IMG/VR virus record: IMGVR_UViG_3300022200_000063
Span: 1-53,628 of that record
DNA: 53,628 nucleotides
DNA from: a virus
Lineage: Duplodnaviria > Caudoviricetes
Strand: one strand, 5' to 3'
Positions 1 through 53,628 of the stretch are shown here, piece by piece. The position numbers and the translations under genes were made by a program. Under the pieces are notes generated by a model. The model did no database searches and had not been told where the DNA came from. It saw nothing but the letters and a program-made list of their open reading frames with translations. The number at the start of each line of letters is the position of its first letter. Positions within the stretch are counted from its first letter, which is position 1.

Positions 1-2
1 AT

Positions 3-397
3 TATATAAATTCTGTTACAGGAAGAATTCATACTAATTATACTCAGATTATGAATACAGGCAGGCTTTCTTCAGGACAAAAAGGAATTCCTAAAAAAGG
101 GATAAAACAACTTCCTAATATGCAGAATGTTCCTTCAGATGATAGAACTCGTCATTGTTTTGTGGCAGATAAGGGGAATACTCTTATTGTAGCAGATTAT
201 TCTGGACAGGAGCAAATTGTTTTAGCTAATAAATCTCAAGATAAAGATATCATAAGATTTTATCGAGACGGTTTAGGTGATATGCATAGTTTTGTTGCTT
301 CTAAGATCTATCCTGAATTAGCAGAACTTTCTTTAGATGAAATTAAAAATAATCATAGTAAAAAAAGACAGATTGCTAAGTCAGCAGGTTTTGCCAT
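3..397 (+). CDS. polA: Family A DNA polymerase, exon upstream of the intron (gene start lies outside the window)
   Basis: Open frame from nt 3 (YINSVTGRIHTNYTQIMNTGRLSS). PolA motifs TGRLSS, PNMQN, motif A IVADYSGQE and the start of motif B RQIAKSAGFAI. Confidence 0.93.
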
Positions 398-415
398 AAA
401 CTAAACCTAGAAATT

Positions 416-430
416 TTTGTATATTTGCTA
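416..430 (+). promoter_or_regulatory. Bacteroidota-type -7 promoter element (TAnnTTTG) for the homing endonuclease
   Basis: TATATTTG at 420-427; the 15-mer TTTGTATATTTGCTA is identical to the one upstream of the virion RNAP gene. Confidence 0.6.
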
Positions 431-443
431 TAAACTTATGTTT

Positions 444-1061
444 ATGGGAAATAGTAATAGTGGATTAAAACCTTTTAAATCTCCTTTTAAAATTGGAGAA
501 GAAGAGTCTGAATATTGGCTTGGTTATTTATGTGCTGATGGGAATATTCAATATTCTAAAAAGTACAGAATATATAAAGTTTCATTATTTAGTAAAGACA
601 AAGAAATCATAGATAAATTTATACAATTTATAGGACCTCGTTGTAGATACCATAAAAGAAAACAAAACGGTATTCATGAAGCTTACATATTTTCTAGAGA
701 TTTGTGTGAAGAACTAATAAATAAATATAATATAGTTCCCAAAAAATCTCTTATTTTAAACCCAAATCTTCCTCAAAATAATCATGTTATACGTGGGTAT
801 TTTGATGGAGATGGGAGTATAAGAAAAAATAAAAAAGAATGTAAGTTGACAACAGGTTCTGAAAAATTTAAAAATTTTATTTGTGATTATCTTGATTGGT
901 TAGGAATTTATTATGTGATTCGTAAAAAAGGAAATGCATTTGATATTTGTTTAGAACGCAAAAAAGAATGTATAGACTTTCTTACTATTTTATATAAAGA
1001 TTCTAAAATCCATTTAAAACGAAAGTTTGAACAATTTGTGGCACTAACTAGTGATAGTTAG
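444..1061 (+). CDS. Intron-encoded double-motif LAGLIDADG homing endonuclease
   Basis: Motifs YWLGYLCADG and IRGYFDGDG; lies in the P1 loop of the intron. Start is more likely ATG 444 (or 438) than TTG 417, which overlaps the predicted promoter. Confidence 0.9.
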   Translation: MGNSNSGLKPFKSPFKIGEEESEYWLGYLCADGNIQYSKKYRIYKVSLFSKDKEIIDKFIQFIGPRCRYHKRKQNGIHEAYIFSRDLCEELINKYNIVPKKSLILNPNLPQNNHVIRGYFDGDGSIRKNKKECKLTTGSEKFKNFICDYLDWLGIYYVIRKKGNAFDICLERKKECIDFLTILYKDSKIHLKRKFEQFVALTSDS

Positions 1062-1283
1062 TTAAAAATCGGATGAATTGCTGGAAAGCTAAGTTTTGTT
1101 ATAAAAACAATCAATAAGTATGACAAAATATGCCAATCAGCAGCCAAGCCTAATAAGCGTATTAGGAAGGTTCAGAGACTACATGGTGTAACACGATCTT
1201 GTTACGTAATACATGAATAGCGTCCGACATCTCAAAGAGATGATGATATAGTCCATGCCTTTACGAAAGTATTGGATAACATG

Positions 1284-1908
1284 AAATTATGGAGGACAGG
1301 GAATAACTATTGCACAAAATCTAAATATTAGTTTAGAAGAAGGAGAAAAGGTATATCAAGCCTATTTTAAAGCTTTTCCTGGATTAGCTAATCATTTTTC
1401 TAAAGAGAAGAAAAAAGCTTTAGAGTTGGGGTATATAGAATTCAATAATGTTAGTAAAAGAAAATGTTTTGTAGAAGATTTTGAAACTTATAAAAAACTT
1501 CAAAAAGAGCTTTATGATACTCCTGGTTTTTGGGAAACTTATAAAAAAGAAAAAGCTTTAAATAGTGATTTCTTTAAAAATGAATTAGGACCTAAAGTAA
1601 GGCAATTTTTCATCATTAAAGGTAATATAGAAAGAACTTCTTTAAATTATCCAATTCAAGGAACTTCAGCAGATATTACTAAACTTGCTGGAATTTATAT
1701 GTTTAGAATTTTAGTAGAACAAAAGCTTTTATTTAAAGTATTAATGCCTAATGTAGTTCACGATGAACTACATTTAGAATGCCCAAAAGAACTTTCTGGG
1801 ATAATGGCTTCTAAACTTAAAGAGTCTATGGAAAAAGCAGGAGATGTTTTTTGCAAGATTGTAAAGTTAAAAGCAGAGCCTTGTATAACAGATTATTGGG
1901 CACATTAA
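1284..1908 (+). CDS. polA: Family A DNA polymerase, 3' exon
   Basis: Begins NYGGQG (end of motif B) in the same frame as ORF 1426-1908; NYPIQGTSADITK and motif C VHDE. Confidence 0.93.
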
Positions 1909-1917
1909 AATTAAATT

Positions 1918-2172
1918 ATGGGATTAAAGTATAACGGTGATTTTGATACTATAAAAACAATAAAGGAGTTGAAGCGTCAAGTATGTATTAATGCTTTATG
2001 CTTCACTCCTTCTATTAAAAAAGCTGCTGAAGAAGTTGGTATAACTGAAAGAGGAATGCATGATTTTTTAATAGAAAATAATTTAAATCATTTTTTAATT
2101 AAAAAAATGAGAAAAGAGTTTAAGAATTCTAAAATCAAAGTAAAACTTAGAAAAAATGCTACAGAAAATTAA
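1918..2172 (+). CDS. Small Fis-like helix-turn-helix protein
   Basis: ALCFTPSIKKAAEEVGITERGM resembles the Fis-type HTH pattern (AL...N...AA..LGI.R.TL). Confidence 0.55.
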   Translation: MGLKYNGDFDTIKTIKELKRQVCINALCFTPSIKKAAEEVGITERGMHDFLIENNLNHFLIKKMRKEFKNSKIKVKLRKNATEN

Positions 2173-2216
2173 AAATTTTATATTTCTATTATTAGTTCAT
2201 TTATTATTTAAAAATT

Positions 2217-2624
2217 ATGAGTAAAGGATATATTATAAAAAAAGTAGATAAGAATTTTAAATCTACTGTAATAATTAATCAAAAAATCTATACTTGTCAA
2301 AATATGGCAATCTTAGAATGTGGTCTGCTAAATGATAGTGAAGATCAAGAAAATATTTATTATTATTTAGACACTGTATCACTTGAAGAAGAAATTAGCC
2401 GAACTGAAAATTTTGAGTTTGATTTACATGGAGTTTATTATTTAGCAGGAGACGGTAGTAAACCTTATTCTTTTGATGTAAAAGCAGTTAATAGGGGAGG
2501 AGAGTGGAATATTTCAAGTATCAATTATAAAGGAAGTGATATAGAAGATTTGGACTTTTCAAAAGAATTTAAAAATGCTTTAAAAAATACTGCTGTAGAT
2601 TATATGATTAGTAAATATGAATAA
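2217..2624 (+). CDS. Hypothetical protein
   Basis: 135-aa ORF in operon with an AT-rich aaattATG leader; no recognisable motif. Confidence 0.6.
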   Translation: MSKGYIIKKVDKNFKSTVIINQKIYTCQNMAILECGLLNDSEDQENIYYYLDTVSLEEEISRTENFEFDLHGVYYLAGDGSKPYSFDVKAVNRGGEWNISSINYKGSDIEDLDFSKEFKNALKNTAVDYMISKYE

Positions 2625-2626
2625 AT

Positions 2627-3106
2627 ATGCAAGAAAAAATATATGATGACGGTGATATTATCAGGTATTATAAAAATGTATTTAGTAAAGAAAAGAGGAG
2701 CAGGAAAAGAAAATATATAGATCCTAGAGATTATATGATTGCTTTATTGCATTATAAATTTGGCTATACTGAAGAGATAATTGCTTCTATTTTTGGTCCT
2801 ATAGACAGATCTACTATTAATCATGCTAAAAGGAATCCTTATTATGCTTTGATTTATAATGATGCTACATTTTTAAAAAATACTAAAGAAGTACAAGAGA
2901 AATTTCCTTATGTATTTCCAGAACCCTCTTTAGTAAAAGGATATCCAGGAAGAAAATACGCAATTGCTGTAAAACTTACTCCAAGAGATTACGATATATT
3001 AAAGACAATAGCGAGTGCTAGAGGACAAAGAATAGATGATACTGCTAGAAGACTGCTCTTAAAGCAGATCAGATTATTTGAATTACAATATTTAAAAGAT
3101 GGATAG
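2627..3106 (+). CDS. Putative DNA-binding protein: DnaA C-terminal (domain IV)-like HTH plus a possible ribbon-helix-helix
   Basis: PRDYMIALLHYKFGYTEEIIASIFGPIDRSTINHAKR resembles DnaA_C (R..AMYL...IG..FGGRDHTTV.HA); C-terminal IAVKLTPRDYDILKTIASARG is RHH-like. Confidence 0.55.
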   Translation: MQEKIYDDGDIIRYYKNVFSKEKRSRKRKYIDPRDYMIALLHYKFGYTEEIIASIFGPIDRSTINHAKRNPYYALIYNDATFLKNTKEVQEKFPYVFPEPSLVKGYPGRKYAIAVKLTPRDYDILKTIASARGQRIDDTARRLLLKQIRLFELQYLKDG

Positions 3107-4262
3107 AAATGAAAGACAAAAAATAGGATTAAATAAATGGCAAAATTATAATTATCAAGGAATAGCTTGTTATCCAACAGGTTTTGGTAAGACTTACACA
3201 GCAATTCGAGCTATTAAAGGAATGATTAAAAAGAAAAATATAAAAACTGTAGAAGTTATTGTTCCTACAATAGAGTTAAAGCATCAATGGTTATCAGAAT
3301 TAAAACTTCATAAAATTAATATTGCTACTGTAACAGTTATTAATACTGCCATTAAATACCAAAGAGATGTAGATTTCCTAGTTCTAGACGAAATTCACAG
3401 ATATGCTGCTGAAACATTTAAAGAAATATTCAGTGTAAGTGGATATAAATATATTTTAGGACTAACTGCTACTTTAGAAAGAGAAGATGGTCTTCATGAG
3501 ATTATTCTTAAATATTTAGATATTTTTGATGTTATTACTGTAGCAGAAGCTCTGAAAAATAAATGGATTTCTGAGTATAAGATTTATAATATAGCAATTC
3601 CTTTATCAAATGAAGAAGCAGTTGCTTATAAAAAATCTGATAATAGTTTTAAATATTTTGCTTCTCAGTTGGGATACGGAGGAATAGGAAAAGCTCAAGA
3701 ATGGATGAGTTCTGGGGATTCTGTTAAAGCAGGTAAAGCTGCTGCTTACTATAATTCTATGAGGACTCGAAAAAAAATCTGCTTAAATAATAGTAATAAA
3801 ATAGAAGCTGTTAGTAAAATAGTTGAATTATTTCCTGATAGGAATGGACTCATTTTTAGTGCTACTACTGAATTTGCAGAAAAACTTCAAGAAAAACTCG
3901 GAGATATCTCTATGACTTTTCATAGTAAGCTTACTAAAAAAGACCAAGAAAATGTCATTAAAAGGTTTAAAGACAAAAGAACTAAAGTTCGAATTTTAAG
4001 TTCTGTGAAAGCTTTAAATGAAGGGTTTAATGTACCTGATGCTTCTATCGGAATTATTGCTGGAAGTAACTCAACTAAAAGAACTTTTATCCAACAATTG
4101 GGAAGAGTAGTGAGGTATCAAAAAGATAAAATCGCTATCTTTATAAATCTATATTCTCCTGATACTCAGGAAGAAAGTTGGTTAAAAAACAGGTTAGAAG
4201 GAATTGATAAGTCCACTATTTATAATGTGACTTTATCTGAATTTATTAATCAATACAAATAA
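3099..4262 (+). CDS. Superfamily 2 (DExH, ResIII/XPB-like) helicase
   Basis: Q motif RQ, Walker A PTGFGKT, DEIH, TAT, LNEGFNVP, QQLGRVVR. Confidence 0.92.
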   Translation: MDRNERQKIGLNKWQNYNYQGIACYPTGFGKTYTAIRAIKGMIKKKNIKTVEVIVPTIELKHQWLSELKLHKINIATVTVINTAIKYQRDVDFLVLDEIHRYAAETFKEIFSVSGYKYILGLTATLEREDGLHEIILKYLDIFDVITVAEALKNKWISEYKIYNIAIPLSNEEAVAYKKSDNSFKYFASQLGYGGIGKAQEWMSSGDSVKAGKAAAYYNSMRTRKKICLNNSNKIEAVSKIVELFPDRNGLIFSATTEFAEKLQEKLGDISMTFHSKLTKKDQENVIKRFKDKRTKVRILSSVKALNEGFNVPDASIGIIAGSNSTKRTFIQQLGRVVRYQKDKIAIFINLYSPDTQEESWLKNRLEGIDKSTIYNVTLSEFINQYK

Positions 4263-4266
4263 AATT

Positions 4267-4920
4267 ATGGTAATAGGAATTAGTGGGAAATTAGGCTCAG
4301 GTAAAGATACTATGGGCCTAATTATCCAAGCTCTTATGGAGAAAAATTTAGTACATTCTGAAATAGTAGATATAGCCATGGGAAAACTCGTTCTTCCCAA
4401 GTCTGATTGGGAAATTAAAAAAATGGCGGGTAAACTTAAAGAAATAACTTCTATCATTCTTGGAGTACCCGTTGAGAAGTTCGAAGACAGAAATTTCAAA
4501 GAATCATATCTTCCTGAAATTTGGAATTATGTAGATAAAAATGGTTTTAAAAAACAAATGACTGTTCGAGAATTTTTCCAAAGATTGGGAACTGATGCTA
4601 TGAGAAATGGACTACATGAAAATGTTTGGGCTAATGCTTTTTGGGTTGATTATGTAGACCAAAAACCAGACGATAGATTTTCTAATATAGAATATCCCAA
4701 TTGGATAATTACAGATGTTAGATTTCTTAATGAAGCAGAGTCTGTTATAAATCATGGAGGTATTCTTATTCGTGTGAACAGAGGGGGAGATACAGGAAAC
4801 CATCCTTCAGAAACAGGCCTTGATGATTGGGAATTCGAATATATTATTGATAATAATGGAACTATCAGTGATCTGATAAAAGAAGTAGAAAAAATATTAA
4901 TTCAAGAACAAATATTATGA
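4267..4920 (+). CDS. Deoxynucleoside monophosphate kinase (T4 gp1-like)
   Basis: N-terminal GISGKLGSGKDT, REFFQRLGT, ITDVRFLNE, HPSE. Confidence 0.88.
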   Translation: MVIGISGKLGSGKDTMGLIIQALMEKNLVHSEIVDIAMGKLVLPKSDWEIKKMAGKLKEITSIILGVPVEKFEDRNFKESYLPEIWNYVDKNGFKKQMTVREFFQRLGTDAMRNGLHENVWANAFWVDYVDQKPDDRFSNIEYPNWIITDVRFLNEAESVINHGGILIRVNRGGDTGNHPSETGLDDWEFEYIIDNNGTISDLIKEVEKILIQEQIL

Positions 4921-5114
4921 GTAAAGTAATTAAAGATAAAGCTACGGAATCTGCTTTAAAATGTTGTCTAGATGCTATTTATACTGATTTATTAATGCTA
5001 CAAGATGGTTCTTGGGAACCAGACGAATCTAGTATTGAAGCTTCTATTAACACAGTCGACACTATTGGTAATATATTAGGTATTAGAATAAAAGATATGA
5101 GAGATGAAAATTGA
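4917..5114 (+). CDS. Hypothetical protein
   Basis: 65-aa ORF with ATGA overlap to the upstream gene. Confidence 0.55.
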   Translation: MSKVIKDKATESALKCCLDAIYTDLLMLQDGSWEPDESSIEASINTVDTIGNILGIRIKDMRDEN

Positions 5115-5673
5115 AATAGATTTAAACGCTTGTGTTCGCTATAATGTAACTCCTGATGAATATTGTTTGCTCTATTTACTTTATCATAAAGATTTTGAAC
5201 GTATTGAAAAAGTATTTGGAAAATCAGAAGCTGTTATTATTAGAAACAGAATACAAATAATGAATCCTAAATTTATTTTAAATAAAGAAAGAGTGCCATT
5301 CAAACAAACTATTTTAAGTAATAAAAATGTCTGTAAACTTTTGAATATCAGAGAAGATGAAATTCGATTTATAGAATTTTATAATCTTTATCCAGTTAGA
5401 GTAGGCTCTAGAGTTCTCAGAGCTGCTGATGTTGATACTGTTATAGGTAAAAAACACGAAGCCAAATATCTCAAAAAAGTAAAAACTAAAGAACAACACG
5501 AAGAGGCTAAAAAAGCAATTATTGTGTTTGTAGCGAAACAAAAACAAACAGGAAAGTTAGCCTTTTTACCAGCTATGGAGACAGTCCTTAATAATGCTAT
5601 GTGGGAATCTTGGAAAAGTTTAATAGATACATCAGGAACAGAGCAGAAAGAGTGGAATGAAGAAAGTATTTAA
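5104..5673 (+). CDS. Hypothetical protein, possibly replication initiator or helicase loader
   Basis: Directly upstream of the DnaB-like gene; FIEFYNLYP and LNNAMWE segments are typical of phage replication-organiser C-terminal domains (inference). Confidence 0.5.
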   Translation: MKIEIDLNACVRYNVTPDEYCLLYLLYHKDFERIEKVFGKSEAVIIRNRIQIMNPKFILNKERVPFKQTILSNKNVCKLLNIREDEIRFIEFYNLYPVRVGSRVLRAADVDTVIGKKHEAKYLKKVKTKEQHEEAKKAIIVFVAKQKQTGKLAFLPAMETVLNNAMWESWKSLIDTSGTEQKEWNEESI

Positions 5674-5676
5674 ATT

Positions 5677-6756
5677 ATGGGAAAAGCAAAATATTGGGAT
5701 AGACTCAAAGAGCAAATAGAAAGAGGAAAGAAAGGTTTAAATACTGGAATTCCTTTCGGAGGATTTACTACTCTTAGTAATCATATTAAAAATATACAAC
5801 AGGCAAGATATGATTTTATATTCGCTGGTACCTCTGTTGGTAAAACAGCTTTTGTTAACTCTACTTATGTTTTTGGAGCTATTAATTTTTTAGAAGCACA
5901 TCCTAATTATATTCATAAACTTGAAGTTATCTATTATTCATTAGAGCTTACTCCAGAAGAACAAATTGCAAAACATATTGCTAAATTAATTTGGGAAGAA
6001 CACGGTATATTAACTGATGTAGACGAAATGCTAAGTGTTGGTAATACTGAAATACCTCCTGAAGTAGATGCTTTAATTGATAATTACAAAGAACAATTAG
6101 AAGCTATACAAGATAAGTACATTTATTTCAAAACTTCTTTAAGTCCAAAATCTTTATTTAGAGATTTGGTTAATTACGCAGAAAAACGAGGAAAAGTGAT
6201 AAGAGATGCCGAGGGGAATATTTTAGATTATATCCCCAATGATCCAACTCTTATCACTTTAATTGTTATTGATCATATTGGATTAATTAATTATAAAGAT
6301 TATAAAACTAAAAAAGAGGCTATTGATATGGCTTCTAGGCATTTAGTATTTTTTAGAAATATGTGTCGATTTAGTCCTGTAGTAATTTCTCAAATGAATA
6401 GAGGATCAGAACAAATGGACAGAAGAGAAGAAGATAATTGGCAGCCTTTATTAAGTGATATTAAAGATTCTGGTAATACTGCAGAAGACGCTAATACCGT
6501 TATAGCAATAGCTAGTCCTTTTTATTATGGAGTACAAACCTGTTTAGGATTTGATATTACAAAATATAAAGACAGATACAGACTAGTAAAGATTCTTAAA
6601 AATCGTAATGGTAAAAGAAACTTACTTGCTAGTTTTTTATTTATTGGTGAAATAGGTGCTTACTATCAATTACCATCAGCAGAAGAACTTGGTGGCAGAA
6701 GGCCTGAAGAACTAGATAAAGTGATGAAATATTATGCAAGTAAAAAAGAAGAGTAA
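5677..6756 (+). CDS. DnaB-like (SF4) replicative helicase
   Basis: AGTSVGKT (Walker A), IVIDHI (Walker B), SQMNR, LSDIKDSG, KNRNG. Confidence 0.9.
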   Translation: MGKAKYWDRLKEQIERGKKGLNTGIPFGGFTTLSNHIKNIQQARYDFIFAGTSVGKTAFVNSTYVFGAINFLEAHPNYIHKLEVIYYSLELTPEEQIAKHIAKLIWEEHGILTDVDEMLSVGNTEIPPEVDALIDNYKEQLEAIQDKYIYFKTSLSPKSLFRDLVNYAEKRGKVIRDAEGNILDYIPNDPTLITLIVIDHIGLINYKDYKTKKEAIDMASRHLVFFRNMCRFSPVVISQMNRGSEQMDRREEDNWQPLLSDIKDSGNTAEDANTVIAIASPFYYGVQTCLGFDITKYKDRYRLVKILKNRNGKRNLLASFLFIGEIGAYYQLPSAEELGGRRPEELDKVMKYYASKKEE

Positions 6757-6931
6757 AGCATTACTTGAAGCAGAGTTATCTTATGCTCAGAGAATGAGGT
6801 CTTTAGCTGTAGCTAATAATTGGGACTATGATGCTAATGAATGGGATCTAGAAATCAAAGAATTAAAAAAATGTTTAGAGAAATACAATGATAGTAAAAA
6901 CAATAATAGGGAATCTACTAGAGGAATATGA
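6734..6931 (+). CDS. Hypothetical protein
   Basis: Short helical ORF overlapping both neighbours. Confidence 0.45.
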   Translation: MQVKKKSKALLEAELSYAQRMRSLAVANNWDYDANEWDLEIKELKKCLEKYNDSKNNNRESTRGI

Positions 6932-7403
6932 AAAAGGAAATATAGATGTTATGGTACATGGCTGTAATTGTTTCCATACTATGGGAGCAGGAATAGCAGG
7001 TCAAATAGCTGGTAAATATCCTGAAGTATTTGAAGCAGATAAAACTACAAAATTTGGTGATTTCAAGAAATTAGGAACTTATACTGGGCATCAGTACGAG
7101 TTTAAAAAAGGTAAAATGATACTTAATTTATATACTCAATTTAAACCAGGGGCTAATTTTGAATATACTGCTTTAATAAAAGTTCTTAAAACTCTTAATA
7201 GAGATTTTAAGAATAAAGGTTTAATCTTTGGATTTCCTGAAATAGGTTGTGGTATAGGAGGCGGAGACTGGTATTTTGTAGAAAAACTAATTCAGAGGTA
7301 TACCACTAATTTAAAAATAATAGTAGTAAAGTATGATCACGGAATTAAAAATGTGGGTACAACAAGAGCTCGTTTTGAATCCGAAATACAGGGACTCGAA
7401 TGA
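6888..7403 (+). CDS. Macrodomain protein (ADP-ribose binding/hydrolase)
   Basis: GNLL, HGCNCFHTMGAGIA, NLYTQ, FPEIGCGIGGGDW. Confidence 0.9.
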   Translation: MIVKTIIGNLLEEYEKGNIDVMVHGCNCFHTMGAGIAGQIAGKYPEVFEADKTTKFGDFKKLGTYTGHQYEFKKGKMILNLYTQFKPGANFEYTALIKVLKTLNRDFKNKGLIFGFPEIGCGIGGGDWYFVEKLIQRYTTNLKIIVVKYDHGIKNVGTTRARFESEIQGLE

Positions 7404-7629
7404 AAAACTGTATTTTAAATATTTAAAAAGTATAGGATATGATACTTCTAAATCTGTTAAAGATTTTTTAAAAGATATGGAAAACAGAGAGATAAAGTAT
7501 ATAGATTCTATAGCAAGAGCTTCTCGTTTAGTGCAAGAAGAAAATCCACATTTACGTGGTAAAATGTGGAAGAAAAGAAAAGTAAAAAGTGTTGATGTTA
7601 AACACGAAATAATCGCGGAAAAACGCTGA
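7333..7629 (+). CDS. Hypothetical protein
   Basis: 98-aa ORF; NPKYRDSNEKL...SIARASRLVQEENPHLRG pattern recalled from small phage proteins. Confidence 0.6.
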   Translation: MITELKMWVQQELVLNPKYRDSNEKLYFKYLKSIGYDTSKSVKDFLKDMENREIKYIDSIARASRLVQEENPHLRGKMWKKRKVKSVDVKHEIIAEKR

Positions 7630-7647
7630 TAAATGCAGGTTTTTTCG

Positions 7648-7655
7648 TATCTTTA
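7648..7655 (+). promoter_or_regulatory. Possible Bacteroidota -7 promoter variant TATCTTTA
   Basis: Sits in the intergenic gap upstream of the AAA ATPase; one mismatch to TAnnTTTG. Confidence 0.4.
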
Positions 7656-7693
7656 ATAAGAGGTTAAATCAATCAAAAAACAATTAATTTATT

Positions 7694-8368
7694 ATGGGAC
7701 AACTAGTATTTGTCGTTGGAAAAAGCGGCATGGGGAAATCTACGTCTTTGAGAAATCTGGATCCAACAGAGACAGTAATTATCAATACAGACCAAAAACC
7801 TTTGCCATTTAAAAAGTTTGGAGAGAAGTATAATGAAAAGAACGGTAACTATGTCAAGACTTCTGATATAGCTTCTGTAATCCAAAAACTTAAAGAATGT
7901 CATAAAAATTCCAAAATCAAAACTATTATTGTGGATACTTGGTCAAGAATTATGACTGATACAGTAATGAGTCCTGCTTTTAGAGCAGAACAAGGTTTCG
8001 GTAAGTGGACTAAAATGAGTGGAGGCCAATATGACTTGATAAACACTATTAATGAAAAACTTAGAGATGATGTAATTGTGTATCTTTTTGCACATCCAGA
8101 AACTCATTATGATGAGTCTGGATTTGCTTCAGAAAGAATCGCAGTACAGGGAAAACAATTAGAAAGATTTGTTCCTGAAAGCTTTAGCTCTATTGTTTTA
8201 TATACAGAAATAAAAAAAGTTCCTGGACAACCTAATAAACATTTATTCAGAACTGTGAGTTCAGGCACAGATACTTGTAAAACTCCATTAGAAATGTTCG
8301 ATAGTGAAGAAATCGACAATGATTTAGTATTAGTTAATACAGCTATCAGAGAATATTATGGTTTGTAA
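7694..8368 (+). CDS. AAA_24/Sak4-like P-loop ATPase (recombination/annealing)
   Basis: GKSGMGKSTS, IIVDTWS, LFAH, CKTP; located upstream of SSB-like genes. Confidence 0.8.
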   Translation: MGQLVFVVGKSGMGKSTSLRNLDPTETVIINTDQKPLPFKKFGEKYNEKNGNYVKTSDIASVIQKLKECHKNSKIKTIIVDTWSRIMTDTVMSPAFRAEQGFGKWTKMSGGQYDLINTINEKLRDDVIVYLFAHPETHYDESGFASERIAVQGKQLERFVPESFSSIVLYTEIKKVPGQPNKHLFRTVSSGTDTCKTPLEMFDSEEIDNDLVLVNTAIREYYGL

Positions 8369-8510
8369 TTTCACTTTTAAAAATAAATTTCCAAACTAAC
8401 AAGGTTATTGAAATGGTTGCAAAATGGGGAAATTTATTAGTATAAATAATAATTACAATAACAAGTAGATTGAATAAAAAAATTAATTAATTAATTAAAA
8501 ACACAAAAAA

Positions 8511-9056
8511 ATGAACAAAGAAGTAATTTGGGGAGTACCCACATTAAGAACTAAAAAAGTAGAAAAGTTTAACACACCTGTAGTAACTATGTCATCATTG
8601 GCAAAAAAAGGAGCAGGTCGTAAATTCTCTTTTAATACTGCTGCACAAGAAGCATTAGGATTAGAAGGAGGAGAGACTTACATTACTTTTGGATTTAGCG
8701 GAGATAGCATTTTAGTAATGGCAAGCGCTAATGAGGATCCTAATGGAGTACAACTCACAAAGCAATGTAGTATCAGTAATAAGCGTATTTACGAATACAT
8801 TGCTAAAATTCAAAACCTTAATACAGATGTAGAGAATCACTTACATTTAACAGCTGTAGAAGGTCAGCCTTATTTTGAAGTATCTTCTATTGAATCTGAA
8901 TCTGTATTAATAGAATCTTCACAGGATAATGCAGAAGAATTAGAAACTATAATGGAAGAAGAAGTTCAAGAAGTTCCTAATTCTCCAGGACCAGTATTTG
9001 TTGCGGACTCTTCAGATGACGAAGAAGATACACAAATTGACGAAGAATGGGCATAA
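8511..9056 (+). CDS. Hypothetical protein with a long acidic C-terminal tail
   Basis: Beta-rich N-terminal part; ends DSSDDEEDTQIDEEWA. Confidence 0.65.
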   Translation: MNKEVIWGVPTLRTKKVEKFNTPVVTMSSLAKKGAGRKFSFNTAAQEALGLEGGETYITFGFSGDSILVMASANEDPNGVQLTKQCSISNKRIYEYIAKIQNLNTDVENHLHLTAVEGQPYFEVSSIESESVLIESSQDNAEELETIMEEEVQEVPNSPGPVFVADSSDDEEDTQIDEEWA

Positions 9057-9107
9057 TTTATTGAAGAATAGTATAATTAATAAAAACACTTTTAAAATTT
9101 TTAAACA

Positions 9108-9701
9108 ATGATTAATTTAAATGACAGCAGTTATGATGCTGGTACATCAGCAGTAATTTTTAATGGAGGTAAAGCAGGTATTGTTAATAATGTGACTATT
9201 TCTATAGAAAAGAAGAAAGCTGATGACAAAGAACAAGCTCCTGATTATAAATTAGTATTTACAGATGCTAATGGAGGATCTTGTAATACTTCTTTTTGGT
9301 ATGTAACAGCTGATACTCAATATGCTAATATGAAAGAGCAAACCTTAAAGCAAGGTAAAATTTTGAAACATATTATTCATGCTATTTATGGATCAGAGTT
9401 CCAAATTCCTGTGGTAAAAACTCCTAAAGAATTATTAGATACTTGTATGAAGCTTATCCGAGATGGATTGGCTTCTGGTCTTAAATTTAGAGTATTTGCT
9501 AATTATGGGACTGCTCAATATACTAAAAAGTATATTCAGCCTCGTTCTTGGGTTCCTTTTATGGAGCCTATGACTGTATTGGAAGAAGAAAGTCGCTTAA
9601 AACAAGGCGATCTTGATGCTATGGTGCGTCTTGAAGAAGATTCTCCTGTTTCAGTATCAGAAAAAAGTTCTTCAAGTACTGATGACGATGATTGGGATTA
9701 A
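9108..9701 (+). CDS. Putative single-stranded DNA-binding protein
   Basis: Between the Sak4-like ATPase and primase; acidic/aromatic tail STDDDDWD; followed by a terminator. Confidence 0.6.
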   Translation: MINLNDSSYDAGTSAVIFNGGKAGIVNNVTISIEKKKADDKEQAPDYKLVFTDANGGSCNTSFWYVTADTQYANMKEQTLKQGKILKHIIHAIYGSEFQIPVVKTPKELLDTCMKLIRDGLASGLKFRVFANYGTAQYTKKYIQPRSWVPFMEPMTVLEEESRLKQGDLDAMVRLEEDSPVSVSEKSSSSTDDDDWD

Positions 9702-9713
9702 TCGTTAAATTTG

Positions 9714-9748
9714 TAGAGAGGCCTCATTAAGAGGCCTTTCTATTTTTT
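9714..9748 (+). terminator. Rho-independent terminator
   Basis: tagagaggcctc-attaa-gaggcctttcta stem followed by a T-run. Confidence 0.85.
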
Positions 9749-9758
9749 ATTTTATAGG

Positions 9759-10763
9759 ATGGGGAAATTAGACTTAAATTCTATTGCTTTTAACGAACAC
9801 CTTACTAGAGAAGATATCTTTAATATAATATCTCAAGAAGATATTTATTCTTTTTATATTGGGGAAAAGGTAGAATCAGGAGATAGACTACATAGCCCAT
9901 TAAGAGAAGATAATGTACCGTCTTTTGGTATATATTATCATAAACATCAACAAGGAATATTAATGTTCAAAGATTATGCTACAGGAGATTGTGGAGATGC
10001 TATAATTTTTGTATGTAAACTTTTTAATATTACTTATTATGAGGCCTTAATGAAAATTGCTTTTGATTTTAATCTTACGAGTCTACAAATTACTGATGGT
10101 AAAAAATACTATCAGACTATGAAAAAAGTAGTGCAGAAAGAACAAGTCAAGTTGGGAATAAAAATTAGGAATTGGCAAATAAAAGATAAGTCTTATTGGT
10201 CCAGTTTTGGCATAACAAAACGAACATTAATAAAATATAACGTATTTCCTATAAGTTATGTATTCTTTAATGGAGATGCTTATAAAGCAGATGATCTTGC
10301 ATATGCTTATGCAGAGTTTAAAGATAATATTCCCACTTATAAAATCTATCAGCCTTTTAGTAAAAAATTCAAGTGGATAAATAACGCCAATTATTCCGTA
10401 CATCAAGGATATAGTCAATTACCTTCAAAAGGAGAATTACTAATTATTACTAAATCACTTAAAGACGTTATGAGTATTCGTGACGTTTTAAGAGTCCCGT
10501 CTATCGGTCTACAATCTGAATCAGTTATGATGAAAGACTCTGTTATGGAAGAATATAAATCAAGATTTAAGAAAGTAGTTTGTCTTTTTGATAATGATAA
10601 TGCAGGTATTAATTTATCTGAACAATTTAGTGAATATTTTAATGTACCATATTTTTTACTTCCTAATATAAATGATACAAAAGATTTTTCAGATCTAGTA
10701 AAGGAAGTTGGTAAAGAAAAAGCACGACAAATTTTTACCAAAGAATTAAACAAATTAATCTAA
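9759..10763 (+). CDS. DnaG-like DNA primase (TOPRIM)
   Basis: N-terminal SPLREDNVPSF...FKDYATG (ZBD-like fold lacking the usual Cys); TOPRIM IITKSLKDV and FDNDNAG; C-terminal KDFSD. Confidence 0.82.
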   Translation: MGKLDLNSIAFNEHLTREDIFNIISQEDIYSFYIGEKVESGDRLHSPLREDNVPSFGIYYHKHQQGILMFKDYATGDCGDAIIFVCKLFNITYYEALMKIAFDFNLTSLQITDGKKYYQTMKKVVQKEQVKLGIKIRNWQIKDKSYWSSFGITKRTLIKYNVFPISYVFFNGDAYKADDLAYAYAEFKDNIPTYKIYQPFSKKFKWINNANYSVHQGYSQLPSKGELLIITKSLKDVMSIRDVLRVPSIGLQSESVMMKDSVMEEYKSRFKKVVCLFDNDNAGINLSEQFSEYFNVPYFLLPNINDTKDFSDLVKEVGKEKARQIFTKELNKLI

Positions 10764-13192
10764 TGAAAAGAGAAACAGACAAGCAAATCGGCTACGATTC
10801 TAACGTGGTCTTCGACGGCTATGATGCTAAAATTAGCGAATCTGATATGGATAAATTATGGGATTTATTACAAGATCCTTATAAAAATTCTATTGGAGCA
10901 GTAGTCAGAGAGTATGTGAGTAATTCTTTCGATTCTCATGCAGAAGCAAAATTTATTAAAGAAAATTCTGTTGAGGATATTCGTAAAGAGTATTCTATTT
11001 ACAATAATTATACTGATGATTATATTTATGAGCTTAAAGAGAGACTATCAGATTTTAATGATGATCCTGTAATTGTTACTATTAGTAAAGATGATACAGG
11101 GCATTATTGGGCTACTGAAGATTTTGGAGTAGGTTTAAGTCCTGAGAGAGTACGAGATGTATTTTGTAATTATCTTAAATCTACCAAAGAAGATACAAAT
11201 AATCTTATAGGAGCTTTTGGTATTGGCTCTAAATCGGGGTTATCGTATACTGATGTAGTCTATATCAGAACTCGTTACAATGGCACTGAGTATTTTTATA
11301 TGCTAAGAAAGGGAGAAAAGTCTCCTAGATTAGATGTAGTTATGGATATTCCTACAGATGAAAGAAATGGGACAGAGATTAAGGTCTATATCAAAACTAC
11401 AAAACAATACTCTTGGTCCAATCCTCAACCTGAGACTCATAGATTTCAAGAAGAGTGTAAAAAACAATTAGCTTATTTTGATAATGTATATTTTAAAGGA
11501 ACGAATATCGCCAATGACTATACTATTATAGAAGGAGATAATTGGAAAATATCAAGTAATGGTAATCCTTTTTCAGGTCTACATATGTGCTTAGGAAAAG
11601 TGGCCTACCCCATTGATTGGGATTCTTTAGGCGAAGAGTCAATAAAACTTCCTGTAGCTTTAAAGTTTGATATTGGAGAATTGGACATTATTCAAACAAG
11701 AGAAGATGTAAAATATACTCCTAGAACAAAAGAAGCCATTTTAAATAAAATAAAAGCACTTAAACAAGAATTATTGGATAGATGGAAAGCTGAGAATGAA
11801 TACGAAACAGATAATTTCATAAATTTCATTAAGAATAGACATAATAATATTGTTTTAAATTTTACTACTAAGAACTATTCATCTACTTTGTATCTATCAG
11901 AATTATTTTCTGATAAAGAGATGCCTAAATGGAAATTCATTCCTTACGATAAAATAGGTTTTAATGTAGATTCTTTTGAAGGTTTTAGGTTTTTTGTAGA
12001 TTATCATTCTCCAAACTATGTAAATAACACAGGTTTAAAACATCAAAATAATGAGATAGCAACTTTAATAAAAAGAAATGCTCCTTGTTATCGTATAGTA
12101 GGAACCCATGATTCAAGAAAGAGTAAATATATAGCAAATACTGTAGATAGACCTTTATTTTATTTTGTAAGAGAAAAGGCAGATGCTACTATAAATTTAA
12201 AGCATTATAAAACTTTTTTGAAATTAGAAAACTACCCTAAAAGTGAGTGGAGAACTATAATTAGTACGGTACAAAAAGAAGAAAAGAAGGCTCTTTTAGC
12301 TTTTACTAAATCTTATCAAAATACTATTATTGATCCAGATTGGCTAAAAGCACAAAGAAGTGCTAGAAAATCCTCTGATAATACTGTGTTTAATATTTAT
12401 AAATATGACGATTCTTATAGTTATTCAGGTGCTTTTAAAGCACATCAAATGAAGAAAAGGCAGATTGAAGGAAGTAAGAGGATTTTATATGTAGCAGGAC
12501 TTAAAGAAGACCAACGTTGGTTAAGATTTGTACATTATGTACTCACCGATATTTACGGAAGTTCTAAGAAAAGATACTTTAATGTTTTCTATATAGCTCC
12601 TTCAAATGTTAAATATTTAAAAGATGCAGTCAACCTAATAAATCCTTTAAATTATATGGAAAATCGAATTTTTATCAAAGCAGTAACTGCAATTAAGATA
12701 GCTAGATCACCAGAATTCGAGTCTTTAAGAGAAATCCTAAGCCATTCTTCAAAATACTCTCATGCATTATTAAATATTAATCCTGAGATTTCTAAATTAA
12801 TTGACGAATTATCTTCTTTTACTACTAATTACAATTCTTTTAATAATATCGAACTAAACTCTAAATTTTATAGTAAAGAAAGTAAGGAATCTTTTATTAT
12901 AAGTGTGTATAATTATGTAGAAAGTAAAGGTCTTTTTGATAAGAAGTATTTAGAAATAGCTGATAAAGTTCAGGATTTCTTTAAAAATGTTCCTTTAATA
13001 ACTAATCTAAGACAATCAGAGATTACAGAACAAAATTTAAGTGTAGCATTTTACAGATTTAATAAATCTGCTCCAAAACAATTTTGGAAAAAAATTAATC
13101 CTATGCTTTATGTGAATCTGAATGATGAGGAGTTTAAATGGTTAGAAAAAGTGGAGCAAAATCGTTATAAAAGAATTCATTTAATACCTTAA
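10763..13192 (+). CDS. rIIA: rIIA-like protein (N-terminal GHKL ATPase)
   Basis: VREYVSNSFDSH, EDFGVGLS, STK...IGAFGIGSKS, NGTEI, GKVAYPI, FDIGELDIIQTRE; paired with a rIIB-like gene. Confidence 0.82.
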   Translation: MKRETDKQIGYDSNVVFDGYDAKISESDMDKLWDLLQDPYKNSIGAVVREYVSNSFDSHAEAKFIKENSVEDIRKEYSIYNNYTDDYIYELKERLSDFNDDPVIVTISKDDTGHYWATEDFGVGLSPERVRDVFCNYLKSTKEDTNNLIGAFGIGSKSGLSYTDVVYIRTRYNGTEYFYMLRKGEKSPRLDVVMDIPTDERNGTEIKVYIKTTKQYSWSNPQPETHRFQEECKKQLAYFDNVYFKGTNIANDYTIIEGDNWKISSNGNPFSGLHMCLGKVAYPIDWDSLGEESIKLPVALKFDIGELDIIQTREDVKYTPRTKEAILNKIKALKQELLDRWKAENEYETDNFINFIKNRHNNIVLNFTTKNYSSTLYLSELFSDKEMPKWKFIPYDKIGFNVDSFEGFRFFVDYHSPNYVNNTGLKHQNNEIATLIKRNAPCYRIVGTHDSRKSKYIANTVDRPLFYFVREKADATINLKHYKTFLKLENYPKSEWRTIISTVQKEEKKALLAFTKSYQNTIIDPDWLKAQRSARKSSDNTVFNIYKYDDSYSYSGAFKAHQMKKRQIEGSKRILYVAGLKEDQRWLRFVHYVLTDIYGSSKKRYFNVFYIAPSNVKYLKDAVNLINPLNYMENRIFIKAVTAIKIARSPEFESLREILSHSSKYSHALLNINPEISKLIDELSSFTTNYNSFNNIELNSKFYSKESKESFIISVYNYVESKGLFDKKYLEIADKVQDFFKNVPLITNLRQSEITEQNLSVAFYRFNKSAPKQFWKKINPMLYVNLNDEEFKWLEKVEQNRYKRIHLIP

Positions 13193-13194
13193 TT

Positions 13195-13464
13195 ATGGAA
13201 AATGAAATAGCAAAAGATTATTTTGGAAATGATGTGCAAGTAGGAGATATTATAATCAGACCTGTATACTCTTCTGTAGAAGAAAGAAAGGTGGTTAAGA
13301 TAACCAGATTAAGTATATACTTAGAAGGAATACATTATATATGGAATCCGACAAAAAAACGTTATGAAGCTACATCTAATTCTTTTGGAAAACCTTTAAG
13401 AATAAGTAGAGAGTACTGGGAATATAGAATTTTTAATAAATCAAAATTAACAAACAATGATTAA
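13195..13464 (+). CDS. Hypothetical protein
   Basis: KDYFGNDVQVGDII start typical of small SH3-like phage proteins; lies between rIIA and rIIB. Confidence 0.55.
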   Translation: MENEIAKDYFGNDVQVGDIIIRPVYSSVEERKVVKITRLSIYLEGIHYIWNPTKKRYEATSNSFGKPLRISREYWEYRIFNKSKLTNND

Positions 13465-14752
13465 AGCAACTAGAGTTGGGCATACTATTGTATGTTTTAT
13501 CAACAACAAAATGTATCAAAAAACATTTTTAGATGAAAAAGAATTAATTTCTAATTATGAATTAATCCTTAACACTTCAGACGAAGATCCTGAAGAAATA
13601 GCTAATTTAAAAGCTATTTTTGAGATTCCTAAAACTTCTGAAGAATTAGAAATTGAAAAAAAAGTTGAAGAAATTAATCGTAATGCTGAAGAACGTAAAG
13701 ACCTTCTTCAATGGATGGAAGATATTAAGAATCTCGGAGATGAGCATTTTGAGGTAAAAGGGATTAGTTTGTATATGAAAGGTATTCCTATTTCTGTACC
13801 AGAATTTTTAGCTAAAGAATTTGCTAAAAGAAGAGAAAATGAGGAAGATCTAAAATCATTAATTAATTTTTGGAGATTATTAGCATTAAATCCTGATCCA
13901 AGATGTAGAGAGGACTTGTATAAGTTCTTAATTAATAATCATATGGTGGTTACCCCTTCTGGTTATTTCTTGGCTTATAGAAATGCAAATGTTAAAAAGG
14001 CTTCTAATAACAGAATTCTTGAAGAATTTGTAGCGGCCCAAATAATAAAAATCAAAGGATGGAAAAAATCTCCTAAAAATTATATTATTTTTCAACATCT
14101 AGATTCTAATGAACTTGAATGTAAGGCTTTTCAAATTATAGATAAATGGTTTGATTCAGAGAATATTAAACGTTCTGATTATAAGGAATTAGGTAATCTC
14201 CAAGATTTATCTGATGAGTTTAATGAAAATATTCACGAATTAGGACAAACTATCTATACTGACGCTCATTCAGGAAGTACTACTATTATTATAGGACAAC
14301 CAGTTACTATTGATAGAAATGAATGTGATGCTGATCCTGATAGAACATGTTCCAGAGGTTTGCACTTAGGTTCTACTAATTTTATGAGTAGAAATTATTT
14401 TGGTTCTGTGGGTCTTGTATGTTTATGTAATCCTATGCATGTTGTAGCAGTTCCATATACTGATGGACAAAAACTACGTACTTCTGAATATTTACCTATT
14501 GGTATTGCTGAGTACGAGAAGCAGGGAAAAATTATACCAATAGAATCAGCTACTTTTGAGTATGACTATGCTACTCATACAGAGGAACAATTGACTGACA
14601 TGCTCTCTAAGGCTCGTTTTGAATCTCTTAAAGAACATAAAATCCTTCCTTTGGAAATCACTCAAAAACAATTAGATGAGATTCTTAAAGGGTTTTCTGA
14701 ATCTGTAGATGATATGAGAGAAATAATTAATAACAGAGTAAATAAAGTGTAA
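13457..14752 (+). CDS. rIIB: rIIB-like protein
   Basis: LINFW..LALNP, LYKFL, GYFLAYR, YTDAHSG, CDADPDRTCSRGLH, VVAVPY. Confidence 0.85.
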   Translation: MIKATRVGHTIVCFINNKMYQKTFLDEKELISNYELILNTSDEDPEEIANLKAIFEIPKTSEELEIEKKVEEINRNAEERKDLLQWMEDIKNLGDEHFEVKGISLYMKGIPISVPEFLAKEFAKRRENEEDLKSLINFWRLLALNPDPRCREDLYKFLINNHMVVTPSGYFLAYRNANVKKASNNRILEEFVAAQIIKIKGWKKSPKNYIIFQHLDSNELECKAFQIIDKWFDSENIKRSDYKELGNLQDLSDEFNENIHELGQTIYTDAHSGSTTIIIGQPVTIDRNECDADPDRTCSRGLHLGSTNFMSRNYFGSVGLVCLCNPMHVVAVPYTDGQKLRTSEYLPIGIAEYEKQGKIIPIESATFEYDYATHTEEQLTDMLSKARFESLKEHKILPLEITQKQLDEILKGFSESVDDMREIINNRVNKV

Positions 14753-14753
14753 T

Positions 14754-15245
14754 ATGGTAAGTGAAATTAAATTAGAATTTCCTGAGTTTATTACACATAT
14801 ACCTCAAAGTAAGAACAAATTTTTAAAAATAGGTTATAACAGAATCTACGCGTCTGCCCACCATACGGTTAGGGCAGCGCTAGTTTCTGCTATGCATGGT
14901 TATATTGAAAAACATATTCCAGAAAATTTGTCTATAGAAACTCCTATAGAAACTAAACTTGTTGTGTATGTACCAATAAATTTTGGAGATGTTAAACGAT
15001 TAAAGGACAAAAAAACAGGTAATTGGTACTTGAATTGGAAACCTGCAAGAATAGGATATTCTCCTAGATGGGATATCGGAAATCTCGCTATGGTATGGAT
15101 TAAATGTTTAGATGACGTACTAATTAAGAAAAATATTCTTCCAGAAGATACTGTGGAATTTCTAAAAAAGACAAGTTATGAATTTGTAGAAGTACCTACA
15201 TTAAAAGAGAGAAAATTAGTATATCATATCAAAACAATTAAATAA
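14754..15245 (+). CDS. Putative RusA-like Holliday junction resolvase
   Basis: WDIGNL...KCLDDVL....ILPED matches the RusA D.DN..K...D.L.....DD pattern. Confidence 0.6.
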   Translation: MVSEIKLEFPEFITHIPQSKNKFLKIGYNRIYASAHHTVRAALVSAMHGYIEKHIPENLSIETPIETKLVVYVPINFGDVKRLKDKKTGNWYLNWKPARIGYSPRWDIGNLAMVWIKCLDDVLIKKNILPEDTVEFLKKTSYEFVEVPTLKERKLVYHIKTIK

Positions 15246-16255
15246 TGAATACATATAAAGAGATAGAAGCTATAAATCAGAGTTCCCTAAAGCAAATTTT
15301 AAAAAGTCCTAAAGCATATTTAGACGCTAAAGATAAGGATGATTTTGGAAGAGATCCTAAGCATTATGTATTAGGCAGTCTTCTTGATGAAATGTTATTA
15401 GAGGATTCTGATTATATAGAAAATAATTATTATCAAATGCCTGAGATTTCAGTAAGTGATTCTATTAAAGATATTATAGAATATGTGCACGAAGTTGTGA
15501 CAGTTGAGGGAATAGAAGATACTATAGAATCTGGGGCATTAGATGAGTTAATCGTTAAAGGATGTGGAATTTATAATTGGAATCCAAAATGGGGACCAGA
15601 AGCTAGAGCAAAAAATATTAAAGCAAATGGTGGTATTGAGTACTTCAACGCTCTAAAGAATTGTAATGGGAAAACTCTTATCACTGCTTTAGAATATAAT
15701 CAAGCTTTAATTGCTAAAATGGCCGCCATATCTGATCCTTATATTAAACCATTTTTAGTAGCTTCTTCTGATAATGAAATTATAAAGAAAAAAGTAATCC
15801 AATTTACTTATAGAAATTATAGTTGTAAGGGAGAAGTAGATTTAATTAGAATAGATCATAAAAACAAACTGATTCATCCTTGCGATATAAAAAGTCTTGG
15901 CATGTCTACTGAGTATTTTCCATTAAATTTTTGGAAATTCAGATATGATTTTCAAGGAAGTTTTTATTCTATAGGATTAGAGCAGGATCCTGAAATTATC
16001 AGTTTAATGAATAAAGGCTATGGAATAAAGCCTTTTAAATTTATCGTTATAGACATTAATAATAATAGTTACCCTCTTATTTATGAAATGCCTTCAGATG
16101 TATTTATGATAGGCGTTCGAGGGGGAACTTTGTCTAACGGTAAAGTTTTAGAAGGAATAGACCAGGCTTTTGATAGATTAGATTTCCACCTAACCAAAGG
16201 TGATTTTACCTACCCTAAAGAATATTATAATGGTCCTTTAAAACTTTCTATATGA
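15245..16255 (+). CDS. PD-(D/E)XK exonuclease (RecE/exonuclease VIII-like)
   Basis: NQSSLKQILKSP, LGSLLD, CKGEVDLI, DIKS, YDFQGSFY. Confidence 0.8.
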   Translation: MNTYKEIEAINQSSLKQILKSPKAYLDAKDKDDFGRDPKHYVLGSLLDEMLLEDSDYIENNYYQMPEISVSDSIKDIIEYVHEVVTVEGIEDTIESGALDELIVKGCGIYNWNPKWGPEARAKNIKANGGIEYFNALKNCNGKTLITALEYNQALIAKMAAISDPYIKPFLVASSDNEIIKKKVIQFTYRNYSCKGEVDLIRIDHKNKLIHPCDIKSLGMSTEYFPLNFWKFRYDFQGSFYSIGLEQDPEIISLMNKGYGIKPFKFIVIDINNNSYPLIYEMPSDVFMIGVRGGTLSNGKVLEGIDQAFDRLDFHLTKGDFTYPKEYYNGPLKLSI

Positions 16256-16863
16256 GTGTATTAAAATATACCAAAACCTCTACTTTTCTATTTCCTCTTT
16301 TAAATATTCCTAAAGAATTTTTTAAATGTGAAGTAAAAAATAGTTTTGGAACTATTTTATTCCACTCTAGGTTCATCAATGCTTATTTATATAATAATGA
16401 TGTAGTAACAGATACTTGTATTCATTTATTAATCAGATCTTACCAAGATCCTGGTTTTCATAATTTCTATAAGACTATAACTAGTTTAGAGAATTATGTA
16501 GATGATTATGAGAAAGATGGTTTTCTTATTGTTATTATTGGTGTGCCTGAAGAAAATATTAATGACTTTTATTTAATTTTAAAGGGACAGTATTCTAAAA
16601 TATCTAAAGAAGCTCGTACTAAAATATTCAAAAACTCTTTCTTTTCTGGTAATATTTCTGTTTTGCCTATGATTTTTAGTAAAGCATTGGCTTTAAAAGA
16701 GATGTGGGAGAAAGAATTATCTACTCCTGAAATAGGATTTATAGCAGATTTAGGGGATCAGGAAGTGTGGAGTATTTTAGACGAAAAGAAAGAAACTTTA
16801 GATAAAGATGTATTCGTCTCATTAAAAGAGTTTAGTAGAAAAAGTAATATTATTAAGACATGA
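16252..16863 (+). CDS. Hypothetical phage protein
   Basis: 203-aa ORF with ATGA overlaps; FLFPLL, FINAY and GQYSKIS segments. Confidence 0.6.
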   Translation: MSVLKYTKTSTFLFPLLNIPKEFFKCEVKNSFGTILFHSRFINAYLYNNDVVTDTCIHLLIRSYQDPGFHNFYKTITSLENYVDDYEKDGFLIVIIGVPEENINDFYLILKGQYSKISKEARTKIFKNSFFSGNISVLPMIFSKALALKEMWEKELSTPEIGFIADLGDQEVWSILDEKKETLDKDVFVSLKEFSRKSNIIKT

Positions 16864-17558
16864 GTAAGTATGGAAGAACATTTTGGGAAAAAGAGATTGG
16901 GAAAGATTGGACTCTTGTATTGAAATATTTATTAAAAACTCCTTATGGAGATAAATTAATAGATTTTCTTAATGTAGAGTATGCTATGCAAAAAGTAAAT
17001 CCTTCCAAAATGAGTCAAGTATTTTTACCTTTTCGTACTTGTGCATGGGAAGATATTAAAATTGTGATTGTAACCGCTGAGCCTCATATTTTTGCAGGCT
17101 CAAGCGGATACGGTCCTGGAGAGCCTTATACAAATTCTTTTTACTCTTCTTCATTAGGATTACTTTATAATGCAGTAGAACGAGCCTACTACTCTCCTTA
17201 CAAAACTTTTAATTTTGATTTTGATTTTTCTCTAGAATCTTGGGCAAAACAAGGAATTCTTTTATTAAATTTAAGTCTTTCTGTAAGAAAAAATGAACCT
17301 GGTTCTCATGAAAAGCCTTGGAATAAGTTTGTATCAGAAGTCTTAAATCAAATTAATGAAAGAAAAACTGGTATTATATTTCTCTTAATAGGAGATCGCC
17401 CATGTAAATTAGGAGATCATATTTCTAAAAATCATTATGTATTTAAAACTAAGGCTTTAAAGGATTATGTAGGGGAGAAAAAAGAATTTCCAGAAAATGT
17501 ATTTCTTGATATAGACAAGATTATGGTAGATTTGTACAACGAAAAAATTAATTGGTAA
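16860..17558 (+). CDS. Uracil-DNA glycosylase (family 1)-like protein with degenerate catalytic motifs
   Basis: IKIVIVTAEPH (cf. VKVVILGQDPY), LESWAKQGILLLN.SLSV...PGSH..W, IIFLLIG; HPSP motif absent. Confidence 0.8.
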   Translation: MSKYGRTFWEKEIGKDWTLVLKYLLKTPYGDKLIDFLNVEYAMQKVNPSKMSQVFLPFRTCAWEDIKIVIVTAEPHIFAGSSGYGPGEPYTNSFYSSSLGLLYNAVERAYYSPYKTFNFDFDFSLESWAKQGILLLNLSLSVRKNEPGSHEKPWNKFVSEVLNQINERKTGIIFLLIGDRPCKLGDHISKNHYVFKTKALKDYVGEKKEFPENVFLDIDKIMVDLYNEKINW

Positions 17559-17932
17559 TGAAGATAGGAGATAAAGTAGTTTGTATTAATGTAAATTGGT
17601 CAGTAGATCCTCAAAATTTTCCTGATGTAACATTTCCTGAATTATATCAGGAATTGACGATTAGAGATATTTATTATTATCCTCTTGATGGAGGGCTGAT
17701 AAACCTTGTGTTTGAAGAGATTAGGAATCCTTTAAAGGGTTATCCTATAGTCACTCAGTTATTTGGAAGAGATATAGAGCATGATTTTGATAGTAAGAGA
17801 TTTGCAAAATTGGAGGATAGAAAAATTGAGGAAAAGAAAACAAATGCTTTGACCAAGAAATTAGCATTAAAAGCACTTGAGGAATATCCAGAATATAATC
17901 CAGAAGAATTGATTAAAGAAGTATTAATATGA
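17552..17932 (+). CDS. Hypothetical protein
   Basis: KIGDKVVCI start and FDSKRF segment, a common small phage protein type. Confidence 0.6.
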   Translation: MVMKIGDKVVCINVNWSVDPQNFPDVTFPELYQELTIRDIYYYPLDGGLINLVFEEIRNPLKGYPIVTQLFGRDIEHDFDSKRFAKLEDRKIEEKKTNALTKKLALKALEEYPEYNPEELIKEVLI

Positions 17933-18429
17933 ACATTAGTAGTGATATGAGAGATATGGAAAAAGATTTAGAAGAAAAATTAATTCAATCTGATATAGTA
18001 AGAATGATTACTGTATGGAGTGAATTATTCGGAGCTCCTATTCAAGAAGAGAAAAAACTTCCCACAAGAGATCGTGAGAATTTAAGTTATAAACTTATTG
18101 AGGAAGAACTTCAAGAGTTGTTTGAGGCCCAAAATGAAAGAGATCTAACAGCTATTCAAGATGCTTTAGGAGATTTACTTTGGGTAGTAATACGTGCTAT
18201 GATGGAATATGGAATAAGTCCTCTTTCTACAATTAGGTCTATCTATATTTCTAATATGTCTAAGTTAGACACTTCTTTTAAAGATCTTTTAAAATCTGCT
18301 ATGATTTATAGTAATAAAGGAATAGAAACCTATTATAAACAGACAGAAGATGGGAGATATATCCTTAAGAGAGAGCTTGATGATAAAATTTTAAAATCTC
18401 ATAAATTTAAAGAACCTAAATTTAACTAG
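17929..18429 (+). CDS. MazG-like/all-alpha NTP pyrophosphohydrolase
   Basis: LIEEELQEL, DALGDLLWV, SNMSK, KILKS..FKEP. Confidence 0.85.
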   Translation: MNISSDMRDMEKDLEEKLIQSDIVRMITVWSELFGAPIQEEKKLPTRDRENLSYKLIEEELQELFEAQNERDLTAIQDALGDLLWVVIRAMMEYGISPLSTIRSIYISNMSKLDTSFKDLLKSAMIYSNKGIETYYKQTEDGRYILKRELDDKILKSHKFKEPKFN

Positions 18430-18503
18430 TCCATATATAATATTGATATAGTAGGGTAGGAAAAAGTATTTATAAATATACTTGAATTTGTGGACAGTGT
18501 GAT

Positions 18504-18543
18504 AATAAAAAGAGTTACTCAGAAATGGGTAACTCTTTTTATT
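18504..18543. terminator. Bidirectional intrinsic terminator between the convergent arms
   Basis: aataaaaagagttactca-gaaa-tgggtaactctttttatt; A-run before and T-run after the stem. Confidence 0.9.
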
Positions 18544-18558
18544 TAAAAAATTTGGCGT

Positions 18559-21500
18559 CTAGTATGCATTATAGGTATCTTCCACTTCTTTAACTTCATC
18601 TACAGTAACTTCTTTATCTTTGAAAGCATTTTTCAAAACATTAAGTCCTGTGATATGTCCTAAACTAAACCAGGAAGATTCTCCTTCTTCGTCTTTTTTC
18701 ATAGTATTATAAATAGGAGAGTCTAATACCTGTTTAATGAAGTTATTCTTTTGATCAGGGAATTGTAGTTCATAAAGATTTTTATAAGCAGGTATTTTCT
18801 TAGTCCACCATTTTGCTGCATGAGATTGGTCTTCGTACATACCTCTCTCATAAACTTCTCCAAAATTAAAAGCTTCTGTAATATCCAAAAGGTCTTTAAT
18901 AGTCTTTACTCCTACTACTGGTTCGTCGATCATTTCCAGTGTTTCTTGCATAGACCAAGATGATTTCTGCTCTAACAGTAATCTATTCATTTGATATGCT
19001 AAAAGTTGCATAGTAAAATCTTCTTTATCGTCATCTGCGGCAATATTTACTAATCCTGATAATATCGAAATAAGTGTCAAGAATAAGAAATCTAATCCTG
19101 CCTTTTTGGCAGCTCTCTTTTCTACATCATTTAAATTTGCCCAAGCCTGCATAAAAGCAAGAGGATTTTTTTGATTCCATATCCCGTCTACTAAATAATT
19201 TTGCCAAATCAATTTACCAAAAGTAGCATTATAAATACCTATTTCTGTTTGACCTGTAGTATACACTACTCGTTCTTTTTTAAATCTAGTATCTATCAAA
19301 TTGATAAACCATCCTCTGTGCATTAGAGGAAAATCCCCCGCTACTGTTCTGCTAAGAGCTCCTTTATCAGTTTCACTTATAGTACCGTCTACTAAATTAG
19401 TAACGTGCTCTACTTGTGAAAAGATTTTATTTTGAATACCTTCTGTAACATATTGACTAAATTCTGGTTTAACTTGAAGTTTTTTGTTAACTACTTCAAA
19501 TGCATTATAGAAACTTTTATCTCTTAACTTACTCCATTCAGAATCTATAACTTTTTTATCTACTCCTTCTTTCTCTTTTAGTTTTGTAAATTCTAATTTA
19601 TTAACAAAATTTCCATTATAAAGTCTATTATTATCTAAAATAGATAAAGTAACTCTTCCTTTAATAGCATAATCAACTGTTTTATAATTTAAGAACAGCA
19701 TATCTTTAGAAATAGCTTCTGAAATAAATTTTGACTTATTTGTATTTTTTAAAGTTTTCGATAATTCTACAACATTTCCTAATTGTAGAAGTAAGTGCAT
19801 TTTATTGTTCTTTTGATGGGATAAAATTTCTGTACTAACTTCTGCAAGATTTTTTATATACTCTATTCTTGCCCATTGCTTACTCTCATTAGTAGAGTAA
19901 ATCCCCACTTGATCTTCTATTATAGAATCTATAGAACCTTTTAAATAACCAGAAACAGATGTTATCAAGTTCATGGCCAAGTTATTAGTTCTAATATAGT
20001 TAGTAAGTTTGTCTACTATTTTACTAGCAGAAAATATTTTATTTCCAATTTTGATTTCAATATCTTTTTTAGCTACTCCATATACATATTGATCTATAAG
20101 TACATCAAGAATTTTATAATCAATGGATTGACTTCCAGAAACTGTTGTGGGTTTTATTTTTCCCTTCCTATATTTAGTCTCTGCAATACCTTTTTGAACT
20201 GTCAGAAGCTCTGGCCCTAGAACATTCATTTGTTTAAAATTCTCAGCCATTTCTGCAAAAATAGTAACACTTCTAGTTAAATCTAAAGAAAGATTATTTG
20301 GATCTGATAGTCTTCTTGTAAAAAAGATAGGAATAACTCTATTGTTAAGTTGCCTCAAATCCCCAAATTGAGTATCATCCTCGTCTCTACTTACTACTTC
20401 TTTAAATCCTTCTGTTGTAACATCTTTAATTTTTTCTAAGAATGATTTATTTTGAGTAGTCATTCTTTCCAAGAATTGTTTTCTAATTCCTGGAATTTTG
20501 TAATAAGCACTCTCTGTCCTATATTCTGCAGGTAATTTATCTGTAGCCTCCTTAATCTTACTTAATAATAAGTCATAATAATTTTTTACTGCAGGAACTT
20601 TCATCAATTCTTTAAATCTAGGATTTTCTGCTTTTGGCATTACTATTGTATTACCATTACTATCCTTTACTTTAATAGTATTTTCATCAAAAAACTTTTC
20701 AAAAGTTTCTTTGTATACTTTAAGTTCTGATGGAGACAAACTGGCTTTGTTTATTTCAGAAAAATCTTCTGCTCCAAGAGTTTTAGCTAAACTTTCTTGA
20801 ACTTTTCTAAGTTTCTCAAAATATCCAGAATAATCCTTTTCTCTAATTAAGTATTGAGAAGGTACCCCATTTTCACCTAACTCAACTAAATCTTCTACTT
20901 TGTACCCAGCCGCCTCAAGTTCTGCTTGTGCCTGCAGTAATTCATTAGAAACTCCTACGGCATATCTTCTTACTTTTTTAATAGAATCTGATATAAGTTT
21001 ATGGACTGCTCGGATTACACTACTTTTAGCAAATTTGTAATTTCCTACGTAAAATCTCCACCAAGAAGCATCTTCATCGACTATTACATCTTCTGCCTCA
21101 GGATCAAAATCAGGGTCTATAATATTACCAGCAGCATCAGTATTAGCTCTTTTTAAAGCATTGATTCTGATTTGTTTAATGTGTTTACGATTTTCTGTAT
21201 TAATATTATTAATTCTTTTTTGAATTTCTTCTATCTCGAATTTTAGATTAAAATTTTCTATACTTTCTATACCTTCTAATGTTTGATTCTTCAACTCATT
21301 ACCAAAATCATTAAAAAGTACGCTATACATGATAGTAAAATTTTCTATCATATTAGAAATATCTGCAGGTAGTAATTTATTGTTATTTTTATATTTTTCA
21401 AAAATATTTTCTAATTGCTTGAGTTCTGCAGAAGCGGTTTGGAGTACATTTAAAACAGCTGCATCAAACTGACTTTTATTGATTTTATCTTTTAAAGTTT

Positions 21501-22665
21501 TCGTTTGCAATGCTAAGAATTCTGTAGCCTTTTTACTTTTAGACTGTTTTAATAGATCCGCTAATCTATTTTCCATCTGCTCAACAGCTTTATTTAAAAA
21601 AGTTATTTTTTGTTTTTTATCAGCCTCTTCTCCTACACCTCCAGGATAACTATAATCTTCTGTTAGTTGGAAATAATTAGTAGAATCTTCTACTATAGCA
21701 TCTTCTATAGTCTCTCCTTTTAAAATAGATTCTGCTATAGGAAGCATTTCTTTTTTAATACTATCAACAGCTTTTTGATCTTTCTTAATACTACTAATCT
21801 TTCTCCAAAATCTATTAAAAATAGCTTTTAGATAAGCTAAGATTCCTTTATTATTATTATTTTCTTGGAAATTAGTTACAATAACTTTAGCCAATATTTT
21901 ACCCAAAGCTTCTTTTCTAAACTGACTTTCTTTAGTATAAACATTTTTATAATCTTCCTTAACTGTTGTGTATTCTTCAGTATTTACTACAGTATCTAAA
22001 GCTTTTTTTACAGAAGGATCTTTTGACATAAAGGCAATAGCAAAATGGGCTACCTCCTCTGCCATAGTATCCAACTTTTCTTTAGTAGGATCTATACCTA
22101 TTATTTTGTCGAGCATCATCGCTACTCCAGCGGCTCCCTCAAAGACATCACCAATACTAGAAAATCTTTTAGAAAGTTCTCTAATATCCTCAATAGCAAT
22201 TCCATTATTTATTGCCCAGGATTCCAATAAATTATTTAAAGTTTGATTAGGACCTTTTTTTTCCAAAGATTCTAATTGAAATTGCGGAGCTTCTACAGTA
22301 ATATAATAATCCCCTAATTGTTTTCCAGGAGCGGGAATAGCTTGTTTTAAAGCTAAGGCTTTATATCCCATTGATTTATTATAATCTCCTACTAATTTTA
22401 AAACTTCTCCGTAACGCTGTGGATTAATAAATCCTTTAGCATTAGCATTTACTTTTTTCAGTATGCTTTTCTTAGCCTGTTGTGGATTCTCTTTTATTAC
22501 GTTTCCTTTATTTAAATAATCCTTTATTTGTTTGGCTGTTGGAAAAAGAGTAGCTTGTCCTGAGTTAACTAATTCGTTAACTATTCCTGCAAGAAGGTCT
22601 GATGGAATATTAGTTTCCTTTAATAATTTTTGAAAATCTGGATGTGATATGTTAAGACAAGACAT
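18559..22665 (-). CDS. Large virion cargo/ejection protein with a degenerate zincin-like motif
   Basis: 1368 aa, helical, immediately downstream of the virion RNAP; EEVAH..EALG motif; hydrophobic segment near the C-terminus; only Cys at residue 3. Confidence 0.7.
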   Translation of the reverse strand: MSCLNISHPDFQKLLKETNIPSDLLAGIVNELVNSGQATLFPTAKQIKDYLNKGNVIKENPQQAKKSILKKVNANAKGFINPQRYGEVLKLVGDYNKSMGYKALALKQAIPAPGKQLGDYYITVEAPQFQLESLEKKGPNQTLNNLLESWAINNGIAIEDIRELSKRFSSIGDVFEGAAGVAMMLDKIIGIDPTKEKLDTMAEEVAHFAIAFMSKDPSVKKALDTVVNTEEYTTVKEDYKNVYTKESQFRKEALGKILAKVIVTNFQENNNNKGILAYLKAIFNRFWRKISSIKKDQKAVDSIKKEMLPIAESILKGETIEDAIVEDSTNYFQLTEDYSYPGGVGEEADKKQKITFLNKAVEQMENRLADLLKQSKSKKATEFLALQTKTLKDKINKSQFDAAVLNVLQTASAELKQLENIFEKYKNNNKLLPADISNMIENFTIMYSVLFNDFGNELKNQTLEGIESIENFNLKFEIEEIQKRINNINTENRKHIKQIRINALKRANTDAAGNIIDPDFDPEAEDVIVDEDASWWRFYVGNYKFAKSSVIRAVHKLISDSIKKVRRYAVGVSNELLQAQAELEAAGYKVEDLVELGENGVPSQYLIREKDYSGYFEKLRKVQESLAKTLGAEDFSEINKASLSPSELKVYKETFEKFFDENTIKVKDSNGNTIVMPKAENPRFKELMKVPAVKNYYDLLLSKIKEATDKLPAEYRTESAYYKIPGIRKQFLERMTTQNKSFLEKIKDVTTEGFKEVVSRDEDDTQFGDLRQLNNRVIPIFFTRRLSDPNNLSLDLTRSVTIFAEMAENFKQMNVLGPELLTVQKGIAETKYRKGKIKPTTVSGSQSIDYKILDVLIDQYVYGVAKKDIEIKIGNKIFSASKIVDKLTNYIRTNNLAMNLITSVSGYLKGSIDSIIEDQVGIYSTNESKQWARIEYIKNLAEVSTEILSHQKNNKMHLLLQLGNVVELSKTLKNTNKSKFISEAISKDMLFLNYKTVDYAIKGRVTLSILDNNRLYNGNFVNKLEFTKLKEKEGVDKKVIDSEWSKLRDKSFYNAFEVVNKKLQVKPEFSQYVTEGIQNKIFSQVEHVTNLVDGTISETDKGALSRTVAGDFPLMHRGWFINLIDTRFKKERVVYTTGQTEIGIYNATFGKLIWQNYLVDGIWNQKNPLAFMQAWANLNDVEKRAAKKAGLDFLFLTLISILSGLVNIAADDDKEDFTMQLLAYQMNRLLLEQKSSWSMQETLEMIDEPVVGVKTIKDLLDITEAFNFGEVYERGMYEDQSHAAKWWTKKIPAYKNLYELQFPDQKNNFIKQVLDSPIYNTMKKDEEGESSWFSLGHITGLNVLKNAFKDKEVTVDEVKEVEDTYNAY

Positions 22666-22666
22666 A

Positions 22667-25600
22667 TTAACAATTATTTAAATGCTTTAAAGTTTCGATT
22701 CTTGCTCCTAAAGGCATACTTTCAAAGACTTCCTTACTAACTTTAATAGTTTCTCCTTTAGCTTGATTCAAAATTACATATTTCTCATAAGAAGGATCTT
22801 TAATAATCTCTGCTATAGGTAAGATACCTTCTCTTAATTCTGGTGTTATAACAGGGGCTTCTCCAGGATCTTCTTCTGATAGAGCTTTTATTATTTTAAT
22901 ATTTGGAATATCTATATCAGGAAGATAAGCAAAAGGATCCGATGTTCCTGGTACATCTATATCAGGTAGATGAGCAAAAGGGTCCGATATTTCTGGTATA
23001 TCTATATCAGGTAAATTATTAAGACTATTTAAACTTCCTTCTATAGCTGTAAACTCTTCATTATTCATTCCTAAAACAGGAGTTGAGGTAGAATTCTTTA
23101 ATTTAAGAGTTACAGATTCTGTGATATCATTAAACATATTATACTCTACAGCAAAAAGAGAAGTTCCTAAAAGATTAATCTTAGTATAAAGCACGTGTCT
23201 TTCGCCTTCCTCTACTTTCTGATAAAGTTCTACCTTACCAGACTTGTTGCTAGTTTTGATAAATTTAGGAAAATTAAAGATACCATCTGCATCTTGTACT
23301 TGAATATTTCTAAAAGTAGCTTTATTTAATTTTAAAATTCCCTCCGAAGTCTGATGTTTTCTCCATCCTCTTACATCCTCTTTTTCTCCTGCAAACCTTA
23401 CGTTATCAGGAATACCTGTAGTATTATGAATAGCTAAAAAGGCCTGGTTAAATTTATCATCTTCAAAACGAACGTAATGGAGACTTTTAGAAACATGGAA
23501 AAGTTTTTTAGGATTTTGACGAGCTACGTCCATTAACTTTTGTAATTCATTAATATATCCTTCAAGTGTTTCTGCTTTTCTTACTCCATATTGATTAGCT
23601 TTTCCTAGAGGAGTTATCTTTCCTACATTAGGACCATCTAAAACTATTTGTACATCCATATTTCCAAAGTCTTTAACTTGTGGACTGAACAGAATACTTT
23701 CTGTAGTAGAAATGTTAGGAATCATTAATGATTTTTCTCCTGTATTCTGTACAAATTGCTTTTCAAATCTTTCTAATAAAGTAGTATCCCCCCCTTCAAT
23801 AGCAGCTAGTCCTGCTTCAATATGCTGGTTAAAACTTCTGTTTCCTCTACTCGGATCAGTTAATTCTAAATGTGGGTAATTTCTAGCAAATTTGTCAGTA
23901 AACATTATTTCTGGAACCAAATGGAAGAAAGTGTATGGTCCAAAATTAAATCCTGAAGAAAAGAAAGTATATTTTACTAAATCCATAGCTAATTTATGAA
24001 CAGCTGGGTCTGGACTAATTAGCATTTCATACCAAAGTCTTTTATAGTTGATGATATCTTGAGCGTTCTTACCTGTAGTATAGAAGCTGATTCTTTTTAT
24101 TGGAATCTTGTTATTAGCAGATTCAATATTAAGTTGTTCTAAAAATGGAATAAAAGGAGAATCAGGATTATTAGCTATAAAATCTCTCAAATTATCAGGC
24201 GTATCTTTAAGTACACTTTCTGCTTGATTATATTTAAAAGTAGGGAATCCAGAAGCTAGGAATGAAATCATCCCAGCATCAATACTGTTAGCCTCTTTTT
24301 CTGAAATACTGTAAATAGAATCTTTCATGTTAGAGAACCTAACCTTCAATCTTCCTAACTGAGATAATTTTATGGTATTATCCGATTTCAGTCTTCCAAT
24401 TGCAGGGAAAATTTCATTCATAATATCTATAAATTCTCTCCATCCATACTGAGTAAATGCAGCATTAATATGAACTCCCTCTTCTTTTTCTATCAAAAAG
24501 TCTTTTACTCCTAAAATAGGATACTCAGGATTATTTAAAATCTTAGATTGTTTATACATCTTAGAAAAAGCTGCTCCATGTGTAGGACCAGGACCACTTG
24601 TATCTGTTTTTGTAGCTCTTGTTACTTCTCCTAATTTTCCAGAAATATTTAAAATCTCTTCAAAAAGAGAAAGTACTTTATATTGATCCAAGAAATATTT
24701 GGCTTCAGTTCCTTTTACCAAAGAGTCTTGTAATTCTTCCAAACTGATGTCTACAATATTCTCATCAATAGTATTAAACTCTTCTTCAGAAATATTAAAC
24801 GATTTTTGAATCTTAGCTTTCAAGTCTTTCTTAATTCTCGCAAAGCTGGCATTACTTTCTTTCAGACTACCTTTAGCTTTGAAATAAGCATTAGTAACTT
24901 CCAGTATAATTGGCTGATTGATAAAGGTGAATGTATATTCTGATTCTACACCTAATCGAAGCATAGTAGCTATGATATCAGCTGTGTAAGTATTCATATT
25001 AAGATAAGAAGCAATAGGGTCTTTAGCATTATCCACTACTGCTGCAATAAGGTTTGCTAATGATTTAGAAATTCTTATCTTACCTGATTTAGTGTCGGAA
25101 TAAATTTTATTTAAATCTTGATACTCAACACCATTGATATAAATAGGAGTTCTTAATTTTAATTGAGAAAGTTGAGCTTTAGCATGGTGAACGTTATGGT
25201 TAGCAAAAATACCAATCAAATCGTTACCTGTCATATTTCTAACAAACAACTCTCTCTGAGTGGAAGGATAGTTAATATTAAAATCTATATCTTCTAGTCT
25301 ATCTATTAATTTTTTAAGAGCGTCTTGATAGTCATTAATGGTTATTTTCCCTGTACTATAATCACTGAATAACGCTAATGCTTCTTTTTTAAGCTCAGCT
25401 TTAGGTCCTTTTTTATCGCTTATTTTAAGTAGTCTTAATTTACTACCCAAAGCTTTTTCTTCAGCAAATCCTCCTGGATCTAATATAGACACTGCAGTAT
25501 TCCTATTTTTAAGAATACTCTTTACAATTTCCATTAAGCGGTTATCCCTTGATTTCTTTCCTTGAATGTCTGAGGCTTTTACAGAAACTCCTTCTAAACT

Positions 25601-28600
25601 TTCTACAATTGCATCTTTAATAGTATTAATTAATTGATTAGCTCGTGCTATAGATTCGTTATAAGGAATAAATGTTTCTAGTTCTGTTACTTTTTCATAA
25701 AGCAATTCTTGAAGAGCTTCTTTTTGTTTATTAGATTTTGCTTTTTCTATTTGTGCAGAAAGATTTTCTATCTCTAATTGTAATAATTTCTGCTCAGACT
25801 TCTCTTCGAAAGCTTGTTTCCTATAATCAAAAAGATTAATACGATTCTGTAGAATCTCTTCTACTGATAAAGTAACATTTTTAGTAGAAACTCCTTCAGG
25901 CAAATACGTTGTTAAGAATTTTTCTAGTCCTCTTAAGTCTCTGAAAATATGATCTACAATCTCTTTCTTACTACTGTTAGCACTTAAAGGTTTAATGTAT
26001 ACAGCTTGTTTTTTCCCATCTTTCTCTACTACATAGAAATTAGGAATCATCATAAATAATTTATCAATATCAAAGTCAAGACCTGCTATGGTAACAGCTT
26101 CTGGTGGAAGAATTAAGGTTCCTCCTTGTGCAGGATCTGTAAATCCTTTTACTCTGATATTAAACATAGAATATTTATCCTCTGTTGGAATACGATAACC
26201 TATTATTTCTAAAAGTTGTTCAGGAAGAACAGATAAATCCACTTCTCCATTAGGTAATTGAGGAAAGAATTTTTTACTCCACCAAGGAAGTAAAGCTTGA
26301 TATGTAATAGCTCCAGTTTTTGAATCTACTTCTATTTTTAAATCATCACTAATTCCAAAACCAGTGGTGTTAATCATATTACCACCATTAATCTTTTGTT
26401 TAATAATTCTATTATTAACAAAAGAATACATTAAGTTCTGAACTTTAATGTTTAATGATGGATGCCATAGAGGTAGGGCAGTAGTTGTCTTATTTGGATT
26501 AAGGTAATGAGGTATTAATTCTAAAGCCTCTAAATATCCAGGATCCATATTACGATCTTCTATCTCTCTTCTTAGAAACTCTACTAATTTTTCTAGACTA
26601 AAATTGCCATCCTTATCTTTAAATATTTTACGAACTCCTTCTGCAGATTCTTTAATATTGGCTACAATTAAATCTTGATATTCCTGGGCAAGTTCTCTAC
26701 CAGTTATTTTTTTACCGTTTCCATCTTCATAAATAGCATCAAAATCTAAATCAGCTATAATCAAATTTCTAATCTGCGAACCATAATTACCTATCTCATC
26801 TACATAGTGAGGAGGAGTCTCGTTTTGCAGTTTCCAGTCTTCTTGCTTTAGCGTAATTACTTCTGCTTCTTCGTTTAAAATGTAATTTCCAGAAGCGTCT
26901 TTTGTTAAATTATTTTTAATAGGTTCTCCTGATTCGTTTAATCCTGAAAACAGTCCTCCTACTTTAATAGCAGACTCAAAAACTATAGCATTAACTTCAT
27001 GTTCAGAACCATCTTTATGAGTTATTCCGTTTTCTAGAATTTCATATGCTTTCGCAAGTTTTGGGTATTTTAAATTTCCGTTTACATCTTTTCTCTCGGC
27101 CATTGCTCTAGTGAGTAGTACCTCTGAGTTTTTAACTTGTACAGGTACTATTGTTCCATCTATATTTATTTTAGTAAACATGAATGGTTTGATAGGAGGG
27201 AACAATGCTATATCATCAATACTTTCTACACCTTCTCTTATACGTACAGCCGCATCTCGGTGAGCTTGGGTAGTACGGTTCATACTATCTAAAATATCTA
27301 AATATCTTTCGATACTTATGTATGTAGCACCATCTGAATTATTATTACCTCTTTCTTTTGTACCTAAGTCTTTCCAAATACTTAATAAAGCTGCTTTCTT
27401 TTGAGGATTTAAATTTTTATCAGACATAATAAGTTCTGATATAGCTTTTACAGTTTCTTCTTCAGTAGGTACTATCTCATCTTCTAATATTAGAATATTA
27501 TAATCATTAACTACTTTAGTATCAGTATAACTACCAGGGCTAATTACTTGTTTAAATCTTTTCTGAAAATCTTCTGTATTCTTATAAAATGCAGGATCTC
27601 CAGCGAGAATAGTGTTGAGTTCTATATTAGTATAGAAAGTATTTAGTAAATAATTATCATAAAATTGTTTTTTATCTTTAATAGCATTACTGATCAACTC
27701 TTCTTCAAAACGAAGAGCTCCTTTATCATAATACAGAATTCCTTTTTCTTCTGCTTTTTGATATTCATTTGCTAAATACGTATTAAAAATATAGCTTTCT
27801 ATCTCTGAGCGTAATAGCCCTTCTTCTGTTTGTAATTCTTCTAGCGAATATTTAGAAGAATTTAAAAAAGATAGATTTACGAATTTAGTTCCATTTTCAA
27901 CATAGTTAGGAATAAAATTGAGTTTATGATTGTCAGGAATATTTTTTAATTTATTTATCCTAGCAATCTCTCCTAAAGCTAACTCTACTAAGTTGTCTAT
28001 AATTTGTTCATTAGTATATCTTCTGGCTTTTACAAAAGGTATATTGGTACTATTAGAAGGAATAGGAAGTTTGTAAAAACTGAACCCCTCCTCTTTTAGT
28101 CTTTCTTCTTTCGCATTATTTTGAAAAAACGCCAAACAAACAGCTTCTAATTCTGCAGGAGAAAGTTCGTCATATGGAATAGAATAGAACTTACCTTGTC
28201 TAGAAAGTGATTCAAACATCGCCACAGTAAGTCCTTCTTCCGAAGTAGAGAATGTTTTTAATTCTCCAGTCTCCATATCAAAAATATCGTTTATCATTGG
28301 AGATTTTGATAGAATAGGATCTTGTCTTATTTCTTCCCAAAATGCTTTAGCTTCTCTAGGATTAGTAAGTTTACTGAATAATTTATTTAAATAATTACTG
28401 TATTGAACTGTGTACTTTGTTTTATTATTAGAATCTCTAAAGGCCATATTCACATGAGTCTCTAATCCTAATTTAAGAGCCGCAGCTAAGCCAGCCACGG
28501 GACTTCCTATAGCAGTTTGATTCTCTCCTGAATCTGATTTTTTAATTTCCAAGAATGGATTCTGCCCTTCAGATAATTTTTGAAGAATGTCTTCAACTCT

Positions 28601-31600
28601 ATTTAAAACTTTGTGTACTCTTTTTACACTAGGAGAAACATCTGTTCTTACAGGTGCCCAAGTGTCTACTAATTGTTTAGTGGTTATTGGTAATTCTATA
28701 CTATAAAGAAATTCTGATATTTTTCCCAGTTCTGTAATAATAGTATCTTTCCCTCTAGCATTATCGAAATTTGTTCTTATTTCCTTGAACTCTGCAAGTT
28801 TTTGTAACGCAAATTCTTTATCAATAGAGGTAAAATCTTTTTGTCCTGATAACGGGCCTGATGTATGATTATTGAAAAATTTAGATTTGTGATTTAAGAA
28901 ATTGGCTATTAGGAAATCCTCAATAATCTTACCAATAGTTTTTCTGTTTTTATTAAATATACGATAGTGTCCTTTTTCATAATAAACTGTCATGTAGTTT
29001 ATATTTGACTTAGACGCTAATGTTACATACAAATCAACTACTAATCCATAATTAGATTGTAGTTTATCTAGAAGTTGAGGAATAAAATCTCTTTCATTTT
29101 TAATAGCTTCTAATTTTTCAAACATGTCCTCAACACTTGTAGAATTAGTAATCCTTTGAGACAAGAATGAGAACACCTCGTTTCCTGCAAAAGTCTCTCT
29201 TGCTCCAAATCTGTTTAGTAGAGGATTTCCATTTTTAGGATTAACTTTATAGAAGTTATTAAAGATTCTTTTCAGAGTTTGACTCATAGTGGTTCTTGGA
29301 TCGAACTCTGCTATATCTCTTTGCCAATTTTCTAAATCTCCTAATTTATTTTCATTATCTTCATCAGTTTCTTGTGGCTCTGTTCTATCCTCTACTAAGC
29401 CTACAGCAGAGGATAAATCCTTAATTATAATGCCATCTTCTGATTTAAGAGTTCTTAAAAAAGCCTGCATCAAAGGCATAGATTCTAAATCTACAGGAAT
29501 TAGATAAGTACCATCTGGACCTTTAACAGTTTCAAATACTTCTGGACTAAAAGAGATTTGTCCTCCTTCTCTAAAAATTACTCCTAATTCTGAAGCTAAT
29601 TGTTTAAACAACTCACTATTAGGTTTTAACTTATTCTTTCCATAAGTCTTTACTATTCTTGTAATAGTTTTTCCTAAGAGAACTCTAGGGCCTACTTTGG
29701 AAATAATATCAGGATCATTTAATCCTGCAAAACTCTGCTCTTCTAAACTTTTTAAAAGATCAGCTTCTTTAATAGAATTTATTTCCGCAAAGAAAGTCTG
29801 TTTAATATATTCAATAGCTTCTTTTTCTAGACGAATATCGGTAAAACTTGAATAAACTTTACTGATACTACTTGCTCTCATACTTTCAAATTCAGATGTA
29901 TCTGTATTTTTAAAAGTAATTGTATCCTTATATTTTCCAAATTGAATATCGGAAAATAGAGATTCTATAGATATAGTAGCTTTATTATTAAATAATGTTT
30001 TAATTAGTCTAAAGATATTCTTGAAGAAATCTGTTACTCTTTGTCCAAAAGTTTTAGGTCCTTCTTGTTTCTTAAAATCTAAAGTTCCATCAGATTGAAC
30101 ATATTCCATAAACTTATCTGCCAAAAGTTCTTCTACTTCTAGATAAGTAGGATTTTCACTCAATTCTGATTTAAATAATTCTTTAGCTTCTTTTAAAATT
30201 AAAATTCTTTCTTCTTTAGATAAAGCTAAATTAAAAACTACGTGAAAAGCCTCATGATAAGCTGTTCCTGCAAAAGCGTTATTTTTTAAATAAAGTCCTG
30301 CTTTTGTAAATAATCCTTGTAAAGAGCCAGGTTGTTTGGCTAAATTTCTTAGATACTCAAATCCTTTAGGACTTAGGTATTCTCTAAGTTCCTCTTCGGA
30401 TTCAAACATTGTAATCTTATCCCTAACAGCTTTTCCAAGTTTATCTTGAATCCATTGAAGTTCTTTTTCTTTATCCCAATGCTCTCCTATAGTAGTAGTC
30501 CTTGCTTTAGGATTATCATCGTTAGCAGAGAAATCTACGTCATCTGCCTCTCCTCCTAAGTCTTCGGTGTTCAACACTTGTCCAGTAGCTTCTGCAACTA
30601 AGTCAGCAGACTTACTAGCAGTTCCTCCTAATTCAGGAAGATCAATATCAGGAAGCTCTGTTAACAGTGCGAAATCTCCAACTTCTTCATCAATAGGTCC
30701 CTGTGTTTTTAAAGGAGCAACTTTTTTATCTTCATTCTGTTTTTTAGTAATAGTTTTAAACTCTGCTACATCAGAAATTTTAAAAAATTCGTTTCTTGCA
30801 GAATTCTTTTCTTCATTACTAATTTCGGCAGGAGTATTTTCTATAATATTACTTTGAGGTTTTCTTGCTTGTGTATATGCTTCAATTTTATAAACTTCTA
30901 TTTGGTTTCCTTCTATAACAGCATATACTTTAGCTTTTTTATTAGTATTAGGTATACTAACCTCTCTACTAATAATAATAGCAAGTTCATCTATAGGACT
31001 AGCAAAAGCTCTAGATTCTCCTTTTTTATTTTTTTGATCTTCTACTTCTTTTTTAGCCATTTCGTTTATGGCTGCTTTTTTGGAAGCCTCTTCTTCTTTT
31101 GCCTTAGAGATTTGCTTCTTAATGCTTTCTAAAATTTCAGGAGTATACTTACTAAAATCTTTTGTATCTAATACAAATCCAGAACTATTAAAGAAGTTTC
31201 CGTTTTCTTGATAAAGATCTGTTGTGAAGAATCCATCATCAGCATATTTTTCATTTTGACCTTTTTTATTAATTTCAAAATAGTTTATTCTAGCAAGCTT
31301 GCCAGGAGTAGACATTTTGCCTTCCTGATTTCTTTCTCCTATATATTTACCATCTTTATAAGTTCCTAAAATAATTGTATTAAGTTCTTCAGGGCGATTG
31401 GCTATCTCTTCTTTAATTGTACCATCTGCTTGAGCAGTTCTTACAATAATAGTATTTCCTTCTTTTTCAAAGGAAACTTTATACATATTTTTTTCTAATT
31501 TCTTTTTAGCTTTTGTAAAAGCATCTCCTTCTAAAGTAAAAAGTAATTTTAATTGATTCTCAATCTGTTTAGCTATTTTAGTTTCTCCTAAAAAAGAGTT

Positions 31601-32143
31601 TCTTAATGGTACAGCACGTACACCAGTCCCTGAAGGAATTAATAAATACGGTTTCCATAATTCCATTTTAGCAATAGGGTTCTGACTACCAGACTCTAAT
31701 GTTTTAATATACTTAATAGTTTTCTCGTCTGCTTTTCCATACTTAAGTCCGTCAGGCCCCTTGATTACAACAACAAAAGGAACTTTAGTTCTCTTCATTC
31801 CAGTTTTCTTTTGCTGTTCTTCTATTGCAGCATTGGCAGCTTTAATTACTTCGTTAGGATTATTTCTAGCATATACATTATCAAGAACCTGGCCGTCCTC
31901 TACTTGTCTTGAGTTATTAAACTTTCTATTAATTTTTCTAAGGATTCTTACAGAAATCCCGTCAGGCTTTGTTTTTTGTCTTTGTTTTCCTATATTACCT
32001 AATTGTTGGTCTACTGGAAATTCTGATATTTCTATATTTTCAGCTACTATTAATTGATCTAGTAATCCACTATATAATAATTCTTTAAAATTAGCCTCAG
32101 TAACCCATTGGCCATTAATATAATAAAGACAATTTGCTGCCAT
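22667..32143 (-). CDS. Giant virion-packaged DNA-dependent RNA polymerase (crAss-like) with a zincin domain
   Basis: Catalytic loop AGLDFDIDK (~26060-26086) preceded by GYRIPTEDKYS; VVDNAKDP; zincin HEAFH (30242-30256) with downstream EELLAD. Confidence 0.9.
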   Translation of the reverse strand: MAANCLYYINGQWVTEANFKELLYSGLLDQLIVAENIEISEFPVDQQLGNIGKQRQKTKPDGISVRILRKINRKFNNSRQVEDGQVLDNVYARNNPNEVIKAANAAIEEQQKKTGMKRTKVPFVVVIKGPDGLKYGKADEKTIKYIKTLESGSQNPIAKMELWKPYLLIPSGTGVRAVPLRNSFLGETKIAKQIENQLKLLFTLEGDAFTKAKKKLEKNMYKVSFEKEGNTIIVRTAQADGTIKEEIANRPEELNTIILGTYKDGKYIGERNQEGKMSTPGKLARINYFEINKKGQNEKYADDGFFTTDLYQENGNFFNSSGFVLDTKDFSKYTPEILESIKKQISKAKEEEASKKAAINEMAKKEVEDQKNKKGESRAFASPIDELAIIISREVSIPNTNKKAKVYAVIEGNQIEVYKIEAYTQARKPQSNIIENTPAEISNEEKNSARNEFFKISDVAEFKTITKKQNEDKKVAPLKTQGPIDEEVGDFALLTELPDIDLPELGGTASKSADLVAEATGQVLNTEDLGGEADDVDFSANDDNPKARTTTIGEHWDKEKELQWIQDKLGKAVRDKITMFESEEELREYLSPKGFEYLRNLAKQPGSLQGLFTKAGLYLKNNAFAGTAYHEAFHVVFNLALSKEERILILKEAKELFKSELSENPTYLEVEELLADKFMEYVQSDGTLDFKKQEGPKTFGQRVTDFFKNIFRLIKTLFNNKATISIESLFSDIQFGKYKDTITFKNTDTSEFESMRASSISKVYSSFTDIRLEKEAIEYIKQTFFAEINSIKEADLLKSLEEQSFAGLNDPDIISKVGPRVLLGKTITRIVKTYGKNKLKPNSELFKQLASELGVIFREGGQISFSPEVFETVKGPDGTYLIPVDLESMPLMQAFLRTLKSEDGIIIKDLSSAVGLVEDRTEPQETDEDNENKLGDLENWQRDIAEFDPRTTMSQTLKRIFNNFYKVNPKNGNPLLNRFGARETFAGNEVFSFLSQRITNSTSVEDMFEKLEAIKNERDFIPQLLDKLQSNYGLVVDLYVTLASKSNINYMTVYYEKGHYRIFNKNRKTIGKIIEDFLIANFLNHKSKFFNNHTSGPLSGQKDFTSIDKEFALQKLAEFKEIRTNFDNARGKDTIITELGKISEFLYSIELPITTKQLVDTWAPVRTDVSPSVKRVHKVLNRVEDILQKLSEGQNPFLEIKKSDSGENQTAIGSPVAGLAAALKLGLETHVNMAFRDSNNKTKYTVQYSNYLNKLFSKLTNPREAKAFWEEIRQDPILSKSPMINDIFDMETGELKTFSTSEEGLTVAMFESLSRQGKFYSIPYDELSPAELEAVCLAFFQNNAKEERLKEEGFSFYKLPIPSNSTNIPFVKARRYTNEQIIDNLVELALGEIARINKLKNIPDNHKLNFIPNYVENGTKFVNLSFLNSSKYSLEELQTEEGLLRSEIESYIFNTYLANEYQKAEEKGILYYDKGALRFEEELISNAIKDKKQFYDNYLLNTFYTNIELNTILAGDPAFYKNTEDFQKRFKQVISPGSYTDTKVVNDYNILILEDEIVPTEEETVKAISELIMSDKNLNPQKKAALLSIWKDLGTKERGNNNSDGATYISIERYLDILDSMNRTTQAHRDAAVRIREGVESIDDIALFPPIKPFMFTKINIDGTIVPVQVKNSEVLLTRAMAERKDVNGNLKYPKLAKAYEILENGITHKDGSEHEVNAIVFESAIKVGGLFSGLNESGEPIKNNLTKDASGNYILNEEAEVITLKQEDWKLQNETPPHYVDEIGNYGSQIRNLIIADLDFDAIYEDGNGKKITGRELAQEYQDLIVANIKESAEGVRKIFKDKDGNFSLEKLVEFLRREIEDRNMDPGYLEALELIPHYLNPNKTTTALPLWHPSLNIKVQNLMYSFVNNRIIKQKINGGNMINTTGFGISDDLKIEVDSKTGAITYQALLPWWSKKFFPQLPNGEVDLSVLPEQLLEIIGYRIPTEDKYSMFNIRVKGFTDPAQGGTLILPPEAVTIAGLDFDIDKLFMMIPNFYVVEKDGKKQAVYIKPLSANSSKKEIVDHIFRDLRGLEKFLTTYLPEGVSTKNVTLSVEEILQNRINLFDYRKQAFEEKSEQKLLQLEIENLSAQIEKAKSNKQKEALQELLYEKVTELETFIPYNESIARANQLINTIKDAIVESLEGVSVKASDIQGKKSRDNRLMEIVKSILKNRNTAVSILDPGGFAEEKALGSKLRLLKISDKKGPKAELKKEALALFSDYSTGKITINDYQDALKKLIDRLEDIDFNINYPSTQRELFVRNMTGNDLIGIFANHNVHHAKAQLSQLKLRTPIYINGVEYQDLNKIYSDTKSGKIRISKSLANLIAAVVDNAKDPIASYLNMNTYTADIIATMLRLGVESEYTFTFINQPIILEVTNAYFKAKGSLKESNASFARIKKDLKAKIQKSFNISEEEFNTIDENIVDISLEELQDSLVKGTEAKYFLDQYKVLSLFEEILNISGKLGEVTRATKTDTSGPGPTHGAAFSKMYKQSKILNNPEYPILGVKDFLIEKEEGVHINAAFTQYGWREFIDIMNEIFPAIGRLKSDNTIKLSQLGRLKVRFSNMKDSIYSISEKEANSIDAGMISFLASGFPTFKYNQAESVLKDTPDNLRDFIANNPDSPFIPFLEQLNIESANNKIPIKRISFYTTGKNAQDIINYKRLWYEMLISPDPAVHKLAMDLVKYTFFSSGFNFGPYTFFHLVPEIMFTDKFARNYPHLELTDPSRGNRSFNQHIEAGLAAIEGGDTTLLERFEKQFVQNTGEKSLMIPNISTTESILFSPQVKDFGNMDVQIVLDGPNVGKITPLGKANQYGVRKAETLEGYINELQKLMDVARQNPKKLFHVSKSLHYVRFEDDKFNQAFLAIHNTTGIPDNVRFAGEKEDVRGWRKHQTSEGILKLNKATFRNIQVQDADGIFNFPKFIKTSNKSGKVELYQKVEEGERHVLYTKINLLGTSLFAVEYNMFNDITESVTLKLKNSTSTPVLGMNNEEFTAIEGSLNSLNNLPDIDIPEISDPFAHLPDIDVPGTSDPFAYLPDIDIPNIKIIKALSEEDPGEAPVITPELREGILPIAEIIKDPSYEKYVILNQAKGETIKVSKEVFESMPLGARIETLKHLNNC
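22905..23014 (-). repeat. 45-bp period coding tandem repeat (LPDID[IV]P x3)
   Basis: atctatatcagg core recurs in units starting at ~22905, 22950 and 22995; protein LPDIDIPEISDPFAH-LPDIDVPGTSDPFAY-LPDIDIP. Confidence 0.9.
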
Positions 32144-32159
32144 ATTAAAAAAGTTTATT

Positions 32160-32174
32160 TAGCAAATATACAAA
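32160..32174 (-). promoter_or_regulatory. Bacteroidota-type -7 promoter upstream of the virion RNAP gene
   Basis: Reverse complement reads TTTGTATATTTGCTA, in a 37-nt intergenic gap. Confidence 0.65.
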
Positions 32175-32180
32175 TAAAAA

Positions 32181-33047
32181 TCAATCACATCTTTTATGCT
32201 CTTGTGATTCAGGATCGAAGAAGAAATTAATTTTTTTATTAATGATTTTTTCTACAATATTCTCGAAATTTTCATTAATAAATTTAGCTCTTTCGATTCT
32301 TTCTTTGCCATATTTTTCAAGAAGTTTCTTTTCTTGAGCAGGTCTTTTAGAAGCTCTCACTGAATTTAAAGCATTGAGTTCCATCAGAATTTTATTGTCG
32401 ATAACTTCAGGAACTATTAATGCAGGAGTAGGGAGTTGAGATTTTAATTCTTGGATTTTACTTTTTAGCTCATTTACTTTTTCAGAATTTACTTTAACCC
32501 CACTTGTTGGTTGTATTGTAGGTTTAGCTTCTGTTAATTCTATTATCTCTTTTTTTAATTCTGGAAAAGCTTTATTTAGATTTTCTATTTGTACTTTAAT
32601 ATCTGAATCTAAAATATCTTTATTTCTAGAATCAAAATAATTTTCAACTAATTCAGATAAATTATAATGCTCTAAGCCGTCTTTATTAGGAATAGTAATT
32701 TTAATAAACTCTTCTCTTAAAATAAGGTCTTGATTGGTATCTCCTTGTTCGTTTTCAAATTGTAAATTTTTATTAAAGTCATCAACTGTTAGAGGTCTTG
32801 ATACTCCTTCTTCAATTAATACAGTTATATTTCCAGAGTCTACGACTCTTTTCCATAAAAGTTTATTTAATTTTTCAGTAACATCTTGAACTGTAGTTTT
32901 CTTTGTTATAGGTTGAACAGATAAGGATTTTAAATAATCTTCTACAACTCCTTCTTTGGCAGCCCAAACTACATAAGCCGTAGGTTCTCCTACAGCTTTT
33001 TCTAAATCTTTCCAGATCTTTAATCTTTTATTAGGACAGCTAATCAT
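32181..33047 (-). CDS. Hypothetical cargo-module protein with Cys at both termini
   Basis: MISCPN...HKRCD; N-terminus resembles that of the 1368-aa protein; ATGA-coupled to the ferritin gene. Confidence 0.7.
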   Translation of the reverse strand: MISCPNKRLKIWKDLEKAVGEPTAYVVWAAKEGVVEDYLKSLSVQPITKKTTVQDVTEKLNKLLWKRVVDSGNITVLIEEGVSRPLTVDDFNKNLQFENEQGDTNQDLILREEFIKITIPNKDGLEHYNLSELVENYFDSRNKDILDSDIKVQIENLNKAFPELKKEIIELTEAKPTIQPTSGVKVNSEKVNELKSKIQELKSQLPTPALIVPEVIDNKILMELNALNSVRASKRPAQEKKLLEKYGKERIERAKFINENFENIVEKIINKKINFFFDPESQEHKRCD

Positions 33048-33529
33048 AGATATCTCTCTACATAATGATCAAGTACTAATTTATCAGAAGTAAGTTTAGC
33101 ATGATCTAAAATATCAATAGCTTTTCCTACTTCTTCTACCTGCTCTGCACAATATTTAGAAGCTAATGCAAAAAGTCCTGTGTGCTTCATTTCTAGAGCT
33201 TTTTGAGCCAGTTCTTCACATTGCTTAGTAATCATAAGCTCATGGTCTAAAGTAGCCTCTAATACATCCATATAACTTTCAAATTCCATTACAGGAGAAT
33301 TCAGACTTTGTAGTTGAGGAGTAATACCGAAGTTCAATAGAAAATCCATAGACCATTCTGCATGGAGCTTCTCTTCTCCTTCATATTTTTTATATAGAGC
33401 AGCTAAATGTTTAAATCCTTGGTTATCAAACCAAAGAGACATTTGATGATATAATCTTGAACTAAATTCTTCTTGTTGAATTCTGTAATTCAAAAGTTCT
33501 ATAATCTTTTCGTCTAGTAGATTTCTCAT
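33044..33529 (-). CDS. ftn: Non-heme ferritin
   Basis: 161 aa; LN..I..E..SS.LY..MS.W, EEKLHA, LDHE, EQVEE match FtnA ferroxidase-centre ligands. Confidence 0.9.
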   Translation of the reverse strand: MRNLLDEKIIELLNYRIQQEEFSSRLYHQMSLWFDNQGFKHLAALYKKYEGEEKLHAEWSMDFLLNFGITPQLQSLNSPVMEFESYMDVLEATLDHELMITKQCEELAQKALEMKHTGLFALASKYCAEQVEEVGKAIDILDHAKLTSDKLVLDHYVERYL

Positions 33530-36500
33530 TATTTACATAATTTTTTAATTAGTTCTCCTGTTTCTTCCATAGTCAGAGCGTCTATTTCTTCAGGAGTTAA
33601 AGTTACGGATTTTTCTTCTTTTAATATATTTTTTAAGTCAGATAACATTTTATCTTCCTCAGTTTCAGTTTGTTTTTCTAAATCAGTTAATTGTTTTTCT
33701 AATTCTCTAATTTGATCTTCAATTTCCTTAACGTTTATTTCTGTACCTTTTTTGACAGCTCTCATATTATGTTCGTTAAGGATAGCTTGTCTTAATGCTA
33801 ATAAATTACCCGCTCCTTTAGCAGTAGGTAATTTGCCAATAAAAATTTTCTTACCTGTAGCTTCGTCTGTATAATAAGCTCTAATGTCCATATTAGAGAC
33901 GTCAGTAGTAGACTCTCTATTATACTCAGTATCAGGTATTTCAAAAGTAGCTTCTCTAATATTAGTTCTTAAATCTTTATTTGATAAAAATTCAGGACTA
34001 TTTACTATAGCAGAATCAAATTCTTTTTCTTTTAAAGGGTGGTCTTTAGGTTTACCACTTTCATCAAATTCATATCCAGATTTTGTAACCTTCTTATCAT
34101 AAATCATAGTGATGAAAACTTCATCAGAATCTGTATCTTCAAATATTTCAGCTACTCTACTATAGTCTACTTCAGGTGACGCTCCTTCTACTGCAGGTTG
34201 ATACTCATCTTCAGAATCTTCAAAAATAGGCCTGTTAAAACTGATTTTCTCTAATTGTTTAATTTTAGCCAGTACCTCTTCAATACTGTTTAGTATCTTA
34301 TAATGGATGGATTCGTCTATTTCTGTTAACTGAATTAAATCATCTACAGATTTAATTCCAGGAACATCCACTCCTTTAGCCTTTAGAGAATTTACAACAG
34401 CGGAAAGTAGTGATGGATATTTATCTAAAAATCTTATTAATTCTCTAATATCATTATTAGATAAATTACCCAAATCGCCTGGTTTTATTTTTTCATATTC
34501 ATTTATTCCTTTAATGATATTTAAATGTACTATAGGATCTAAAGCATCAGAATTTCCAAAAAGAGCGTCGGCCTCTTCTACTGAAGTATTTACTTTAGTA
34601 TTCTTAGTATTTTTAACTTGATCTTTTAAAAGATCTACCATAGCTTCAGCCATTTTTTGAGAATGAACTGCTTTGAGAGTAGCAGTAAATTTAGCTAACT
34701 CTTTTTGTCCTTTAGCCGTAAATAAATTTTCATATAATTTAGCAGCTTGTGCCTTTCGTATTTTTAGATCTTTGATATCCTGAATAGACTGTTTTAAAGT
34801 AGGAGACATCAGACTGTATCTGATAGGATCTGACTTTTTAAATTCTGCTAATATTTCATCTATTTTTTTATTTATAGTTTCTTTAAATTCCGCTCTACCT
34901 GTCTTATCATTTATTCCTGCAAGTTCTACAGCCATACTATCTAAAGAACTCAAATCAATACCTATAGAAGCTCCAGTACCAAATACAGACCCTCCCTTAG
35001 AAGTCTTTTCTATATTTTCGAGAATTTCTGATTCTCTTATTTCTGTATTATCTATTGTCGATCTTAAATAAGCTAATTGCTTGACAAGTCCATCTTGATA
35101 TTCTTTTGGAGTAATTCTTGCAGTTACTTGATTATTAGTGTCTTTATATAAATTAGTAATAAATCTTTGTATTTTTTCTACAACAGTATCTGGATGGTTT
35201 TCCATCAATAACTTAACATTATCAATCTCTTCTACAATTTTTGCAGCACTTGATTCTGCTTTTTCTAAAGCTTTTTTTCTTTGGGCTTCTGTAAATTGGA
35301 ATTCTTTTGAACCGTATACTTCGTTAAACTTAGCTAAAGGAAGCTTTTTGGCGTTCTCTATATCTTGAAAAATAGAATCTACTATACCGAGTTCTGCTCT
35401 GTTATAGATTAAGTCAAACATTTGCTGATGTTCCGAGTTCTTAAATTCAAAGACATCATTATTAACAGCGGCTGCGTCTGCATTTTTTTGAGCCTCTGTT
35501 CTGGTAAAATGAGATTGAAAATTCTTAGCTAAAACAGGATTTTCTTTTTGTTGTAATGTATTCATTTTCGAAGCGAAGGCCCTTGCTTCTCTTGATTGAC
35601 TCCTAAGTTCTCTTATTTCCGATCCTGCCCCACCAAAACTTTGCAGTTTAAGTCTGTATTTACCTTTTGCATTTTGTTTTATTACAGGAAGCTTTAATCC
35701 TAATAATCCCATAGCAGCTCCAATAGAAATAGAAGAAACTCCTTCATCAGAATTTGCAAATTTTCTAGCGGCACCTACTAAAGAATTTATAAAATACACT
35801 TGTTCTTCAGTATTCTGAGCTCCGTACATGTGTCCGTAATAATCTAATAGCCCTTCTTCTAAAGCCCCTTGAGCAAATTCCTCAAATCCTTCTGATATAA
35901 AACCTTTTGTAGCTGCTTTAGTATATCCAAAATATTTTTGTATCCCAAATTCAGAAGCATCTACATTAGCTACTCTTTTACCATTAACAAATCTAGTTCC
36001 TGAAAAAGATTTAGGATCTAAATATTTATAATTTTTTCTAGCTCCGTTAATAGCGGTATTCCAGTTTTTTAAATATAATTTAGGAAATTGTATAAAATTA
36101 GATCCTGCTACTAAAGGTAAATTTATAGTATAAGCCATAAATCCAGCCTCATCGGCTTTTGCTCTATATAGTTTTTCTTGTTGCTCTGTTAAAGGTCCTT
36201 CATGCTGAGATATTAATTCGTTATAAACTCTATCGCTTGTACTACGTCCTATCAAACTATTTTCTAAACTACTAGATCTTAAAGCAGACATGATAGTAGA
36301 ATTAGTTTGAAAAAACTTTGCATAATAAGCTTTAGCTTGAGTGGCTTTTGCTGCATCATCCAGTTTATCTAGACCTTTAAGTACTCTGTAAGATTTTCCA
36401 AACGCTCTTACTGCTTGAGCTTCTAATTTAGCTGTATTAGCTGCTACACTGGCTCCTCCTGTAAATGGAGCAGCGGCTGTAGCCAATAATTCAGTTACTA

Positions 36501-37311
36501 CAGCACCTGCTACAAATGATATTGCAGGAGCCATCTCATCATTAAAAATTTTAACAGGATCAGATCCTACTCTTGTAAAGAAATCTTTTTTGACTGGCTG
36601 TCCAAACTCATCATACTTTATTCCTCCTGTCACAGGATCTATTTCCCAAATATTACTTCCTCCATAAATAAAAGTATATTTATCAATACTTCTATCTACA
36701 TATTCCCAAGCATCAAATGCGGAGTTGTTAAAAAGTTTAGCTGGGTCTAAATTTATAATAGCACTTCCTACTCCATAAATTGCAGGTAATATTCCTAAAA
36801 CATTCCAAGCGGTTTTTCCTATTAATTTACCTGTAGTCTTGCCTAATTCTGTAATCCATCCCTCATTCTCATCTAAATCATCTACAAAGTTTTTTATTGA
36901 TTTATGATAATTCTTTTCTTTATATTTAATAAGATCTTTGAAATCATTTTCAAAATGAATTCCAAAAGTATTAAGGTCTGTTAAGTTGACTAACTTTTGT
37001 CCGTTTTTTCTAATGTAAGCCTCTCTTTCATAAGGATCTGGAATAGCTCTTGCTATATCCACAGGCTGAATAACTTTACGAAGTTTTTCAGTATTAAATA
37101 TAGTAGAACCTGTCAAATGAATGTCCATACCAGCAGTACTAGCATTTCCTACAGCTTTTACTGCCTGTTCTTCTAGAGATTCAGGTTTTTTATATTTTAC
37201 ATTATCGAAGTCTAAAGTATTATCTACTGGATCTGGTATAGTAGAAGGTCCTTTTAATTTGATTTCTTTAGAATCAATTATATCTGATATAGGATTTCTT
37301 TTCTTTGACAT
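33529..37311 (-). CDS. Large virion cargo/ejection protein
   Basis: 1260 aa; Gly/Ala-rich hydrophobic helices, SEGFEEFAQG motif, coiled coils; only Cys is the penultimate residue. Confidence 0.7.
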   Translation of the reverse strand: MSKKRNPISDIIDSKEIKLKGPSTIPDPVDNTLDFDNVKYKKPESLEEQAVKAVGNASTAGMDIHLTGSTIFNTEKLRKVIQPVDIARAIPDPYEREAYIRKNGQKLVNLTDLNTFGIHFENDFKDLIKYKEKNYHKSIKNFVDDLDENEGWITELGKTTGKLIGKTAWNVLGILPAIYGVGSAIINLDPAKLFNNSAFDAWEYVDRSIDKYTFIYGGSNIWEIDPVTGGIKYDEFGQPVKKDFFTRVGSDPVKIFNDEMAPAISFVAGAVVTELLATAAAPFTGGASVAANTAKLEAQAVRAFGKSYRVLKGLDKLDDAAKATQAKAYYAKFFQTNSTIMSALRSSSLENSLIGRSTSDRVYNELISQHEGPLTEQQEKLYRAKADEAGFMAYTINLPLVAGSNFIQFPKLYLKNWNTAINGARKNYKYLDPKSFSGTRFVNGKRVANVDASEFGIQKYFGYTKAATKGFISEGFEEFAQGALEEGLLDYYGHMYGAQNTEEQVYFINSLVGAARKFANSDEGVSSISIGAAMGLLGLKLPVIKQNAKGKYRLKLQSFGGAGSEIRELRSQSREARAFASKMNTLQQKENPVLAKNFQSHFTRTEAQKNADAAAVNNDVFEFKNSEHQQMFDLIYNRAELGIVDSIFQDIENAKKLPLAKFNEVYGSKEFQFTEAQRKKALEKAESSAAKIVEEIDNVKLLMENHPDTVVEKIQRFITNLYKDTNNQVTARITPKEYQDGLVKQLAYLRSTIDNTEIRESEILENIEKTSKGGSVFGTGASIGIDLSSLDSMAVELAGINDKTGRAEFKETINKKIDEILAEFKKSDPIRYSLMSPTLKQSIQDIKDLKIRKAQAAKLYENLFTAKGQKELAKFTATLKAVHSQKMAEAMVDLLKDQVKNTKNTKVNTSVEEADALFGNSDALDPIVHLNIIKGINEYEKIKPGDLGNLSNNDIRELIRFLDKYPSLLSAVVNSLKAKGVDVPGIKSVDDLIQLTEIDESIHYKILNSIEEVLAKIKQLEKISFNRPIFEDSEDEYQPAVEGASPEVDYSRVAEIFEDTDSDEVFITMIYDKKVTKSGYEFDESGKPKDHPLKEKEFDSAIVNSPEFLSNKDLRTNIREATFEIPDTEYNRESTTDVSNMDIRAYYTDEATGKKIFIGKLPTAKGAGNLLALRQAILNEHNMRAVKKGTEINVKEIEDQIRELEKQLTDLEKQTETEEDKMLSDLKNILKEEKSVTLTPEEIDALTMEETGELIKKLCK

Positions 37312-37315
37312 ATTG

Positions 37316-37323
37316 TAAAGATA
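37316..37323 (-). promoter_or_regulatory. Possible -7 promoter variant TATCTTTA just before the start codon
   Basis: In a 15-nt intergenic gap, 4 nt upstream of ATG 37311. Confidence 0.35.
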
Positions 37324-37326
37324 AGA

Positions 37327-40300
37327 TTATTTAAGATTTTGACTTAATCTTTTAGCTAAATCTATACTTGTAAATGCAGGAATAACATCTTGTTTGCCTA
37401 AAGAAGGAATAAATCTACTTGGCCCAGTTCCCCACATCAAATCCAAAGCTCTCATATTTTGAGCATATCCTCCATTAGAAGAAGATAAGTTTACAATTGT
37501 ATAAGGAACTTCTCCCCCTTCAGATAATAGTTGTCCTGATTCATCTAGGTTAACCTGATATATTTGAGCATCTACACTCTTACTTCTATTGTTATAAGCA
37601 TAAACTATCTTGAATCCTGTATAAGAACCATCTTCGTTTCTCTTAAATGTAGCAGGTTGATGCTCTAAAGTCAAACTTGTTTTGCCATTCTTATTACCAT
37701 ACTCCATCATTTTAGTTAATGTAGTAGCACCTTCAAAGTATTCCTTCTGAACTTCTCCATCTACTAAGTTCAAATTAGCGTATGTATGAATACTATTTCC
37801 TAAAAGCTCTTCTGCTCTTGCATTAGGATAACCTGACCGTTCTCCTTCAATGATATTATTGACAGATTTAGTTACATTTTCATGATATTTTAAATCTGAT
37901 ATTCCTTTTCCATTTACATAATGGGTAGTATTATCTACAGCTACAATTAAATTTGTAGGATACTTTTGTCTAAACGATTGTAAGTAACTGTCTTTTTCAT
38001 TTTTAGTTAACTTATTCCAATCCTCATTACTAAGATTTTTAGCCTTTTTAATAGCGGAAATTGCGTCTGCATCGGTAGTACTAGTATTAGTATACTGTAA
38101 TAAAACTTTTTCAGTATCACCGTCTTTAATTGTTTTTAATAATATAGGTTGACCATAATACTTAGCAAGTTCCAAATCTTTAGGATAACCTTCTTCTCCT
38201 GGGCTCACCGTTTCTACAGAGTCTCCAGAAAATTTAGTGACAATAGAAATACCCTGATGGGCATTATTAATATTAGCTTTTATATAATCTACTAATTCAT
38301 GTAACTTACCCCCTGTCCAATTCTTTAAACTATCGTCTATAGCGATTCCTGGAGTAGTCATAGTAGCTTGGTTTTTATAAACCATTTGAATTCTTTTCTG
38401 AAGTTTATTCAACATTGGAGTAATAGCTTGATTCTGCAATTGTTGAACCTCTTGTCTGTCCATTTCAAGTTGCCCTAAATTTGTAAATTCTTGATTTATA
38501 TCTCCAGTACTTCTACTTATTGCTTGAGGTAATAAACTCAATCGTTTCTTACTTTCTAAACCTATTCTTTCCCAAGCTCTATCGAAATCTCCAGATTTAA
38601 CTTCTTTTACTAACTCAGGATCATAATCTACATCACTCTCAGATAATCCGTTAATAGTTTCAAGTAGATACATATTAACAGGATTCATTATAGCTTCTTT
38701 CTCTTCTTTTAGTTTATAGATAGTTTGATTATTATTAATTATTTCAGCTTTAATTCTTTCCTGTTCTGCACCTGTAGCACTTGATACTTGATCTTCTAGT
38801 ATTTTATTATTAGCTTGAAGGTCTTCTATCTTATCATTATAAGTATTATTAAACTTATTTATTTTATGATAAACCTTAGCATTACTGAGTTGATTATCCA
38901 CCAATTCTCTATCTGCTTCAGATATCTCATCATTGTTAACCCACTCACTAAATTTAACAGGTTTTTCTCCTGGTTGTACATTTACATCGTAGAATATGGG
39001 AATATCCTCTATTTCAGATAACCACTCTTCTTCTACTTCTGGGTCAGTAATAAAGCTGAAGAAATCTTTATTACCAAAGTTTTCTTTAGCAAATTCCGAG
39101 CTCACTTCTCCAGGAGAATATGATTGATTTATGTCTCCATCTGAAGTAGTAACACTTTGACTTACTACATTAACAGTGCTGTTTTCTAAATCATCATTAG
39201 TGATTTTATTTGAACCAGAAGAACCATTTCCTACATTATCTGTATAAGGAGTCAGTGATTTTTTAGATTTCATAAAATCAAAAATATCAGCACTTGTACC
39301 AGAGTATCCTAAAATTTTTCCTGTAATATAGTCAGCCTCAAATATCGCTTTACTAAGATTTTCTAACTTTTCTGGATCTCCTCCAGTAGCAGTAATCTGA
39401 TTAAATTCTTGATTATATTGTTGTTTACTATCTTCTAGTTTTCCAATTAAATCGGAGAAATATTTTTTCTCTTCGTCTGTTTTAGCTTTTTCTAATCCTG
39501 CTCTAGCATTATTTAAATCAGAATCTATAGAATTTAAATAATTTATTATAATGCCTTCTGCATATCTTCTTCTACCGTCAGGACCTCCCATACTTCGAGA
39601 GTTTACATAATACTCATCTCTTGCATTATCTCTTAAAGAATTTTTAAAATAATCAGACTGAGCTAAGTGTTTATATAATTCTGAATGTAATTGATCTTTA
39701 TTTTTCCACTCTTCTTGAACTGTTGTTTTAAGTCTTTCTCGTGTATCAGCATCTAACCATGTCCAACCAGAAATAGTATCTTGAGCTATTTCCCATGAAG
39801 GAGCCGCCTTAGAAAGTTCTTCTGTCTTTTCCATTAATTCTTTTTCTCTATCTATATTTCTAGGAGAGGAGTCAAAAGAATTATAAGAGCCAGTACTTCT
39901 ATCATAAGCAGCTCCTCCCTTTTCAGCATACTCTCCTAAAACTCTTTGTTCCCAATTTTTAAATCTAGTTTCGTCGAGATCCTCTTTTTCCACCATCTTT
40001 CTCATAATCTCTCTATCTTCTGAAAATTGTGCTTTTCTTTGTCGATATAAAGCAATTTCAGGATCAGAGTTGTAGATCTTATTTAGCCTTCTTAATTCTT
40101 TAGCAGCATTTCTGTAGTCTTTATCCTTTAATAGATTAGTTGTAAGTCCTTCTTTAAATTGATCAAATTCAGCACTAATTTGTTGAGCTCTTTCTGCATC
40201 TGCAGGCAATGTAGAAAAATCAAAAGCAGCCTCATCTATGACTTGTTGTGTTAAGTCATAAGTTTGTTGCATTTGAGATAAAGGTGCTGCAAACATTGTA

Positions 40301-40368
40301 AAGTCTACAGAACTTGGTGTATATTTAGCAGGAGTATATCCTTGAAATTTTGGACTTCCGTTCGGCAT
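37327..40368 (-). CDS. Putative virion cargo protein
   Basis: 1013 aa, helical N-terminus, no Cys seen; located in the cargo cluster. Confidence 0.65.
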   Translation of the reverse strand: MPNGSPKFQGYTPAKYTPSSVDFTMFAAPLSQMQQTYDLTQQVIDEAAFDFSTLPADAERAQQISAEFDQFKEGLTTNLLKDKDYRNAAKELRRLNKIYNSDPEIALYRQRKAQFSEDREIMRKMVEKEDLDETRFKNWEQRVLGEYAEKGGAAYDRSTGSYNSFDSSPRNIDREKELMEKTEELSKAAPSWEIAQDTISGWTWLDADTRERLKTTVQEEWKNKDQLHSELYKHLAQSDYFKNSLRDNARDEYYVNSRSMGGPDGRRRYAEGIIINYLNSIDSDLNNARAGLEKAKTDEEKKYFSDLIGKLEDSKQQYNQEFNQITATGGDPEKLENLSKAIFEADYITGKILGYSGTSADIFDFMKSKKSLTPYTDNVGNGSSGSNKITNDDLENSTVNVVSQSVTTSDGDINQSYSPGEVSSEFAKENFGNKDFFSFITDPEVEEEWLSEIEDIPIFYDVNVQPGEKPVKFSEWVNNDEISEADRELVDNQLSNAKVYHKINKFNNTYNDKIEDLQANNKILEDQVSSATGAEQERIKAEIINNNQTIYKLKEEKEAIMNPVNMYLLETINGLSESDVDYDPELVKEVKSGDFDRAWERIGLESKKRLSLLPQAISRSTGDINQEFTNLGQLEMDRQEVQQLQNQAITPMLNKLQKRIQMVYKNQATMTTPGIAIDDSLKNWTGGKLHELVDYIKANINNAHQGISIVTKFSGDSVETVSPGEEGYPKDLELAKYYGQPILLKTIKDGDTEKVLLQYTNTSTTDADAISAIKKAKNLSNEDWNKLTKNEKDSYLQSFRQKYPTNLIVAVDNTTHYVNGKGISDLKYHENVTKSVNNIIEGERSGYPNARAEELLGNSIHTYANLNLVDGEVQKEYFEGATTLTKMMEYGNKNGKTSLTLEHQPATFKRNEDGSYTGFKIVYAYNNRSKSVDAQIYQVNLDESGQLLSEGGEVPYTIVNLSSSNGGYAQNMRALDLMWGTGPSRFIPSLGKQDVIPAFTSIDLAKRLSQNLK

Positions 40369-40369
40369 C

Positions 40370-43300
40370 TTAATCTTTTTTATTAAGCAAATTTACAAAT
40401 TGTTTTCCTAAAGAGTTGTATTTCAACTGATAGTCAGGAGCCATCATATTAGTATACGCTAGTCCCATTTTGTTAGCTTCCATCTGTTGACCTATAGCTC
40501 CTATGTCTGACATACCTTGTGCTAACATTGCTTGTTGTGCAAATTTCTGTGCCATATTAAGTTGGTCTGCGGCTTGTGTAGACATGGTTTTCATTTGTGC
40601 ATTTTGTGCAGAAGTCTGATAATCCAACATAGCCTGTCTGTTTTCCTGCTCTTGGATATTTTTAGCAAATCCTTCTTGCATACGTCCGTAAGTACTTGCT
40701 AAATTAGCAGCATAAGCTCCAGGATTTCCAGCACCTCTTAAGCCTTTTTGGAGTCCTGAGTATAATCTACGTCCTTCTTTATTAGCCTCAGAGTAATCGA
40801 ACTGAGGAGCTTCTAATGGATTATAGTATCTATCAGCACTAGTTTGTTCTGGATTTTGCAATCCTTGATATATATTATAAGCAGCAGGAGCCATAGATAA
40901 AACACTTCCTATTCCTTGATTATAATCAAGTTCTTTAAGCTGACCCTCTTGAGGTCCTTGCTTAATTACATTATTATTTGAGTTATTTCCCTGACTAAGA
41001 TATCCCAAAGCAGTATTAAAATCCATTTGGCCTGGGACATTAGAAGCTCCTAACATTGAGTTTACTCCCGAAAAAGCAGTTTGAAATGGATTACCATTAT
41101 CAAACATATTTCCTCCATATTTAAAAGAAATAGGTTCTCCTGTAGAAGTAACTCCGTAATTAGTTCTATATTCTGGAGCAACGTATCCTGGAGGATTGGC
41201 TAAATCTTCTGTAGATAATTTAATTCCTAATTCTTGAGACTTCTTAATCAAAGCATTTTCTACAGTACTAAGGTCTTTTTTCCAAACATCAAAAGATTTT
41301 TTATTACCTCTCTGTGAAGCGTAAGGACTTTGAGATAATATATCTTTTCTTCTAGAAAGTAGTTTTTCTAATTCTGGCGGATATGGACCTCCTTCTCCTC
41401 TAGTTCCTCCATTTCTTTGTACATTAGGAGCACTTATACCTGCTTCTTCTTCTGTGAATACAGGAACTCCCTGAGTATAAGGTTGCAAATATCCTGCTGG
41501 TAATGACCACTGTTGGCCTGTTTCAGGATCTTTATATGTAGTCATTTTGACTTTTTTAGGCAAGCCTAATTCTTGTCTCTTTTTTACAGCGTCTAGATAA
41601 GAATCTTTATAAAAATTCCACCCAGGATTATTTACTCCTTGATAAGTTCTTTCGCCTGTTTCAGGATTGAGAGTTCCTGTCCAACCATATTTATAATCAA
41701 GTAACCTTTGACTTGCTTCTGGCAACTCGTAAAATCCTACATCTTTATCTCCTAATTTATAAGTTTTAGTTCTGTATTCAGGTTCTGTTACAGGTTCTCC
41801 TGGACCACCATTTCCAAATTGTTGAGAGTTAGTAATATTTCCTAACATACCTCCTATTCCTGGAACAGCAGCAGACGCTCCTCCTAAAGCAACTTCTCCT
41901 AAAACGTCTCCTATATTTGCGTTTGTACCCACATTTTGCAGACCTGCTCCCACAGCTCCCATACCTGCTCCTACAAGAGTTCCTACTCCAGGAATCATAG
42001 AAGCTAAACCAGAGGCTGCTTTAAGTCCTGTACCTATACCTCTCATAACTCCTCCAAAATCATACATAGTACCCCCATAAGTCATAGGCATCATACCCAT
42101 CTCAGGAGCCATTGGTTGCCCTTCCATGCCTCCTTGTTCAGCCATCATTTGTTGTTCCATCATCATCTGCTCTTCTGGAGAAGGGCCTTGAGGCTGATTT
42201 GAGGCCATTAAAGCTTGCATGTACTCAGGATATTCTTCATTAAGTTTTGTAATTTCTTTTAAGAATTTATCTTCTTTCTTTTGAGCGTCTTTAGCATTTT
42301 GCATTTCAGTAAGTTCTTTATGAGCTGAGATAAATCCTGCAAGCTCTCTGTTTTTAGAATTTTCTTCGATATGATCTCCAACTCTTTTTGAATCAAGTCT
42401 TAGGATTTCTCTACCGATTTTATTTAATTTCTTTCCTACGTACTTATTAGGAATATTATATTTAGTAGCAATCTCTTTAGTCATTACCATATCATCATTA
42501 TTAGTAATGATAAAGTCTTCTCCTGTAGAAGGATCTTTAACTTTTAATTCCCCCTCTTCTACAAGATTAGGTTGACCATTTTTGCCAATTCCTTGTGGAA
42601 TTCCTCCTAATGGATTTTCTTCATGAGTACCGCCTTCTCCAAACTCTGTAATAGGCATACTCATTTGGCCTCCATCATTAAAAATAATTCCTCCATATTT
42701 AAACTGTGGGGCTCCTCTTTGCAAGAGTTGGTCTAATCCTGCAATCTTATTTTCAGAAAGATTAAAATCTCTTGAACTTAGATAATCAGGTTGATTTGCA
42801 TTTTGTTGATAATACTGAGAAATTAAACCTTGAGTATTATCAGCTTCAAAAACTCCTACAGGAGTAATTTGAGGGGACAGGTAAGAGATGTTTCCTTTAT
42901 TTTTATTTTCAGGATTAGTAGTTTGAGGAGTATTTTTATTTTGAACTGTAGGAATAGAAGTAGTAGGCTGACCTGTTGTATTAGCTGGTTTAAAATTAGT
43001 AGTAGCAAACTGATATCCTTTAGCAGTATTTAGTCTTTTATTAATTACTTCTTCAGAAGGCATTTTACCAAAACCTGCATTAGCCCTTGTAAGAAGATAA
43101 GCAGCATCTTCTATATTATTTATATTATTATAATCTACATAAGGAGTTAAATCCTGATATTGAGGTTTATTAAGATCTAGTCTAGACAATGTCTGCATCC
43201 TTCTTTTCATAAAAACTGCAGCCACCTTTGCTTGTATTTGAGGATCTATATCTAATAGTTCAGGATTATTTACCAAATCTACTCCTATTTCATCGCCTAT

Positions 43301-44080
43301 TTCTTTATAGCTTCCTTTTCCTGTGAGTTGATTAAATCCTCTTCCCCTATAAATCCAACCTTCTTCTGGACTCTCATTTCCTAATTTTTTCCCATATACA
43401 AATCCTGCTAACTTTTTTGGATTTTTAGCATACTCTTCTGCAAGTTTATTATAATAATTTTTCCCCTCACCTTTAGGAACAGCTTTCCCTGTAGTGGAAA
43501 ATGCATCCCAAATTTCAGGTAATCTCTCTTTAGAATAATTCATATTCTCTGGAGTTCCTCTTAATCCTCCTTCAGACATAATGATGGCCATCATTGCTTG
43601 TTGCATATAAGGATTGGTGATTCCTGCAGAATTTAATTCTTGAATAATCAAATCTTCTACTTCTGCTTGTGAACCATAACTCTTTTTTACAGTATGTACT
43701 GGGGTAGCATTTTTATTCAATACAGCAGTACGCTTTTCTACATCTCCTTGAGATAGTTTATGATACGTGTTATTAATATTCTTATACCAAACTCCATCTT
43801 GTAGTTTATACTTAACTCCATTATAAGTATACAGACCATCTTTAGGACCACCGTTACCAAAAGTATTAGCAGGAATCTCTGAGGTGTTTCTAAAAATAGG
43901 TGTACCCGAAGATGGATAGTTCCAAGTAGGAATATTAGGTACGCCTCCATTAGCATGTTTAACAGCTTTAGGTTTACCTCCAATACTAACAGACTGGTGT
44001 CCAGGAGTCTTAGCAAATTCTCCTGAAGCATGTCCGTAAGCTAACCAAGCTTTATAGGCCTTATTACTTTTAAAATCCAT
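40370..44080 (-). CDS. Virion cargo protein with a GH19 (chitinase/lysozyme-like) domain and repeated xGG motifs
   Basis: IMSEGG, ENMNYS, LGN..EGWIYRGRGFNQLTG; GGTHEENPLGGIPQG..NLVEEGE; Gly-rich hydrophobic segment. Start at MDFKS (44080) avoids overlap with the upstream gene. Confidence 0.75.
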   Translation of the reverse strand: MDFKSNKAYKAWLAYGHASGEFAKTPGHQSVSIGGKPKAVKHANGGVPNIPTWNYPSSGTPIFRNTSEIPANTFGNGGPKDGLYTYNGVKYKLQDGVWYKNINNTYHKLSQGDVEKRTAVLNKNATPVHTVKKSYGSQAEVEDLIIQELNSAGITNPYMQQAMMAIIMSEGGLRGTPENMNYSKERLPEIWDAFSTTGKAVPKGEGKNYYNKLAEEYAKNPKKLAGFVYGKKLGNESPEEGWIYRGRGFNQLTGKGSYKEIGDEIGVDLVNNPELLDIDPQIQAKVAAVFMKRRMQTLSRLDLNKPQYQDLTPYVDYNNINNIEDAAYLLTRANAGFGKMPSEEVINKRLNTAKGYQFATTNFKPANTTGQPTTSIPTVQNKNTPQTTNPENKNKGNISYLSPQITPVGVFEADNTQGLISQYYQQNANQPDYLSSRDFNLSENKIAGLDQLLQRGAPQFKYGGIIFNDGGQMSMPITEFGEGGTHEENPLGGIPQGIGKNGQPNLVEEGELKVKDPSTGEDFIITNNDDMVMTKEIATKYNIPNKYVGKKLNKIGREILRLDSKRVGDHIEENSKNRELAGFISAHKELTEMQNAKDAQKKEDKFLKEITKLNEEYPEYMQALMASNQPQGPSPEEQMMMEQQMMAEQGGMEGQPMAPEMGMMPMTYGGTMYDFGGVMRGIGTGLKAASGLASMIPGVGTLVGAGMGAVGAGLQNVGTNANIGDVLGEVALGGASAAVPGIGGMLGNITNSQQFGNGGPGEPVTEPEYRTKTYKLGDKDVGFYELPEASQRLLDYKYGWTGTLNPETGERTYQGVNNPGWNFYKDSYLDAVKKRQELGLPKKVKMTTYKDPETGQQWSLPAGYLQPYTQGVPVFTEEEAGISAPNVQRNGGTRGEGGPYPPELEKLLSRRKDILSQSPYASQRGNKKSFDVWKKDLSTVENALIKKSQELGIKLSTEDLANPPGYVAPEYRTNYGVTSTGEPISFKYGGNMFDNGNPFQTAFSGVNSMLGASNVPGQMDFNTALGYLSQGNNSNNNVIKQGPQEGQLKELDYNQGIGSVLSMAPAAYNIYQGLQNPEQTSADRYYNPLEAPQFDYSEANKEGRRLYSGLQKGLRGAGNPGAYAANLASTYGRMQEGFAKNIQEQENRQAMLDYQTSAQNAQMKTMSTQAADQLNMAQKFAQQAMLAQGMSDIGAIGQQMEANKMGLAYTNMMAPDYQLKYNSLGKQFVNLLNKKD

Positions 44081-44081
44081 T

Positions 44082-47000
44082 TTAATATATTTGTATATCA
44101 AAGAAATGTATAATTCTATTAAGAATTAATTCTTTATTATAAGTATTATCAAAATATAAAGTTAGTACAAAATGTGTACTTCTCAAACGATCTTTCTTTG
44201 AAGATAAAGAATTTCTAGGAATTTTCAATCTCCATTTGTCGAATCTTCTTTTTATACGTTCTAAATCTGTTATTTTTCCAGTGTCCTGATACTCAGTCTG
44301 GACTCTAAAACCTGTTATTGTTTGTGTCCTATCTATTACTTTAGAATCATTTCTTACAATAGAATTAAACTCGACCCATCTTAGAATTTTATTTATATCA
44401 GCTGCTTCATTAAGAACTAGTTTAATATAACATCCTTTAGTAGTTCCATAAAAGCTTCCCCAGTTTCCAGAATTTTCTAAATATACTTGTTCTTTATCAG
44501 AGGGATTTACTGATAGTAGGATATTATTATTTTCTATAAATCTCGTAGTATTATTAGAGTAGAAACTTGTAAACTGTTGCATTAACTCATCATATACTAA
44601 AGTCACTGTTTTATTTTCTTCAGTACTAGATGTATCTAAGAAAGTGAAAATCACTTCATTGTTAATTTTATCTTTGGCAATATGCACTCCTTTCCCTAAT
44701 ACAGGATTATCCCCACCATTTTCTTTTCTGAGAAGTACTCCTGAGTCAAAAGCATTTAAAAAACTATGAATACCTTTTATTTCTGAAAGAGGATTATTAC
44801 CTTGTCCAATTAAGAATTGCTTTTTGTGTATTCCATCAAAGTAATAAATACCAGAATCAGTAGCTTTTACACCCCATTGATGAATAGAGCCATGTTCTGT
44901 TGATATATAGATATGATCTTCAATACCTTCTCCTGAACCTAATTCTGTAGGAATTCCATCAGCTGCTGCAATAATAGCTCTTGGGTTTATAGAGTATCTT
45001 CCTACAGCAGTATCTTGGAAGAAGTGTACAAAGTTGTTAGAGTCTACGATTTTATTAATTGGTCCGTGATCGTCTACATCGTAATAATTATTAATTCCAA
45101 ACTGTGTCCAAGAATCTGTTTCTTCTTGGTTTATTTTAACATTTGATATGTATGCTCTAATATCATTTACATTAGAATTACTATCAAAAGCACTAGGTTT
45201 TACAAAAAATACTACATCTTTACTATCTCTGGAATAGACAGAGTTGTATGTATTTAGATACATATTCAAAGATTTAGCATAAGTAGTCTCTGAGTTATTT
45301 GTCTCCTGTCTCCATTTCTCATCTAAGACTCCTGAAGAACCTCCACTTACAGATTTCTTAACTCCTCTTTGCACTGTAGCCCCCCAAGGCAAACTCAAAT
45401 TAACCTTACTTTCAATAGGTAAGGTAATTGTAGATGTTCTATTAGAATTAAACACCTGAGCTGTTGCAACAGCATTTTGATAATATTTATCCCAAAGCCA
45501 AGCAGACCCATCTTGGAATGTCCACATGTCTATAAAAATATCTCCTCCAAATACAATAATAGTATCCGAAGTACCTACTGAAGGTTTTTCTATAAAAGGA
45601 CTTGCAGGGATAAAAGTGTTAGATTCTAAAGCATCTTGAGTATATCCTCCATAAACTTCTAATCTTGGTATTAAAATATCTATAATTGGAGTGCTTATTA
45701 ATCCATCTGCAAAAGTAGGACAAGCCACAGGTCCTCCAGTTCCTGCATCAAAATTACCAGTTTCAAAATAATGGTAGCTAGGAGTAGTTACTATTGGAGC
45801 TCCTGTTAAAAAATCAGTTGCTATAAATTCCATAGTCCCAGTGATCCCTGAGTTTCCTTTATAGAACTCAGTTGCCGCATAACTACTAGGACCTGTACTG
45901 TGATCATTAAGGAATGTGGATTCATCCATTGTAGTATAGAAATTTCTGAAATAATAACTTTGATCTACATTAGCATTATCGTATCCGTTATATTTTCCAA
46001 TTTCTAATTCTAACTCTTCGGACATTATTGTGTCATCTTGAGCATTTTTATCAAAAAGTATGTGACTATTTTCTCTCCATTTTTTAATATATTCAATACC
46101 TCTTTCATTAGTAGCATATCCACCAATAGCAGTAGTTTTATTAACAGTTTTTGTGGATCTTAGTTTTCTTCGATAATCTCCAAAATTACCTCCAAGATTT
46201 TCAGTAACAGCAGCTGTTGCTCCAAGCTCTTGAAAATAGTTAGTATTACTTAAAAGATTTCTAGTATAAGTATCTTTATTATTAGATGAATAATATTCTG
46301 AGTACCTTCCTGTGATTAACAGGCAAGAACTACTATTGATATTATTAATAGTATCTTCAAATTGATAAGATATTTCAGGAGAATAAAAAGTAAGGAATGA
46401 TCCGTATATAGGATAAACAGAGGTTCCTACTCCTGGTCCGTTATTTTGAATTGTGGCAAAATTACCATTTACACCAAAATCATATTTTGTGGCCGCAGGT
46501 CTATTATCTGTAATTGCAGAGAATAGATGAACTATATCATCTGTACCATCAGGTCTTAAATCATATACTCCAGATATTCCTGGAGGGGAGCCTACTGGAA
46601 TTTTAGCAGCTGCTCTCATAATACCTGAGCATAATCTATGAGTATCATCAATCGTTCTTTCTAGTCTGACGATTTGATAACCCGTTAGTTCAGAAAATAG
46701 AGTAGGACATGTAGAAAAATCTATGGTGAATTTTACTCCCAAGGACAATCCAAAAGTATTACCTGCACTTAGTTCATATGCTACAGGATAATAGTTTAAT
46801 ACTCCTGGAATAGTATCAGCACCATTAACATCAGAAATATCAGGGAACTTGATATCGCCTATATATTGGACGAAAGAAGCTTCTCCTTTTTTATTATAAA
46901 AAACAATTCCAAATCTATAAGTCTCTCCTCTTTTGTATCCTTTAAGAAGCCCTGATACAAAAGGAGACCCATTATTATCAAAAGAATTATTTATATAAGT

Positions 47001-48419
47001 ATACCCATCATTAAGGTTATGGGTAGTAACGGATCCAGGAGGAAGACTGTGATACTCAGGAGTACTTGCTCCATCTATTTTATACTGTTCTAAATGAAAT
47101 TCATAAGAGATATTAGGACCTTCTCCACCAATAGTAGTTCCGTCTGCTTTATATTTAAATTGTTTATCTGTGTGCCACTCTGTATCCCAGTGAGCATCTG
47201 AATTATATCCTAAATTATTAGCTAACCCATAGGAAGAATCTAATTCTGCGTTAAAAGCATTTTTTAGTTTTTTTTCTTCTATCTGTGCTGGAGTCCCTGT
47301 TAAAGGAAATGGTAGTGCTAGTCCAGAATTATAACGAGCTGTCCTAGCATCAAAAGTCTCTCCATTTCCTAATAACTCATCTATATCAAAGTAGCTTCCT
47401 TTAATATTAGCTACTATCAATGAATTATCTTTAGGAACTAATGTTTTACAAGTTTTAAAAGCATACTGTTTAGTAGTATAGGAATATGTTTCCAAATCTA
47501 TTATAGAACCTTCGTTACCTGTGTGTAAAAAAGATACAGATGTAGCATTATTTATACCTTTAGTTTCTATTGATTGTACTAAAGGACTTGCTGTAATACT
47601 ATCGTAAAAAACAGAGATTAATTCGATTGAGTCGAAATCTCCATAATTAGAAGTATCAATTGTAATTTGATGTGCTTTTCCTACAGGAACATTTATAGCA
47701 TTTCCAGAATATTGTCTTACATCCACAACATTTTCAGAACTATTACTTGTGTGGATCATATTTCCTGGAGGAGATATTAAAGTTTGTTTTCCGTCTGTAG
47801 TCTTTAATCTGTAAGCATATTGATAAATTCCTGCAAATAAGTTTCCTGAATTTTGAACAGCAGATAAAATCGGCTGTGTGTATATTATATTTGGAAATAT
47901 ATCCAACAATTCGGGAGGAGTAATACTTAGATTAGCGTCTTTAATATTAATACTTCTTAAGTAGTTATTATAGTCTGTCCAATATACTCTTTGAATAGTA
48001 CCAGATTCAAATCTTCCTATAGCCTCTATAGGCCACTCTTTACTAAAATAAAGATTAGTGTTTTCGTATATATTAGTTAATGATGTAAAGCTGTTATTAG
48101 ATTCATTATATTCTAATGTGAATATCCAACCATTTCCGCCTCCTGTAAGATAACTATCGTCTGTCACAAAAAGAATAATAGTGTTTCTTATAGATGCGAC
48201 TCCTACGACTTCTCTTACTCCTGATATAGTTAAACCTGTACTGTAGTTCCCTAAATCAAAAAATAAAGTATTTCCTTTTCTGTTTGTGATAGATCCTTGA
48301 GACTCTCCTTTAGTTGTAGATACTCTAATATCTAAAGCGTCTATATAAAATCCACCATTGATACTATCATATGATGTATCTAAATTCAATCCTTTATATT
48401 GATTTACTCCTTGCTTCAT
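44082..48419 (-). CDS. Tail stabilization/muzzle protein (P22 gp10-like, crAss-type)
   Basis: 1445 aa, beta-rich; GLNLD start, VYWTD, GYKRGETYRFGIVFY...IGDIKFPD, FGGDIFI, HGSIHQW, RRFDKWR, DRLRS. Confidence 0.82.
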   Translation of the reverse strand: MKQGVNQYKGLNLDTSYDSINGGFYIDALDIRVSTTKGESQGSITNRKGNTLFFDLGNYSTGLTISGVREVVGVASIRNTIILFVTDDSYLTGGGNGWIFTLEYNESNNSFTSLTNIYENTNLYFSKEWPIEAIGRFESGTIQRVYWTDYNNYLRSINIKDANLSITPPELLDIFPNIIYTQPILSAVQNSGNLFAGIYQYAYRLKTTDGKQTLISPPGNMIHTSNSSENVVDVRQYSGNAINVPVGKAHQITIDTSNYGDFDSIELISVFYDSITASPLVQSIETKGINNATSVSFLHTGNEGSIIDLETYSYTTKQYAFKTCKTLVPKDNSLIVANIKGSYFDIDELLGNGETFDARTARYNSGLALPFPLTGTPAQIEEKKLKNAFNAELDSSYGLANNLGYNSDAHWDTEWHTDKQFKYKADGTTIGGEGPNISYEFHLEQYKIDGASTPEYHSLPPGSVTTHNLNDGYTYINNSFDNNGSPFVSGLLKGYKRGETYRFGIVFYNKKGEASFVQYIGDIKFPDISDVNGADTIPGVLNYYPVAYELSAGNTFGLSLGVKFTIDFSTCPTLFSELTGYQIVRLERTIDDTHRLCSGIMRAAAKIPVGSPPGISGVYDLRPDGTDDIVHLFSAITDNRPAATKYDFGVNGNFATIQNNGPGVGTSVYPIYGSFLTFYSPEISYQFEDTINNINSSSCLLITGRYSEYYSSNNKDTYTRNLLSNTNYFQELGATAAVTENLGGNFGDYRRKLRSTKTVNKTTAIGGYATNERGIEYIKKWRENSHILFDKNAQDDTIMSEELELEIGKYNGYDNANVDQSYYFRNFYTTMDESTFLNDHSTGPSSYAATEFYKGNSGITGTMEFIATDFLTGAPIVTTPSYHYFETGNFDAGTGGPVACPTFADGLISTPIIDILIPRLEVYGGYTQDALESNTFIPASPFIEKPSVGTSDTIIVFGGDIFIDMWTFQDGSAWLWDKYYQNAVATAQVFNSNRTSTITLPIESKVNLSLPWGATVQRGVKKSVSGGSSGVLDEKWRQETNNSETTYAKSLNMYLNTYNSVYSRDSKDVVFFVKPSAFDSNSNVNDIRAYISNVKINQEETDSWTQFGINNYYDVDDHGPINKIVDSNNFVHFFQDTAVGRYSINPRAIIAAADGIPTELGSGEGIEDHIYISTEHGSIHQWGVKATDSGIYYFDGIHKKQFLIGQGNNPLSEIKGIHSFLNAFDSGVLLRKENGGDNPVLGKGVHIAKDKINNEVIFTFLDTSSTEENKTVTLVYDELMQQFTSFYSNNTTRFIENNNILLSVNPSDKEQVYLENSGNWGSFYGTTKGCYIKLVLNEAADINKILRWVEFNSIVRNDSKVIDRTQTITGFRVQTEYQDTGKITDLERIKRRFDKWRLKIPRNSLSSKKDRLRSTHFVLTLYFDNTYNKELILNRIIHFFDIQIY

Positions 48420-49219
48420 GCTATATTACTAGGGCTTTGTACAATACGTCCTGGATAAATTGAACCTCCAGAAGTTTTTTCTCTAAATTTACGTTGTTCA
48501 GGTAATTGAAAATTAGCAAAGAAAGAAGCGTGGGCTTGTAAATCAGGAATTGTACGAACATGGGAATTCTTAACAGATTCTGCATGATCAACATTATGCC
48601 ATTGTTTAGCATGATTTACTGCTTGAGCAAAATACCAATCTCTTTCTTTTTGAATTTCTGCATATTTTTGTGGAGCAAGTGCATCTTGTATCCATCTTTT
48701 ACGAGCTGCTTTCCACGCGAGTTCATGACTTGCAGCTTCTAACCATTGCTGTTCTGCTGGAATAACTATGTCTCCGTGTTCGTCAGTAGGAATAGCTTCA
48801 TAAGCCATAGCCACATATCCTTCAGAAAAAGAAGTAAAAATAGAATTATTACTTACAGTATAAGTGTGAATAGACTCTGTTGTGTAGTCTCTTTCATCTT
48901 TATGATATCTTGTATGGAAATGATCCGAACTCCAACGCATAGGACATAAATGCCCTTTACCACATTCAGCTTCTTCTAATGATATCACATCATCTAAATA
49001 GGCTACTTGAACAATTTTGTGTAAGTCGTAAGGAAGTTCTCCTCTACCATCACAAATAGGAATATAAGCAATTTGTTGGCTCATTACGACTCCTACATTA
49101 GTATGAGCCATAAATTCAGCCAACCATTCTAAACCTTGTTCGTCATCTATTTCAAACCCCCAATCACGTAACTGTTTATCCATGATGGTTTTGTATGACA
49201 CCATTTTTCCTGCGTACAT
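48416..49219 (-). CDS. Tail ring/tubular protein
   Basis: Adjacent to the stabilization gene; ELPYDL, IFTSFSEG.V.MAY.AIPTDE.G, WYFAQA patterns recalled from crAss ring proteins. Confidence 0.65.
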   Translation of the reverse strand: MYAGKMVSYKTIMDKQLRDWGFEIDDEQGLEWLAEFMAHTNVGVVMSQQIAYIPICDGRGELPYDLHKIVQVAYLDDVISLEEAECGKGHLCPMRWSSDHFHTRYHKDERDYTTESIHTYTVSNNSIFTSFSEGYVAMAYEAIPTDEHGDIVIPAEQQWLEAASHELAWKAARKRWIQDALAPQKYAEIQKERDWYFAQAVNHAKQWHNVDHAESVKNSHVRTIPDLQAHASFFANFQLPEQRKFREKTSGGSIYPGRIVQSPSNIA

Positions 49220-49222
49220 ATC

Positions 49223-49489
49223 TTAAGCTTTACCTTTTAAAAATGCTTCTAATTTTTCAATTAGATTAGGTTCTTCCATAGGATTTTCTTGATGGATAGA
49301 TTTAACAGTTATATGTTTATAATCATCTCCTTCCTTAGTGCATTTTCTAACTGTTTTTATATAACCATTAGAAACTTTTTCTACACAGGTTTCTGTGTAA
49401 CTACCATCAGCATGTTCCTCACGCTTTTCCCAAGTAGTTTTTTCTTGTCCTTCTCCGTACATAGATATTGGTTTACTTAATTTATCCAT
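49223..49489 (-). CDS. Hypothetical protein
   Basis: Likely start MDKLSKP, overlapping the upstream stop codon. Confidence 0.55.
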   Translation of the reverse strand: MDKLSKPISMYGEGQEKTTWEKREEHADGSYTETCVEKVSNGYIKTVRKCTKEGDDYKHITVKSIHQENPMEEPNLIEKLEAFLKGKA

Positions 49490-50009
49490 AATAAAATACA
49501 TTTCTATTCGGATCTTTAACAACTTGTGCTATTAATCTCGAATATTGTCTTGAAGGTTTAAAAGTATAAAATCTTTTGTACTTTACAATAGCTGTAGCTT
49601 TGTCCCACAAATGCCTGTAAAACTCTTGTTGTGTATGAGTATTCTGATGATAAATTACTTTTTTATTTTTAATCTCAGTTATCTCATCTCTTGTTTTACC
49701 TTCATAAAGTCTTTCCCAATATTTCCAAGTAGCTTGCCAATCTGGTTTAAGACTTTTTTGTAGTTTACCTTCTTTATTAAAAAAGTTCAATTTTTTTGAT
49801 TGAACTCTTATATATCCTAATTTACCTAACTTCAATTCTAAGGCTTCTTTAACGATTGCCTCACTATAAGCAATCAAAAGTTCCTTTATAAATCTACTAT
49901 ATTGAGTTCTTTCTAACTTACTAAACTGACTATGTTTTCTGTAAAAACTGAAGAAATCGTATTTAGTAATATCACTTTTCTTTCCCTCTCCTCTTTTTAA
50001 ATAGTTCAT
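49482..50009 (-). CDS. HU/IHF-like DNA-binding protein (crAss-type)
   Basis: Basic; two helices then LKLGKLGYIRVQ and YTFKPSR, matching the HU/IHF beta-arm pattern with an insertion. Confidence 0.6.
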   Translation of the reverse strand: MNYLKRGEGKKSDITKYDFFSFYRKHSQFSKLERTQYSRFIKELLIAYSEAIVKEALELKLGKLGYIRVQSKKLNFFNKEGKLQKSLKPDWQATWKYWERLYEGKTRDEITEIKNKKVIYHQNTHTQQEFYRHLWDKATAIVKYKRFYTFKPSRQYSRLIAQVVKDPNRNVFYYG

Positions 50010-50710
50010 TTACTAGCTGTTTGTCCATTACCTAAATCGTCATCATTATTTCCATTATCATCTACAGGAATCTGACGTTTTTGTAATAGTGTTTGTATTA
50101 TTTGAGGTTTCATGTAAGCCCACATCCATTGGTTTAATGGGTAAGGAGAATCATTAGACCAACAAGAATTTCCTGTAGAACAATTCACAAAAGCTTCTAG
50201 TGCAGTAGGGTCTTCAAAAATTCCTCTAATACTTATTTTTTCTAAAAGATTGACTGCAGGATCTTTACTAACAATATAGATGTAATTATCATATAAGAAA
50301 GCGTAAATTGTTTTTTGTGTAGTTCTTCCATTTCCTATATAAGGCACTCTGGAAAAATCTATTAATGAAAATCGTTTTGCCGTAATTATTACAGGTCCTA
50401 CAGAAGTAATACCTTTACTTTGATGAAATTCTATTGTATTAGGAATCTTAGATACTGTTCTTAAAATCTTACAACCTGCAGGAACTTCTACACAGCAATT
50501 ATGTGGATCCACAAGTTCTAAATCTAAACAAGGAATTTCTTGTTGTACATTAGGATCTATAGCTCTCTTTTTATTATACTCATTTCTAATGAATAAAGAA
50601 CGTTGTTCATTTATCAGATCAGTATAATATAAAGGATCAAACACTGAATCAGAATTGTTTACGTTCAGCATTTCGTCTAACTGGCTATGTAAATCTCTCA
50701 GTGTTAACAT
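50006..50710 (-). CDS. Structural (neck/ring) protein
   Basis: Q.IPCLDLELVD, ILRT..KIP, RGIFEDP, PYPL motifs; located in the tail module. Confidence 0.6.
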   Translation of the reverse strand: MLTLRDLHSQLDEMLNVNNSDSVFDPLYYTDLINEQRSLFIRNEYNKKRAIDPNVQQEIPCLDLELVDPHNCCVEVPAGCKILRTVSKIPNTIEFHQSKGITSVGPVIITAKRFSLIDFSRVPYIGNGRTTQKTIYAFLYDNYIYIVSKDPAVNLLEKISIRGIFEDPTALEAFVNCSTGNSCWSNDSPYPLNQWMWAYMKPQIIQTLLQKRQIPVDDNGNNDDDLGNGQTASK

Positions 50711-50715
50711 AAATA

Positions 50716-50723
50716 CAAATATA
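50716..50723 (-). promoter_or_regulatory. Bacteroidota -7 promoter TATATTTG heading the tail genes
   Basis: In a 22-nt intergenic gap, 5 nt upstream of ATG 50710. Confidence 0.55.
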
Positions 50724-50732
50724 TGAAATTAA

Positions 50733-52001
50733 TTAATAGACTTTTCCTTTAAAAAAGAAACTTCTATCATTATCTACTTTGATAGGATAAACATGTGTAT
50801 TATTCTTTTCATCAACATAAATAATTCCGAAACCATGAGCCCAAGAAGCTCTTATTCCTCTATCTACATATTTAAAAGTATCACTTTCAAAATCTATCAT
50901 ACATCCTAAATTGTAAGAAGTATTAGTTTGATTAGAATAAGAACCGAATCTATGAGTATGATTAAAGATATGATCTCTGTTTGGTATAGCTTGGAGTTGG
51001 TCTTTAGCAGCGTTCATTCCTATTTTTGTTCCGTGGAAAATATCTAAATCGTTTCCTAAAGTTGTATACCCATTCTTCCAGTCAGTAATAATGTCCCAAC
51101 CTCTTTCTTCTAACTCTAAAGCTTCGTGAGGTGACGGAAGACTTTTACCATATTTTCTAATAGATTGTTTGTCTCTAAAAAATCTATCTTCGTGATTTCC
51201 GTAGTGGAAGATTTTATCAATATCTTTCTTTAATCTAGTTTCTATATCGTAGATTCCCTGAAGGCCGTCTGAATATTCATATTCTAAATCTATTCCATCA
51301 GGAATCCAGTCTTCGTGTGAAGAAAGAGATCTTAAATCTAGATAATCTCCGTTGATGATTATTCCTGTAATGTCTTTGTGGTTTTCTTCTAGAAAATGTA
51401 AAAACTTATCCCAAAGAATTTTATCGTGGAAAGGTCTATGTATGCATCCTATTGATACCCACATTTCCATAACTCTTTTAGAAGTTTTTACAATGTGTCT
51501 AAAAACAGGTTTTTTAGTTTTGATTTGAGCTTTTCTTTTAAACCAAACTTTCACTTGGTAATTAGTCCTTTTAAAAGAGCTTTTACCATCTGCATGTTTC
51601 ATAGAAACGTCCCATGCATTAAAAACATGTCGATCTACTTCCCATACATTTAAATCTACCTCTGAAAAATTAATAGCTTCTCCTAAAGTTTTTATAGGCT
51701 TCTCACCTTTATATTCAAAAATAGCAGAACCATCTTTTTCTTCTTCCCACCTTGTTTCTATCTTTTTAGTAGTCTTATTATGGAGTTTGGAAGTAGATCC
51801 TAATTTCTTTTTTCTTAACTTTTGAAAAGTCCTTCTGATATAAGTTCTAAATAAATCTATCTCTTCTCCAGACAGGTTAAGATTCTCTTGTTCATTAATT
51901 CGTCTGGCTTCTGCTGTATAAGAACAATTTCCTCCTGTGTCTTCAAAACGTTGAATTAGAATGTTCAGGAATTTATTCCATTGAGAGGTTCCTTTACTCA
52001 T
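50733..52001 (-). CDS. Calcineurin-like metallophosphoesterase with an N-terminal extension
   Basis: GCIH.PFHD, NGDYLD, GNHEDR, FHG, NHTHR; start MSKGTSQW forms an ATGA overlap with the amidase. Confidence 0.82.
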   Translation of the reverse strand: MSKGTSQWNKFLNILIQRFEDTGGNCSYTAEARRINEQENLNLSGEEIDLFRTYIRRTFQKLRKKKLGSTSKLHNKTTKKIETRWEEEKDGSAIFEYKGEKPIKTLGEAINFSEVDLNVWEVDRHVFNAWDVSMKHADGKSSFKRTNYQVKVWFKRKAQIKTKKPVFRHIVKTSKRVMEMWVSIGCIHRPFHDKILWDKFLHFLEENHKDITGIIINGDYLDLRSLSSHEDWIPDGIDLEYEYSDGLQGIYDIETRLKKDIDKIFHYGNHEDRFFRDKQSIRKYGKSLPSPHEALELEERGWDIITDWKNGYTTLGNDLDIFHGTKIGMNAAKDQLQAIPNRDHIFNHTHRFGSYSNQTNTSYNLGCMIDFESDTFKYVDRGIRASWAHGFGIIYVDEKNNTHVYPIKVDNDRSFFFKGKVY

Positions 52002-52651
52002 ATTAAAGATTTTAACATATTTATTAGTTCTGGTTGAGGATGACAATCTGATTTGTCTGATCTATAACTTGTATGTGTAAACACTCCTGATTTACCTGCA
52101 AGTGCGTCATATGATAGATCCCACATATCCGCATTATAATCTAAAGGAATTCCATAAGTCTTATTCCAAAATACAAGCAATTGTCTAACAGATTCTATTT
52201 GCTCGTCTGTATATTTTTCAAAACCATAATATCCTCTAAATCCTTCAGGATATTCTTGAATCTTTTCACTAGGAATAACAGTATTAGCAGAAGAATACCA
52301 TTTACCATCTTTCTTTTTAAGTCCTCCCCAAGAATCGATCTCTATACCGATTGAGTTCATATCATTCCTTCTATAAGGTAATCCCATTTTAATATGGTCT
52401 TTACCATTCTCTCCTAAGTGATACGCCCAATACTTAGATGAAAATACTTGGTGAATTGTACCATCTCTTGCAATAAGAATACAAGTGCCAATTCTTTTAC
52501 CATCTTTCAACCACCAATTAATGTCACCATTAATGCTGTCTCCTGAAACTGTATGATGAAGAACAATTTGCTTTTTCTCATGCACTTCTTTAACAAACTC
52601 TCTTGCAGAGAAGTTATGTTGTACAATAGATTTTAAATCTAACTCTTTCAT
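51998..52651 (-). CDS. Endolysin, N-acetylmuramoyl-L-alanine amidase (Amidase_2)
   Basis: IVLHHT, I.RDGTI.Q, WAYH, SIGIEI, FTH......KSDCHP. Confidence 0.9.
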   Translation of the reverse strand: MKELDLKSIVQHNFSAREFVKEVHEKKQIVLHHTVSGDSINGDINWWLKDGKRIGTCILIARDGTIHQVFSSKYWAYHLGENGKDHIKMGLPYRRNDMNSIGIEIDSWGGLKKKDGKWYSSANTVIPSEKIQEYPEGFRGYYGFEKYTDEQIESVRQLLVFWNKTYGIPLDYNADMWDLSYDALAGKSGVFTHTSYRSDKSDCHPQPELINMLKSLI

Positions 52652-53109
52652 TTTCTTGACTTGATAAACTTATAGACTGTAGCAACAGCTACTGCGATGA
52701 CAAGTATCCACATAATATATTTTATTGAGGTAAATAATTTATTCCAAAAGCTTTTTTCTTTTTCGTAGTAATATACAGGAACTTCTACCTCAATTTCTTT
52801 ATCTACATATACAGTATCACATTTTCCTTCTATGTAAACACTGTCTGCTTTTTCATAAACTCTTACAGTGAGATGATCTTTTACTAAAACTATAGTATCT
52901 TTAAGAACCTCTCTAGATACAATAGTATCTACTCTAGCACCATTAACTATAACGTGCACGGTATCATAGTATGTTTTGTACCTTGTTTCTATCAGCTCTG
53001 GATACTTGGTTATAAGCTTTGTGAATCTTCTCTGTGGTGAACAGCTAGTTGTTGCCACTAATAATAGCAGTGATATCCCTACAGCTAGAAGCTTAAAAAA
53101 ATCTTTCAC
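52648..53109 (-). CDS. Putative unimolecular spanin (lipoprotein with C-terminal TMD)
   Basis: Signal peptide with lipobox-like ATTS-C, beta-rich middle region, C-terminal TM YIMWILVIAVAVATVY; between holin and endolysin. Confidence 0.7.
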   Translation of the reverse strand: MKDFFKLLAVGISLLLLVATTSCSPQRRFTKLITKYPELIETRYKTYYDTVHVIVNGARVDTIVSREVLKDTIVLVKDHLTVRVYEKADSVYIEGKCDTVYVDKEIEVEVPVYYYEKEKSFWNKLFTSIKYIMWILVIAVAVATVYKFIKSRK

Positions 53110-53600
53110 TTTTTAATTCCTTTAAAAAAATTTACATTTTCTGCAATAATATTCTTAATTTTTGCAACAGTAACGTATACACTTTTTAGTATATTATTAC
53201 CTGATATATCAATCCAATTCTCGTTAATAGATCCAAGTTCAATTAGAGAAAATATTATTAAAAGTCCATTTGTTAAAAGAGCTTTACTCATGAACATTAA
53301 GTCTATACCTGTAAAATGTAAAATCTTACAAACAAACGGAGTAAGGAAAAAGTAATCCAAAGGAAACAATGCAAGTGCTAAGATAAAGTAACCTGCTGAT
53401 TTATATATGTATCCCTGACGAAGCATCTTAGAGCTAAACACATCGAAGAACTTTCTCTCTTCACGAATTGATAATTTCTTGAGTGATACTAACTTAACAG
53501 ATGTATCTACAAGAATCATCATCATAAGAATTAATATAGACATCTCTATTGGTGAGAATACAGCTAAAGCTCCTAGTAATATTGCTGTAAGATTTTTCAT
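53106..53600 (-). CDS. Holin
   Basis: Multiple TM helices, ILVDT, SSK.LR.G, IELGSINEN; first gene of the lysis cassette. Confidence 0.8.
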   Translation of the reverse strand: MKNLTAILLGALAVFSPIEMSILILMMMILVDTSVKLVSLKKLSIREERKFFDVFSSKMLRQGYIYKSAGYFILALALFPLDYFFLTPFVCKILHFTGIDLMFMSKALLTNGLLIIFSLIELGSINENWIDISGNNILKSVYVTVAKIKNIIAENVNFFKGIKK

Positions 53601-53628
53601 TTTAAAAGGTTTTTATAAGAGTAAATAT

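What the first reader, a model, noticed from the sequence alone, without database searches (positions are those of the whole stretch)
18559..37311. Terminal-cysteine daisy-chain with matched docking motifs across consecutive virion cargo proteins
Seen: the four proteins of 1260, 288, 3158 and 1368 aa contain only about 7 Cys in ~6000 residues, and 6 are within 5 residues of a terminus. The first protein has only a C-terminal Cys (..KKLCK), the two middle ones have both (MISC../..RCD; MAANC../..NNC), and the last has only an N-terminal one (MSC..). The motifs come in two matched types. C-end type A (LTPEEIDALTMEETGELIKKLCK; VSKEVFESMPLGARIETLKHLNNC) is followed each time by N-end type A (MISCPNKRLKIWKDL; MSCLNISHPDFQKL). 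The dissimilar C-end of the 288-aa protein is followed by the dissimilar N-end MAANCLYYINGQWVTE..F. Inference: orthogonal head-to-tail docking domains, possibly disulfide- or metal-locked, link the cargo proteins in gene order so they are packaged or threaded through the tail as one chain. I do not know of this being described.
Basis: partly seen in the sequence, partly recalled or inferred. Interest (0 to 1): 0.88.

Follow-up and report, generated by a model that had tools for sequence, protein, structure and literature searches.

The report
Terminal cysteine pairs link crassvirus cargo
The giant proteins that crAss-like gut phages inject into their host contain almost no cysteine except one at each end that faces the next protein, which suggests they are joined end to end into one thread, an arrangement nobody seems to have described.

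Summary
It is not peculiar to this window but holds across the order Crassvirales. In the window, the 1260-, 288-, 3158- and 1368-aa proteins hold 7 Cys in 6074 residues. Six lie within 5 residues of an end (chance about 6e-13).

Loci were dereplicated into 41 clusters. The gp47-like protein ends in a Cys in 22 of 22 and never starts with one (0 of 19). The RNA-polymerase (gp50-like) protein has a Cys at both ends (22 of 22 each). The gp49-like protein starts with one (37 of 38) and never ends with one (0 of 38). Elsewhere these proteins hold 0.038% Cys, against 1.25% in neighbouring genes.

The pairs follow the breaks in the polypeptide:
- Fused gp47+gp50 proteins lack the pair and both ~60-aa end modules.
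- The window's lineage split the gp47-like gene and gained a new pair at the split.
- The break sits at different places in different lineages.

Best reading (about 0.55): docking modules plus terminal disulfides join the three polymerase-associated proteins into one linear thread. No bond has been shown. Complex prediction gave only weak support. My literature searches found no description of this.

The parts
33529..37311 (-). gp47-like protein, front piece (1260 aa). Its only Cys is residue 1259 (codon 33535-33537). The last ~50 aa (33532-33681) form a C-end module, ..MEETGELIKKLCK.
   Evidence: Of 20 relatives, 19 have a single Cys within the last 3 residues. The C-end resembles that of the L047 long protein, 20 of 54 identical.
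33044..33529 (-). Ferritin-like ORF (161 aa) between a gene whose product ends in Cys and a gene whose product starts with Cys.
   Evidence: Pfam PF00210 E 3e-18 and PHROG 16594. It is 49% identical to ferritin ORFs that sit at the equivalent junction in L026 and L047. A more distant ferritin sits at a junction in L045.
32181..33047 (-). Link protein (288 aa) with Cys 4 (33036-33038) and Cys 287 (32187-32189). The N-end module covers residues 1-48 (32904-33047). The C-end module covers residues ~239-288 (32184-32333) and is the ancestral C-end of the unsplit gp47-like protein.
   Evidence: The C-end is homologous to the ends of unsplit 1316-2072-aa relatives. The N-end is homologous to gp49-like N-ends of L026 and L047. 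Stand-alone relatives of 152, 162 and 488 aa keep both Cys.
22667..32143 (-). Virion RNA polymerase protein (3158 aa, gp50-like) with Cys 5 (32129-32131), Cys 3158 (22670-22672) and one unconserved inner Cys 1336 (28136-28138). The N-end module is about residues 1-60 (31964-32143). The zincin HExxH motif is at residues 630-634 (30242-30256). The catalytic DFDxD motif is at residues 2023-2027 (26063-26077). The C-end module is the last ~45 aa (22670-22804).
   Evidence: PDB 6VR4 (phi14:2 vRNAP) matches at E 1.4e-32. In the 20-protein alignment A1, C5 and C3158 are invariant, as are H630, E631, H634, D2023, F2024, D2025 and D2027. Of 120 homologs, 113 have a C-end Cys and 88 an N-end Cys.
18559..22665 (-). 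gp49-like protein (1368 aa). Its only Cys is residue 3 (22657-22659). The N-end module is about residues 1-50 (22516-22665) and starts MSCLNISHPDFQKLL.
   Evidence: Of 34 homologs, 32 have a Cys at position 3-5, mostly as their only Cys. C3 and N5 are invariant in alignment A2.
37327..44080 (-). Two upstream cargo genes with no Cys: 1013 aa (37327-40368) and 1236 aa (40370-44080). They are context and not part of the chain.
   Evidence: One window ORF matches Pfam crAss_CARG1 (which does not name the member). Assigning that match to the 1236-aa ORF is my inference from gene order. In dereplicated loci, relatives of the 1013-aa protein have 0 Cys in 10248 residues and gp45-like proteins have 4 in 8560.

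Best explanation
The three RNA-polymerase-associated proteins that Crassvirales package in the virion and eject into the host are gp47-like, gp50-like (the polymerase) and gp49-like. I propose they behave as pieces of one long polypeptide that different lineages have broken at different places.

Each break is mended after translation in two steps. First, a short C-end module on the upstream piece docks onto a matching N-end module on the downstream piece. Second, the single Cys at the last 0-9 residues of one piece and the single Cys at residues 3-5 of the next form an inter-protein disulfide. The product is a linear, unbranched, N-to-C thread, the equivalent of the single-chain virion polymerase of N4-like phages. 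It can be packaged in fixed proportions and pulled through the portal and tail channel piece after piece. The reducing host cytoplasm would then cut the links.

All other Cys are purged so that no loops or branches can form.

In this window the gp47-like gene was split once more, into 1260 and 288 aa with a ferritin gene between them. The chain therefore has four pieces and three Cys pairs.

Shown: the sequence rule, its conservation, and its covariation with fusion and split. Inferred: the docking, the disulfide chemistry and the role in ejection.
For: 1. Conservation. Loci from IMG/VR and named phages were dereplicated into 41 clusters at 70% identity of the polymerase core.
- gp47-like: C-end Cys 22 of 22, N-end Cys 0 of 19.
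- Polymerase with a separate gp47-like gene: N-end 22 of 22, C-end 22 of 22.
- gp49-like: N-end 37 of 38, C-end 0 of 38. The one miss, L006, has its N-piece as a separate ORF that carries Cys 4.
- Other ORFs of the same loci: 18 of 243 (N-end) and 30 of 243 (C-end).
- Inner Cys: 83 in 219,096 residues (0.038%), against 1.25% in the other ORFs.

2. Large protein collections agree.
- 32 of 34 gp49-like proteins have Cys at position 3-5.
- 113 of 120 polymerase proteins have a C-end Cys and 88 of 120 an N-end Cys.
- 19 of 20 gp47-like proteins have a C-end Cys.
- Among relatives of the 288-aa protein, 13 of 13 N-end matches and 23 of 23 C-end matches keep the Cys.

3. Named phages of three families, a marine phage and an epsilon crAss-like phage show the pattern: crAss001, Dulem virus 41, phi14:2, p-crAssphage, cr271_1, cr118_1, cr109_1, cr125_1, cr10_1, DAC15 and csAssE-Sib.

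4. Only junction-facing ends carry a Cys. The outer ends of the series never do.

5. Fusion removes exactly the flanking pair.
- gp47+gp50 fusions (L006, L010, L044; P0094, P0095, P0099) keep only the C-end Cys, with 0 inner Cys in 13,302 residues.
- They lack detectable counterparts of the last 60 aa of the gp47-like protein and the first 60 aa of the polymerase. Residues 61-165 of the polymerase do align at the junction, with z up to 12.4.
- gp50+gp49 fusions (p-crAssphage gp44, cr271_1 gp48) keep the N-end Cys and have no C-end Cys.

6. A split creates a pair. Relatives at 31-37% identity are unsplit and end like the 288-aa protein. The window and its three closest relatives are split and have the new C-end Cys. 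The 288-aa protein and its relatives have the new N-end Cys.

7. On a tree of the polymerase core, the fused or split state changes at least 5 times. The N-end Cys goes with it in 5 of 5 independent pairs.

8. The break is not at a fixed site. The zincin HExxH domain lies in the polymerase protein here but in gp47 in crAss001.

9. At the C-end of 20 aligned polymerase proteins, the Cys is the only invariant residue. This argues against a multi-ligand metal site.

10. The number of end Cys is 2, 4 or 6 depending on the number of pieces, that is, always in pairs.

11. crAss001 virions do contain inter-protein disulfides in the tail and at the portal vertex. gp47, gp49 and gp50 are virion proteins that must partly unfold to leave (PMC10172136, passages read).

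12. Complex prediction of 3158-aa residues 3069-3158 with 1368-aa residues 1-90 gave weak support.
- Score 0.43 (runs 0.48, 0.36, 0.43), best of 3 controls 0.00.
- The pass mark was reached by 58 of 80 solved complexes and 2 of 110 mismatched pairs. At 0.60 or under it was reached by only 7 of those 80 and by both passing mismatches.
- The runs agree in at least 60% of contacts and the partner pLDDT is at least 58.
- My own alignments were used, so these counts hold only roughly.
Against: - No disulfide, cross-linked peptide or joined species has been observed. The crAss001 paper ran reduced and unreduced virion samples, but the text I read reports nothing about linked cargo. Its extended tables were not available to me.
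- The host cytoplasm and the gut are reducing, so the bond would have to form in the particle or after release.
- Docking has only weak computational support, and only one of the three junction types was tested.
- Two of the window's three junctions are of the same motif type, so mispairing is conceivable.
- Parity is not perfect everywhere. p-crAssphage gp47 (857 aa, Cys 856) and gp48 (264 aa, Cys 259), and a 458-aa gp45-like ORF in L007, have C-end Cys with no evident N-end partner.
- In cr10_1 and several crAss001-like phages the C-end Cys lies 7-10 residues from the end.
- For 10 of the 13 rows labelled fused on the tree, fusion is inferred from length and gene order, not from homology to the gp47-like body.
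- The sign test on 5 pairs cannot go below p 0.0625.
Confidence: 0.55

Rival explanations
1. The same head-to-tail junctions exist, but the two Cys share a metal ion (a clasp of Zn, Fe or Cu with further ligands) or another thiol-based link instead of a disulfide.
For: A ferritin gene sits at the Cys junction in the window, L026, L047 and L045. Many gp49-like N-ends have a His five residues after the Cys (the SHP motif), and some C-ends have a His near the Cys. All the pairing evidence fits this reading as well.
Against: Each junction offers only two Cys. No further residue is invariant at the polymerase C-end, and the His is not invariant in the gp49-like N-end. Other junction types (MACKYWYDG.., MAKKCAIIP..) have no His. 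Ferritin is present in only 4 of 41 clusters.
Confidence: 0.15
2. The end modules dock without any covalent bond. The Cys have another role that needs a free thiol at a flexible end, for example sensing the redox change on entry or timing the release or activation of the polymerase.
For: The modules are lost together with the Cys in fused forms. Complex prediction gives weak support for contact without assuming any bond. A reducing cytoplasm argues against stable disulfides during assembly.
Against: It does not explain why exactly one Cys is kept on each side of every break and none at the outer ends. It also does not explain why the Cys is the only invariant C-end residue while the module sequence drifts beyond recognition between clades.
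Confidence: 0.12
3. Each terminal Cys attaches its protein on its own to some other virion part (portal, capsid inner surface or another cargo protein), not to the neighbouring piece.
For: Extra unpaired C-end Cys occur on gp45-like and small proteins in p-crAssphage and L007. crAss001 structural proteins do use inter-protein disulfides.
Against: The outer ends never carry a Cys (0 of 19 and 0 of 38). Counts come in N/C pairs. Fusion removes one C-end Cys and one N-end Cys together, and a split adds one of each. The C-end module, ferritin gene and N-end module recur together as one cassette.
Confidence: 0.08
4. The pattern is a by-product of nucleotide signals at gene boundaries or of gene calling, with no role for the protein ends.
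For: In the window all seven Cys codons are TGT, and the genes abut.
Against: crAss001, DAC15 and many IMG/VR loci keep the gp47-like C-end Cys although that gene is on the other strand and not next to the polymerase gene. The distance of the Cys from the end varies. The pattern holds in proteins at 20-25% identity and in genomes with reassigned stop codons. Neighbouring genes show only the chance rate.
Confidence: 0.01

Closest known systems
Virion RNA polymerase and ejection proteins of N4-like phages (Schitoviridae: N4 gp50, DEV gp71)
   Same: A giant polymerase is packaged in the capsid and ejected unfolded ahead of the DNA. Strong suppression of Cys is a published, conserved feature: gp71 homologs 0.00075% Cys against 0.865% in the proteomes. 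It has been explained by passage through the periplasm (PMC11445570, passages read).
   Different: It is one ~3400-3500-aa polypeptide with no Cys at all. There are no breaks, no end modules and no terminal Cys. The crassvirus polymerase also has an unrelated fold (PMC13434306, passages read).
crAss001 gp47/gp50/gp49 and phi14:2 gp65/gp66/gp67 (GenBank gp078/gp077/gp076)
   Same: They are homologs of the window's proteins. They are known virion proteins and are known to be fused in some phages. They show the same end Cys.
   Different: The texts I could search do not mention cysteine in these proteins. The crAss001 atlas has 0 occurrences of 'cysteine' and its 7 of 'disulfide' all concern structural proteins. 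The phi14:2 preprint has 0 of 'cysteine', 'disulfide' or 'Cys'. That preprint suggests fused forms are cleaved; it does not suggest that split forms are joined.
Docking domains of split polyketide and non-ribosomal peptide synthetases (recalled, not tested here)
   Same: Short matched C-end and N-end modules set the order of separately encoded pieces of an assembly line and are dispensable when the pieces are fused. Here the ~60-aa end modules are undetectable in fused forms.
   Different: Those are non-covalent, have no conserved Cys pair and have nothing to do with translocation. No sequence relation was found (Pfam gave no hit for the four proteins).
Two-chain toxins held by one interchain disulfide that is reduced after membrane translocation (recalled, not tested here)
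   Same: A single disulfide keeps two chains together while one is threaded unfolded through a narrow channel. The reducing cytosol then releases it.
   Different: Those chains come from one nicked precursor and the bond is not end to end. There is no homology.
Split inteins
   Same: Separately encoded halves are rejoined through Cys chemistry at a junction.
   Different: In a split intein the catalytic Cys opens the ~100-aa N-intein, and the +1 Cys follows a ~35-aa C-intein that ends in Asn. Here the Cys lie at the extreme ends (last 0-9 and first 3-5 residues), so no intein could lie between them. Pfam shows no intein domain.

Membership tests
Crassvirales virion RNA polymerase (two-barrel, phi14:2 gp66 type) | Sequence homology to the solved phi14:2 polymerase, and the catalytic DFDxD motif | tested here: met
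   PDB 6VR4 matches at E 1.4e-32 over residues 1744-2148. D2023, F2024, D2025 and D2027 are invariant in alignment A1. The motif is named in the abstract of 10.1101/2020.03.07.982082.
Crassvirales genome (context of the window) | Muzzle, ring and cargo protein families specific to crassviruses | tested here: met
   Pfam crAss_MUZ E 3.5e-149, CrAss_Ring_1, CrAss_Ring_2 and crAss_CARG1 among the window's ORFs.
gp47-like and gp49-like polymerase-associated cargo proteins | Homology to crAss001 gp47 and gp49, which are virion proteins by mass spectrometry | tested here: met
   tblastn: the 1368-aa protein matches gp49 at 23% identity over 84%, E 3e-32. The 1260-aa protein matches gp47, E 7e-10. 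Virion location is taken from PMC10172136 and was not tested for this phage.
Cys-suppressed ejection proteins (as described for Schitoviridae) | Cys frequency far below that of the proteome | tested here: met
   0.038% inner Cys in 219,096 residues against 1.25% in neighbouring ORFs.
Cys-suppressed ejection proteins (as described for Schitoviridae) | Essentially complete absence of Cys | tested here: not met
   One conserved Cys is kept at each junction-facing end.
Disulfide-linked head-to-tail chain (the proposed system) | A covalent S-S bond between the C-end Cys of one protein and the N-end Cys of the next | not testable with these tools
   This needs non-reducing gels or cross-link mass spectrometry on virions. 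Only covariation supports it.
Docking-domain pairs | Cognate C-end and N-end modules bind each other | tested here: inconclusive
   Complex prediction gave weak support: 0.43 against a best control of 0.00. One junction was tested and no non-cognate pair.
Docking-domain pairs | The modules are present in split forms and absent in fused forms | tested here: met
   The last 60 aa of 9 gp47-like proteins and the first 60 aa of 9 polymerase proteins were each aligned against 3 fused proteins, 27 tests per end. No hit fell at the junction. Most z values were under 2; the highest were 4.4 and 3.9, both at places away from the junction. Residues 61-165 align at the junction of L006 and L010 with z up to 12.4, but not in the third fused protein (row L036, the 4461-aa form).
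Split intein | Cys at the start of an N-intein of ~100 aa, and a C-intein ending in Asn followed by Cys, Ser or Thr | tested here: not met
   The Cys lie at the extreme ends and there is no intein family hit.
Bacterial lipoprotein | A signal peptide of ~20 aa with a lipobox before the Cys | tested here: not met
   The Cys is at residue 3-5 with no preceding hydrophobic segment.
Ferritin (ORF 33044-33529) | Match to the ferritin-like four-helix domain above the curated cut-off | tested here: met
   PF00210, 66.5 bits against a cut-off of 24.5, residues 10-144. Iron binding was not tested.

The most novel reading that the evidence does not exclude
Crassvirales rebuild a single-chain, N4-like ejection thread of about 700 kDa or more from separately encoded proteins. 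Portable pairs of docking modules bring a C-end Cys and an N-end Cys together, and a disulfide locks them. The thread is packaged and ejected as one unbranched chain, and the host cytoplasm cuts it into working subunits. The junction is itself a movable genetic cassette (C-end module, sometimes a ferritin gene, N-end module) that can split a gene without loss of function, as happened in this window. Link proteins as short as 152 aa consist of little more than the two modules.
Probability: 0.45. Interest if true: 0.9.

Novelty: new variant of a known kind. Interest (0 to 1): 0.82.

Why it matters
Crassviruses are the most abundant phages of the human gut. How they move three giant proteins through a narrow tail is an open question, stated as such in the 2023 structural atlas and in the 2026 N4 paper.

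The rule found here is one Cys on each side of every break and none elsewhere. It has four practical uses:
- It gives a concrete hypothesis that one gel can test on phages already in culture (crAss001, DAC15, phi14:2).
- It predicts the order of the chain from sequence alone.
- It explains why gene fusions and splits are tolerated so freely in these proteins.
- It offers a simple mark for annotating ejected proteins in metagenomes.

If the bond is real, it would be the first case I know of in which separately encoded ejection proteins are joined end to end. The small matched modules could also serve as natural tags for ordered protein joining.

Tried and rejected
1. Close relatives of the 288-aa protein were sought in viral contigs and in the phage collection. 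None were found. They were later found by a full phmmer scan.

2. PHROGs and Pfam gave nothing for the 1260-, 288- and 3158-aa proteins, and only a structural-protein PHROG for the 1368-aa protein.

3. The 1368-aa protein has no relative among solved structures.

4. Split intein, lipoprotein and boundary-signal readings were considered and rejected (see the membership test and rivals).

5. A four-Cys metal site shared by all ends was rejected, because fused forms keep two end Cys and the window has six.

6. Apparent exceptions were examined one by one.
- L023 lacks the polymerase N-end because the first ~165 residues are out of frame. Its near-identical relative L024 starts at the contig edge with ..RYWYDG.
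- L036 is an interrupted copy of the 4461-aa form of L044. Its extra 673-aa piece ends in Cys.
- L043 and L064 are broken at the catalytic loop by a ~900-nt insert with no Cys at the break. They cluster with the uninterrupted L054, L055 and L057, so the insert is probably an intron or similar element.
- In L059 the Cys is at position 5 from the second Met.
- In L062 the Cys is at position 10.
- L058 and L066 are fragmented into many ORFs under table 11 and gave no rows.

7. Rows dropped before counts.
- ORFs under 900 aa were not classed.
- The 3219-aa L036 copy was left out.
- L077 and L039 were left out of the tree because their core matches were short.
- The tree is FastTree only, with a midpoint root, and cr271_1 sits on a long branch.

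8. A thioredoxin-like gene was looked for in the window. None was found among the 34 ORFs scanned, but only the 25 best of 26 families were shown.

9. Literature searches for a prior description were made, with passage searches. None mentions terminal cysteines in these proteins. The extended tables and mass-spectrometry data of PMC10172136 may bear on the claim.

Full report
**What is in the window.** The window is part of a crassvirus genome. Its ORFs match the Pfam families for the crassvirus muzzle protein (E 3.5e-149), tail ring proteins 1 and 2, and cargo protein 1.

The minus strand carries one block of genes:
- muzzle, 1445 aa;
- 1236 aa, no Cys;
- 1013 aa, no Cys;
- 1260 aa;
- a 161-aa ferritin (PF00210, E 3e-18);
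- 288 aa;
- 3158 aa;
- 1368 aa.

The 3158-aa protein is the virion RNA polymerase. It matches the solved phi14:2 enzyme (PDB 6VR4, E 1.4e-32) and has the invariant DFDxD motif. The 1368-aa protein is homologous to crAss001 gp49, and the 1260-aa protein to part of gp47, at about 23% identity.

Six lie within 5 residues of an end, which has a binomial chance of 5.7e-13.

**It is a rule of the whole order.**
- In crAss001, gp47 (2341 aa) has a single Cys at 2339, gp50 has Cys 5, 1334 and 2404 of 2412, and gp49 (1349 aa) has a single Cys at 5.
- In the marine phage phi14:2, the three proteins have Cys only at 1797 of 1797, at 3 and 2179 of 2180, and at 3 of 1421.
- The same holds in Dulem virus 41, DAC15, cr118_1, cr109_1, cr125_1, cr10_1 and an epsilon crAss-like phage. 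These cover Steigviridae, Intestiviridae and Suoliviridae by the records' own taxonomy lines.
- In the large protein collection, 32 of 34 gp49-like proteins have a Cys at position 3-5. The two misses look truncated.
- 113 of 120 polymerase proteins have a Cys in the last 10 residues and 88 of 120 in the first 8.
- 19 of 20 gp47-like proteins have their single Cys in the last 3 residues.

I then took 74 IMG/VR loci, the window and four named-phage loci (crAss001, Dulem virus 41, p-crAssphage, phi14:2). Of these, 78 held the polymerase core. I dereplicated them at 70% identity of that core into 41 clusters, two of which were too fragmented to use. The counts are:
- gp47-like: C-end Cys 22 of 22, N-end 0 of 19.
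- Polymerase with a separate gp47-like gene: N-end 22 of 22, C-end 22 of 22.
- gp49-like: N-end 37 of 38, C-end 0 of 38.
- Other ORFs of the same loci: 18 of 243 and 30 of 243, which is what their 1.25% Cys content predicts.

Away from the ends, the cargo proteins hold 83 Cys in 219,096 residues (0.038%). Relatives of the 1013-aa protein have none in 10,248 residues.

**The Cys pairs follow the breaks, not a homologous site.** Five lines of evidence show this.

1. Fusion of gp47 and gp50.
- Proteins of 4210-4957 aa align to both the 1260-aa and the 3158-aa proteins.
- They have one Cys only, at the C-end.
- They have no detectable counterpart of the last 60 aa of gp47-like proteins or the first 60 aa of polymerase proteins.
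- Polymerase residues 61-165 do align at the junction of two of the three fused proteins tested.

2. Fusion of gp50 and gp49. In p-crAssphage gp44 and cr271_1 gp48, the N-end Cys is kept and there is no C-end Cys. The upstream protein still ends in Cys.

3. A split.
- Relatives of the 1260-aa protein at 31-37% identity are unsplit, at 1316-2072 aa.
- They end in a module (..NENFD.IVEQI..SGINVFF....HKEC) that is clearly the C-end of the window's 288-aa protein.
- The window and its three closest relatives (46-60% identity) stop earlier, with a different module that ends in Cys.
- The 288-aa protein begins with a module carrying Cys 4.
- Stand-alone relatives of 152, 162 and 488 aa keep both Cys.
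- So a new break brought a new pair.

4. A shifted break. The zincin HExxH domain lies inside the polymerase protein here (H630-H634) but near the C-end of gp47 in crAss001. The records and the preprint also place it in the gp47-like protein of p-crAssphage and phi14:2.

5. Repeated change on a tree.
- On a FastTree of the polymerase core (41 rows, 1498 columns), the fused or split state changes at least 5 times.
- In 5 of 5 independent pairs the N-end Cys changes with it.
- The sign test gives p 0.0625, the lowest that five pairs allow.
- For 10 of the 13 rows I labelled fused, the label rests on length and gene order, not on homology to the gp47-like body.

**The end modules.** The sequence around the Cys differs between clades, but it comes in recurring C-end/N-end combinations.
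- One C-end type is a short acidic helix-like motif ending in K-x-C or KNC. It is followed by an N-end of the form M-x-C-[PIV]-N.
- In the window, this combination is used at the polymerase/gp49-like junction and again at the new 1260/288 junction.
- The 1260-aa C-end resembles the C-end of the long polymerase protein of L047 (20 of 54 identical).
- The window's ferritin is 49% identical to the ferritin ORFs that follow those proteins in L047 and L026.
- The first ~48 residues of the 288-aa protein match the N-end of the gp49-like proteins that follow those ferritins.

The simplest reading is that a whole junction cassette was copied into the gp47-like gene of the window's lineage.

The third junction, from the 288-aa C-end to the 3158-aa N-end (MAANCLYYINGQW), is the normal gp47-like/polymerase junction of this clade.

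Complex prediction for the polymerase C-end with the gp49-like N-end gave weak support only:
- Score 0.43 (runs 0.48, 0.36, 0.43); best of three controls 0.00.
- The mark was reached by 58 of 80 solved complexes and 2 of 110 mismatches. At 0.60 or under it was reached by only 7 of the 80 and by both mismatches.
- The runs agree in at least 60% of contacts, and the partner pLDDT is at least 58.
- My own alignments were used.

**Most likely mechanism.** I read the pattern as head-to-tail joining of the pieces by one disulfide per junction, guided by the end modules. The arguments are these:
- Only junction-facing ends carry a Cys.
- The Cys come in N/C pairs, numbering 2, 4 or 6 according to the number of pieces.
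- Fusion removes one C-end Cys and one N-end Cys together, and a split adds one of each.
- At the polymerase C-end the Cys is the only invariant residue. This argues against a site with several metal ligands.
- A bond between residue 3-5 of one chain and the last residues of another leaves an almost unbranched thread.

That last point matters if the chain must pass a narrow channel. The crAss001 atlas says these proteins must partly unfold to pass constrictions of less than 50 Å, and it documents real inter-protein disulfides elsewhere in the particle.

Purging of all other Cys is already known for the ejected proteins of N4-like phages, where the polymerase is a single chain with no Cys. The crassvirus pattern looks like the same solution applied to a chain that is encoded in pieces.

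Reduction in the host cytoplasm would then free the subunits; this step is inference.

None of the chemistry is shown. The bond, its timing, the role in packaging versus ejection and the part played by ferritin are all open. I put this reading at about 0.55. The rivals are a metal clasp (0.15), non-covalent docking with another role for the thiols (0.12) and independent anchoring (0.08).

**Points against, or untidy.**
- p-crAssphage has two further proteins with a Cys near the C-end and no evident partner, and L007 has one.
- In some lineages the C-end Cys lies 7-10 residues from the end.
- Two junctions of the same type in one virion could mispair.
- Gene order is not always chain order.
- Some loci break the polymerase gene without any Cys, but at the catalytic loop and with a ~900-nt insert, which looks like an intron-type element and not a true protein break.

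**Novelty.** Cys suppression in ejected phage proteins is published. The fusion of the three crassvirus proteins in some phages has also been noted.

I found no mention of conserved terminal Cys, of end modules, or of joined cargo:
- The crAss001 atlas has 0 hits for 'cysteine'.
- The phi14:2 preprint has 0 hits for 'cysteine', 'disulfide' or 'Cys'.
- The 2026 N4 paper has 0 hits for 'cysteine' or 'disulfide'.

The journal version of the phi14:2 paper and all supplements were out of reach.

I rate this a new variant of a known kind, with a bolder reading (a disulfide-joined pseudo-polyprotein with movable junction cassettes) at about 0.45.

**Verdict.** Interest 0.82.

Noticed in passing
window 33044-33529 (-); L026 10447-10929; L047 16937-17428; L045 8859-9359: Ferritin-like ORFs recur exactly between a gene whose product ends in Cys and a gene whose product starts with Cys. 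This is seen in 4 of 41 clusters. Three of the ORFs are about 49% identical to each other and one is distant. Whether the ferritin is packaged, or has anything to do with thiol oxidation or iron, is unknown.
   Followed up: partly
L043 14221-15148 and L064 7707-8634: The polymerase gene is interrupted right at the catalytic Asp loop by about 900 nt, with no Cys at the break. Close relatives (L054, L055, L057) are uninterrupted. It looks like an intron or homing element in the most conserved site.
   Followed up: partly
window 30242-30256 (-), residues 630-634 of the 3158-aa protein: The zincin HExxH motif is invariant in the window's clade and lies in the polymerase protein. In crAss001, p-crAssphage and phi14:2 it lies in the gp47-like protein. 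So the protein boundary has moved by several hundred residues.
   Followed up: partly
L077 (p-crAssphage BK010471) gp47, gp48, gp37, gp39: There are extra C-end Cys on a gp45-like protein (857 aa, only Cys at 856) and on a 264-aa protein (Cys 259) with no evident partner. The record also annotates a thioredoxin and a truncated thioredoxin nearby.
   Followed up: no
P0138, P0141-P0145, P0149; L026, L047: The long polymerase proteins of one clade share a single inner Cys at about residue 1100-1130. It is the only recurrent inner Cys that I saw.
   Followed up: no
L081 (cr109_1), L083 (cr125_1); L058, L066: There are many in-frame stops under table 11 in the cargo genes (9-78 per annotated gene in cr109_1 and cr125_1). 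L058 and L066 are fragmented in the same way. This fits the stop-codon reassignment known in some crassviruses. The end Cys are still present.
   Followed up: no
window 438-1061 (+): A 207-aa ORF with a LAGLIDADG homing endonuclease domain (E 2.9e-15) and 7 Cys.
   Followed up: no
P0176 (152 aa), P0177 (162 aa), P0180 (2267 aa), P0201 (434 aa), P0205 (1167 aa): The N-end module M-I-[ST]-C-P-[ND]-K-R.. occurs on proteins of very different lengths. All have a second Cys in the last 3 residues and no other Cys. The shortest are little more than two end modules.
   Followed up: partly
window, all seven Cys codons of the four proteins: All seven are TGT, none TGC, in a genome of about 30% G+C.
   Followed up: no
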